DNA of 39,969 bases from Candidatus Hodarchaeota archaeon (GTDB taxonomy: Archaea; Asgardarchaeota; Lokiarchaeia; Sigyniarchaeales; SOKP01), in NCBI GenBank assembly GCA_048886685.1, contig JBHLKM010000024.1:1202-41170 (forward strand), given 5' to 3'. This document shows, piece after piece, positions 1 through 39,969 of this stretch. Position numbers and translations under genes: made by a program. Positions within the stretch are counted from its first letter, which is position 1; every line of letters begins with the position of its first letter. The notes beneath the pieces were generated by a model. The model searched no databases. It saw only the letters and a program-made list of their open reading frames with translations, and was not told where the DNA came from.

Positions 1-97
1 TGTCACTTATTTCAATATATCTTCTTTGTAGTTTTTGAAGTGTCTGAACCATTATACGATCAATACCATATATTTTGCATTTTGATAATATCACCAT
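1..97 (-). CDS. Possible 5' end of a gene running off the left edge
   Basis: The minus-strand frame is open from ATG at 97 (alternative ATG at 52) to the window edge: MVILSKCKIYGIDRIMVQTLQKLQRRYIEISD. GGAGG lies next to the first ATG and a T6C-TATA motif is at 104-118. The start is uncertain. Confidence 0.3.
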   Translation of the reverse strand, partial: MVILSKCKIYGIDRIMVQTLQKLQRRYIEISD

Positions 98-177
98 CCT
101 CCCTATATAAAGAAAAAATATATTCAATCTTGAGTTAAGACTTTTTTCTTTAAATATTTCTAAATGATCAAAATAAT

Positions 178-1344
178 ATGATACAACCTGAAAATATTTG
201 CGGAAAATGTATATTGCCTGATGGATTCTTAGGAGTTCATCTCGATGATCAAGGATTATGTGAGTTCTGCTCAGATCTTGATCATAAGAACATAAGTTGG
301 GCTCGAACCGAAATAAACCAAGAAAGAAGAGATGCTGCTCTTGAGGATTGGGATTCAGTTGTACGTCAAATGCAACGAGATCATGGGAACCAGATTTATG
401 ACTGTGTACTTGGATACTCTGGTGGAAAAGATTCTACTGCCTTACTTGATCATCTTGTAAACGATTTAAATCTCACTCCTTTAGCGGTTACCTCGGACAC
501 AGGATTCATGACTGATATTGCAAAAGGAAATATGAGAGATACATTAGAGAGAATCGAAGTAGATCATATCTTTATCGAAGACTCTTCGAAAACATTTATA
601 AAGCTCTACAAATGGCATTTTTTTCATCATGATTCAAATAAAACATTTTTAGCCAGACACATTTGCGACTATTGTTCTGATTTAATTCATAGCATTGTAG
701 TTAAAGAGGCGATGAAACATGGAATTAATTATGTATTATTCGGTTATTCTCCAGATCAAATCTTTCGATATTTCTATGAGATGCCACGCGACGAAGTTAT
801 TAAAGAGTGGAAGCCAGCATTGCTCGATGAACCTGTTTTTGAAGATTTTGACAGACAATGGTATCTAACTGATAAAGAAATTGAAAGCGAAAACATTCCC
901 AGAGTGCTTTTACCTTACCACGTAATCCCCTATAGAGAGCAAGACATCATTGAACTTGTAGAATCTAAAAATTTGATAAAGAAAGGACATGCTGACCCTC
1001 TCCTTACTAACTGTAATGTTGTTCATGCAGCAACCTTTTATGATTTCAATCGCTACGGAGGAATTTTATATGCTTATCAGTACGCTGAACTGGTACGCCA
1101 AAACCCAGAGGCAAGGAAGAAATGGCTCAGAATACTTAAGATATCAGCACCTCTAATTCTTGAGAATAAATTTAAACAGAGAGAAGTAAATCAATTTCTT
1201 GAAAAAATTGGAGTAACTCAAGAAGAAATGCTCGAACATATCAGGAGTCAATTAGCTCAAGATCCAAATAAATCTATAATTGAACGAAATATAGATATAT
1301 TTAGAAAGAAAAGAAGATCTAAACTGTCTATTCCTGTTCAATAA
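178..1344 (+). CDS. PP-loop (N-type ATP pyrophosphatase) protein, N-acetyl-sugar amidotransferase-like
   Basis: SGGKDS PP-loop motif in DCVLGYSGGKDS, N-terminal CxxC...CxxC and an internal CDYC. Confidence 0.75.
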   Translation: MIQPENICGKCILPDGFLGVHLDDQGLCEFCSDLDHKNISWARTEINQERRDAALEDWDSVVRQMQRDHGNQIYDCVLGYSGGKDSTALLDHLVNDLNLTPLAVTSDTGFMTDIAKGNMRDTLERIEVDHIFIEDSSKTFIKLYKWHFFHHDSNKTFLARHICDYCSDLIHSIVVKEAMKHGINYVLFGYSPDQIFRYFYEMPRDEVIKEWKPALLDEPVFEDFDRQWYLTDKEIESENIPRVLLPYHVIPYREQDIIELVESKNLIKKGHADPLLTNCNVVHAATFYDFNRYGGILYAYQYAELVRQNPEARKKWLRILKISAPLILENKFKQREVNQFLEKIGVTQEEMLEHIRSQLAQDPNKSIIERNIDIFRKKRRSKLSIPVQ

Positions 1345-1382
1345 TTTTTTTTTTATAAATTTCGTAATTAAAAGATGTTTTT

Positions 1383-1754
1383 TCAATCTCCCGTTGGTTT
1401 TATTGTAACTTTTTCCATTAGCAAAACGGATGTACGATTGGGAGCTCTTGTTCGATGCATTACACCCTTTGGTACAGTAAATCCTTGTTTTGGCTTCAAT
1501 TCGACTAATTTTTCTTCCAAATCAATTAGAAGTAATCCTTCAATGACATAGAAAAATTCGTCTTCTTTGTCATGCTTATGCCAATGGAATTCTCCTTCAA
1601 TAACTGCTAATCTAATTACAGAATCATTCACATTACAGAGGGATATATTCTGCCATTTTTTAGTACATTGTTTAATTAATTGTGTTATGTCAATTATCTC
1701 CAAGGGTTTATATTTTATTTCTAGATCAATTGAATATTTACTGTTGTTTTCCAT
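1383..1754 (-). CDS. Cupin-domain protein
   Basis: Cupin motif 1 GEFHWHKHDKEDEFFYVIEG and motif 2 GFTVPKGVMHRT. Confidence 0.9.
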   Translation of the reverse strand: MENNSKYSIDLEIKYKPLEIIDITQLIKQCTKKWQNISLCNVNDSVIRLAVIEGEFHWHKHDKEDEFFYVIEGLLLIDLEEKLVELKPKQGFTVPKGVMHRTRAPNRTSVLLMEKVTIKPTGD

Positions 1755-1899
1755 TATTCACTCTCCAAATTGTTTTTTATTGATAGACGAACTTTATCAA
1801 TTACTCATAGATGTTATATTTTCATATTATTTTTTTCTTTAAAAGATCCTCTAAGACTTTAGATTTTTTCTTTATATATGCATGATAAAATTATCAGTT

Positions 1900-3405
1900 A
1901 TGAAGCTTAAACTTTTATTTGCAGAAAATTATCTCGCAATGACGTCAAAAAACGTTGTCTTACGAGATCCTAGTAATTTTTTGGAATTCTTATACACAAA
2001 TTATCCGCAACATAAGCAATGGATTACCCCTGAAGTGTTCAAACAATATCAACCATGGCCAAAAGATTATATTTATACAGAAGGAGAAGATATGGCTTCA
2101 AATATTACAGGTTGTTTTATAAAAAGCAATTTACAAACACAAGTAGATATTATTGAAGGACGATGTACTGTAAAAAAATTAGCTTGCGCATTGAAGAAAA
2201 ATAAATATACACATGTAGCCTTTAGTGTGTTTTCTTCTGATTTTTCTGAGTTTATAAGATGTACGGAATATATTAGGCATCATTATCCCAAAATAAAGAT
2301 AATAGCGGGAAATATTGGAGCCTTATTCGAAGGAACTGATAAATATGTTGACTATGTCTGTCGGGAAAGAGGAGTACCATACTTGCGAAATCTGTTTGAT
2401 GAAGATCAAGGTAAACCCTTTAAATCAGCTTACAGTCCTTATGAATATGATGTCTGCTATAAGGATAACAAAATAAGACGATATAATTTGTTAGTTGTAA
2501 CCAAGATTGGATGTCCCCACCGGTGTGATTTTTGTAGTACTAATAAATACTTTAAGGGAAAACATTCAAAAGAGTTAGTTTCTCCCAATGAAGTACATGA
2601 TGCTATATTGGAACATCGTAGAAAACTAGGAAATAAAAATTTCAATATCCATATGGCAGAACCTACTGCCATCATCAATAAAAACTGGTGGTATGAACTT
2701 TTTGAGCTCTTTGAACAGGAAAAAGGAGATTATCCTGTAATTGCAGCAACTACGACCAATTCACTGAGAAATTTAGATTTTGAACGATTAAGTAATTCTG
2801 CTATGCGATTTGAAATGGTCTATATTGGAGTAGAAGATTTTAATAGAACATATAACAAAAATGACAGCATTGATATCCAAGAACTTATTGACATGCTTAT
2901 AGGGTATGGAATAGGTGTCTATACCTCTTATATTATTGGGTTTCCGCATCAAACTTTAGATGAGATCTGGGATGGAGTTAAGCAGTTTGCAGATTTACAT
3001 CCAACCTGGTGGGAAGTTCATAATCTAAAGGTCTATCCAGGAAGTCCATTCTGGAATAAGATAAAAAGGGATGATAGGTATGTTGATATCCCTCTTGATT
3101 TTCGGTGTATGCATGGTTTCCAGCAATTTAAAGATGAGAATTTTAGAATAGGTTTTGCAGATTTATGGCCATTGATGTATGAAATTCAGCGATATATTGA
3201 AGCAGCAAACGGACCAATAGTTACAAATCTATGCAAAGTATATAAAAACTTAATAAAAACCCATGATATTAACAATAAATTATTTAGACGTACTTTACAA
3301 TGGTATAAAGCGATTTCTAAGGAAATATTTCCTGTGTGGAAGCTTTATTTTGAGCCAAACACTTACCAAAAAGAAAATTATTTAGAAAAAAGTCAAATTG
3401 CTTAA
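1900..3405 (+). CDS. B12-binding-domain radical SAM protein
   Basis: CxxxCxxC motif (GCPHRCDFC), N-terminal B12-binding-like segment (KIIAGNIGA), and IGVED, IIGFP and YPGSP motifs. Start moved from 1882 to ATG 1900 to fit the promoter spacing. Confidence 0.8.
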   Translation: MKLKLLFAENYLAMTSKNVVLRDPSNFLEFLYTNYPQHKQWITPEVFKQYQPWPKDYIYTEGEDMASNITGCFIKSNLQTQVDIIEGRCTVKKLACALKKNKYTHVAFSVFSSDFSEFIRCTEYIRHHYPKIKIIAGNIGALFEGTDKYVDYVCRERGVPYLRNLFDEDQGKPFKSAYSPYEYDVCYKDNKIRRYNLLVVTKIGCPHRCDFCSTNKYFKGKHSKELVSPNEVHDAILEHRRKLGNKNFNIHMAEPTAIINKNWWYELFELFEQEKGDYPVIAATTTNSLRNLDFERLSNSAMRFEMVYIGVEDFNRTYNKNDSIDIQELIDMLIGYGIGVYTSYIIGFPHQTLDEIWDGVKQFADLHPTWWEVHNLKVYPGSPFWNKIKRDDRYVDIPLDFRCMHGFQQFKDENFRIGFADLWPLMYEIQRYIEAANGPIVTNLCKVYKNLIKTHDINNKLFRRTLQWYKAISKEIFPVWKLYFEPNTYQKENYLEKSQIA

Positions 3406-3486
3406 TTTTTTTTTTTAACCTTGAGAAGACGATTATAAATATTTAAAAAAAGTTATCTTAAATTATTTAAATTAAAAAAAAGGAAA

Positions 3487-4815
3487 TTAAAAGGAGATAT
3501 ATCTACGTGAGCCACACCAAGCTTTATCAAAGTTATTCTTGTAATTAATGATTCCTAAGATATAAATGCGAGCACTGACCCTGAAACCTACCCAGACTTC
3601 CAAACGAATACGCCTGATGTTTCGGTATATTAAATCATATAGATTAGCAACAAATTTAAAATAAAGTCTAAAATTGAGATCAATTCGATATAAGGTAGCC
3701 CACCATGCAGTTGCCTTTGCATGACAATTGCCTTCACCATAGACAGTTATAATTATATTATTTAGTTTATAACCACCATTCTTATAGATAAAACTGAGTG
3801 TTATGTCAAATCCAGCTTTAAATGAAGCCGAAAAGGATGAGAATCCTCCAAACTTAAAACTGGCGCTAAATTTGCGGTAAATACTTATTCCCATTGACAT
3901 TTTAAGTGCTCCAGTATAATATTCTTTATAATAGTCTATGTGACCCTGAAATCCAGTGAAAATTGGATCTACGCCAAATTCGATTGTTATTTCTCCTCTT
4001 TTATGGTAATACCAGCCATTAAGATATTCCCCTAAATTAGAATCCCACCTTTTGATATATTTAAGCCCTAGATAGTAATAATGTCCTTGAACTTTCAATT
4101 TGGCAGGACCTTCTTTCATTTCAAAAAAAAGTCCTGCTCCAAACAATGTATCCATAGAAGCTGCCTCCTCTCCAGATAGAATATCTATAGGATTTAGGAG
4201 ACGAGTTAAGAAATCACCTGCCATGTTTTTAACAATAAACCGGACTCTTTCTTTAGCTAAATTGGCTGCTTCTTCATTTAAAGGGAGTAATGTTTTCGAG
4301 AGTTGTCCTAGAATCGCAGTTTGAGCAACAAGACCATCAACGAATCCTTCGAAACCAACAACGTTCTTATTAGGAACATTCGTGTAATCATTTTCAGAGT
4401 AACAACTCATAAAAAAATGATTCTCTACTGGTGAGATTGTAAGCCAGATTCCTAAAGTTGACCATGAGGTTGAATTCTTCCCAACACTCATACCATAGTC
4501 AGTACCATGAAAGATATAAACGATATTTTCGGCATTTTTACCCATAATTTGCCGAAGATCATTCGAATTATCTATATTTACTAGTTCTATTTCATATGGT
4601 TCTTCTGCATAAGCATCATCTAAAAGATCATATGTGTCAAATGCAATAGTTTCGGTGAGTGGACTTGTTTGATCATAAAGGATTAACAAGTCTCTATCAT
4701 CTGGAGTTGTAGGTGATAATGAAAAGGCAGCTAAGGTTGTGCCAATTGTAAATATAAAGAGCAAAGTACAAACAAAAAGTGGTTTTTTCATTCCATTTAC
4801 AAGAGATTTTTTCAT
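3487..4815 (-). CDS. Secreted protein with a caspase/CHAT-like (clan CD) His-Cys domain and a basic beta-rich C-terminus
   Basis: N-terminal signal/TM segment, the IVYIFHG ... HFFMSCYS dyad pattern, and a C-terminal half of alternating aromatic/basic strands. SD-like GAGGT precedes the ATG. Confidence 0.55.
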   Translation of the reverse strand: MKKSLVNGMKKPLFVCTLLFIFTIGTTLAAFSLSPTTPDDRDLLILYDQTSPLTETIAFDTYDLLDDAYAEEPYEIELVNIDNSNDLRQIMGKNAENIVYIFHGTDYGMSVGKNSTSWSTLGIWLTISPVENHFFMSCYSENDYTNVPNKNVVGFEGFVDGLVAQTAILGQLSKTLLPLNEEAANLAKERVRFIVKNMAGDFLTRLLNPIDILSGEEAASMDTLFGAGLFFEMKEGPAKLKVQGHYYYLGLKYIKRWDSNLGEYLNGWYYHKRGEITIEFGVDPIFTGFQGHIDYYKEYYTGALKMSMGISIYRKFSASFKFGGFSSFSASFKAGFDITLSFIYKNGGYKLNNIIITVYGEGNCHAKATAWWATLYRIDLNFRLYFKFVANLYDLIYRNIRRIRLEVWVGFRVSARIYILGIINYKNNFDKAWCGSRRYISF

Positions 4816-4915
4816 CTTTTTATACCTCTTTTTTTTTGATAAAGTTCTACTTTTTTACATACGGTATAAAGTATGTATAAAAGGTGTCATCTGAAGAATT
4901 TTTAGGATTCTATTT

Positions 4916-4949
4916 AAATCAATATGGTGAATTCATATCATATTGATTT
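4916..4949. promoter_or_regulatory. Perfect 11-bp inverted repeat (operator or terminator hairpin)
   Basis: AAATCAATATG (4916-4926) and CATATTGATTT (4939-4949), between the wHTH gene and the promoter of the secreted protein. Confidence 0.45.
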
Positions 4950-5020
4950 CTACAACAATAATTCAGATTAAAAGATTTACCCAATATTAAAAACTGGAAT
5001 AATAATAAAAAGTAGAATTT

Positions 5021-5671
5021 TCAAGTACTCTTTGAAAAATATAGAATTTCTTTTGGTGAGACTTTTTTCTTTTCAATCAAGCCAAATTCTTCAAGATTAC
5101 TGAGATATTTCTTAATTGTTTTTGGATGCATTTGTAATTTTGATGCTAACCCGAGTTGTGTAATACCTAAGTCATTCTCTTTAAGAAAATTAAGTATTCT
5201 CTTACTCTTTTCTGTTATAGTTGTAAAGTAAAGCTTTTGAACTTCATCAATACCTAGATTTGAATCGTAAAATATTTCGTGTTTTTCCATCATTGTTTTC
5301 TTGATAAAATCAAATTTTAAAAGAATGTTTACATGCCAGTAAACAACATGATTACCCATTTTCAGCTCTTTTACAATTTTATTAAAATAAGTTCCTGGAT
5401 TTTCTGTAATGTATTCAAAAATTCTTTTTCTTTTTAGATTGTTCAATACAATATCTTTAGTTAATTTAGATCCTTCAACAATCCTTCTCTTTTTTATTAG
5501 AGATTCTATATACTTAATAATTCCTTCTTCATTGATATTAATTGAAAGGTTTGTAAAGTAGGATTTAATGTGATTAACCACGTCATTCTTCTTAAGGATT
5601 TTGTTTTGATTTAAATAATCTTGAATAGCATTGAACACCAACTCTTCCCCGTTAATGCTTTTAAGTGTCAT
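5021..5671 (-). CDS. Tandem winged-helix transcriptional regulator
   Basis: Two wHTH-like segments: RKRIFEYITENPGTYFNKIVKELKMGNHVVYWHVNIL and ITQLGLASKLQMHPKTIKKYLSNLEEFGLI. Confidence 0.8.
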   Translation of the reverse strand: MTLKSINGEELVFNAIQDYLNQNKILKKNDVVNHIKSYFTNLSININEEGIIKYIESLIKKRRIVEGSKLTKDIVLNNLKRKRIFEYITENPGTYFNKIVKELKMGNHVVYWHVNILLKFDFIKKTMMEKHEIFYDSNLGIDEVQKLYFTTITEKSKRILNFLKENDLGITQLGLASKLQMHPKTIKKYLSNLEEFGLIEKKKVSPKEILYFSKST

Positions 5672-5710
5672 ATTTAAAATATCATAGGAGAAATTAGAAA
5701 CAGGATATTC

Positions 5711-6574
5711 CTATTCTGTTGATAAAAATTTGTACACCATATCGTAAAGAATCTTTTCACGTTCGGAGGGTGTTAATCCTAGCAAATCTTTGATAAATTC
5801 TTCTCGATCATTTTCAGTCCAGTCAAATTTTTCTATGATCTCCATAAAATCTTTTTGTATTGTTGTCAGCTTATGATTTGAAATCATCTCTAAAACATCC
5901 AATCCTTCCTTTCTAATGATTTCATATGTGAATAGAGTTATACCGATAATGAATAAAATTTGAGAAAAATAAGGTGAAACTAAGCCACTTGAAATAAGGA
6001 AATCCGTCTGTAATATAAAAGCAACCGCTACTATGATTAAAGCTATTAAAGTGACAATTGCCATTTTTCTTAATTCTCCAGCGGTTTTTCTACTGAGATA
6101 AAGATATACTAGTAATGCAACTCCAGTCTCAATACTTATTAGAACATAATTAACATAACGAATAATAAGTACTAAATCGGGGAAGAAAATAAGAAAAATA
6201 ACATTAATGGCAATAGTAATTGTTGTAGCGTAACTGAATATATATTTGGTGTTTACTATCTCTTTTTCACCCACAAAAATTATGGATATTAAAGATATAT
6301 ATCCAAATATATACGCTATTGACAGGAAACGAAAATATAGTTCAGATTCTCCAAATACATCCCGTTCAAAATCAGAAAGGGTGAAAAATAGTCCTAAACC
6401 TATACATGAAAAACAAAAAATAGAAAATGCAAGGTAAAAATCTCTTTTAACCTTTTTTTCCTTGGGAGTCTTAAGCATCTTATTAATTAATAAAGTTCCA
6501 TTTACTACAAGATAACACGCTGTGACTATCCACAAGATTGCCTTAAGCGTTATATCATATGGTAAATATCCCAT
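5711..6574 (-). CDS. Multi-pass (about 7 TM) membrane protein, possible sensor
   Basis: About seven hydrophobic segments and a soluble helical C-terminal tail. Lies directly upstream of the wHTH gene in the same orientation. Confidence 0.65.
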   Translation of the reverse strand: MGYLPYDITLKAILWIVTACYLVVNGTLLINKMLKTPKEKKVKRDFYLAFSIFCFSCIGLGLFFTLSDFERDVFGESELYFRFLSIAYIFGYISLISIIFVGEKEIVNTKYIFSYATTITIAINVIFLIFFPDLVLIIRYVNYVLISIETGVALLVYLYLSRKTAGELRKMAIVTLIALIIVAVAFILQTDFLISSGLVSPYFSQILFIIGITLFTYEIIRKEGLDVLEMISNHKLTTIQKDFMEIIEKFDWTENDREEFIKDLLGLTPSEREKILYDMVYKFLSTE

Positions 6575-6822
6575 GTTTCTAAAATTTATTTCAATTTTTG
6601 ATTATTTTAATATTCTTGGTATTTTTTAAATATTGTGGTTGTTGTAGAACCTTTTTTAAAAATAATGTGATTGTCCTTTAATTTAAGTAATACTAAAGTA
6701 AATTAAAAACACTTTGGTTAAATTTCTTTTTCTCTATGCTTTTATTTTATCTCGAATTCTTTTGATCGTCTTATTTTTCTCGAAAGCTACATGTTTCCTT
6801 TTCGGTGTACAATGAGGGAAAA

Positions 6823-8082
6823 TTAAATGTCTATTGCTTCGGTATACTCATAGCTACATGCCAAGACCTTTAATAACTCCTGCCCTTCCTTTATCAACTG
6901 AATAGTACTACTAATTTTTCCATCAAAAATGCTAAAAAGGATATGATCTTTAAACAACTCATTCTTAGTTGAATATTTCCAGCTTGGTATATATCCTTTT
7001 GCGGTTAATCCTGCATTATGAAAAATTTTTTGATGTTCCGGTTTGTACGCAGACACGAATACTTCACAGTATCTTACTCCTAATTCTTCTCTGCATCTTA
7101 TAAACTCCTCCATAAACACTTGAAGTTGCTCTAGGGTTTTCACTTTGTATTTAGTTTTTTCGAAATTCTGTACCTGAGGGGTGTAGAGAAACTGGAAATA
7201 GGAATCAGAATTTTTTATCGTAAATGTTATCGTTTCATACCCAAATTTATCTTTTACAATACATTTATGAATATTCTTCCTTAGTGCCTTAAGTTTTGAA
7301 CTGTCTAATTCAATTTCAGGGGTTTGAATGGCATAAGATCCTAAATTATAACGCTTATTGGAGTATTGAAAACATGGTTCCACATCAGAAATAATATTTG
7401 GACATTCTTTTGTTCGAAGGATGGTTAAGGATCGCTCGTCATAGAGAATTTGCATTAAATCAGACTCAATTTTTCCTAGAAACACGTCTTTATTAGGATA
7501 GAAGGCAATTGGAGCAATACCACATACCCACATTGAATACTGAGATTTTGCATGAGCCGTACGGTTTTCTACATACCAATTGTAAATTCTATCCTTAAAA
7601 TTGTGGATCATTCCCAACATAGAACCGATCATCGCTTTTGTAATATCGATATATCCCTGATATTTCTTTTTTAGCATAAAACCCCGGATATACCCGCGTT
7701 TATTTTTGAAATCTAACACAAATGTTACACATCCAGCAATATTATAAGAGGGATCTTGATAAATTATCCATTGAACATTAGGATCTTCGATAAGTTTTCT
7801 AACTTCCCTTACATCCTCCATCTCTTTATAGGGATACGTTCCATCATATAACTCTTTATAAATTTCTGTAATCTCCTTTGCATCTTCTGGTCGTGCTAAT
7901 CGCAAAATAGGGCTTATTTTATGTTGATGGTCTCTTTCAGAAATCTCGAAATCAAGATGCATCCCTTGTTTAATTTCAGCATTAATCACGTTTTTGAAGG
8001 GCTCCAAAAATTCATGAGTGAAACAGGGAAATAATTCACGTAATGAAACTATGTTTTCCACATAGATTTGTTTTGAAAACAT
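6823..8082 (-). CDS. GNAT-family acetyltransferase-like protein
   Basis: LRLARPEDAKEITEIYKELYDGTYPY start of the GNAT fold, RGFMLKKKYQG acetyl-CoA-binding-like segment, and a probable second degenerate GNAT repeat. Confidence 0.65.
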   Translation of the reverse strand: MFSKQIYVENIVSLRELFPCFTHEFLEPFKNVINAEIKQGMHLDFEISERDHQHKISPILRLARPEDAKEITEIYKELYDGTYPYKEMEDVREVRKLIEDPNVQWIIYQDPSYNIAGCVTFVLDFKNKRGYIRGFMLKKKYQGYIDITKAMIGSMLGMIHNFKDRIYNWYVENRTAHAKSQYSMWVCGIAPIAFYPNKDVFLGKIESDLMQILYDERSLTILRTKECPNIISDVEPCFQYSNKRYNLGSYAIQTPEIELDSSKLKALRKNIHKCIVKDKFGYETITFTIKNSDSYFQFLYTPQVQNFEKTKYKVKTLEQLQVFMEEFIRCREELGVRYCEVFVSAYKPEHQKIFHNAGLTAKGYIPSWKYSTKNELFKDHILFSIFDGKISSTIQLIKEGQELLKVLACSYEYTEAIDI

Positions 8083-8214
8083 TGTATTTTTTTATGAATA
8101 AACTCTCTCTTCTCACATTTTATTAGAAATTAAAGACTATTCTTCCATACATATTTAAATAAAAAAATAGTAAAATTTTTCCTTTATATAGGGGGCAAGT
8201 TTATAACATAAAGG

Positions 8215-8580
8215 TCAGATAGGAGAATCTTCTTCTAATTTTTTAAGAAGGTTATGAATTAATTTCCCTACTTTCTGAAGGAGTTCATTTTTTTCTTTTA
8301 GTTCGTTCTGAATTTGTGAGGGAATCTCTTTTTCAGCAAAATTGTCAATTTGCTGTTGGTATGATATTTGTTTATGATAATAGGGAAAAATTTCTATAAT
8401 TTTACTCTTGAAATTTTCCCGATTCTCAATTATTGCCGTTCTTAGTTGTTTTGGATCTACTCTTCCCATCGCCACATTACGAATTAACTCCTTTAATAAT
8501 TCGAGTTCTTTTACGTCAAAAAAGATCTTTTCAATCATGTCGGATAAATTATGCTTTTGGCCATGTAGTTTATTGTTCAT
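8215..8580 (-). CDS. Hypothetical helical/coiled-coil protein, last gene of the membrane operon
   Basis: ATG at 8580 is preceded by GAGGAG and overlaps the 3' end of the 1261-aa gene. Confidence 0.6.
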   Translation of the reverse strand: MNNKLHGQKHNLSDMIEKIFFDVKELELLKELIRNVAMGRVDPKQLRTAIIENRENFKSKIIEIFPYYHKQISYQQQIDNFAEKEIPSQIQNELKEKNELLQKVGKLIHNLLKKLEEDSPI

Positions 8581-11500
8581 TTGTCTCCTCCTCACTTTTT
8601 CTATATAAATATAGGTGCAATTTATTAAAAAACGTCTCCAAGTATTTATAGAGTTGTTTTGCCTTGATTTTAATATTATTATAGTTAAAATTAATAGTCT
8701 GAAATTGCTCTAAATACTGATTTAACTCTTCTTTGGTAAACGGCATATTACAAGTTTCGCTTAGATGCTCAATGAAATCATGTAGGTGCTTAATAGTTAC
8801 TCTCTCATCAGAGTTATAATAATGCCTATAAATCTCCGTTAGAAATCTTTGTATAAACTCATGTTCAAGCTTAAGTGCATTTTTAAATTCATTTTTTTTT
8901 AAGTATAAATGGATAGTAAACACTTCATAGTTAAAGTCACTAAACACTCGCATGAGTGCTTTCTTTACATTACCCTCCTCAATTATATACTTACGTGGTG
9001 CTTGGAGATGGTCTTCTACAAAAGGAAGAGAATTTGGAGACTCTTCCTCAATAGCTTCCATCGTATAGGCTTGGTTCGATTCATACTCATCTTCCAATGC
9101 TTTCTTATATTGAGGTCCAACAGAAAAAGAAGTTCTCAACGACTCCGAACCACTTGCCGTTTTGGGATGATTTTCCACTATATAGCCTTGTTTTATCAAG
9201 ATTGAAAAGATCTCATCTCTACATCTTTTTATATCAGATTTATCTTTATAATATCGCGAAGCTTTTGGATATAATATAGTTATCAGTTCTTTTTTCAGTT
9301 TTTTTTCATAAAGATTACCAATTTGATCTAAGGTACCAATTGATTCTAGGAATTTCTTTACTTCGGGTATGTAACCACCATAGATTCCTAAATCTTTTTC
9401 GAATATCGTTTTCTTTATTTGCTCTAATATTAATTTTTCTGTATCTCGTAAATTGTATCCTTGCCTGTCCATATATGCGATAATCTCTTCATTTTTCATA
9501 AGCGGCTGGTCTTTTACGTCTTTCCACTCAAAACACACAGGAAACGATTGATAGATATCTGATCTTTTCACAAGTGCTTCTTCACTTTTCATGTTTTCTA
9601 AGTATTGAGTTTGATATGCCTCCTTTCTACTACGTGAGTATATCCCTGTCCCGTGCATATCTCGAAGGTTCATCCTTTTCATTAACGCTCCGATATCATT
9701 CTTATCAGTGGTTCTGAAGCTGACGATATTTTCAAAATACTTTACAAAATTGGGGTGGAGATAGTACATCTGATTTGCCCCACATATTAAACCAAAGCCT
9801 TTATCGATGAGGGGATCTAAGAATTTATATACTTTCCCATAGTCGTTATACTGTTCAATCACTTTACTTTTAAAAAACACATCGATATGTGGGATAAAGA
9901 TATATTTTGCTACGTATCCTGAGTGTCGCTTGAGAAAATGGATAATTTTAGAAATAATAATAAATGTAAAAAACACAAGTTTGGGGAGATCTACGATGAT
10001 GGAAAGATCGATAATCACTGTTTTATTGGTTTTAATAAAATCTTGAAAGGTTATAACATCATGACCAGTTTTTAGTGTAGAGATATGCAAGTAGTCCAAG
10101 TCTTGAGTGGTCAAATCGCGAAATAATGCCAATAATGTGTCGCTTGCAGGATTTTCCCATTTATTTTGATTGATTAATTGGACGTTAAACGATTCCATAT
10201 CTAACTCTGGATTTTTATTAATTGCATTTCTCATAATATCTATGGCATATTTTTGTTTCTGAAATGCCAATGCATAAGCATCAAAGATATAATCCAAAAC
10301 CTCTAAATTGTCGGGATCATAAGGAATATCCGACTTTAGTGGATCTAAACTAAAGGCGGTCCCAAGTTTAAAATAAAGAAACTCATTTTCAAAGGGAGTT
10401 CCCTCAAAGTGTTTCAGTATTTTCGACCAAGATCCTCGAAAATCAAAAACCAGTGAAGGTTTGTTTTTTTCAACTAGCTGTGAGACAATCTTCATGGCAA
10501 GAAGTTCTCTGCTGGAATAGGTTCCATTCACAATAAGTAAATTGGTAAGTTGCTCTTCAGTGAAACCAAAGGGGATCTCTTTTTCGAGCACTTCAGTATT
10601 AATAGTATCCCCAATTACAATGCTATTTTTCAATTTTAAGGGGGTGTTAAATTCAGAAGCGATTCGTGTGGTAATTCCTTTTTTTAACTCATCTACTATT
10701 TCTATAAACGAGATGAGTAATTTTCCTTGAATTATAAGATAATTAAGATGAGTTCCGATAAATGTAAAATCTTTATTTTTTACAACACTAGAAATGACAC
10801 CAGAGAGTAACACTTGTCGTCTGAGTTGTACTACATCGCAATTAAAGAAGTGAGTATTAAACGCATTATACAATTTTAGGGATTTTATGTGTAACTGCTC
10901 TTCAAGATCTTCAATTATTTCCCCTGAAAGCGATTCAATATAGGTGAACTCACAAACAGAAAGCGTGAGAATCGTCTGCCATATCCCAGAACGCATCCCT
11001 AGCCAATTAATTCCATCTAATTTTGTCCGTACTCTCCAATCTGAAACCAATAGGTTCCGAAATGTCTTAAGGTTTAAATAATCAAGATATTTTTTATAAA
11101 ACACTTCAAACGATACAGGAGAATTTATGCAGGTATACCCAAAATATATTTTTTGATTCATAATTCCCCTGAGAAACTTATCAAATCGAACATAGGGGGA
11201 AGGATGTATTAGCGCAAGATTAAACATTTTGGTGCCTACCAATAATGTATTGTCAATATAGGCAAATAAAGAATCAGAAATCCCTCGATAACGGAAAAAC
11301 ACAATATCTTTAAAGGGATTTATTGCTATAAAATGACTACTCTTCATGATCGAAGTATGTAAGGTAAGGAATAATAGTTCTCGCCACCATAAGTAGATTA
11401 AAAAACCTAAGAGCGTGATGGTGATTAAGGAAGTATAGAGGAGTGAAAGTCCTAAATTCGATAAAAGAATACTCGAACTCAATAATAGAATAGAGGAAAA

Positions 11501-12355
11501 CAGTGCTTTTATCAAAACATCAGGCGTAATCCAAAGTTTTCTTTGTTCTCCTCCTTCAATTTCTTTTGGAATCTTAAAAAAATAAGTTCGTAATGCATTT
11601 ATTAAATTTCGTCCAGAGAGAGGTACAATCTGGAAGTGATGAAAGTTGCCCGCAAAATTGCTTTGAAGGACATTTCCTAAGGTAACCATTTTATCTCTCA
11701 ATAATCGAAATTTAGCACGACTTAAAGTTCCTTTTACAGAGCAATGGATACAGAAATAAATATTCGTTTGGATAGATTCTCCCACTTCGGTTTGTTCTTT
11801 TTTAAAAAGAGGCGTTTGAACTATTTGGTATGTGAAGCTTACCATGTTTTTATAACCGCTGAGTGCTTTTATGAATAAATCTATCGGAGCATGAATATTT
11901 TCAGGAATAACCTTAATTCTAAAAATAGCTAGCCCAGTATGCATTAAATCTTTTTTATTGGAAATATACAAAGCGGAAGAGGTTTCACCATCTAGAAGAA
12001 ATAACAAATCCCGAAAAGGATTTACTAGTTTTGCTTTTTTGAAGGAAAAAGACGTCAAGCTACGCAGAAGATAGAAGTGATCTCGAAAGACAAAAAGAAA
12101 GAGAGTACTAATAACAATACCTGCACCACCCATAATAGATAGATCAAATGTAATGAGATATGCAGCACTCATAAAAAATCCCACAAGTACTACAAGAAAT
12201 ATACTCCGTGCAATGATTATCAAATTATTAATATGTTTAAAGGAGGGATTAATTTTCCAGATACGCGGAACCTCTTTTTTTGAACTTTTCTCATCTATTT
12301 CAATTTGCCTTATTCTTTGCTCTCTTGGGGAAGATCCTTTTCCAAAACTTACCAT
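8570..12355 (-). CDS. Membrane-anchored HerA/VirB4-superfamily protein with degenerate Walker motifs
   Basis: The C-terminal half follows HerA/VirB4 motif order: LLIVNGTYSSRE at the Walker A position, LVFDFRGSW, VIIDLS, YIFIPHID at the Walker B position, GFGLICGANQ and IVSFR. The N-terminal half is two [2TM + soluble domain] repeats. Confidence 0.7.
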   Translation of the reverse strand: MVSFGKGSSPREQRIRQIEIDEKSSKKEVPRIWKINPSFKHINNLIIIARSIFLVVLVGFFMSAAYLITFDLSIMGGAGIVISTLFLFVFRDHFYLLRSLTSFSFKKAKLVNPFRDLLFLLDGETSSALYISNKKDLMHTGLAIFRIKVIPENIHAPIDLFIKALSGYKNMVSFTYQIVQTPLFKKEQTEVGESIQTNIYFCIHCSVKGTLSRAKFRLLRDKMVTLGNVLQSNFAGNFHHFQIVPLSGRNLINALRTYFFKIPKEIEGGEQRKLWITPDVLIKALFSSILLLSSSILLSNLGLSLLYTSLITITLLGFLIYLWWRELLFLTLHTSIMKSSHFIAINPFKDIVFFRYRGISDSLFAYIDNTLLVGTKMFNLALIHPSPYVRFDKFLRGIMNQKIYFGYTCINSPVSFEVFYKKYLDYLNLKTFRNLLVSDWRVRTKLDGINWLGMRSGIWQTILTLSVCEFTYIESLSGEIIEDLEEQLHIKSLKLYNAFNTHFFNCDVVQLRRQVLLSGVISSVVKNKDFTFIGTHLNYLIIQGKLLISFIEIVDELKKGITTRIASEFNTPLKLKNSIVIGDTINTEVLEKEIPFGFTEEQLTNLLIVNGTYSSRELLAMKIVSQLVEKNKPSLVFDFRGSWSKILKHFEGTPFENEFLYFKLGTAFSLDPLKSDIPYDPDNLEVLDYIFDAYALAFQKQKYAIDIMRNAINKNPELDMESFNVQLINQNKWENPASDTLLALFRDLTTQDLDYLHISTLKTGHDVITFQDFIKTNKTVIIDLSIIVDLPKLVFFTFIIISKIIHFLKRHSGYVAKYIFIPHIDVFFKSKVIEQYNDYGKVYKFLDPLIDKGFGLICGANQMYYLHPNFVKYFENIVSFRTTDKNDIGALMKRMNLRDMHGTGIYSRSRKEAYQTQYLENMKSEEALVKRSDIYQSFPVCFEWKDVKDQPLMKNEEIIAYMDRQGYNLRDTEKLILEQIKKTIFEKDLGIYGGYIPEVKKFLESIGTLDQIGNLYEKKLKKELITILYPKASRYYKDKSDIKRCRDEIFSILIKQGYIVENHPKTASGSESLRTSFSVGPQYKKALEDEYESNQAYTMEAIEEESPNSLPFVEDHLQAPRKYIIEEGNVKKALMRVFSDFNYEVFTIHLYLKKNEFKNALKLEHEFIQRFLTEIYRHYYNSDERVTIKHLHDFIEHLSETCNMPFTKEELNQYLEQFQTINFNYNNIKIKAKQLYKYLETFFNKLHLYLYRKSEEETNEQ

Positions 12356-12358
12356 TTC

Positions 12359-13228
12359 TTATATCATTCCCTTGTTATGCAATTTCTTATATGAAAAAAT
12401 AATAATTATGACGATCCCGAAGAATACGAGAAGTGTATTGCTCAACACCGGCATTGTATTCGGATATAAAAACATCTCAACGACGAGGAGCCCACTCAAA
12501 CAGAGAAAGAGAAAGGTCATCCCCCAGAGGAAATATTTTATAAAAAAATTTTTCACGTGACCAAAATCCATATTATCTTTTAATGTACCTTGAAAAATTA
12601 TCCTGTGTTCTTTACTTTCTTTCAGACTGTTTTTGATGTTCTTTAGGAAAATAACCCTTTCTATATTGGTTTGATCAAGGGTTCTATTTAGATTATTTTG
12701 AAGGATTCTTTCTTGTTCCCTAATTTTTTGTAAAAGTATTGGCTTGAATTTACTAGAGCTATCTTTTTTTTGTTTCATTCCCCTCGCACCTATATTAAGC
12801 ATATATAAGTTAGATGATTCAAAATATTCCTCTCCTGTCATTCCTTTATATAAATTGGGCACTTCAATTTTCCTCAGCTCATAATATACAAAGATCAATT
12901 TTTTTATATGGGTATAAGGGATTTCACCGCGATTCCGCAAGAAAAGTAATTCAACTTCTTTTATAGTTACGATATTTTCTTCTTTAAAAATCTTGATTTG
13001 AAGGTTTGTCTCAAATATTTCATTTACTACGACCATATATTCAAATAAAAGCTCTTGACTCTTTTCTCTATTGCGAGGTCTCATTCCTAATTTTAATGCA
13101 ATCTCGTCTACAAGATTACTGGTGGAGATAAATCCAACTACTGCTAGCTTTTTATAATTGCCGGTTTCCTTACACGCCTGAATTAATCTCTTTAGTTTTA
13201 GATCAAAGATTTGGTAATTCACAGTCAT
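12359..13228 (-). CDS. Hypothetical protein with two C-terminal TM helices
   Basis: Soluble helical N-terminal region and two hydrophobic helices at the C-terminus. ATGA overlap with the upstream gene. Confidence 0.7.
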   Translation of the reverse strand: MTVNYQIFDLKLKRLIQACKETGNYKKLAVVGFISTSNLVDEIALKLGMRPRNREKSQELLFEYMVVVNEIFETNLQIKIFKEENIVTIKEVELLFLRNRGEIPYTHIKKLIFVYYELRKIEVPNLYKGMTGEEYFESSNLYMLNIGARGMKQKKDSSSKFKPILLQKIREQERILQNNLNRTLDQTNIERVIFLKNIKNSLKESKEHRIIFQGTLKDNMDFGHVKNFFIKYFLWGMTFLFLCLSGLLVVEMFLYPNTMPVLSNTLLVFFGIVIIIIFSYKKLHNKGMI

Positions 13229-13899
13229 AGATAATCCTCTTTTTTAATTTTTAGTTCCTCTTCTGCAATATATTCATCTATGTCAACTGGTTCTTGAATC
13301 TCCTGGATAATTTTTTCTATTTGGATCTCAGGGAGGTGATGACTTCTTTCGAGAGCTGTGGCGGTGAGAATATAATTCAGCGAATAAGGAAAAATAAGAA
13401 CAAATCCAAAGAGTTGTAGAAAATACCCTACACCCCCAGAATAATGGATGGTAATATTCAATTCATTATCAATCTGAGTTACCACAGGATAATACAGCTT
13501 GTTAGGATATAGATAGATACTTGGGAAAAGCACAACGTAGAAAAAGGTGAATGCGAGTAAAGACACGAATATATATGTAAAATATCCTGTATTGGTAGAA
13601 TTTTCGGTTTCCATAGCACCTTGAATGACAACGACTCCTACAGACAATACAAGTGTAATGATGAATAAGACATTAATATAGAATGGCACACCAAGATTTA
13701 AAGGTCTATAATCCTCATTTATGGATACTCCTGAGGGAAAATCTGTGGTCCATTCAGAAAATAAGTTATAACTCCAAGAAGCGATGAGTTCATTATTAAT
13801 GTCCACGACTTGAAATGAATACCATTCTAAGAATAATGAGACAAACAGCACAATTAACCCTGCTAACAGCATAAGTTTAGGATATGATAATGTTCTCAT
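13225..13899 (-). CDS. Four-TM membrane protein
   Basis: Four hydrophobic segments, LEWY after TM1 with a large first loop, and an acidic tail. 4-nt gap to the upstream gene. Confidence 0.7.
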   Translation of the reverse strand: MRTLSYPKLMLLAGLIVLFVSLFLEWYSFQVVDINNELIASWSYNLFSEWTTDFPSGVSINEDYRPLNLGVPFYINVLFIITLVLSVGVVVIQGAMETENSTNTGYFTYIFVSLLAFTFFYVVLFPSIYLYPNKLYYPVVTQIDNELNITIHYSGGVGYFLQLFGFVLIFPYSLNYILTATALERSHHLPEIQIEKIIQEIQEPVDIDEYIAEEELKIKKEDYL

Positions 13900-13903
13900 C
13901 TGA

Positions 13904-15880
13904 TTACTCCTCCAAAAATGATCCGTATCTATTTACTTTATTATCCGAAATTTCCGATTCAAAAAGTCCATCATTTTTCACTTGGGTTTGTAATCTATTA
14001 TTCTCAATACTTTCTTTAATCTGATCTTCTTCAATTTGCGTTATTATTTTGGAGTGGTGTTGTTTTCCCAAACATTCATATCCAAATTGCGACATCAGTT
14101 CAGGACTAAAATGTTCATTAATTAACAGCAAACTTGTTTCGTTTAACGAGGGTTTTACTTTATAATGAAGATTTTCAAATATAGTTTGGATCTCTAGTCT
14201 CGGTTTCAGCACTTTCATATAGAAGAAAGGGATCGTGATAAAGAACACTCCAAGAAGGGCGTATCCAATATTAAGTAGCGATTTCATCGTTTCGAATGAT
14301 TGAAATACTATCAGAAAAAGGAGTATAACCCCAAAACCTATAAAAGGGATTGAGAAAAATGTAGATCGTTTTAGGAATTGATTATATAACTCATTGTAAG
14401 AGATAAGAGAATGATCTTCTTTTCGATAAGTCTCAAGTAGCGTATATTTTTGCTCAATGAAGTGGACAACTTCAGCAAGATTATTTTGGGTGACAATATG
14501 AAGGTTTATATCGCTAAGATATGCAAAGGGGATATCCTTTTCTAAAAATCCAATTTTATTTTGACATAAGAGTATTGGTTCTATAAACAATTTTACCTCC
14601 ATATTACCTTCTGTAAAGAATAAGTTCTTACGTGTAATCGTTTTTTTCGTGGAAATATTAATCCCAAAATGACGCCTGAGAAAGGAATGGAAAGAGGCTT
14701 TTTCTACCAAATCATGATGGATGGATCTATAGCTCTCTTGGAGCGTATCAAAATAGGAATCAAGGAACATTTTAAACACTGAACCATTTTCTTTAAATTG
14801 GTGATTGTTAGGAACATATTTAATCGTGTCATTTGAGACCTGTAATCCTCCTTTAAAGCTATTTACCTTTAATGGAATAATTATAACGAACTCTAGTACA
14901 TCGTTAAAATTTACCTTTTTTACCCCAATTACATCGACATGGCTAAAGATATCATTCAAAAGAGGAATATTTTTAATAATATTATAGTCATACATTTGAA
15001 AAACTTGCTCAATTTGGCTTTCAATCATTTGTTTTTCAAAACTATCTATTTTCTCTTCTTGAGTTAGAATAACTCTCGGTTTCTGTAATGATGGAGAGTC
15101 TATTTGGGCAAAACCTAATGGTTCATCTTCTATGAAACTGAGCTTGGCGGATCTTAGTGATATTTCTGGTATTTGTTCCTCAATAATATCATCCTCAACA
15201 TCAACGAATTCATCAACTATGGGATATATTTGTGACATAGTCCCAGTTTTCATAGGTATGGTTTCTGTCTTTTCGGTAGAAAGTAGGTTTGGTGATGGAT
15301 ACCACACTCCAGATTTAGGTTTATTATGCTTATCAGAAAACCAATTCTGTACTTTAACTTCTTTTATCATTTCATTATAATCATCTTCAGTATAGTCTCC
15401 ACTCTCTTCATGGGTAGGAGGTTCTTTTTGAGCACCCTCTTGCTGAGAGAAATCATTCAATTTTTTACGGGAAATGAGTGCTTTTGATCCTTCTCTTATT
15501 TTTTGGGCGGTTGCTGGTCCGATTCCTTTGATACTTGATAATTGAGGTATTGTTGATTTTGCGAGCTTCTCAATGGTATCAAATCCATGTTCTCGTAATT
15601 TTTGGGCGACAGAGGGGCCAATACCTTTTATTATAGTTATATCTTCTTTCGCAATAATAGTATTTAAAGATGGCTTACTCTTAATTGCTGAATTGAATGA
15701 ATTGAATCTTTGAACCCATTCATAATTATTTTCCAACTCAGCCTGTAAGCGTCCTTGTTCGGTTAGATCAATTGCTTGCTCGATATTATTTGATGCTATC
15801 GCTTTTTTTGCCTCTTCGTAAAATGATCCTAATGTGTTTTTCTTTCTTCCGATCTCTATCTCATTTTCGAGCACCGTCAT
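13904..15880 (-). CDS. Membrane-anchored helix-hairpin-helix DNA-binding protein
   Basis: Tandem HhH (IKGIGPSVAQKL ... IKGIGPATAQKI), an acidic linker, a possible degenerate PD-(D/E)XK fold, and two TM helices near the C-terminus. Confidence 0.7.
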   Translation of the reverse strand: MTVLENEIEIGRKKNTLGSFYEEAKKAIASNNIEQAIDLTEQGRLQAELENNYEWVQRFNSFNSAIKSKPSLNTIIAKEDITIIKGIGPSVAQKLREHGFDTIEKLAKSTIPQLSSIKGIGPATAQKIREGSKALISRKKLNDFSQQEGAQKEPPTHEESGDYTEDDYNEMIKEVKVQNWFSDKHNKPKSGVWYPSPNLLSTEKTETIPMKTGTMSQIYPIVDEFVDVEDDIIEEQIPEISLRSAKLSFIEDEPLGFAQIDSPSLQKPRVILTQEEKIDSFEKQMIESQIEQVFQMYDYNIIKNIPLLNDIFSHVDVIGVKKVNFNDVLEFVIIIPLKVNSFKGGLQVSNDTIKYVPNNHQFKENGSVFKMFLDSYFDTLQESYRSIHHDLVEKASFHSFLRRHFGINISTKKTITRKNLFFTEGNMEVKLFIEPILLCQNKIGFLEKDIPFAYLSDINLHIVTQNNLAEVVHFIEQKYTLLETYRKEDHSLISYNELYNQFLKRSTFFSIPFIGFGVILLFLIVFQSFETMKSLLNIGYALLGVFFITIPFFYMKVLKPRLEIQTIFENLHYKVKPSLNETSLLLINEHFSPELMSQFGYECLGKQHHSKIITQIEEDQIKESIENNRLQTQVKNDGLFESEISDNKVNRYGSFLEE

Positions 15881-15907
15881 AGCTACTAACTATTATTAAA
15901 TTGTTTG

Positions 15908-15922
15908 TTTATAAAGAAAAAA
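15908..15922 (-). promoter_or_regulatory. T6C-TATA promoter of the membrane operon
   Basis: TTTTTTCTTTATAAA on the minus strand, with the C 36 nt upstream of ATG 15880. Confidence 0.6.
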
Positions 15923-16007
15923 TGTGAAATTTATAATACTAAGTATCTTACTCATTACTAAAAGACAAGAATTTTTTGTCTTAAATCATAACACTAACAT
16001 TAAACTA

Positions 16008-16119
16008 TGCCCCATGCTTACACCCTGGATTTTTGTCTTTTGGTAGTGTAATTCATTACACTCTATAATCTTACCCTATTGATTTTTTGACGCTAAGTTG
16101 CGTCGGTTGGCACGGGGCA
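16008..16119. other. GC-enriched multi-stem structured element (candidate ncRNA or regulatory DNA)
   Basis: Closing stem TGCCCCATGC / GCACGGGGCA, internal palindrome AGTGTAAT-tc-ATTACACT, and hairpin GACGC-taagtt-GCGTC. Confidence 0.4.
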
Positions 16120-16141
16120 CCTTTTATTCAGCTGACTATAT

Positions 16142-16156
16142 TTTTTTCTTTATATG
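16142..16156 (+). promoter_or_regulatory. T6C-TATA promoter of hel308
   Basis: TTTTTTCTTTATATG, with the C 35 nt upstream of ATG 16183. Confidence 0.6.
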
Positions 16157-16182
16157 ATCCTAAATTATCGATACTTATAGCT

Positions 16183-18708
16183 ATGAGTTTAATTGATTTT
16201 ACTGAGAAAATTGCTAAAGAGGAGACTTTAGAAGAGACTGAAATTTATAAATATCTTCCTGATAGGCGTATTCTTAGGGTATTATTCGAAAACAAAATTT
16301 TTCAATTACGTGGTATTCAAAAAGAAGCTATACGGAAGGGACTATTTTTTCAAAAGTCATTTTTAATATGTGCCCCTTCTGGTAGTGGAAAGACGCTCAT
16401 TGGTGAATTATGTGCAGTACACAATGTGTTTCAAAAGTTTGGTAAATCTGTATATTTAGTGCCATTTAAAGCATTAGCAACCGAAAAATACTTTCACTTC
16501 AAAAAAGGATATGGAAAATTTGGAGTAAAAGTGGAGATTTCTATTGGAGACTATGATATAGACGATTCGAAGCTCGAAAAAGCAGATATTATCGTAACTA
16601 CCTATGAGAAGATGGACTCAATTATAAGGAATTTCTATGATAAAGAATGGATTTCGGAGTTTTCTACCATCATTATCGATGAAGTTCACATCATTGGTGA
16701 GTCAGACAGAGGACCTCGTTTAGAATCTCTCATTGTTCGACTGAATGAATTCTTTCATCACCCTCAGATCATTGGATTAAGTGCTACCATTGCGAATCCA
16801 GAGTTTTTTAATTCATGGCTCACCTCACTTGGGAATCATACCACTCTAATACAATCTGAGGAAAGACCTGTACCCCTTTATTATAAAATCCAAACTACAC
16901 AAAATAAAGATTCTACCATTAAACATATCATAAAAACTACCCTTAACGATAAAGGACAAGTCTTAATCTTTCTAAATAAACGTAAGACGGCACAGCAATC
17001 TGCCCAAAACCTTAAAGAGCTAGTAAAGAAATACTTAGAAGAATCTGAATTAAAAGTGTTAAAAGCTCTCTCTAAGCGAATCGAATCAATTAAAGGGGGC
17101 AATAGTGAATTGAGCAAAATATTTCCTTATGGAGTGGTGTTTCATCATGCTGGACTCCTTCCGCGCGAAAGAAAATTAATAGAAGATAATTTCCGTAATA
17201 AGCTTATTAGAGTCATATGCTGCACTACCACACTCTCAGCGGGAATCAATACACCTGCTCGTGTTGTTATCTTACGAGATTTTAAAAAATACACCACCTC
17301 AGGATTTAATATAAAAAACTTCTCGGGATATCATGAAAATGGTGATGGATTTTCCTATTTTAAGCCATTCTCAGCAAACGAAGTGTTTCAAATTTTAGGA
17401 AGGGCGGGTAGGCCAGGCTTGGATTCAGTTGGGCACGGAATCATATTAGTAAAAAACATAGAGGAGAAGATGTGGGTTGAGGATCACTATTTTAAAGCAC
17501 TTAAAATGAATAGTCCTCTTATGCCCAAATATAACGATCTCGGTTCTGGATTAAATAAAATCAACATCCTTAAAGAACAAGTATTACTTCGGGTATTTGA
17601 AGAGCATCAGATTACTTTAGAAAAACTCAAACATTTCTTTGAGAAGACGTATTTCTGGTATACCATTACTCATAAAATGAAAGAACAACAAATTCCAATT
17701 GAGCAGCTATTAATGATCAAAGAAATTACTCCTGTCAACATTCTTAAACTCCATGCTGATCCAAAAAAAGTACAAACTCTTAGAAATAAAAATCTTCAGA
17801 TAAAAATCACCAAGTGTAGCAATGCAACTATTTCAGGGTATATAAAAACTACGTTTGGAGTCTACTCCTGCCAGTTTGATATTGATACAGGAATTAAATG
17901 CTCATGCGGCTTTCAAAACGTTATATCCGATAATTTTGCAACTGAAAACGAGTTTGCATTTGAGTTTTGCGACCATATCACTATGCTTCTTTTGTATTTG
18001 ATCAAATTCCCTAATGTTAATATCCAGAAATATATAGAAGATATTATTCCAAAAAGCATTAAGAACCAATATATCTTAAACTATCTGTTTGAAAAAGGGC
18101 TAATCTTTAGAGATCCTAATGGCACAATATATTGTTCCCAATTCGGTAAACTTATAATTAGGCTTTATCTATATCCTACTTCAGGTGTCCTTATTCGATA
18201 CAAATTAGAGAATACCAAAATCTTTTCGTTTCGAGATCTAATTAAGGAAGCTTATGAAGTGTTAAAATCTGAATTTCGAGTTCGTGATTATAGGATGTTG
18301 GAACCTATCCTTGAGTGGACTGATGAAGAGCCGATCGAATGGATTTTAGAAAAATATAAAATAATGACTGGTGATCTTTTTTCGGTACGAGATAGTCTCG
18401 AGAGAATTATTACCTTTATTGGAATTATTGCAAATAACTTGAGTTCCAGTGGATTTGATGCCCAAAACCAGTTAGAAAGAGTTGCGGAAATGTCAGAAAC
18501 GCTTCGGATACGGATACATTATGGGATTCGTGAAGAATTATTTGACTTAGTATTGCGTCTAGATAATGTTGCACGGATACGAGCGCGGATTCTTTATAAT
18601 GCCGGATACCATACCGCCTCTCAAGTTAAGAAGGAAAATCCCTATATGCTTAACAAGAAAACAGATCTGGGAATTAATTTGTGTAAGAAAATTATTGGAA
18701 ATAAATAG
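16183..18708 (+). CDS. hel308: Hel308/Ski2-like SF2 helicase with an inserted SWIM zinc finger
   Basis: APSGSGKT, VPFKALA, TYEKMD, DEVH, LSAT, HHAGL, TLSAGINTPA and QILGRAGRPG motifs, plus a C-terminal RAR/HhH domain. Start placed at ATG 16183 rather than TTG 16087. Confidence 0.9.
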   Translation: MSLIDFTEKIAKEETLEETEIYKYLPDRRILRVLFENKIFQLRGIQKEAIRKGLFFQKSFLICAPSGSGKTLIGELCAVHNVFQKFGKSVYLVPFKALATEKYFHFKKGYGKFGVKVEISIGDYDIDDSKLEKADIIVTTYEKMDSIIRNFYDKEWISEFSTIIIDEVHIIGESDRGPRLESLIVRLNEFFHHPQIIGLSATIANPEFFNSWLTSLGNHTTLIQSEERPVPLYYKIQTTQNKDSTIKHIIKTTLNDKGQVLIFLNKRKTAQQSAQNLKELVKKYLEESELKVLKALSKRIESIKGGNSELSKIFPYGVVFHHAGLLPRERKLIEDNFRNKLIRVICCTTTLSAGINTPARVVILRDFKKYTTSGFNIKNFSGYHENGDGFSYFKPFSANEVFQILGRAGRPGLDSVGHGIILVKNIEEKMWVEDHYFKALKMNSPLMPKYNDLGSGLNKINILKEQVLLRVFEEHQITLEKLKHFFEKTYFWYTITHKMKEQQIPIEQLLMIKEITPVNILKLHADPKKVQTLRNKNLQIKITKCSNATISGYIKTTFGVYSCQFDIDTGIKCSCGFQNVISDNFATENEFAFEFCDHITMLLLYLIKFPNVNIQKYIEDIIPKSIKNQYILNYLFEKGLIFRDPNGTIYCSQFGKLIIRLYLYPTSGVLIRYKLENTKIFSFRDLIKEAYEVLKSEFRVRDYRMLEPILEWTDEEPIEWILEKYKIMTGDLFSVRDSLERIITFIGIIANNLSSSGFDAQNQLERVAEMSETLRIRIHYGIREELFDLVLRLDNVARIRARILYNAGYHTASQVKKENPYMLNKKTDLGINLCKKIIGNK

Positions 18709-18798
18709 ATAAAAACTTCAATGTTATGCCAATAGAGTTTATATTTGAATATTGAGGATTTAATATTATAAGAATACAACTATAAAAAGGTTTGAATC

Positions 18799-19017
18799 AT
18801 GAGTTCTCACGCAGCTAAAGCAAAGGTCTTTATTTTCCCTAGTGTCTATAATGAGACTGAGAAAGAGGACTCTATAAACTTTGATGAGATTATCATTCCC
18901 TTTTCGAAATTTGGTAAATCCCAAAGTACGGAATATATTTACTGCGGGGATGAAAAAACCAAATTTAATGAACGACACCCTATCTATCGAAAAGTTCTAT
19001 TAAATGAGTTTCAATAA
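18799..19017 (+). CDS. Small hypothetical protein, paralogue of 19383-19586
   Basis: Shares IIPFS...YIYxGxEK..FxxRHPxY..LLNEF with the 19383-19586 product. Confidence 0.75.
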   Translation: MSSHAAKAKVFIFPSVYNETEKEDSINFDEIIIPFSKFGKSQSTEYIYCGDEKTKFNERHPIYRKVLLNEFQ

Positions 19018-19075
19018 TTAGGTTTGTTTTTGGTTTTTTTCTTTAAATACAAGGTAATCATTATTGTATTGATTT

Positions 19076-19339
19076 ATGGACTCACAAATTAAATCTCGAA
19101 ATGGTAAGTTTTCTACAGAGGAAACTTCAAATCAGGAAAGTGTTAAACCTAAGATGCCACCTCAATCGAAAAAAGTAGAAGAAATTTGTGATGAAAATTT
19201 AATTACTCTTAAAAAAGTTCATGCAATTCTCTTAAACTGTCTAAATTTAAACGAAAAAGAGAAATTAGAGTTTTGTAATAATGAGCGATACTTTATGAAG
19301 CTATTCCTTAAGAAACTGAATGATAAACTGAAAGAATAG
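19076..19339 (+). CDS. Small hypothetical protein
   Basis: 87-aa ORF with a T6C-TATA motif at 19035-19049 (C 35 nt upstream of the ATG). Confidence 0.6.
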   Translation: MDSQIKSRNGKFSTEETSNQESVKPKMPPQSKKVEEICDENLITLKKVHAILLNCLNLNEKEKLEFCNNERYFMKLFLKKLNDKLKE

Positions 19340-19382
19340 ATTTTTTTCTTTTAAATAATTTTGGCTCTATTTGCATTTTGAG

Positions 19383-19586
19383 ATGAGTTTAAAAGGAATT
19401 GATAAGAAGTACTATGAAATTAAGTATGAAATAAGAGAATCTTCTCAAGTAAAAAACTTTATCATTCCTTTCTCTCTATTTTTCGGAACTCAAGAAAAGT
19501 ACATTTACTCAGGTGAGGAAAAGATCCCATTTGAAAAAAGGCATCCCCTCTATAAAGTTATCCTATTAAATGAGTTCAGGGAATAA
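19383..19586 (+). CDS. Small hypothetical protein, paralogue of 18799-19017
   Basis: Sequence similarity to 18799-19017. ATG 19383 is 35 nt after the C of the motif at 19342-19357. Confidence 0.75.
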   Translation: MSLKGIDKKYYEIKYEIRESSQVKNFIIPFSLFFGTQEKYIYSGEEKIPFEKRHPLYKVILLNEFRE

Positions 19587-19640
19587 TCGTGCTTTCTATT
19601 TAATATTCTTAATCCTTTTTTTACGGAAATTTTATATATA
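19567..19640 (+). repeat. Imperfect direct repeat, copy 1
   Basis: TAAATGAGTTCAGGGAATAAT...TTTAATATTCTTAATCCTTTTTTTACGGAAATTTTATATATA. Confidence 0.85.
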
Positions 19641-19972
19641 TAGATTAAAAGAGAAAAGTTGGTTTTAGCGTAGGATAGTCACAGGGGATACTTAATAAAA
19701 ACAATAAAAACAGTGTGTAATATCAGTTTTTTCAACTTTTCTCATTTAAAGGTAGTGAATTATTATAATAAAATAATATAATATCTTCATAATCGTGAAA
19801 CGATTGTATTGTAAGGTTAAGTCACCTGAATATATATTACAATCGTAAATTATTAAATTTATAAAGAAAAAAAAGAGAAAATTAGATTTTAATTTACACT
19901 TCTAATTTAGTAAGTGACGCTCTCGGCTTTAGCTAATGTATCTTTGTATTTAATGATGGCGTTGAACTGTCC

Positions 19973-20053
19973 TAAATGAGTTCAGGAAATAATACTAGTG
20001 TCTATTTACTTTTTAATATTCTTAATGCTTTTTTTACGGAAATGTTATATATA
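19973..20053 (+). repeat. Imperfect direct repeat, copy 2
   Basis: TAAATGAGTTCAGGAAATAAT...TTTAATATTCTTAATGCTTTTTTTACGGAAATGTTATATATA. Confidence 0.85.
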
Positions 20054-20117
20054 AATAGACAATTATGTCTTTTTGAATCCAATTTTGTAAAAATTATAAC
20101 ATAATTAGGTGATAAAT

Positions 20118-20441
20118 GTGGTATATATTATAACAGAACATTGGTGGCCTCCTGGGAAATCAGAGGAGGTCGGAAAAGTATATCTTGAAGTAATGCAAAA
20201 ATTTCCAGATGACAGATCCATTGCCAAACCAGTTGTCCAGTCTGCAGTATGGCCTGTTCAAGATGGGATGCATAGTATTACCGTATCTTCTGTCCAACCA
20301 GGCAAAGTAAGAGAAGCCATGGATTTGTCTTCTAATCGGCTTTTAATGTTAGGTAACGCAATCGAAGGATTTCGATATACAATTAATGTAGCGTATGATT
20401 TAATTGAGGCTATGCCCTTTGTAGGATTAAAAGCGCCTTAA
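20118..20441 (+). CDS. Small alpha/beta protein, paralogue of 31524-31853
   Basis: Similar to 31524-31853 (PPxK...Y.E..QK.P.D.SI.K ... IEG.RY.I ... D..EAMP.VG..AP). AGGTGA SD before GTG 20118 and a canonical purine-rich BRE + TATA at about 20036-20053. Confidence 0.75.
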   Translation: MVYIITEHWWPPGKSEEVGKVYLEVMQKFPDDRSIAKPVVQSAVWPVQDGMHSITVSSVQPGKVREAMDLSSNRLLMLGNAIEGFRYTINVAYDLIEAMPFVGLKAP

Positions 20442-20485
20442 ATATAAAATGTAAGAAAAAATCAACTATTAAAATTCTCTTTTTT

Positions 20486-21010
20486 TTATATTTTTACGGT
20501 ATATGAATTGTCATTTAATCGTATAAGAATTCCTTTCTTCTGAAAGCTCCTTGTTAAGACTTCTAATTCAGAAGCAGGTATTCCATAATTATCTGCTATA
20601 ATTTCGATAATATAAAGCGGAAATTTCTTATATGTGGAATAGATTTCTTTTAGCATTTTTTCAAATTGCCTTATCGTGTCCTCACTAGATCCATCTCCAT
20701 CCCTTATTCTATCCTCTGACTTTTTAACGGCTACTGTAAAATCCCCAAAAGCTCTCAATTCAGGTGAATGTCCTAACTCCTTTTTTCCAAGCTCATTTTG
20801 GCGTTTCTTTACCATCTCAACCGCGGCACTCATTCCATTCACAATCTCCCCTGAATTAAGAATGATTGATACAGTATGATTTCGACCACACCGTAAACAC
20901 TTTTTCCCTTTTTGGGTGGTTTTTGTATATAAATATTGTTTACACTTCGCACATTGAAATATGAGATAAGGAGTTTCATCTTTTTTCCACGTGGTTTCTT
21001 CCGTTTTTAT
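20486..21010 (-). CDS. Zn-ribbon (DUF1922-like) protein with a C-terminal extension and a probable ATA start
   Basis: The frame of ORF 20486-20842 stays open upstream and encodes YLIFQCAKCKQYLYTKTTQKGKKCLRCGRNH. The most plausible start is ATA at 21010, after GGAGGAGG and overlapping the hef stop codon. Confidence 0.65.
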   Translation of the reverse strand: MKTEETTWKKDETPYLIFQCAKCKQYLYTKTTQKGKKCLRCGRNHTVSIILNSGEIVNGMSAAVEMVKKRQNELGKKELGHSPELRAFGDFTVAVKKSEDRIRDGDGSSEDTIRQFEKMLKEIYSTYKKFPLYIIEIIADNYGIPASELEVLTRSFQKKGILIRLNDNSYTVKI

Positions 21011-23100
21011 AACCTCCTCCCTGTTGGGCTTTCTAATACACTTTTTATGATAAAATAGAGTTCTTCTTCATCTTCTATAGGAATAAACTGAAAATTATAC
21101 TCTTGGGTTAATTCTTGAATCCTATTTTTTAACTTCCGTTTTTCTCCAGGTGATTGCTCTTCAAAGTCAACAAAATCAAAAATGATGAAAAATAACTCAC
21201 AACTCTCGGAAAATTCTTGAATTTCTGGAATTAAATCATCATCAGCAAAGTTCGGATCATATACCTGAATTAATACTCGATTATACAAGACAATATGAAG
21301 GTCTGTATCAACAATACTAAATTCAATGCCATCTTTCTGTAGCTTTTGTCGAATGCCGAATTTCATGGGGAGAAGTCTACTTATCTTTACATCAGATATA
21401 TCTTCTTCCTCTTCTATGACATTTTCTTGAAAGGACGATTCTATAAATGAAGTTAAATTTGCTTGTTGATTTTTTGTTTTACCCTGATTAGGGGATATTG
21501 AGGTTGATTTCGAAATCGATTTGATAGCTTTAGGTTCCTGAGGTCTTTTGAGGTTCACATTCATTTTTTTAAGCTTACTTAATGCTATCTTCAGATAAAT
21601 CTCATCATGGGTACCTTTACAGTATAAAATGATAACTTTTCCTTCTCGATGTCGAGCAGTTCTGCCTTTTCTCTGGATTAAGCGGATCTCAGACGCTACG
21701 ACATCATAGAAAACTACTAAATCGCATTCTGTGATGTCTAATCCTTCTTCTCCTACGTTTGTCGATACCAGCACATTATACACACCTTTCTTGAACTGAT
21801 CTAAGGTTTCAATCTGAACTTTTTGCGACATGCCTTTATCCCCGTTAGATTTGGTGGCTTGACCTACGAATCTCACAGGTTTTATAATATCTATTCTTTC
21901 AAGCTGTTCCATTATATTGTATAAGGAGTCTCGTAATTTTACAAAAACAAGTATTCGTGATTCTGGATTTTGGGATAATTCATCTAATAGCACTTTTTGT
22001 AGCACGTAATATTTAGGATGAATGAGGTGTTCAGGGGTATAATCTTGGTTCTTTTTCAATTCAATAAAAACACGGCGGATCCTTGAGTCAGATGCCAAAA
22101 TTTTTACAGCCTTCGAGCTACTTTTCTTTTTTGCATCAGAATAGAGCTTCTCCAAATAGTATAAAAGAACATCGAGCCCTTGCTGTTCAACAAGTTCGAG
22201 TATATGATAAAGGATTAACGCTTGGGCATTGATCGATAAAGCACTATATAATCCCTTTTTATCCATGTTTTTCTGTAACATACTAACCAACTCTCTATTT
22301 AGTTTTAGTAAATCTTTTCGAAAGACTTTAGTATGGAGTACCTCAGATTGCACATCTAAAAAACTAAGCTGCAAAAGATAATGCAGTCGCTCTTCCAGTA
22401 CAACAATTACTGCTGAATATACTTCTTGCATTAATTCGGTAAGGTTCACTCCGATTTTATAGATGCTCATATGCTTGAGGTAAGTCTTCACATCACTGTC
22501 TTTTCTGGTTCTGATATGAATATTATCTAAGGGAATATGAAGGTTTTCACATAACATTGCTATTTTCTTTTTCGATGCCCCCGGTGACGCAGTAAGACCA
22601 AGAGTAACTCCATCTGGATTTTGTTCTTCATACTCATCAGCAATCATCGTATAAGCATAATCACCCGAAGCATGATGCGCCTCGTCATATATAATAAGAG
22701 CAGTATGTTCTAAAGTGTATCTCCTATTCACTAAGTCATTTCGTAGCGTCTGAGGGGTATAAAACAATATTTGATTTTCTTCATATAATTGCACTCGTTT
22801 TTCAGGAAGTACTTTACCTGTGAGTACTACAAATTTTTCTTGAGGGATTGGTAGAAAATTTGAAAAGGTATCGTAATGTTGATTTATTAAAGGTCGTGTT
22901 GGAGCTAACACAATTATCTTGCTTCGTTGGGGAAAAAATTGTAATGTCTTCTTTGCCGTGAGTACAGCGATGATCGTTTTTCCAAGTCCAGTAGGTAAGA
23001 CGACTAAGGAATTCTTATTCACACATTTCTCAGCTATCTCTACTTGATACTTCCGAAATTCTAATTTTCCAGAGTTTGCGACTTGATTATTCTTAGACAT
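21007..23100 (-). CDS. hef: Hef/FANCM-like SF2 helicase with a degenerate ERCC4 nuclease domain
   Basis: RKYQ Q-motif, LPTGLGKT, APTRPL, TPQT, DEAHHA, LTASPG, FVGQ, STNVGEEGLDI and IQRKGRTAR. The C-terminal domain lacks GD/ERK. Start placed at ATG 23100, 1 nt after the upstream stop. Confidence 0.9.
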   Translation of the reverse strand: MSKNNQVANSGKLEFRKYQVEIAEKCVNKNSLVVLPTGLGKTIIAVLTAKKTLQFFPQRSKIIVLAPTRPLINQHYDTFSNFLPIPQEKFVVLTGKVLPEKRVQLYEENQILFYTPQTLRNDLVNRRYTLEHTALIIYDEAHHASGDYAYTMIADEYEEQNPDGVTLGLTASPGASKKKIAMLCENLHIPLDNIHIRTRKDSDVKTYLKHMSIYKIGVNLTELMQEVYSAVIVVLEERLHYLLQLSFLDVQSEVLHTKVFRKDLLKLNRELVSMLQKNMDKKGLYSALSINAQALILYHILELVEQQGLDVLLYYLEKLYSDAKKKSSSKAVKILASDSRIRRVFIELKKNQDYTPEHLIHPKYYVLQKVLLDELSQNPESRILVFVKLRDSLYNIMEQLERIDIIKPVRFVGQATKSNGDKGMSQKVQIETLDQFKKGVYNVLVSTNVGEEGLDITECDLVVFYDVVASEIRLIQRKGRTARHREGKVIILYCKGTHDEIYLKIALSKLKKMNVNLKRPQEPKAIKSISKSTSISPNQGKTKNQQANLTSFIESSFQENVIEEEEDISDVKISRLLPMKFGIRQKLQKDGIEFSIVDTDLHIVLYNRVLIQVYDPNFADDDLIPEIQEFSESCELFFIIFDFVDFEEQSPGEKRKLKNRIQELTQEYNFQFIPIEDEEELYFIIKSVLESPTGRRL

Positions 23101-23101
23101 C

Positions 23102-23704
23102 TCACTCACAGGCATCAACTAATATTTGGGAATCCTCTATATCTATTTTTTCGAAATTTTTATTACTTTTTTTATAAGAAAGTAGTAATTCTCCTAGTTT
23201 TAATCCAAATTCAGAAGGATAGATTAATCCGTTCTTCTGCTCTTGAAAACAATAGGGATAATAATCACAGAGCTCTTTCACATTTTTTAGCAAATCTATG
23301 CCATTAGTTTGTACATCAAACCCTTTTCCTCGTTTTACGTGTTTAAAATAGTAAATTATATCGTTGAAATGATTAATATGGGATTGAGGCATTCTAATTT
23401 TACACGGTACTGTACTTAATTTTTTACTTTTTTCTATAACTAAATATACTTGATTATTGTCGATTTTCTTTCTTAGTATATAGTGTGTAAAGGTGTTTTC
23501 ATACAGTTCTTGGAAAGTGAGTAATAAAGAGATTATTTCTTCTACTTCCGATGGGTTTAGCCTAAGATAATTTGCGAATTTACTGAAATTTAATTTTTTA
23601 TCATAATTTTCCGCAAATTTCCTTAATACGTCTAATATCTGATGCATTACCTGTAATAAATCTTTATTACGCGAAATAACATCTGAACTGCTCTGTAAAA
23701 CCAT
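23102..23704 (-). CDS. Hypothetical protein, possibly tandem winged-helix
   Basis: HTH-like LNFSKFANYLRLNPSEVEEIISLL and wing-like GLIYPSEFGLKL. Coupled to hef, with a T6C-TATA-like motif at 23725-23741. Confidence 0.6.
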   Translation of the reverse strand: MVLQSSSDVISRNKDLLQVMHQILDVLRKFAENYDKKLNFSKFANYLRLNPSEVEEIISLLLTFQELYENTFTHYILRKKIDNNQVYLVIEKSKKLSTVPCKIRMPQSHINHFNDIIYYFKHVKRGKGFDVQTNGIDLLKNVKELCDYYPYCFQEQKNGLIYPSEFGLKLGELLLSYKKSNKNFEKIDIEDSQILVDACE

Positions 23705-23748
23705 TATAAAGCTAAAGAATTAGGTAAATAAAAAGAAAAAATTTAGGA

Positions 23749-26352
23749 TTAGATTTTAAGATCTGAGTCTCTTTTTTTTAGTTTCTTTTCTGAATAAAAA
23801 ATGACTCCTCCAGGAATCGTGATAAATAAAATAGATAGTACAATCGCATTATTGATCTCATCTTCATATACTTTTTTAGGATATACCGTGGTAAAAGAGA
23901 TACTGAGCTCTGCCAATACAGACTTACCATTGAGGGCATACAGTATACCACTGACACTTGGATAATTATTCGGATGCTGTGGAATCTGGAGATTAATTGA
24001 AAATTTATTGTTTTCTATTCGTTCAAATTCATAATATCCTAACTGATCACTCTCAAAGGCAAATGAGATATTATAATCAAAATAAGAAAGAATCAAGTTG
24101 GAAAGAGAAGCCTCAATTCTGACATGATTTCCCAACATAACTTCCTCTTGATACTGGGCAATAATATTATAGTTATGTAAGGATGCCATTTCACAGATCC
24201 ACAGGAAAATTTCTTGGTTAACTTCTTTTCTCTTAGAGGTAAGATAAAACTCATTTAATTCAGAAGAAAAAATATCTCCTACTAATTGTTGTATTGCCTT
24301 GATCTCAAAATCGATATTAACATCCAATAATTCAGCTAACTTAAAACTGTAATAGATGTTTTTGAAATTGCTGTAATTTAGGTTTTGTTCGATAAAGTTT
24401 CTAACTTTTTGGACATTCAGATCACACATATCAATCGCTTTTAGCACATATGCCATATAATAGGTATTTTGTAAAATAGTTTCATACTCCTCTGTATAGT
24501 GAGGTTTAAAGTACAGCAACTCTGAAGTTTCTACACTATGAGTGCTGATATATGATCGTAATGCAGTTATATTCAGATCTAAAAAAGTTAGGTCCCCAAT
24601 ATCCAATTGTTCAACAAGCAGTTCAAGGGCTTTAATTGCATAATATGTATATTCAAAATAAATATTTTCACTTAGAAACTCACTTCCTAACCCATCATAA
24701 GGTAGTATATATGAAAAAGCACCATACTCTTCTGGATATGAGCTATTTAGAAATTGGGTGCTAAGAATGTCATTTAACAGTTTATTTAGATTATGATGTT
24801 GCGCAAAATCGTCTAATTTGAACATGGTTTTTAAGGAATTTAATGCATAGAAGGTAGATTTATGAGAAATAAGATATTCAATTTCTTTAAAACAGATTTT
24901 TTTCCCTCCTGTATAAAACTCAATAGGATATGATCTAAAATCCTTTATCGAATTTCCATACAATACTGTATTTGAAAACGCATAGAATCCATGTCGAAAT
25001 AGCGTATGATAATATGTTTGACTTATCTTCAGATATAATCCTTGTAAATCTAATTCTGGAAGTCTTCCATACAAATCAAATGAACTAATTATTGTGTTAA
25101 GAAGATTTAGGGTGGTATAATCTATAGCTATGAGAGAAAAACCTGAATCTCTAAAAAAGTATTCGAGAATAGAAGTTGTTATTTGATTAGTATCGATAAA
25201 AGTTAATCTTGATAAAAGATTGCAATCCTTTATTACTCTTATAATTTGAAACGTATCAATTAACTCATGATATCGGAACTCAGTAGAACCATCCCAAATA
25301 CCAAGGTTATTCCGGTTATTAAAAACAAAGTTAGCAATTTTACTCTGGTTAAACAAATCAAAATTCATAATGCGACAAAGGTCTAATCCAAGGGCCGTGG
25401 TCACAATATTTGCATCTAAGGATTCCCCAAAAACCATATAATGAAAATAATTTTCATCCGTAACATATAATTGCTCTAAGAATGTGTTTAGACTTTCATT
25501 ATTAATAGTTCCAACCATTCCAAATACCTCTAGACTTTTTATACAATAATAGGTAGAAAACATATTGATATCTGTATACAGCTTCAAGGAGCTAAAGCTA
25601 ATCTCATTATCATTCATGAAACCTCCAAATTCGGGATTAACCGTTTCAGCAACTTGTAACGAATTAATATACAGAATTAACTCATTGCGTTCTTGAGAAT
25701 ATCCAGTCCAATCATCCATTAATACATCTAAAGTCTTAATTGCATAATACGTATTATCCATCGTAGAGATTTTCGCAAAATATTCTAAGGAAGGATGATA
25801 CGGTTGGCCGATAAATCCAGATGTGTGGGGATTATAACAGCTCTTTATAAAGTCAATTGAAGCATCTTTATCAATTAAATCAAGAGCATTTAATAGACCC
25901 AATGAAAGGATCGCATAACAATTTACTTCAAGCATGGAAGTGAGGGGATAATAATGAGCATCGTGGGAAAAATCGGTATCGAGATACCTGTATGCGTATT
26001 CATCTATAAATAAATGAGTGTTAGAGTTGTAGTAGCCCATGATGTAATCTATTACTTGTGTTTCATTCACCTGATCCCGCTTTCCTATAGCATCTAAAGT
26101 ATAGATTCCATGGTATGTTGCTTGCAAAGATGCCTGATATCTCTGGGGAAAAAAACCATAGGTAGCATAATCGCTAATTTTTTCATCAAACATGGAATTA
26201 ATATTGTTATAATTTGTCATTGAAGCAATTTCCACAGCACTGGAAGAATAAATAAAGGGAATATTCTTTTCATGCTGCCTTCCTGACAGGTCATACACTC
26301 CTAAAAGTATAGAAAATCCAAATATCATCATTATAGCTAATTTTTTATGCAT
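23749..26352 (-). CDS. Secreted, C-terminally anchored prenyltransferase/squalene-oxidase-repeat (alpha/alpha toroid) protein
   Basis: Repeated TYYAIxxL helices with GGF/GAF-like turns, an N-terminal signal, a C-terminal TM with basic tail, and many NxS/T sequons. ATG 26352 preferred over TTG 26394. Confidence 0.7.
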   Translation of the reverse strand: MHKKLAIMMIFGFSILLGVYDLSGRQHEKNIPFIYSSSAVEIASMTNYNNINSMFDEKISDYATYGFFPQRYQASLQATYHGIYTLDAIGKRDQVNETQVIDYIMGYYNSNTHLFIDEYAYRYLDTDFSHDAHYYPLTSMLEVNCYAILSLGLLNALDLIDKDASIDFIKSCYNPHTSGFIGQPYHPSLEYFAKISTMDNTYYAIKTLDVLMDDWTGYSQERNELILYINSLQVAETVNPEFGGFMNDNEISFSSLKLYTDINMFSTYYCIKSLEVFGMVGTINNESLNTFLEQLYVTDENYFHYMVFGESLDANIVTTALGLDLCRIMNFDLFNQSKIANFVFNNRNNLGIWDGSTEFRYHELIDTFQIIRVIKDCNLLSRLTFIDTNQITTSILEYFFRDSGFSLIAIDYTTLNLLNTIISSFDLYGRLPELDLQGLYLKISQTYYHTLFRHGFYAFSNTVLYGNSIKDFRSYPIEFYTGGKKICFKEIEYLISHKSTFYALNSLKTMFKLDDFAQHHNLNKLLNDILSTQFLNSSYPEEYGAFSYILPYDGLGSEFLSENIYFEYTYYAIKALELLVEQLDIGDLTFLDLNITALRSYISTHSVETSELLYFKPHYTEEYETILQNTYYMAYVLKAIDMCDLNVQKVRNFIEQNLNYSNFKNIYYSFKLAELLDVNIDFEIKAIQQLVGDIFSSELNEFYLTSKRKEVNQEIFLWICEMASLHNYNIIAQYQEEVMLGNHVRIEASLSNLILSYFDYNISFAFESDQLGYYEFERIENNKFSINLQIPQHPNNYPSVSGILYALNGKSVLAELSISFTTVYPKKVYEDEINNAIVLSILFITIPGGVIFYSEKKLKKRDSDLKI

Positions 26353-26470
26353 AAAACTCACGTTTAATTGTTGCCTTCTATCAAATCCTACCAAGCATAT
26401 TTAAAGAAAAAAAGAAAAAAAAAGAGAAAAAATTCACAGCCATATAATAAGGTCACACTTAAGATCATAA

Positions 26471-27703
26471 TCAAGTTGTAACAGGGGGTCCTTTTGAGGG
26501 AAAGAATTCCTCAAGAGCTAACTTAAACCACACTCCACTCGCTTTAGAACTTTTCTTAGATTTAACCTTGCTGGCAAAATGATTATACACTTCAAGATAA
26601 ATGTAGGTGATCGCTCCATTTTGATCAAAACTCTCAAAAAGATAATGATCATTGGACGGATTAAACACTTGAAGTGCATCTCCTAATTGGACCTGAATAA
26701 TGTCATTTTCCTCTTTTACATCTTCCTCTTTAACTAACCCTATCTCAGGTTCCTCATCTTCTATCAAGCCGATTTTTACAAGAAACTTCTCTAATAAATC
26801 GGCAGAGCGGACTAACGTTGAGAATCCCGGAATCCGATATCGATCAAAAATCCTTTTCTTAACCTGAAGCTGGATGGTGCTCATCCTAATGTCGAGTAAT
26901 TCACAAATTGAACTTATTCTCACTTCTTCTTTATACTCACAGAGGGTCGTAATAGACGCACACAATCCTGCTATAACATTATCTGTGGTGTTTTTAATAC
27001 CTTCCCAGAGACGATATAAAACCTTTTTTGAGAGAAAATAAAATGGCATCTCAAGTTCAAAATGGTTGGTGATCTCCAATAATTTCTGGGATATATATTT
27101 TTGCCGATTCCTTACCATATAATTAGGATAGTATGCTCGAACTTCTCTATAGAAATTGTTAAATTCCTTTTTCGTTAATTCCGTATGTTTAAATATATCT
27201 GCATTTGTTACCGAAATGGTATCAAGTTTGAATCGGAAATATAAGATTATTGCAACAAGCTTCTCTACATTCCTATATTTTGATCCTGATTGTAATCTCC
27301 CATATGTTTCTTTAAAATTTACCAACGCCATTTCTTTAAGGGAGCCATAATCTGCCAAATCTAAACTACTAAGGATTCTTGAAATCTCTCTACGTGCTTT
27401 AGCATAAACTATCTTTTCATTATCATTTATCTTGTTATACTTATTCAATCGTTTTAAGCTTCTTGAATGAGGGGAGATTAACCGTTCCCTTTTATTTCCT
27501 ATTTGTGTACTTCCTAATCTTCGTGCATATTGTAGCACATCTGCTTTATATGGTTGATCATATTGAAGTTTCCTTAGTGTTTGAACAATCCCACATGCTC
27601 TACACACATATCCTTCGACAGTCTCGGCAATATCATCGGAACCACACAAATCACATTCGAGATTCGTATAATCTAATTTTATTGAGGTTTTGTATATCGT
27701 CAT
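26471..27703 (-). CDS. tfb: Divergent transcription initiation factor IIB (TFB) paralogue
   Basis: Zn ribbon CDLCGSDDI...YVCRACGIV, GSTQIG and LKRLNKYN linker segments, two cyclin-like repeats and an extra C-terminal domain. The GPEWRAF B-reader is absent. Confidence 0.75.
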   Translation of the reverse strand: MTIYKTSIKLDYTNLECDLCGSDDIAETVEGYVCRACGIVQTLRKLQYDQPYKADVLQYARRLGSTQIGNKRERLISPHSRSLKRLNKYNKINDNEKIVYAKARREISRILSSLDLADYGSLKEMALVNFKETYGRLQSGSKYRNVEKLVAIILYFRFKLDTISVTNADIFKHTELTKKEFNNFYREVRAYYPNYMVRNRQKYISQKLLEITNHFELEMPFYFLSKKVLYRLWEGIKNTTDNVIAGLCASITTLCEYKEEVRISSICELLDIRMSTIQLQVKKRIFDRYRIPGFSTLVRSADLLEKFLVKIGLIEDEEPEIGLVKEEDVKEENDIIQVQLGDALQVFNPSNDHYLFESFDQNGAITYIYLEVYNHFASKVKSKKSSKASGVWFKLALEEFFPSKGPPVTT

Positions 27704-28051
27704 TTTTTTTGATCACTATTTTTTTATTTTCACTAAGAAATTTTTGTGACGGAGTTTGTTTTTTAAAGCTTACGGTTGGGATCGAAATTGGTGAGGAGAG
27801 TGCGTCTATCCCTCGATCATAAATTGACAAAAAGTATAAAAACCCCACTTTTTTCATTTTAACTCGCAGTGACATTTTTGTGCATATAAAATCCATCATG
27901 AAGAACAAATCTCTATCAAGGAGTAGTGCTGTTTTAGTCCTAAGTTCGCCCTCACACAAGAATCACACTATGTGGCAGAAGAGCTACACTTTGCAGATCA
28001 TGAAGAAAAATGATGAAGTTCCAAATTTTATTATAAAATATGCTTCCAAAA

Positions 28052-28066
28052 TTTTTTCTTTAAATA
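28052..28066 (+). promoter_or_regulatory. T6C-TATA promoter of the peptidase-radB operon
   Basis: TTTTTTCTTTAAATA, with the C 30 nt upstream of ATG 28088. Confidence 0.6.
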
Positions 28067-28087
28067 TGAGTAATTTCAAAGCATTTC

Positions 28088-28861
28088 ATGTTTGGATCTG
28101 TGTTACTTATGGTGCTTGCGATTTTCCCGTTTGTCTATGCCATTGGGTATGTAACTGAAAGATATTTGTTGTCAACTGATTTGGGAACCATTGGAAATAC
28201 CATAATAAACCTTCTATTTTTTGTAGGAGTCATCGTTCATGAACTTTCGCATCGTCTGATGAATCTTTTAGTTGGTGTTCCATCTCATAACTTAAGAGTG
28301 AAGTATCGAGATGATAATTCGTCAAAAGTAAATCCTCACGGTTCAGTAACTCCAGTAAAACCCCATCAGATGACATTCTTACAGGGATTTTTAACCAGTT
28401 TTGCTCCATTAATTTTTGGGGTGTGGATAATTTATTTTCTATTGAAGGTGACCTTTAATCCAATTTTTGATCCCATTATCCGCATTATTTCTGGGATTTG
28501 TATTGTGTCGATTTTTATAACTTTATCTCCCTCAAGAGGAGATCTTTCTTTTCTCAAATTTTCATATCAAAACGATCCTCAACATAGTCAATATCAGATT
28601 TTTCTCGTTATCCTCTCTTTTTTAATTTCTTGGGCGGTGGCTGGAAGGTTTAATATTATCCTTCCCTATGAATTTTTTTATTATTTCATTATTATTTTTT
28701 TTTACATTGTCTTAAAATACTCGTTAATCTCCATGCGTATTGTTATCAATAAGATTCGACACCGTAAAGGAAGAATTCCTTCGAAAGTGAAAAGAAGGCT
28801 AATAAGAAGACGCTTCAAACCTGAGATGTTGGAACGATATTATACAGATAATGAGGAATAA
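28088..28861 (+). CDS. Membrane zinc metallopeptidase (M50-like/zincin)
   Basis: GVIVHELSH (HExxH) within a TM segment, downstream FAPL and SPSRGD motifs, and multiple TM helices. Confidence 0.75.
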   Translation: MFGSVLLMVLAIFPFVYAIGYVTERYLLSTDLGTIGNTIINLLFFVGVIVHELSHRLMNLLVGVPSHNLRVKYRDDNSSKVNPHGSVTPVKPHQMTFLQGFLTSFAPLIFGVWIIYFLLKVTFNPIFDPIIRIISGICIVSIFITLSPSRGDLSFLKFSYQNDPQHSQYQIFLVILSFLISWAVAGRFNIILPYEFFYYFIIIFFYIVLKYSLISMRIVINKIRHRKGRIPSKVKRRLIRRRFKPEMLERYYTDNEE

Positions 28862-28879
28862 TTTGAGGGTGTAGAATAA

Positions 28880-29212
28880 GTGAAAGGATTCTGTTATTTA
28901 GTGTTGATTATTGGATTTTTCATGTTTTTCCAACAAAACCCGGTATATGCGGTTATTTTCATTAGCATCTTTATTGTAGGGTATCTATACATCAAATCAA
29001 AACGTTCAGGATCGAGTAGAGGAGTATTTAGTTTTATGAAAGGCAATCCAGAGCAACAGAATAGTAATTTTGATGATATAATAACTCTCATGATGCTCCA
29101 ACAACTGTTTAATACTACTCCTGAAAGGCAAAGGGATACCCCTAAAGAGAAAAATAATGAAGAACAAATAGAACAGACCAAACAGGAAGTTCTAGAGTTA
29201 TTAGATGAGTGA
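28880..29212 (+). CDS. Small membrane protein with two N-terminal TM helices
   Basis: Hydrophobic hairpin followed by a soluble tail. Tightly spaced between the peptidase and the radB-like gene. Confidence 0.65.
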   Translation: MKGFCYLVLIIGFFMFFQQNPVYAVIFISIFIVGYLYIKSKRSGSSRGVFSFMKGNPEQQNSNFDDIITLMMLQQLFNTTPERQRDTPKEKNNEEQIEQTKQEVLELLDE

Positions 29213-29215
29213 TTT

Positions 29216-29908
29216 ATGCTAGACACAGTTCTGAGAGGTTTTGAAGAAATCTTTCAACATCATTTAGTAATATCGATTTCAGGTGAATCTGGATCTGGAA
29301 AGACTTCTTTAGCTCTTTTTTTGGTCGGCCAATCGTTATCAAATGGGGACAGTTGTTTCTGGATTCAAGTAAGTGAACCATTTCCTAAGAACAGATTAAT
29401 TTCGATGTATCAGCATAACAAGGAGAAATTTAAGTTTTTACTTAATAACATTTATATTGCTCCAAATAAGGTTATTCCTTCATATTCAGAGCAGTATAAT
29501 TTATTTGAAAATATTACAAGTGAAAATTTTCTGTTTCCCCCTGATTTAAGGTTTATTGTAATCGATAATATCTCACACCACCTACGTTATGAAATTTCCA
29601 AGATTGACGATATTAAAAAGAGAACCTTTATTTTAGATGATTTCTATGATAACATAATATCCCCCTTAATATTACGGTGCCAAAGGGAGGATATAACTTT
29701 AATTCTAATTCATGAGGTTTCATTTCACGCTAAATTGCAGAAGACTGTCCCATTTTTTCACTCTTTATATAATAGAATTAAAGGTGTGAACATTTTTCTA
29801 AGAAAGTCTTTAAATTCTAAAAGAAGACTAATGGAAATTGAGATGGGGAATAAAGCAACATCTCTACATTTTCGGTTAGATAATCAAGGATTTATTTTTT
29901 CTACTTAA
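29216..29908 (+). CDS. RadB-like RecA-superfamily ATPase (core domain only)
   Basis: Walker A GESGSGKT, Walker B FIVIDNI and LILIHEV. No N-terminal HhH domain. Confidence 0.75.
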   Translation: MLDTVLRGFEEIFQHHLVISISGESGSGKTSLALFLVGQSLSNGDSCFWIQVSEPFPKNRLISMYQHNKEKFKFLLNNIYIAPNKVIPSYSEQYNLFENITSENFLFPPDLRFIVIDNISHHLRYEISKIDDIKKRTFILDDFYDNIISPLILRCQREDITLILIHEVSFHAKLQKTVPFFHSLYNRIKGVNIFLRKSLNSKRRLMEIEMGNKATSLHFRLDNQGFIFST

Positions 29909-30158
29909 AAAAATAGCATACTTTACATCAAAATTTAATGATTTAATAATTTACACACTCTCCTGTACCTCTTTGAAGTAATGTAATATTACTATATTTC
30001 TTATTTTTATTTATGAGATCTCATCAATATTATTGGTTATGTTAGAAAAGAGTTATGAACCTAGGCTCCCTCTGTTTGGAGTTTGAATATATTCCTATCC
30101 CCTGCTTTAACCCGACTCCTCCTAAATTTTTGGGTTTATTCCTCTTTTTTAATCCTCA

Positions 30159-30173
30159 TTTTTTCTTTATATA
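30159..30173 (+). promoter_or_regulatory. T6C-TATA promoter of radA
   Basis: TTTTTTCTTTATATA, followed by a leader with a GGTGA SD before ATG 30228. Confidence 0.55.
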
Positions 30174-30227
30174 GACCGGTCATATTTAGCATTTAATTAC
30201 CAGAAAAATGGGTGATGTAAAAAAGAT

Positions 30228-31460
30228 ATGGCAGATTTAAGTCAGATAAAAGGAATCAACGCACGACAGATTAAACTACTTCAGGATAACGATATCAGTA
30301 CTGCAGAAGCCCTAGCCATGAGTCCCTGTTCCACTGTATCAGAAATTGATGGATTAGGAGACAAAACTGCGAAAAAATTGATCTGGAACGCACGGAATGC
30401 ATTAGGAATGACAAATTTTATACAGGCAAAAGATATAGATGAGAACGTGGAGTTTATAACCACGGGATCTTCAGAGCTTAATAAAATTTTAGGCGGTGGC
30501 TTCCAAACAGGAAAATTAACAGAAATATATGGCCCTTTCAAGTCGGGAAAGACAGCATTAGCTCACACAATTTCGGTTGCAAGTCAACTTCCTATAAATA
30601 AAGGCGGACTCAATACTTCTGTGGCGTATATTGATACTGAAAACACTTTTTCAAAGGAGAAAATCAAAAGGATTGCCAAACGCTTCGGATTAAATCCCAA
30701 TGAAACCCTTTCTCGGATATATCACGCTCGGATTTACTCTTCAGATCACCAGTCTCAAATGATCCAGAAAGCAGAAATGCTTTGTAAAACCCGTGGAGTG
30801 CGGCTGATTATCATTGACAGTTTGATGGCCTTATTAAGAGCAGAATATGTAGGTATCGGTCAATTAGCACCAAGACAGGCTCTCTTGAACACTATCATTC
30901 ATACTCTATCAAGAATAGCCGAAACATATAATTGCGCCGTGTTACTTACCAATCAAGTCTCAGTTAAAATGATGGGTATGTTTTCGTCCGATGACGCAAT
31001 TGGTGGTAATATTGTAGCCCATGGATGCCACTTCCGAGTTATGTTTAAGACAAAAGGATTTTCATCGAACAACTCCCTGAAACGGAGGGCAGTCATTGTG
31101 GATGCTCCCGACCTTCCCCCAGAAGAGTGCGAGTTTTACATTACATCAGTAGGGATTGCTGACACCGATAAAGTAGAAATTCCCAAATCACTAGGATTAG
31201 ATTTTGAAATCGAGATACTCTATGAGGAAAAGGAAGAGACCCCATCTGACAATACAGAATCATCTTCAACACAGGTTCCTTTGATTTCAGTTAAAGGTAT
31301 TGGGAAGGGTACAGTAGAAGGTTTGCAAGCGTTAGGGATATCTTCGATTGATGAGTTAATCGCTGCGGATCCAGATGAGCTTTCCGCGAAATTAAGTGGG
31401 GCCTCATCTTCGAGAGTTCTTGAATGGCAAAAAAACGCGAAAGGATTATTAAAAACCTAA
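30228..31460 (+). CDS. radA: RadA/Rad51-family recombinase with an extra C-terminal HhH domain
   Basis: N-terminal HhH domain, FIQA (FxxA), ITTGS...LGGG, GPFKSGKT, YIDTENTF, LIIIDSL, TNQV and GGNIVAH. An acidic linker leads to a KGIG HhH domain at the C-terminus. Confidence 0.92.
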   Translation: MADLSQIKGINARQIKLLQDNDISTAEALAMSPCSTVSEIDGLGDKTAKKLIWNARNALGMTNFIQAKDIDENVEFITTGSSELNKILGGGFQTGKLTEIYGPFKSGKTALAHTISVASQLPINKGGLNTSVAYIDTENTFSKEKIKRIAKRFGLNPNETLSRIYHARIYSSDHQSQMIQKAEMLCKTRGVRLIIIDSLMALLRAEYVGIGQLAPRQALLNTIIHTLSRIAETYNCAVLLTNQVSVKMMGMFSSDDAIGGNIVAHGCHFRVMFKTKGFSSNNSLKRRAVIVDAPDLPPEECEFYITSVGIADTDKVEIPKSLGLDFEIEILYEEKEETPSDNTESSSTQVPLISVKGIGKGTVEGLQALGISSIDELIAADPDELSAKLSGASSSRVLEWQKNAKGLLKT

Positions 31461-31523
31461 ATTAATTTTTTTTTCGATTTTTAACAGAATAAAAAAAAAA
31501 GTTTGAATAAATTTTCAGATAGT

Positions 31524-31853
31524 TTACCTATTTTCAGGGGCTTCCATTCCTACTATGGGCATGGCCTCAGTTATGTCCATGAAAGTCTCTATTTCATATC
31601 TATATCCCTCGATTTCTACAGAGGTCTCTTGTGCACTCCGAACTTGTCGGGTTAACGCTTCTCCATATTTTCCTTTTACTATATCGCCAATTCCTATGAT
31701 TTTAATACCGTCCTTGGTTGGTCTCACTCCTATTACTAGTGTTTTAGATATTGATGCATCTGGGGGATATTTTTGTAACATTTCAATATAATTTTTCGCT
31801 AACGCGCTTGCTTTATCAGGTGGGCAATATATAGTTACCATCATTAATACCAT
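31524..31853 (-). CDS. Small alpha/beta protein, paralogue of 20118-20441
   Basis: Similarity to 20118-20441. AGGTGA SD before ATG 31853. Confidence 0.75.
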   Translation of the reverse strand: MVLMMVTIYCPPDKASALAKNYIEMLQKYPPDASISKTLVIGVRPTKDGIKIIGIGDIVKGKYGEALTRQVRSAQETSVEIEGYRYEIETFMDITEAMPIVGMEAPENR

Positions 31854-31965
31854 TTTTTTCACCTTCTATTAATTTTTACATCTGATTTAGATGCGAGTAT
31901 TAGTTTGTTTTTATTACATTTAAGTTTTTACAAATTAGTCAAATTAAAAATTCAAGATTTAATTC

Positions 31966-32991
31966 TCATTTATGGCGATCGTTTCTTTCTTTAAAATTCA
32001 CGAAATTTCGTTTATGGCTCCGTACGATGAGAATAATTACACCTACAATTATTATCCCTCCGACAATGAGAATTCCAGCTGTCCATTCTTTTGGGATTGA
32101 AAATCGATTCGTCTCGAGGGTGGTATTGGTTGGTGGATCTTGGTCTGTCTGATTGGGATCTATCACATGACTTATTTTGTGATGCTCTATTATCGCATAT
32201 GCTATATTCGAATAGTACACTTCATTGTATATGGTTATTGATATCATATATATCCCTTCTGTTGCCATTCCAAACATAAATGTATCTACTTCATTAATGG
32301 GAGAAAGACTATCATTAAGATAAATCTTATATTCTAAATTGTTAGGATCATAAATAAAATAATCAAGATTATGCTCATTGTCTTCCTTAAATGAAATTGC
32401 TGACACTCTCCCCACGTAGAATTTATACAAATAATCCGTCCTGAGTGTAACATTATGGGAAATGCTCATCCCGTTCGAAAACCGCGTTACCTTATACAAT
32501 TCCATATCCTCAATCTCTTCCAACGGAATTATATCATAAAGACATTTGGGCCCTCGTTCAATCCTGATATACAAATTCAAATTTTCCGATGCAATAACGG
32601 AAAACTCAATCGTATAATTGCCTTCTAAGGCAGTCCCAAATGGGATTTCATAATATCGCCCTAAATCAGGGTCATAGAAAAGATCATTTTCAAAGATATC
32701 AAATTGCATTCCCTCAGGATCCCATAAAGTAATTGTTAAAGTACAATTATGAGGGGTTACGATCTCTACCCAGAGATAATATTTGTAATGCTTTTGTAAA
32801 GGTACACCTTCAAATGTAAGTGTATCGGATGGAGCTAAGAACGCATATACTTTATCTGGTAATATTAGATCACTTGTGGATAGATTATCTCTATCCGTAA
32901 GATTATCTGCATTATTAAAAATGCCAAAAGAACATAAAAAAAAGGTGAAAATAAGGAATAATAATACTTTTCTTACTATTTTAATAGCCAC
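31966..32991 (-). CDS. Membrane-anchored surface protein with two repeated beta-rich domains
   Basis: Signal peptide, internal repeat (WDPEGMQFDIF...FGTALEGNYTI vs YDPNNLEYKIY...FGMATEGIYMI), C-terminal TM and many sequons. Confidence 0.75.
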   Translation of the reverse strand: MAIKIVRKVLLFLIFTFFLCSFGIFNNADNLTDRDNLSTSDLILPDKVYAFLAPSDTLTFEGVPLQKHYKYYLWVEIVTPHNCTLTITLWDPEGMQFDIFENDLFYDPDLGRYYEIPFGTALEGNYTIEFSVIASENLNLYIRIERGPKCLYDIIPLEEIEDMELYKVTRFSNGMSISHNVTLRTDYLYKFYVGRVSAISFKEDNEHNLDYFIYDPNNLEYKIYLNDSLSPINEVDTFMFGMATEGIYMISITIYNEVYYSNIAYAIIEHHKISHVIDPNQTDQDPPTNTTLETNRFSIPKEWTAGILIVGGIIIVGVIILIVRSHKRNFVNFKERNDRHK

Positions 32992-33298
32992 ACACCTCTA
33001 ATTCCTTAAATTCGTTGACAAGTTCCTCAATTGCTTTACATTTATCAAAAGCAATACAGCTAAAACACGGTTGATCAGTCCAAAAATACGCTTTTTGCTG
33101 GTCTTTTTCTACGATTAGTATCGGAAGCCTGCTTCGTGGACAAGTTATTGCCGAATTTGAAATTGCTCCTCGTTTTGGCAACGAATAGGACATCCCGCAA
33201 ATCCCACACTTCACAAACCGTCTGTAATTGTTGGTTTTAAACATTATAAGCTCGCAATCACAGTTGGGACAGACACCAATCTCTTTTATCTCTTTCAT
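32981..33298 (-). CDS. Stand-alone topoisomerase-IA-type C-terminal zinc-ribbon protein
   Basis: IGVCPNCDCELIMFKTNNYRRFVKCGICGMSYSLPKRG...TCP...PCFSC. ATG 33298 fits the promoter spacing (32 nt). Confidence 0.7.
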   Translation of the reverse strand: MKEIKEIGVCPNCDCELIMFKTNNYRRFVKCGICGMSYSLPKRGAISNSAITCPRSRLPILIVEKDQQKAYFWTDQPCFSCIAFDKCKAIEELVNEFKELEVCGY

Positions 33299-33321
33299 AG
33301 TGAATTCTAACATAGCCACAA

Positions 33322-33364
33322 TATTTAAAGGAAAAAGTTGCGATTCGAAATTTTTCTTTAAATA
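33322..33364. promoter_or_regulatory. Back-to-back divergent T5C-TATA promoters
   Basis: TTTTTCCTTTAAATA on the minus strand (33322-33336) and TTTTTCTTTAAATA on the plus strand (33351-33364), 32 and 33 nt from their ATGs. Confidence 0.65.
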
Positions 33365-33388
33365 AGTTTATCACTATTCCATTACATC

Positions 33389-33610
33389 ATGATTTGTGAC
33401 TATTTTGATGCTGTCGGTGAGTCATTTGAATTCTTAATTGCATTAGGATCTCTTATAGGAGTCTTAGGATTGATTGTAGGAATTCTTGGGTGGCTTTTTT
33501 TAGGACAATTTCAACGTCATAAAATGATTGGTGTGATCATCGTGTCAATGGTATTATTGGCCCTCTGTGGTGTCTCTACTGGATTCAAATATTTCCATAT
33601 TTATCATTAA
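33389..33610 (+). CDS. Small two-TM protein, VirB2/CedA1 pilin-like
   Basis: 73 aa with two Gly-rich hydrophobic helices separated by a short basic loop (LFLGQFQRHKM). The pilin call is pattern-based only. Confidence 0.55.
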   Translation: MICDYFDAVGESFEFLIALGSLIGVLGLIVGILGWLFLGQFQRHKMIGVIIVSMVLLALCGVSTGFKYFHIYH

Positions 33611-33662
33611 GCAAGACAAAATCTAAGATTTTAAAAAAGATGTTGTCAACAGTAACAATAGT

Positions 33663-34328
33663 ATGAAAGATCTAGGAAAAAAGCTTCTATTCTTTGTATT
33701 TGTATATTTAGTCTACCAGAATATTTTCTATATCTTATTTGTACCAAAAATCTATTCAAATTCTTTATATGTCCTATACCTGCTTACAGCATACTTAATT
33801 ACGCTAACAGATACACTCATAAGGTCAATCCCTCAACAAAGAAGTGAATCAAAGTTATTTGACTTTTTATTACTTACTATATTGCTTTTGTCTCCTTTCT
33901 TCTTGATTGGAGCCTATTATGAGAATAAGCTATTGATATCCAAGATAATTCCTCTTTGGGATAACATTAATATAAGTTATGTAGGCTTCACCCTCTATCT
34001 TTCCGGTGGATTGCTTACAATCGTTGCACGTGCTCAAATAGGACGGTTTGGAACGGGTGAATTAATCACTGAAGAAGATCATCAACTCATTACTCATGGG
34101 GTATATAATTATATTCGAAATCCCATGTATTCAGGTACTTTAATTGCCACCATTGGATTTTGCCTTGTGTTTAGATGCATCATTACTCTCATTGTGATGT
34201 TTCTATATTACTTTTTAATATTTAGAATGCGGATTAAGGAAGAAGAAAGGATACTTGTAGAAAAATTCGGTAAAGAATTTCAAGAGTACAAAAACAGAAC
34301 GAAAAAATTAATCCCCTTTCTTTATTAA
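33663..34328 (+). CDS. Isoprenylcysteine carboxyl methyltransferase (ICMT/PEMT) family protein
   Basis: HQLITHGVYNYIRNPMYSG and RIKEEERILVEKFGKEFQEYKNRTKKLIP. Confidence 0.9.
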   Translation: MKDLGKKLLFFVFVYLVYQNIFYILFVPKIYSNSLYVLYLLTAYLITLTDTLIRSIPQQRSESKLFDFLLLTILLLSPFFLIGAYYENKLLISKIIPLWDNINISYVGFTLYLSGGLLTIVARAQIGRFGTGELITEEDHQLITHGVYNYIRNPMYSGTLIATIGFCLVFRCIITLIVMFLYYFLIFRMRIKEEERILVEKFGKEFQEYKNRTKKLIPFLY

Positions 34329-34362
34329 CGCCTAATTTCTTTAAATAACAATGTTAGATATT

Positions 34363-34734
34363 TTAGTGATATCCCGGATTTGATGTCTCATTCCCTATAG
34401 TAAATCCAAATAAGTCAAGCACGGTCCCGGTACACCAACATCCAATCCACAGTAAAATGATCCCAATTATAAATGAGCGTGTATGTATTCGCCTACCAAC
34501 AAATATGCTTAATATGTTTATTATCGTCATAGCACTACCAATCGTTAGACACGCCACTCCAAATGTATCGAATACTTTTGAGAAGGTAGCACCTACTTGA
34601 TACCGTAAATTGACCGCAAAAAAGGGAAAGTAGATTACTACAAAAATAATAATCACTATAAACGTATAGCCAACCCATTTTGAACTCTTCTCAGGCTTGA
34701 GTAGATAATATTTTTCTTTTTTCATCTCTTTCAT
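34363..34734 (-). CDS. Three-TM small protein, VirB2/TrbC propilin-like
   Basis: N-terminal TM followed by a hairpin with ILSIFVGRRIHTRSFIIGIILLWIG. T5CC-TATA motif at 34775-34789. Confidence 0.55.
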   Translation of the reverse strand: MKEMKKEKYYLLKPEKSSKWVGYTFIVIIIFVVIYFPFFAVNLRYQVGATFSKVFDTFGVACLTIGSAMTIINILSIFVGRRIHTRSFIIGIILLWIGCWCTGTVLDLFGFTIGNETSNPGYH

Positions 34735-34942
34735 CTATAAATTTTTAGTAATTAATCACGAAAGAAGCTCGTTCTATTTAAAGGAAAAACGTTGACACCA
34801 AGTAGACGAATTTTTATTTAAATAGGCCTAGCATACATCATATGATATGTTTGAAATCAAATTTCCAGTAACAAATTTCTTTATATGTGTAGTCAACTTA
34901 TCTATTGTTAGTATATACATTTTTATAGGTTTTATAGGACCT

Positions 34943-35188
34943 ATGGCGAAAAAGTATTATTGTCCAAGATGTAAAAATCCAAAAGTATTTGAATATCCAG
35001 ACTCAATAGAGTGTCCTGATTGCTTATTGGAGTTTGATAAAAAACATATTGGGGTTATTCCCGATGATGAGATATTAGCGTTTTCAGAGATGGACAGCTT
35101 TTTTGATTCGTTCGAAGAGATAAAAGACCCTGAAAAAGCTAAAAAATTTTTTGATTCGATAATGGAAGACCTGGAAGATGAAAATTAA
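34943..35188 (+). CDS. Small Zn-ribbon protein with an acidic tail
   Basis: YCPRCKNPKVFEYPDSIECPDCLLEF. ATG 34943 preferred over 34847. Confidence 0.7.
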   Translation: MAKKYYCPRCKNPKVFEYPDSIECPDCLLEFDKKHIGVIPDDEILAFSEMDSFFDSFEEIKDPEKAKKFFDSIMEDLEDEN

Positions 35189-35242
35189 ATCTTGTTTTTT
35201 GATTGTTCAAATTTTTGTTTAAATAAGTTCAGCTAATCTATG

Positions 35243-35273
35243 ATTCACCTTTAATTATAATAGAAAGGTGAAT
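35243..35273. repeat. 10-bp perfect inverted repeat with a palindromic core
   Basis: ATTCACCTTT (35243-35252) and AAAGGTGAAT (35264-35273) flank ATTATAAT. Confidence 0.6.
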
Positions 35274-35350
35274 TATGAAGCTTAAGATTTTTACGTTACT
35301 AACCCGACTATACCATATGATAAAAGGATGGTAGCTATTCCCCAATATCT

Positions 35351-35365
35351 TTTTTTCTTTATTAA
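35351..35365 (+). promoter_or_regulatory. T6C-TATA promoter of fen
   Basis: TTTTTTCTTTATTAA, with the C 31 nt upstream of ATG 35388. Confidence 0.55.
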
Positions 35366-35387
35366 TCCTTGTAGCTAGTTTATATTC

Positions 35388-36482
35388 ATGGGAGTTAAAC
35401 TACAAGATCTCATTGTTCGGAAGCCTATTGAGTTTCAAACATTAGCAGGTAAGATTATCGCAGTTGATGCCCCTAATATAATTATGGGATTATTCAATTT
35501 TGCCAGAAAAAATCCAGATGGAACCTATGCTGGATTAATTTTAGATAGAACCCAACGGCCTATCTCGCATTTATATGGGCTTCTGTACCGAATCAATTTT
35601 TATTATTCTAAAAAGATGTTCCCCATTTTTTGTTTTGACGGGCGTGATTCTGAGTGTAAGACATTAATTACCAAGGATCGATTAAGGGATTTCAGATTCA
35701 CGCGGAAATGGTATGAAGAGGAAATTAAAAGCGGGGATAAAAATGCAGCAAGACAGATTGCCTTAAGTAAAGAATATCTGTGGCAAAACATTATTTTAGA
35801 ATCAAAACAATTACTCGGAGCATTAGGTGTCCCATATGTAGATTCTCCCGCTTCAGCAGAATCTCAATGTGCGTATTTAGTAAAGGAAGGGATTGCTCAC
35901 TATTCCAATTCCCAAGACTTTGATTCCCTTTTATTTGGATGCCCTCATCTTGTACAAAATTTTTCAAAATCGTTGAGAAGAAAAGTTCAAGGCAAGTGGA
36001 CCTATACTAAAATAACTCCTTTGGGCATTGATTTGCGAAAAAACTTGAAAAAATTAGAGATCAATCAATTTCAATTAGTTGATTGGGGATTATTGGTAGG
36101 TACAGATTACTTTCCTGGGATAAAAGGGATAGGACCAAAAAAAGCCCTGAAGTATATCAAGGAGTATAAACAAGTAGAAAAAGTTCTATCAACTGCAAAC
36201 GAGAAAAATGATATGGGTACCTTAACTCCCGAAATTATTAAAACAGTGAGAAAAATATTTCTTTTTCCTGAAGTGAACAAATCACCAGACTCATTTTATT
36301 GGAATTTCCCTTATAAACCAAGGGTAGTAGAATTATTATGTAGTGAACACTACCTAAACAAGGAACGTGTAGAAAGTAATTTAGAAAAGTTGGCTTCTAA
36401 TTACCAGAAATGTAGAGACTATTTTTTAAAGTTACAGGAGAAACCAAAATCAATTCAGCTAACTTTAGATAATATCATTTAA
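35388..36482 (+). CDS. fen: Flap endonuclease-1 family nuclease (divergent)
   Basis: MGV start, AVDA, SHLYGLLYR, FDG, SQDFDSLLFG, GTDYFPGIKGIGPKKA and a C-terminal PIP-like QLTLDNII. Confidence 0.9.
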   Translation: MGVKLQDLIVRKPIEFQTLAGKIIAVDAPNIIMGLFNFARKNPDGTYAGLILDRTQRPISHLYGLLYRINFYYSKKMFPIFCFDGRDSECKTLITKDRLRDFRFTRKWYEEEIKSGDKNAARQIALSKEYLWQNIILESKQLLGALGVPYVDSPASAESQCAYLVKEGIAHYSNSQDFDSLLFGCPHLVQNFSKSLRRKVQGKWTYTKITPLGIDLRKNLKKLEINQFQLVDWGLLVGTDYFPGIKGIGPKKALKYIKEYKQVEKVLSTANEKNDMGTLTPEIIKTVRKIFLFPEVNKSPDSFYWNFPYKPRVVELLCSEHYLNKERVESNLEKLASNYQKCRDYFLKLQEKPKSIQLTLDNII

Positions 36483-36568
36483 AGTCTTTTTTTATTGCAA
36501 TTATTTTTTCATTTAAATAGATTGACCAGTACTTTTGTTCAGATATAATTACATTTGTCCTATTTACA

Positions 36569-37138
36569 ATGACTCAAATAGTTAAGAAAGAGTATCCTTG
36601 GATTTCACCATTAACAACTTTAGGGAAATCGCAACGAAAAATTAAGGAAATTGTACTAAACCGTTTATTTCGAGAGATTTGTTTTGTTTCACACCTCCAG
36701 AAAATTAGAGCTTTAACTTCCCAAGAGTATAAGGATCTTGCAGACTATACTGAGTTCCCTGTCAGCCTAATCCATTCTATAATAAGCAAGTTTTTAGTGA
36801 ATTTAATATATTTTAGAGAATTCCTTCGAGATTATTCATTTACATATGATTATACAAAAAGTCTTAGAAAATTACAGGTTTACTTGCATAAACTCCATCG
36901 ATTTGCTCCTATATTTGACTATTCCCGTGCCAGAGAAAATGCACTGATCCTCAAAACTATTCTTGCTAGAAAGTGCTTTTTACCTAAGTTTACTACTCAG
37001 CTCGCGATTGTTCTGTTTGTAACGGATTTAAATGATAAAGAGTATGAAAACAAAATTATCCAAACTAATTTGAGAGTTTTTTGCAATTGTAGCGCCTATG
37101 CCTTTCATAGATCTCGAAATAAATTAGGTTTAAAATGA
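36569..37138 (+). CDS. Hypothetical basic protein with a TFB C-terminal cyclin-repeat-like segment
   Basis: LAIVLFVTD...KIIQTNLRVFCNCSAYAFHRSRNKL resembles the TFB pattern LAAAALYIA...[24 protein letters not shown]. Confidence 0.5.
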   Translation: MTQIVKKEYPWISPLTTLGKSQRKIKEIVLNRLFREICFVSHLQKIRALTSQEYKDLADYTEFPVSLIHSIISKFLVNLIYFREFLRDYSFTYDYTKSLRKLQVYLHKLHRFAPIFDYSRARENALILKTILARKCFLPKFTTQLAIVLFVTDLNDKEYENKIIQTNLRVFCNCSAYAFHRSRNKLGLK

Positions 37139-37261
37139 TCTTTGAGAATTTTTTCTAACCTCATTTTTGAATTTCCTACTCCTGATCATTTAAACATGAT
37201 TTTTTATTTAAATATACAAAATGAGATCTCAACCATAAAAACTTAAAATTGTGTATTAAAA

Positions 37262-37810
37262 ATGATAAATCACATTCCAAAAGTGTTATATAAGAATAAT
37301 ATAACTGAAGTGTTGGACGACATAAGATATAACTATGGAAAGTTAACTCGTAAAGGATATATCTATGGTCTAATTGCAATCGACCAAGATGCTAAGATTA
37401 TCGCCATTGACTCTCGTTTTGACCGAAAACTGAATTATTGGGATTTGAGTTCTATTGGAGCAGCTCTATACGGAGTTGCACGACAAGGGCAAGATTTTTT
37501 TGAATCTGATTCTCTTGAAAGAGCAACAATAATTTATAATGATATGCGATTATTCGTGAAGTCAATTGGACCCGTTAAGCTTCAGAAAAAAGGTAAGCGA
37601 GATATACTAGTAGTTATGCTTTCAGATAATGATGTGAACTTAGGTGTTATTTTCCTCCAGCTCAGCAAATTTACTCTAAAAATCAAAGAGGAAATTGAGC
37701 AAAACCAATCGACCCAACGAATTTTAAAAATGTCGGAGAAAGAGATAAAAGAGCATATTAAAGAATTAAAGAAGGAAATTTTCTCTGATAGGCTCGGAAG
37801 TATTAGTTAG
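37262..37810 (+). CDS. Roadblock/LC7 (MglB-like) protein
   Basis: GLIAIDQDAKIIA, DLSSIGAALYGVARQ and ILVVMLSDNDVNLGVIFLQL. Directly upstream of the small GTPase. Confidence 0.85.
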   Translation: MINHIPKVLYKNNITEVLDDIRYNYGKLTRKGYIYGLIAIDQDAKIIAIDSRFDRKLNYWDLSSIGAALYGVARQGQDFFESDSLERATIIYNDMRLFVKSIGPVKLQKKGKRDILVVMLSDNDVNLGVIFLQLSKFTLKIKEEIEQNQSTQRILKMSEKEIKEHIKELKKEIFSDRLGSIS

Positions 37811-37844
37811 ACCCATTAGTAAAAAATAGCTAAGCGGTGAGACG

Positions 37845-38492
37845 ATGGAAATACATCAGAAAGATGAAAGTGAGTTAGAAGTAAGTGATGAGTTCGATTT
37901 TAACGACTCAGAAAACATGCTACAGTTTAAGATCGTGTATTGGGGTCCAGGGGAGAGTGGCAAAACAACCAACTTTTTTCGGTTGCGAGAGAAATTCGAT
38001 CTCCTGAAGTTATCGAGAGGATATTCAATTGAAACCACAGAAGGAAGAACTTTATGGGAAGATTCACTTTATCTATTGTTTAAGTTTACGTTAAAAGATC
38101 TCAAGTTTAACATTATTGCTCATGTAGTAGCTTGTACGGGGCAAGAAAGGTTTTTATCGACTCGAGAGTATGTATTAGATGGGGCTGATGGGATCGTATT
38201 TATAGGTGATTCCGATCCTGAGAAATTAGAACAAAACAAAAGAAGCTTCAGAGAGTTAGTGAGTTTTGCGTCGCCTAAAAACGTTCCTTACTTAGTACAG
38301 TTAAACAAACGAGATTTAAAAGAGGCGATCGGTATTTCTAAATTTAAAATGGCTCTCGGGTTGCCTTTATTAGAAAAATATCCAGACGGAACTAATGTAG
38401 TGTATCCTGCTGAAGCGCTTCAGGGAAAAAATGTAGTCGAATGCTTTAAGCATATTATTCTTCAAGCAATTTTTAATTATTTTCAAGAATAA
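37845..38492 (+). CDS. MglA-family small GTPase
   Basis: KIVYWGPGESGKTTN, GRTL (intrinsic Arg finger), Asp-less G3 CTGQ, DGIVFIGDS and QLNKRDL. Confidence 0.9.
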   Translation: MEIHQKDESELEVSDEFDFNDSENMLQFKIVYWGPGESGKTTNFFRLREKFDLLKLSRGYSIETTEGRTLWEDSLYLLFKFTLKDLKFNIIAHVVACTGQERFLSTREYVLDGADGIVFIGDSDPEKLEQNKRSFRELVSFASPKNVPYLVQLNKRDLKEAIGISKFKMALGLPLLEKYPDGTNVVYPAEALQGKNVVECFKHIILQAIFNYFQE

Positions 38493-38503
38493 CTATTATC
38501 TAC

Positions 38504-39787
38504 GTGAGAAAAAAGGTGGATTCAGGAGAGGATTTTATTACCCCAGAATTTTTCAACATTTTATTTTTCCAGCAGAAAAATCTAGTCATATTTCCCTACG
38601 TTGATTTGAAACATCTCCATTCTCTTGAAATATTTGTCGCAGGATATAGCCCAATTGATCTAGAATCCACGGCGTTACACGATTTAAGAAATATATTGGA
38701 GTTTGAATCAAGTAATACCTATTCTCAATCACCAACCTTCTATTTTATTTATAATTTAGATAGGAATAAGACCAAAGAGATATTGACTATTGAGAATATT
38801 CGCTGTGTGTTAAATTCTAATGAAATTATCCCCGAATTAGCAAATAGTTCTGAATTTGTGTTTTATAACAAAAAAAATAATCAATTTATAAATTATACCG
38901 GTTCTAATTTAGCCTTTGAACAACAACTCATATCAGATTCTCCAAATATAAGTATATTACAAGATAAAATACAGAGTATCAAAAATGTCGCATCGCAGAT
39001 CTTTACCGAGATTAACCAAAACAGTTCATCTAATAAAATCCCAAAGTTGTTAAAGGGATTCCCGCAAATATTTTGGCAAAAAATCCTTGATTTTACTAGT
39101 CGATATTTTGGTATAAATATTCCTCATCTTTCTCAACTACAAACCGATTCATATGAACCCCCTTCAGTCGGTACCAGAAAAGATTTTAAAGATTTCTTCG
39201 AGGAATATGAATTGATCGTTTCTTTGAATAAAACACTAGGCAAAGAGTTCATTCAACAGCTCCACGAGTTTAGAAGTAAACGAGTAAATTCTGAATACTT
39301 AGAGTTGGAAGAGTTGTTCAGTCCGCTTAAATTATATAATTATCTACGAAATCGGCATTGGAAAGAAGGAATTCCTCAGAAATTTATAGACAAATGGCTG
39401 CAGATGGACATCTCTCAATATACTTTAACTGACTCTGATATTTCTGACCTTGAAACGATCTTTGCGAAGTTAGAGATCTGTCACAATACCATACCACCCT
39501 CTGAAGACCTAAGTCCGAGTATCGAACCTGAACGAGCTGAGCTTACATTTTCTGGTCATGAACTTGTAGACAATATACCTTCCTTACAAAATTGGTCACA
39601 GTTTAATGAGTGGATTATATCACAAATAGAAAGCATCGAAAAGATGATTAATCGATTATTGTCTCAGGGAACAAAAAAAGAAATTCTAACATCATTATAT
39701 AGTGACCTCTTGTACTTAGGGCAGTTACTTGGAGTAAAACTTCAAAAAGAAAAGATAAAAGGGAAAAAGAATGATATAATATTCTAA
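38504..39787 (+). CDS. Hypothetical protein
   Basis: 427-aa ORF starting 11 nt after the GTPase stop. No recognised motif. Confidence 0.65.
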   Translation: MRKKVDSGEDFITPEFFNILFFQQKNLVIFPYVDLKHLHSLEIFVAGYSPIDLESTALHDLRNILEFESSNTYSQSPTFYFIYNLDRNKTKEILTIENIRCVLNSNEIIPELANSSEFVFYNKKNNQFINYTGSNLAFEQQLISDSPNISILQDKIQSIKNVASQIFTEINQNSSSNKIPKLLKGFPQIFWQKILDFTSRYFGINIPHLSQLQTDSYEPPSVGTRKDFKDFFEEYELIVSLNKTLGKEFIQQLHEFRSKRVNSEYLELEELFSPLKLYNYLRNRHWKEGIPQKFIDKWLQMDISQYTLTDSDISDLETIFAKLEICHNTIPPSEDLSPSIEPERAELTFSGHELVDNIPSLQNWSQFNEWIISQIESIEKMINRLLSQGTKKEILTSLYSDLLYLGQLLGVKLQKEKIKGKKNDIIF

Positions 39788-39969
39788 TTATACTTTAATT
39801 ACATCAACGATAATTCCAGGCTGATTTTCTGTGTCGACGTAATCATTAATTTTTTTGTCTGGTGGAATACCCGAAGCTGATTCCTGCCTTTTGTTCACAA
39901 TTTTATATTTAGCTAAAAATTGTAGGATGCTCTCATTCTCAAATTCTAACCACTGTGCTTTCCTATGGA
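39788..39969 (-). CDS. 3' end of a gene entering from the right edge
   Basis: The minus-strand frame is open from the edge for about 60 codons (...YKIVNKRQESASGIPPDKKINDYVDTENQPGIIVDVIKV*). Its stop abuts the stop of the 427-aa ORF. Confidence 0.6.
   Translation of the reverse strand, partial: HRKAQWLEFENESILQFLAKYKIVNKRQESASGIPPDKKINDYVDTENQPGIIVDVIKV

Follow-up and report, generated by a model that had tools for sequence, protein, structure and literature searches.

A conserved gene set in a Loki-type Asgard archaeon appears to be transcribed from a core promoter of its own. This putative Lokiarchaeial promoter consists of A(-7)-T6-C followed by TTTAWATA, where TTTAWATA would be the ordinary TATA box for TBP and the T-run with its C would replace the usual A-rich BRE. 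The likely reader is the tenth, very divergent TFB of the genome (TFB*), which is encoded within the same 40-kb island as the gene set, rather than one of its nine ordinary paralogues. We assign a probability of about 0.7 to a sigma-like regulon in which the T-run promoters are read by this private TFB*. If true, TFB* would act much as a bacterial alternative sigma factor does; no published description of such a T-run/private-TFB system was found in the literature.

The T-run element and its genes

The window, that is, the whole stretch of DNA analysed, comprises 39,969 nt (contig JBHLKM010000024.1, positions 1,202-41,170 of the forward strand, assembly GCA_048886685.1) from Candidatus Hodarchaeota archaeon (Archaea; Asgardarchaeota; Lokiarchaeia; Sigyniarchaeales; SOKP01). 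The initial annotation had proposed a shared T-run motif before 11 starts (178, 1900, 15880, 16183, 19076, 19383, 23704, 28088, 33298, 33389 and 35388). In all 11, T5-7, C and TTT(A/T)WAWW follow one another and the in-frame ATG comes 30-36 nt after the C; the more distant copies before radA, 26352 and 34734 were also recovered. Start 33298 had been chosen partly by its spacing; the orthologue alignment begins at the same codon, as it does for 16183, 35388 and 30228. The features are as follows.

104..117, minus: T-run promoter TTTTTCTTTATATA, facing a gene cut off by the window start; ORF start 60 nt downstream
143..156, plus: T-run promoter of a 388-aa WbuX/PP-loop-like gene; C to ATG (178) 30 nt
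1832-1845: weaker second copy before the B12/radical-SAM gene
1865..1878, plus: T-run promoter of the B12/radical-SAM gene; C to ATG (1900) 30 nt
5021-5671: wHTH protein gene, within the island
8177..8190, plus: orphan T-run promoter, no downstream ORF; antisense to the membrane operon at its end
8215..15880, minus: membrane operon of five genes (658-aa HhH, 224-aa, 289-aa, 1261-aa membrane and 126-aa proteins)
15908..15921, minus: T-run promoter of the membrane operon; C to ATG (15880) 36 nt
16143..16156, plus: T-run promoter of a Hel308-like helicase (16183-18708), divergent to 15908; spacing 35 nt
19036..19049, plus: T-run promoter of an 87-aa gene (19076); spacing 35 nt
19341..19357, plus: T-run promoter of a 67-aa gene (19383); spacing 35 nt
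19858..19871, minus: orphan T-run promoter, no downstream ORF
20486..23704, minus: Hef operon (200-aa protein; Hef/FANCM-like helicase, 703 aa, NF010337 Hef, E 1e-166; DUF1922 zinc-ribbon protein)
23727..23741, minus: T-run promoter of the Hef operon; C to ATG (23704) 31 nt
26398..26411, minus: T-run promoter of an 867-aa prenyltransferase-like gene; ATG (26352) 54 nt downstream
28053..28066, plus: T-run promoter of operon 28088-29908 (257-aa and 110-aa proteins, RadB-like ATPase); spacing 30 nt
30160..30173, plus: T-run promoter of a RadA paralogue (30228-31460), whose leader has a GGTGAT SD; spacing 63 nt
33322..33335, minus: T-run promoter of a 105-aa/341-aa operon; C to ATG (33298) 32 nt
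33351..33364, plus: T-run promoter of a 73-aa membrane hairpin protein and an ICMT-like gene, back to back with 33322; C to ATG (33389) 33 nt
34775..34788, minus: T-run promoter of a 123-aa gene; ATG (34734) 49 nt downstream
34811..34824, plus: variant T-run promoter (A for C) of a 113-aa gene; ATG (34847) 31 nt downstream
35212-35225, plus: orphan T-run copy, no downstream ORF
35352..35365, plus: T-run promoter of a FEN1/XPG paralogue (35388-36482); spacing 31 nt
37201..37214, plus: variant T-run promoter (A for C) of a conserved 182-aa gene and an Arf-like GTPase; ATG (37262) 56 nt downstream

That some copies have no gene had been anticipated, and three lack a downstream ORF; one of these (8177-8190) has a counterpart at the matching syntenic spot in genomes G092 and G119. 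The 1261-aa protein of the membrane operon has a VirB4/HerA-like domain. The nearest named Atlas clusters are all of the HerA/DUF87/TrwB/CedB type, and a low-confidence model matched VirB4 (4ag5, Z 13.9), HerA (12.0) and TrwB (11.1).

The distances from C to ATG fall into two groups, 30-37 and 50-67 nt. At a spacing of 30 nt the TATA lies at -29..-22 relative to the ATG and the T-tract occupies the BRE position. From these spacings about half of the T-run units look leaderless, fewer than the 'mostly leaderless' set that had been put forward.

A logo was built from 77 sites of six genomes with position 0 left free; the run is 5-6 long in 80% of the sites, 68% have C at position 0 and 62% have A at -7, and the T-run is invariably one base away from the TATA. 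Across at least five genera the motif is kept in the orthologous promoters of RadA, FEN1, Hel308, p105, p73 and p182 while the flanks have diverged, and the RadA-paralogue promoter is retained in eight of the nine other loci compared. These constraints bear on a structural reading, in which the run has no sequence-specific reader and serves as an oligo-T terminator or insulator, or as a rigid poly(dA:dT) tract that excludes histones, which Asgard archaea possess. Such a role would fit the tandem pairs, where T-runs start 2-8 nt past the previous stop codon (after 19339 and on the 26352 side); the T7 of promoter 19341, 2 nt after a stop, may thus also terminate the preceding gene. It would also fit the T-runs of host spacers (including TTTTTCTT), which are enriched between convergent but not divergent genes and mark terminators. 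However, neither a terminator nor a nucleosome-excluding tract requires the observed length, C, A or constant offset. Furthermore, the motif does stand on both sides of divergent pairs, as the initial annotation had noted; there are four (104/143, 15908/16143, 33322/33351 and 34775/34811), giving eight sites in spacers where no gene ends, and host promoters of the same genome lack the run. We regard a purely structural T-run as quite improbable.

Restriction of the element to the island

The motif is far more frequent than composition predicts. With at most one mismatch, TTTTTCTTTAWAWA has 23 matches in the window, against 1.95 ± 1.35 (maximum 5) in 100 dinucleotide-preserving shuffles. The host assembly is 4.4 Mb and the 41-kb island contig makes up 0.9% of the genome; 10 of the 33 exact copies in the assembly lie on this contig, a density about 25 times that of the rest, and nowhere else do exact copies stand at promoter distance from genes. 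A relaxed motif (T5, a non-T base, TTTWWAWW) was followed at 27-37 nt by an ATG-ORF of 60 aa or more in 9 of 16 copies on the contig and 9 of 279 elsewhere (Fisher odds ratio 38.6, p = 1e-8). An ORF starts 30-36 nt from 8/14 of the high-scoring PWM matches on the contig and from 0/45 of those elsewhere; even within the wider range of 24-80 nt, only 7/45 of the latter have one. The T-run motif is not a general promoter of this lineage.

Host promoters differ in their flanks: their TATA boxes lack an upstream T-tract or C and are preceded by a weak A signal at -3, that is, a weak A-rich BRE, and the genes have Shine-Dalgarno leaders with no fixed TATA-to-ATG distance. The restriction of the motif to the contig, together with these differing flanks and host T-runs, upholds the proposal of two promoter classes, of which the T-rich one marks a single gene set. 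The genes at 20118 and 31853, which had been offered as the purine-BRE contrast, are members of a multi-copy small-gene family whose leaders carry a host-type Shine-Dalgarno, and are probably later inserts.

The contig could also be foreign, i.e. a mis-binned piece of another organism, a virus or a plasmid, with the motif as the general promoter of that entity. The 41-kb contig stands alone, contamination of the assembly is estimated at 8.4%, and the RadA and FEN1 of the contig are just 36-41% identical to the host copies. Yet the island is collinear in G119 (998-kb contig), in G047 (388-kb contig) and on a 249-kb JGI contig, and in relatives it lies inside closed genomes and contigs of 388, 793 and 998 kb, where the flanking DNA is free of the motif. 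In 200-kb stretches of G119 and G047, motif-plus-ORF sites cluster solely at the island. Marker identity declines with taxonomic distance, tetranucleotide composition is unremarkable, no viral relatives of the contig were found, and its PHROG matches were two marginal ones (E > 1e-3), neither meaningful. Because the collinear island sits within 0.4-1-Mb contigs of relatives, the contig is chromosomal; a foreign origin is already contradicted by this synteny and is very unlikely indeed. The closed genome G092 has its island broken up into at least three dispersed pieces (0.21, 0.49 and 2.64 Mb), each retaining the motif, which thus travels with the genes and not with location.

TFB* as the candidate reader

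The two features of the TFB* locus are given below.

26471..27703, minus: gene of TFB* (410 aa), a divergent TFB paralogue
27746..27769, minus: promoter region of TFB*; T-run absent, conserved TTTAAAAA box followed by CAAACTCCGTC

TFB* scores below the Pfam TFIIB threshold, but profile and fold comparison identify it as a divergent TFB. A 4-Cys Zn ribbon and two cyclin repeats are present, and some 120 aa at the C-terminus form an additional beta-rich domain; the B-reader region, modelled with low confidence, is unrecognisable. Alignment with 16 canonical TFBs gave a probability of 97.9% (hhalign, E 4.7e-13, 263 columns), all Foldseek matches to rank 41 were TFIIB/TFB/Brf, and a PDB profile search returned TFIIB/TFB only. 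The sequence has diverged far (24% identity).

The canonical archaeal BRE is purine-rich and is read by the C-terminal HTH of TFB. As reference we used PDB 1D3U, the TBP-TFBc-BRE/TATA complex of Pyrococcus woesei. The island promoters resemble a canonical core promoter in having an 8-bp TTTAWATA at a TATA-like distance from the start codon and a 6-7-bp element directly upstream, at the BRE position, and TFB* shares the TFB core fold (TM 0.78, rmsd 3.0 to 1D3U_B). They differ in carrying T6-C where purines stand in the BRE. The recognition helix of TFB* is altered (IRMSTIQLQVKK): VTEVT(L/V)R(S/N)R, invariant in 16 host-type TFBs and the same in 1D3U (VTEVTVRNR), is replaced by I(R/K)MSTIQxQ, which is invariant in 31 TFB* homologues. 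TFB* probably reads the T-run element, although it could be otherwise employed and a different protein read the run.

Exact motifs cluster beside TFB* copies in other genomes. In G001, nine lie within ~33 kb beside TFB*; in G149, 13 of 37 lie on the three TFB*-bearing contigs; and in G040, with four full and two partial copies, the motif is found 0.2-2.6 kb from five of the six and the motif-to-control ratio is the highest (74/22). The one clean negative genome, G094 (only 81% complete), has no detected TFB* and no enrichment (13/11). In family f2 (G105) the helix reads ITASTVYSHIK and the promoter is a variant, T8-10-GC-TTTTATAAAC; TTTTTTGCTTTTATAAA occurs twice in the closed 4.3-Mb genome, both times inside its island. 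This co-variation of helix and motif comes from a single distant lineage. Over 52 genus genomes the correlation of the whole-genome exact 14-mer count with TFB* copy number was weak (Spearman 0.33, p = 0.015), and that of the excess over control gave p = 0.13; a Mann-Whitney test gave p = 0.087. Genomes without detected TFB* still had a motif-to-control ratio of 1.5, for which gaps in the MAGs or an imperfect control could account.

The TFB* gene has no T-run in its promoter and is apparently not driven by TFB* itself. The block TTTAAAAA plus CAAACTCCGTC is kept in four orthologues/paralogues, and the leader contains an SD-like TAGTGATC (27711-27718). We propose that a signal would lead the housekeeping machinery to make TFB* from this conserved TATA and operator-like block with its SD-bearing leader. 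TFB* and TBP would then recruit RNA polymerase to ~20 T-run promoters, and the spare recombination genes (RadA, RadB-like, Hel308, Hef and FEN1 paralogues), the VirB4/HerA-like membrane operon and the small membrane proteins would be switched on as one unit. In tandem pairs the T-run may additionally end the upstream transcript.

Comparison with known systems

As in bacterial alternative (ECF-type) sigma systems, TFB* would be a dedicated initiation factor that is encoded beside its targets, recognises a private element and switches the set on as a unit. Sigma factors belong to another protein family and act in another polymerase context, TFB* is not apparently self-driving and, unlike in ECF-type systems, no anti-factor partner for TFB* was identified. 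Haloarchaea likewise have several general-factor paralogues per genome, TFBs and TBPs, and the idea of partly separate regulons applies there too; the haloarchaeal TFBs are close paralogues and their BRE/TATA motifs similar, whereas here one paralogue has diverged far and is paired with a qualitatively different, pyrimidine-type element that is confined to one gene set. TFB motif variants have been discussed (PMC3542263).

The T-run and C could also be bound by a separate regulator, either an activator offsetting the missing BRE or a repressor, for instance a wHTH or Orc1-type protein, with initiation by ordinary TFBs and another role for TFB*. Archaeal promoters with poor BREs that depend on a recruiting factor exist, and a wHTH protein is encoded in the island. 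In the DNA-damage response of Sulfolobales, TFB3, Orc1-2 and ANTTTC control the Ced importer of DNA and the Ups pili (PMC6101594, PMC6101591, PMC6061795, PMC5817253); ANTTTC, bound by Orc1-2, is a T-rich hexamer ending in C near the core promoter (PMC6061795, PMC5817253). The likeness extends to a TFB paralogue for a DNA transfer/recombination regulon, predicted here from the VirB4/HerA/CedB-like membrane protein and the RadA, Hel308, Hef and FEN1 paralogues, and to the phyletic co-occurrence of factor and gene set. However, TFB3 is a truncated factor without the HTH that acts beside TFB1, whereas TFB* has both cyclin repeats and a rewired HTH. The Orc1-2 element lies at variable positions, whereas the island element abuts the TATA in fixed register at the site of the TFB HTH, which leaves no space for TFB and a second protein. 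The G119 and G047 islands lack the wHTH gene. Among DNA-binding factors TFB* alone accompanies the gene set, and the residues altered in it are those of the BRE-reading helix. We regard a separate regulator as unlikely.

T-run promoters in the window and the host genome

The element that the initial annotation had described upstream of 11 genes was analyzed in the source assembly (4.42 Mb in 47 contigs, 30.9% G+C; estimated completeness 100%, contamination 8.4%); the window spans positions 1202–41170 of its contig C24. All 11 starts are preceded by T5–7, a C and TTT(A/T)WAWW, with a C-to-ATG distance of 30–36 nt, and the farther copies were present as well, at 63 nt for radA, 54 nt for 26352 and 49 nt for 34734. 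The pattern TTTTTCTTTAWAWA, with at most one mismatch, had 23 matches in the window, well above the number in dinucleotide-preserving shuffles (1.95±1.35, maximum 5). The motif stands back to back across four divergent spacers, and three copies in the window have no downstream ORF.

Pooling of 77 sites from six genomes yielded the logo A(−7) T6 C TTTAWATA, a predicted core promoter that we call the T-run promoter (position 0 is the C). The T-run is 5–6 nt long in 80% of these sites, and C occupies position 0, which was left free in the search pattern, in 68%. Positions −5 to −1 are 97–100% T, a value that is partly built in (−4 to −1 were fixed by the pattern); in a free scan, T amounted to 65–76% at the six positions preceding the C, and C to 53% directly before the TATA box. 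The purine/A-rich BRE that adjoins the TATA box in canonical archaeal promoters is missing at T-run promoters, and the canonical TATA trait is retained, with TTTAWATA 29–35 nt before the ATG at leaderless-type sites (start site predicted). The C-to-ATG spacing of the pooled sites is bimodal, with one group at 30–37 nt, having a sharp mode at exactly 30, and a second at 50–67 nt. In the first group, where the TATA box lies at −29 to −22 from the ATG, transcripts are expected to have little or no leader; the second group would give leadered transcripts, some with a Shine-Dalgarno (SD) sequence, for example radA. The proposal of a mostly leaderless class would accordingly apply to about half of the transcription units. 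The 30-nt spacing also fixes start-codon annotation, at 1900 rather than 1882 and at 33298 rather than 33319.

It had to be considered that the motif is simply the general promoter of this lineage, and the comparison with the rest of the assembly shows that it is not. The assembly contains 33 exact copies, of which 10 are on this contig, that is, on 0.9% of the DNA. With a weight matrix derived from the contig's own sites, 12 of 14 strong matches on the contig had an ORF start 24–80 nt downstream (8 of these at 30–36 nt), and off the contig 7 of 45 had one (none at 30–36 nt). A relaxed pattern combined with an ORF gave 9/16 on the contig versus 9/279 elsewhere (Fisher odds ratio 38.6, p = 1e-8). 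Host genes carry a G-rich SD signal at −13 to −7 and have no fixed TATA-to-ATG distance; upstream of their TTTAWAWA boxes the composition is that of the background, save for a weak A at −3. The interpretation as two promoter classes therefore holds. The genes at 20118 and 31853, which had been set apart by purine-rich upstream sequence, stay outside the T-run class, now as members of a family of small genes that occurs in several copies and has host-type SD leaders. Copies of these small genes, 20193–20441 (+) and 31524–31853 (−), were seen on contigs C27 (three in tandem), C34, C16 and C2, and the two look like later insertions into the conserved gene set of the window (hereafter the island). 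The host has two ordinary RadA genes; for one of them (345 aa, C18:59427, −) the variant T5-A-TTTTTATA lies 35 nt before the ATG, perhaps by chance, perhaps through some connection with the regulon.

T-runs could alternatively mark transcript ends. Host divergent spacers are enriched in TATATA and GGTGAT, and host convergent spacers in T-runs, including TTTTTCTT, which are therefore terminator marks there. Oligo-T terminators consist of five or more consecutive T in the sense strand shortly after a stop codon; in tandem pairs the T-run may double as a terminator, as it starts 2–8 nt past the previous stop codon, e.g. after 19339. Termination is a second role at most, since eight T-runs sit in divergent spacers in which no gene ends.

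Orphan T-run promoters were observed at 8177–8190 (+), 19858–19871 (−) and 35212–35225 (+). Downstream of 19866 there is an inverted repeat, ACGATTGTA...TACAATCGT, and no ORF. The site at 8177–8190 occupies the same syntenic spot in three genomes (G092:C1:213442 and G119:C1:219887 in the relatives); it lies between a 419-aa gene and the end of the membrane operon, is followed by no ORF and reads antisense into the last gene of the operon, so that it could drive an antisense or small RNA.

A divergent TFB paralogue and its recognition helix

The island encodes a divergent 410-aa TFB paralogue, TFB* (26471–27703, −). The host genome has nine ordinary TFB genes and two TBP genes, none of which is on this contig. 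A genome-wide search with PF00382 returned the nine other TFBs and missed TFB*; no Pfam family was assigned to it at E≤1e-3, its PF00382 score staying below threshold. BLASTP aligned the zinc ribbon and first cyclin repeat of TFB* with those of a host TFB at 24% identity. The four ribbon cysteines, C17, C20, C34 and C37, match the TFB ribbon and do not vary among 31 homologues; PF08271 was found in some of the homologues. A profile of the TFB* alignment retrieved TFIIB/TFB chains only from the PDB, with weak scores (E 0.02–0.8). Profile-profile comparison (hhalign) with 16 canonical Lokiarchaeial TFBs yielded a probability of 97.9% and an E-value of 4.7e-13 over 263 columns, which run from the ribbon through both cyclin repeats. 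The AlphaFold model (pLDDT 72 overall, 80–93 in the core) matched only TFIIB/TFB/Brf in Foldseek, down to rank 41; the best superposition was with 1D3U_B (P. woesei TFBc in the TBP-TFB-BRE/TATA complex; TM 0.78, rmsd 3.0 Å). On the basis of the ribbon, profile and fold matches, TFB* is a full-length TFB core, followed by an extra beta-rich C-terminal domain. Residues 43–68, corresponding to the B-reader/B-linker region, are unlike the canonical RRAYT block and were modelled at pLDDT below 50.

The recognition helix of TFB* is IRMSTIQLQVKK and departs from the canonical VTEVT(L/V)R(S/N)R. Within IRMSTIQxQVKK, residues M274, S275, Q278 and Q280 are invariant in the 31 homologues; in the canonical VTEVTLRSRxKE of 16 host-type TFBs, the T, E, V, T, R and R are invariant, and this helix equals that of the solved P. 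woesei complex 1D3U, VTEVTVRNRYKE. Judged from the alignments, both versions are under purifying selection. They differ at the BRE-facing positions, which we take to contact bases, as in TFIIB/TFB structures. The helix varies by lineage: MSTIQxQ in g1 and g6, MSTI(H/Q)xQ in g4, MSTVNYQ in g3 and ASTVYSH in family f2. An f2 genome, G105, holds a distant version of the island (identities: Hel308 35%, RadA 62%, FEN1 38%, the 182-aa protein p182 40%, TFB* 24%) with the promoter variant T8-10-GC-TTTTATAAAC; in this closed 4.3-Mb genome TTTTTTGCTTTTATAAA occurs only twice, and both copies are in the island. On the basis of this one lineage, co-variation between the helix and the promoter is suggested.

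Two other candidates for the reader were considered and rejected. An ordinary TFB on contig C3 had appeared to be lacking in G094, an island-negative genome; its gene belongs to the core, being 90–98% identical in 47/52 genomes of the genus and present also in genomes in which island markers were not found. The winged-helix (wHTH) protein of the island (5021–5671) does not qualify as universal regulator, its gene block (C24:2546–8023) being missing from the islands of G119 and G047.

Conservation of the island and linkage of TFB* to the motif

A foreign replicon or a mis-binned contig was first suspected because the contig carries extra RadA and FEN1 proteins that are 36–41% identical to the host copies. 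This was rejected on the synteny in large chromosomal contigs and closed genomes. The RadA paralogue was found once per genome in 82/149 Lokiarchaeia species genomes, and its identity drops with taxonomic distance (75–90% within the genus, 58–76% within the family, 55–64% in the sister family); in relatives it resides within contigs of 388, 793 and 998 kb. The island is collinear in G119 and G047, and within 200-kb stretches of these genomes sites with motif plus ORF cluster solely in the island (~171–225 kb and 279–320 kb). A 249-kb metagenome contig has the same gene order and the same promoters. The tetranucleotide composition of the contig is ordinary, and no viral relatives of it were found; PHROG gave only two marginal matches (E above 1e-3), PADLOC only generic helicase matches, and Rfam and tRNA scans of the window nothing.

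The island is not always contiguous. In closed G092, of the same genus, at least three fragments of it lie apart (at 0.21, 0.49 and 2.64 Mb), each with T-run promoters at its genes; besides its main island, G119 has a partial paralogous one on a different contig, also with the motif. The regions upstream of the orthologues of RadA, FEN1, Hel308, p105 and p73 (105- and 73-aa proteins) and p182 in ten genomes from at least five genera have diverged nearly fully; the T-run, the next base and the TATA box are retained. As compared here, the predicted promoter tracks genes, not genomic place.

The RadA marker was not found in a third of good genomes, by which the island might be accessory or optional. 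This was rejected, as p182 was detected in many of the 'RadA-negative' genomes, closed G092 among them, and absence calls are therefore unreliable. Matches to the island RadA (30228–31460) end at residue 261–264, at ~80% identity, in a dozen relatives (G096, G075, G048, G097, G145 and others) with open frames of ~290 aa; the stop near residue 262 points to a gene that is either split or interrupted by an insert (mini-intron or intein) in those lineages.

In other genomes, exact motifs cluster near copies of TFB*. Four full and two partial TFB* copies are present in G040, a genome of the genus (contigs C22, C23, C36, C56, C54 and C64); the exact motif lies within 0.2–2.6 kb of 5/6, and the motif-to-control ratio, 74/22, is the highest seen. 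None of the three island markers used was found in G040, and FEN1 is represented solely by the ordinary host-type copy; TFB* with predicted T-run promoters would therefore control other gene sets there. Nine exact motifs are found within ~33 kb around TFB* in G001, and 13/37 motifs of G149 lie on three TFB*-bearing contigs. In G094 (81% complete) TFB* was not found, and the motif is not enriched (13/11). The idea that the whole-genome motif count rises with TFB* copy number throughout the genus was dropped as weak or not significant: in 52 genomes the 14-mer count correlated with TFB* copy number with a Spearman coefficient of 0.33 (p = 0.015), and the excess over control gave p = 0.13, the whole-genome count being crude, with a high background and many MAGs lacking part of the island. 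Only the local clustering of TFB* and motif is strong.

Proposed circuit, gene content and known systems

The most likely mechanism, to which we assign a probability of roughly 0.7, is a private TFB that reads a pyrimidine-type BRE. TFB* itself has no T-run promoter. Its upstream region (385–500 nt) contains conserved blocks common to four orthologues and paralogues.

Sequence elements upstream of TFB* (window coordinates).
27746–27769 (−): TTTAAAAA box, then CAAACTCCGTC; conserved block
27843–27857 (−): ATGAAAAAAGTGGGG; conserved block in the upstream region 27704–28087
Just before the TFB* ATG: SD-like TAGTGATC

The TTTAAAAA-CAAACTCCGTC and ATGAAAAAAGTGGGG blocks are common to the orthologues and a G119 paralogue, and the region may serve as an operator or a structured leader through which the switch is controlled. 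With conserved blocks and an SD and without a T-run, this upstream region agrees with a cascade: the ordinary machinery, controlled by some regulator, would make TFB*, and TFB* would then open the island.

The predicted regulon comprises recombination/repair paralogues (Hel308-like, Hef-like [NF010337, 1e-166], RadA, a RadB-like ATPase, FEN1/XPG and a 658-aa HhH protein), all additional to host copies elsewhere in the genome. It also includes the five-gene membrane operon (8215–15880, −), a prenyltransferase-like protein, an ICMT-like methyltransferase, an Arf-like GTPase and many small unknown proteins. The 1261-aa protein of the membrane operon (8570–12355, −) had no Pfam, PADLOC or PDB sequence-profile match. 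By language-model features its nearest named Atlas clusters are HerA/DUF87/TrwB, including a CedB cluster (0.89–0.92), and by fold (VIA) it resembles VirB4 (Z 13.9), HerA (12.0) and TrwB (11.1) in a low-confidence model (pLDDT 46.7), with a C-terminal HEPN-like helical bundle (Z 8.6). Four orthologues have NGxxSSRE at the Walker A position, so that the protein is probably an inactive ATPase.

The usual picture of transcription in archaea and eukaryotes is that of a single general TBP/TFB(TFIIB) machinery acting on a single kind of core promoter, with regulation by added factors. In the literature searched, no description was found of an Asgard promoter class, a T-rich BRE or such a factor. The nearest functional analogue is the DNA-damage response of Sulfolobales. 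Its TFB paralogue, TFB3, switches on Ups pili as well as the DNA importer Ced, with which it co-occurs (PMC6101594, PMC6101591), and the T-rich hexamer ANTTTC is bound there by Orc1-2 (PMC6061795, PMC5817253). TFB3 is truncated, lacks the HTH and acts with TFB1 (PMC6101594), whereas TFB* retains both cyclin repeats and an HTH-like helix pair, with the HTH altered. The DNA elements differ too: the motif here is A-T6-C, with T and not A five positions before the C, so that only NTTTC is common, and it replaces the BRE, whereas the Sulfolobales element stands beside the core promoter. The Sulfolobales targets include a Ced-type importer (CedB, a VirB4/HerA-like ATPase); a possible counterpart here is the 1261-aa protein, by its likeness to the CedB cluster and its low-confidence model.

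If true, the proposed mechanism would mean that the lineage closest to eukaryotes switches between promoter classes by exchanging a basal factor, as bacteria do with sigma factors. TFB* and TFB offer a ready test of DNA reading by the HTH, since one cell has two invariant helix variants and two classes of promoter. The spare genes for recombination and membrane proteins are flagged as a putatively co-regulated set, with DNA damage, DNA exchange or a cell-cycle state as possible trigger.

A bolder reading, which we consider doubtful, joins these points: TFB*, reading a pyrimidine-type BRE of inverted polarity, would be a genuine equivalent, in archaea, of alternative sigma factors and control a sex-like state of DNA exchange, its recognition code having co-evolved with the promoters across an order. 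Such a programme would comprise the VirB4/CedB-like membrane machine, small pilin-like proteins and the RadA, RadB, Hel308, Hef and FEN1 paralogues, and the code would pair helix Q..Q with T6-C and helix Y..H with T8-10-GC.

The prenyltransferase alpha-alpha-toroid (23749–26352, −), the ICMT/PEMT-type methyltransferase (33663–34328, +) and the Arf-like GTPase (37845–38492, +) fall in the same predicted regulon, a set that is reminiscent of eukaryotic CaaX prenylation and small-GTPase processing.

Follow-up and report, generated by a model that had tools for sequence, protein, structure and literature searches.

VirB4-type proteins are the sole universal part of conjugation machines, and archaeal representatives have so far been found on plasmids and in the crenarchaeal Ced/Ted DNA importers. 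HerA (DUF87) proteins are hexameric translocases, HerA-NurA among them, and partner enzymes can also assemble on HerA, for example on the HerA scaffold of the Sir2-HerA and DUF4297-HerA defense systems. VirB3 sits ahead of the VirB4 N-domain or is fused to it (PMC12857230). In Ced/Ted, VirB4-type proteins serve chromosomal DNA import and are tied to recombination genes, CedB and TedB being the ATPases that power the import (PMC9905601).

The window studied here (the whole stretch of DNA analyzed, 39,969 nt) comes from a Lokiarchaeon-type Asgard archaeon. Gene P0001 (8570..12355; on the minus strand, as are all features below unless stated otherwise) was called as one single ORF encoding a 1261-aa membrane protein. 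A preliminary description had read this as a membrane HerA/VirB4-like pseudo-ATPase, which was borne out by the single ORF, the predicted FtsK/HerA/VirB4 fold, and the absence of Walker motifs. All 146 full-length homologues are labeled “hypothetical”. Pfam recognized no family in the protein; CagE_TrbE_VirB and AAA_10 had no match at E ≤ 1 in 25 family members, and DUF87 and FtsK_SpoIIIE did not match the family either (25 members searched). NCBIfam and PADLOC searches did not recognize the family, and membership of a known defense system is thus unsupported by PADLOC. No sequence match to the protein was obtained in the PDB by phmmer or by profile, or in the ESM Atlas with residues 955–1261, and a literature search returned no paper on the family.

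In an AlphaFold2 model of residues 521–1261 (pLDDT 77), residues ~565–950 (9506..10663) form a P-loop-like core. VIA-align matched this core to DndH-C, VirB4, HerA, and TrwB at Z 20–24 over ~320–345 residues, including DndH-C at 24.4, VirB4 (4ag5_A) at 24.1 with an rmsd of 4.2 Å over 331 residues, and HerA (4d2i) at 24.0. Foldseek with the C-terminal model gave E 1e-9 and, for VirB4, a TM-score of 0.65 on the target, so that by both methods the predicted C-terminal fold is RecA-like and of the FtsK/HerA/VirB4 type. Before the core lies E-F-N-T-P (residues 568–572), the family's best-conserved motif. An hhalign comparison with the canonical HerA-like ORFs of the same genome, weak when taken alone (56% probability), was co-linear and included a D-x-h-G-E-Y-like and an I-I-D-L-S motif pattern. 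Together with the predicted fold, this agrees with the earlier claim that the HerA/VirB4 pattern around the Walker positions is kept.

The two degenerate motifs were found where the preliminary description had placed them. The Walker A position, residues 610–617 (10505..10528), reads N-G-T-Y-S-S-R-E and lacks GKT, and the Walker B position, residues 818–825 (9881..9904), reads Y-I-F-I-P-H-I-D and lacks D-E. In the hhalign register (56% probability), the Walker A Lys falls opposite R616, the Ser opposite E617, and the acidic pair opposite P822-H823. The model agrees, as strand 605–609 is followed by helix 613–629 in the strand-loop-helix order of a P-loop fold, and strand 818–821 is followed by P822, as is expected of the Walker B strand. 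Because the helix starts at residue 613, the phosphate loop is just 3 residues long, which is not normal. A sensor-1-like A-N-Q (residues 860–862, 9770..9778) is retained at the end of core strand 855–860.

GxxxxGK[ST] is absent from the full length of all 225 aligned family sequences. Of these, 217 retain G611, 198 have R616 where the Lys would be (4 have Lys), and 156 have E/D617. Farther along, P822 is kept in 176 and D/E825 in 199 of 201 sequences, K817 is conserved in 178, and Q862 is present in 152 of 200. Strain-specific decay was rejected, since the variant motifs are conserved across the 225 sequences down to 21% identity and an intact Walker A is absent in all orthologues, even in relatives at 21–27% identity. 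On the evidence of the alignments, the altered motifs are family traits and not decay.

The same conservation bears on whether the protein has remained an NTPase by way of a non-canonical site, itself pumping DNA or protein like VirB4/FtsK, with Arg616 and Glu/Asp617 replacing Lys and Ser/Thr and D825 as the catalytic or Mg-binding acid. The strong conservation of R616, E/D617, D/E825, K817, and Q862 is what a functional site would show, its length equals that of a Walker A motif, and some distant relatives retain hhhhD-E or D-Q at Walker B. We nevertheless find this improbable, as the phosphate-loop glycines are all gone except G611, the helix runs into the loop in the model, and 176 of 201 sequences have Pro in place of the Walker B acidic residue. 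To our knowledge, no P-loop ATPase family works with Arg replacing the Walker Lys. Given the Arg that stands where Lys would be and the sensor-like Gln that persists, an atypical nucleotide or phosphate site is conceivable. The protein is probably catalytically dead and may serve as a ring or conduit.

The N-terminal half was modeled separately (residues 1–540; pLDDT 84.7, pTM 0.84). It begins with a cytoplasmic tail (residues 1–43, 12227..12355), which has low pLDDT over residues 1–28 and carries a conserved I-W-x-x-N-P-S motif, in which W33 and P37 do not vary across 25 sequences. TM hairpin 1 (residues 44–89, 12089..12226; helices 44–69 and 72–89, in agreement with Kyte-Doolittle peaks) precedes alpha/beta subdomain a of the N-domain (residues 108–255, 11591..12034), and TM hairpin 2 (residues 278–322, 11390..11524; helices 278–300 and 305–322 by model and hydropathy) separates it from alpha/beta subdomain b (residues 342–525, 10781..11332). 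The proposed duplication of a module made up of two TM helices and a soluble domain is real, as seen in this architecture and in the comparison of the two halves. Pairwise BLAST was marginal (E 0.039), and profile-to-profile hhalign gave 98% probability and E 9e-14 over 216 columns, which include the hairpins and pair hairpin 2 with hairpin 1. Subdomain b is the counterpart of the sole N-module in split and one-module relatives, and tblastn with the N-module of family f19 matches this region (nt 10796–11335). In distant two-module relatives, modules 1 and 2 are each separately conserved (hhalign); the duplication is therefore old, and a recent Loki-specific duplication was rejected.

Model residues 110–540 superpose on residues 13–384 of TrwK/VirB4 with Z 23–24 and an rmsd of 3.0–3.7 Å over 296–303 residues, the two soluble domains together giving Z 24 and 3.0–3.5 Å over ~300 residues. 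This N-domain is the sole strong structural match of the N-terminal half, the next being EccE of type VII secretion at Z 12.6. The duplicated module is therefore a two-part VirB4 N-domain with a VirB3-like hairpin before each half, and since both soluble domains superpose on that N-domain, the protein is VirB4-type rather than HerA-type.

Both VirB4 and the Asgard protein are located at the inner membrane, and a 2-TM hairpin of the latter occupies the place of VirB3 (PMC12857230). The Asgard protein differs in lacking the Lys of Walker A GxxGxGK[ST] and the Asp-Glu of Walker B, in having a second TM hairpin between the N-domain halves, and in ~300 extra C-terminal residues. Its gene is chromosomal, Asgard-wide, and Hel308-linked, with no recognizable VirB6, VirB2, or VirB8 nearby. 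HerA shares the core fold and the co-linear motif pattern, but the Asgard protein has lost the ATP motifs, carries a VirB4-type domain with TM hairpins at its N-terminus instead of a HAS barrel, and is not matched by DUF87, whereas the same profile finds at least five other ORFs in the genome.

The C-terminal extension starts with a winged-helix domain (residues ~1017–1095, 9071..9307), assigned from a helix-helix-hairpin arrangement in the model and from invariant columns. Its wing is near-invariant at Y1058, E1061, H1063, A1067, G1069, S1076, and G1080; one distant relative has a weak Pfam winged-helix match, and one relative bears the NCBI name “winged helix-turn-helix”. An acidic linker (residues ~1095–1123), disordered by model pLDDT, leads to a C-terminal helical bundle (residues ~1130–1251, 8603..8968; model secondary structure and pLDDT). 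FtsK/SpoIIIE and Streptomyces TraB share the order of N-terminal TM segments, FtsK/HerA-fold core, and C-terminal winged helix; the Asgard protein differs from them in its VirB4-like N-domain and its lack of ATP motifs, and from FtsK in the weaker structural match (6t8o, Z 13.4) and the lack of an FtsK_SpoIIIE profile match.

This layout mirrors FtsK with its gamma domain, the soluble parts are all cytoplasmic in the model, and the window is a repair gene cluster (Hel308, Hef, RadA, and FEN1), all of which would suit a tether that statically holds chromosomal DNA or repair intermediates at the membrane. Such a tether would hold an FtsK-like position and anchor breaks or replication/recombination complexes without translocation or transmembrane passage of DNA. 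We regard this as quite unlikely, given that a tether would need neither polytopic partners in the membrane nor the surface proteins that are conserved. None of our observations sets a tether apart from import or exchange.

The VirB4-like gene is the fourth in a tightly coupled five-gene membrane operon, whose junctions are gaps or overlaps of 3–4 nt except for the last, a 26-nt overlap. The first gene (13904..15880, 658 aa) encodes two helix-hairpin-helix motifs (residues 81–131; Pfam HHH_5, E 1e-13) and two C-terminal TM helices and is conserved upstream of the VirB4-like gene in 7 orthologous loci. The second (13225..13899) encodes a 224-aa polytopic membrane protein, syntenic in 6 loci and without a family match in Pfam, NCBIfam, or PADLOC. 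The third (12359..13228, 289 aa, with a C-terminal TM hairpin) shares 4 nt with the second and is followed, after a gap of 3 nt, by the VirB4-like gene, the stop of which is overlapped by the start of the fifth (8215..8595), a small soluble helical protein of ~120 aa. The synteny of the operon is conserved within the family of this genome. Divergently transcribed from it is a Hel308-like SF2 helicase gene (16087..18708, plus strand; Pfam, NCBIfam Hel308), a conserved neighbor and the best Hel308 match in the genome.

Neither the polytopic nor the 2-TM proteins of the operon, considered as VirB3-, VirB6-, or VirB2-type partners, have a family or profile match, and Pfam and NCBIfam showed no nuclease family among the five genes. 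VirB6/VirB2-type partners were not recognizable among the neighbors by Pfam, NCBIfam, or hhalign with shallow profiles of 3–8 sequences. With profiles of the same depth, hhalign of the 658-aa, 224-aa, and 289-aa proteins against the proteins at the equivalent positions of f7, f19, f26, and the paralogue loci gave no pair above 18% probability; as these profiles hold just 3–8 sequences, a failed match of the accessory proteins is not evidence of absence.

Compared by description only, CedB and TedB are likewise archaeal, chromosomal VirB4/HerA-type proteins accompanied by small and polytopic membrane proteins (PMC9905601). The Asgard locus resembles Ced/Ted further in its linkage to the homologous-recombination genes Hel308, RadA, and XPD, but its protein lacks ATP motifs and a pilin-like or VirB6-like partner was not recognized with the shallow profiles.

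Every named relative of the protein is from an Asgard genome and the family is restricted to Asgard archaea, where the core profile detected it in 277 of 398 genomes and 68 of 85 sampled genera. Ten Asgard families (f1, f7, f9, f12, f15, f19, f26, f30, f31, and f32) contributed 28 non-paralogue loci, and in 25 of these a Hel308-like gene lies within 10 kb of the VirB4-like gene; the other 3 loci are contigs of 6.5–8 kb. The helicase gene and the VirB4-like gene share a 4-nt overlap in f7 and f26, where RadA and XPD belong to the same co-directional cluster, as does RadA in f19. The coupling to a neighboring helicase that had been suggested gains support from this conserved linkage, part of which could be inherited synteny. 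A mobile element was rejected for this copy because of its conserved chromosomal synteny.

Paralogues in the same genome family lack Hel308 and lie beside a CDC48-N-only protein and a TPR membrane protein, which hints at a scaffold not tied to DNA; a mobile-element origin of these paralogues is possible. They could fit a platform for proteins or surface structures instead of DNA, that is, a T4SS/T7SS-like assembly or secretion scaffold serving, e.g., the large surface proteins encoded nearby, with the Hel308/RadA neighborhood as inherited synteny. The resemblance of the N-module to EccE and the recurrence of alpha/alpha-toroid surface-type proteins in the clusters point in the same direction. 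This reading appears unlikely given the 4-nt Hel308 overlap in f7 and f26, the linkage in ten families, the helix-hairpin-helix DNA-binding membrane protein encoded by the first operon gene, and the conserved winged-helix domain in the protein itself.

We favor, with moderate confidence, a hub derived from VirB4, dead at its ATP site and anchored in the membrane, that acts together with Hel308. Each chain would have four TM helices, and since these are paired as two hairpins, every soluble domain would face the cytoplasm, namely the two-part VirB4-type N-domain, the FtsK/HerA/VirB4-fold core, the winged helix, and the helical bundle. By analogy with VirB4 and HerA in ring form, the protein probably assembles into a ring at the membrane's inner face without hydrolyzing ATP. 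This ring would be a docking platform or gate for Hel308 and for the operon partners (the helix-hairpin-helix DNA-binding membrane protein, the polytopic membrane protein, and the 2-TM protein), with Hel308 supplying motor activity on DNA and RadA handling the DNA product. Judging from the Ced/Ted importers and from ComFA/ComEA in bacterial competence, the job of the hub is most likely DNA handling at the cell membrane (uptake, exchange, or recombination-repair tethering); a role in uptake or exchange itself is an inference.

The Hel308 neighborhood across Asgard archaea suggests an undescribed membrane-bound DNA-handling machine. A bolder version, in which a dead VirB4-type ring, a helix-hairpin-helix membrane protein, Hel308, and a spare RadA make up an Asgard-wide machine for intercellular DNA uptake or exchange, with an SF2 helicase replacing the conjugation ATPase as motor, is a tentative idea that we rate as rather doubtful. 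If DNA is handled at the membrane, the locus would be a concrete, testable candidate for the way in which DNA is exchanged and recombined in the closest relatives of eukaryotes, and would illustrate how a secretion motor can become a passive hub that a helicase drives. Failing that, a 1260-aa “hypothetical protein” of most Asgard genomes receives a structural name. What is new is a large sequence-orphan VirB4 branch across Asgard archaea, linked to Hel308, RadA, and XPD, that is predicted to have the full VirB4 shape and whose ATP site was lost in the distant past.

An active ATPase encoded elsewhere had been suggested as a possible partner, and the genome does contain active HerA-type paralogues. 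None is linked to the locus, as the at least five canonical DUF87 ORFs found in a genome search are all on other contigs, and the AAA_10 profile had no match in the genome. The large alpha/alpha-toroid surface-type proteins mentioned above are encoded at 23749–26394 in the window; L028 and L029 are further instances.

The VirB4-like protein (P0001) is encoded by one uninterrupted ORF of 1261 aa at 8570-12355 (-), and the GC content is ~32%. It has no match in NCBIfam or PADLOC, none in the PDB by single sequence or by profile, and none in Pfam, where 25 family members also lack a match even at E <= 1. Only 170 matches were returned by a HMMER search of 1.8 billion cluster representatives, relatives at 21-27% identity among them. 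The 146 homologues, labeled “hypothetical proteins”, are mostly full-length (about 1240-1300 aa) and range from 77% down to 34% identity, and all named ones are from Asgard archaea (labels Promethearchaeota, Lokiarchaeota, Baldrarchaeia, and others). We did not find the family described in the literature on VirB4, HerA, Hel308, or conjugation in Asgard/Lokiarchaeota. We conclude with high confidence that the protein belongs to an Asgard-specific family unrecognised by sequence profiles.

Residues 521-1261 were modeled with AlphaFold2 from a 48-sequence alignment (pLDDT 77), and the model was compared with the PDB. Foldseek matched it to HerA, DndH-C, VirB4, and TrwB (E 1e-9 to 1e-7), and VIA-align gave Z scores of 24.4 for DndH-C, 24.1 for VirB4 (4ag5), 24.0 for HerA (4d2i), and 21 for TrwB, each match spanning ~320-345 residues and corresponding to residues 565-950. 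C-terminal of this core, the model places a helical stretch, a winged helix (~1017-1095) whose wing is nearly invariant in the alignment, a disordered acidic linker, and a helical bundle (~1130-1251).

The model of residues 1-540 (pLDDT 84.7, pTM 0.84) consists of a TM hairpin (residues 44-89) and an alpha/beta domain (108-255), followed by a second TM hairpin (278-322) and alpha/beta domain (342-525). Its sole significant Foldseek matches are to TrwK/VirB4 of the R388 type IV secretion system (E 2e-9). By VIA-align, residues 110-540 superpose on TrwK 13-384, the VirB4 N-terminal domain, with Z 23-24 and rmsd 3.0-3.7 A over ~300 residues, the runner-up being EccE of type VII secretion (Z 12.6). 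Since the N-terminal half lies on the TrwK/VirB4 N-domain and the C-terminal half on the ATPase fold, the whole chain follows the VirB4 plan. In bacterial systems VirB3 sits, or is fused, at the place matching one of the hairpins, so that one TM hairpin of the Asgard protein occupies the VirB3 position (PMC12857230); the second is placed between the two N-domain halves. Because each hairpin brings the chain back to the same side, the soluble domains are all on one side of the membrane, and the Lys/Arg-rich hairpin flanks in the sequence point to this being the cytoplasm. With high confidence, the predicted structure can be classed as that of a VirB4-type, membrane-anchored protein. Subdomain a alone, a small alpha/beta fold (model residues 113-240, window about 11636-12019), gave weak matches to type III secretion chaperone and YbjN-like proteins (Z 3.5-3.9).

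As single sequences, the two units of hairpin plus domain (modules 1 and 2) align weakly (E 0.039); by profile-profile hhalign they align with 98% probability (E 9e-14, 216 columns). Both the duplicated N-terminal unit of two TM segments and a soluble domain and the HerA/VirB4 pattern, which the preliminary description had read from the sequence, are present in the models. In distant two-module relatives (P0197, P0199, P0217, P0229, and others), the first unit matches module 1 and the second matches module 2, which indicates that the duplication is old and fits the two-part VirB4 N-domain. Other Asgard families carry a one-module form (~780 aa) or split genes, and the N-module of both corresponds to module 2. 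The one-module form is a single protein in families f7 and f26, and several families encode a ~280-aa N-module (2 TM + domain) separately from a ~530-aa core with winged helix; loci noted for split or one-module forms are L026:7716-10132, L027:7926-10375, L038:3905-6318, and L029:7644-9967.

At the Walker A position (N610-G-T-Y-S-S-R616-E617), modeled strand 605-609 is followed by three loop residues only (N-G-T), against six or seven in a normal phosphate loop, and then by helix 613-629. At the Walker B position (Y818-I-F-I-P822-H-I-D825), P822 comes directly after strand 818-821. Comparison of the core with the source genome's canonical HerA-like ORFs by hhalign was co-linear but weak (56% probability), and this weak register equates R616 with the Walker Lys, E617 with the Ser, and P822-H823 with the acidic pair. 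Walker loss had been proposed for this one protein, and it extends to the orthologues, as GxxxxGK[ST] is absent anywhere in all 225 family sequences. Instead, G611 is found in 217 of the 225, R616 in 198 (Lys in 4), and E/D617 in 156, while P822 is found in 176/201 (Asp in 19), D/E825 in 199/201, and Q862 in 152/200. Distant relatives read G-G-T-x-E-x-R at the Walker A position, and a few retain hhhhD-E at Walker B. Conservation of these variants across the family indicates that the site was remodelled early and has been held under selection since, and it rules out a decaying gene. ATP hydrolysis was likely lost as a consequence of the remodelling, and we hold with fairly high confidence that the protein is unable to use ATP as VirB4 does.

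The VirB4-like gene is the fourth of five co-directional genes (-), at 13904-15880, 13225-13899, 12359-13228, 8570-12355, and 8215-8595. Along this order, the first and third junctions are gaps of 4 and 3 nt, and the second and fourth are overlaps of 4 and 26 nt. Seven loci in f1, the family of the source genome, are syntenic for this operon and its flank (HhH protein, 224-aa, 289-aa, VirB4-like, 126-aa, then a 419-aa GNAT-like gene), and in f1 the helicase gene is divergent from the operon, here a Hel308-like helicase at 16087-18708 (+). With the Loki protein as query, a full-length copy was found in 30 of 39 genomes sampled from that family, some having two or three. The core profile A5 (E <= 1e-5) matched 277/398 Asgard genomes, 67/89 high-quality genomes, and 68/85 genera, of which those with E around 1e-6 to 1e-9 may represent cross-matching to true HerA. 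Ten GTDB families contributed 28 loci other than paralogues; 25 of these have a Hel308-like helicase within 10 kb of the VirB4-like gene, and the remaining three lie on contigs 6.5-8 kb long. The f7 and f26 loci run RadA, XPD, small TM proteins, VirB4-like, and Hel308, with 4-nt overlaps, and in f19 RadA is the first gene of a co-directional cluster with the VirB4-like gene. In the source genome the repair cluster is the window itself (Hel308, a Hef-like helicase, RadA, and FEN1). Canonical DUF87/HerA ORFs of this genome lie on five other contigs, and a profile search found none at the VirB4-like locus.

We propose with moderate confidence that the VirB4-like protein works with Hel308. By analogy, and with low to moderate confidence, the complex may move or hold DNA at the membrane, given the winged helix, the HhH motifs in a membrane protein of the operon, the linkage to RadA/XPD, and the precedent of Ced/Ted, where DNA is imported by VirB4-type proteins encoded near recombination genes (PMC9905601).

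Hel308 is absent at the f1 paralogue loci (L018:6232-12524, L022:7113-11861, L024:4484-13861, and L025:6283-11804), where the paralogue is flanked, within another small module, by a protein made up of a CDC48-N domain alone, a TPR protein anchored by a C-terminal TM segment, and a 5-6-TM protein. As the paralogues have other neighbors and no Hel308, the scaffold may serve more than one partner set. The L018, L024, and L025 paralogues are 92-94% identical between genomes, that of L025 being split by a stop, and the module could be mobile or recently spread.

Comparison of shallow profiles (3-8 sequences) found no recognisable homology among the accessory membrane proteins of different lineages. 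The only hhalign signal, between the 658-aa HhH protein (13904-15880, -) and the 289-aa protein (12359-13228, -) over their C-terminal TM hairpins, has 18% probability (E 0.0013, 50 columns) and may reflect TM composition only. Downstream of the operon, the 419-aa protein (6823-8082, -) has a weak GNAT match, and its conservation across six syntenic loci (41-65% identity) exceeds that of the adjoining membrane genes.

The window Hel308 is the best Hel308 match of the source genome and scores under the NCBIfam Hel308 cut-off; its counterpart in another Asgard genome (L028:5662-7857) has a weak SWIM zinc-finger match (E 0.0097). Of the genome's three full RadA/Rad51 genes, the one in the window (30228-31460, +) diverges most, scoring 240 bits vs 319 and 297, and looks like a spare paralogue; an additional region at its C-terminus matches DUF4332 weakly. 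The gene at 23749-26394 (-) encodes a large protein whose prenyltransferase-like alpha/alpha-toroid domain is of the type seen in thioester/macroglobulin-type surface proteins, and such a protein recurs in the same gene clusters of distant Asgard families (L028:1-3570 and L029:14241-17201).
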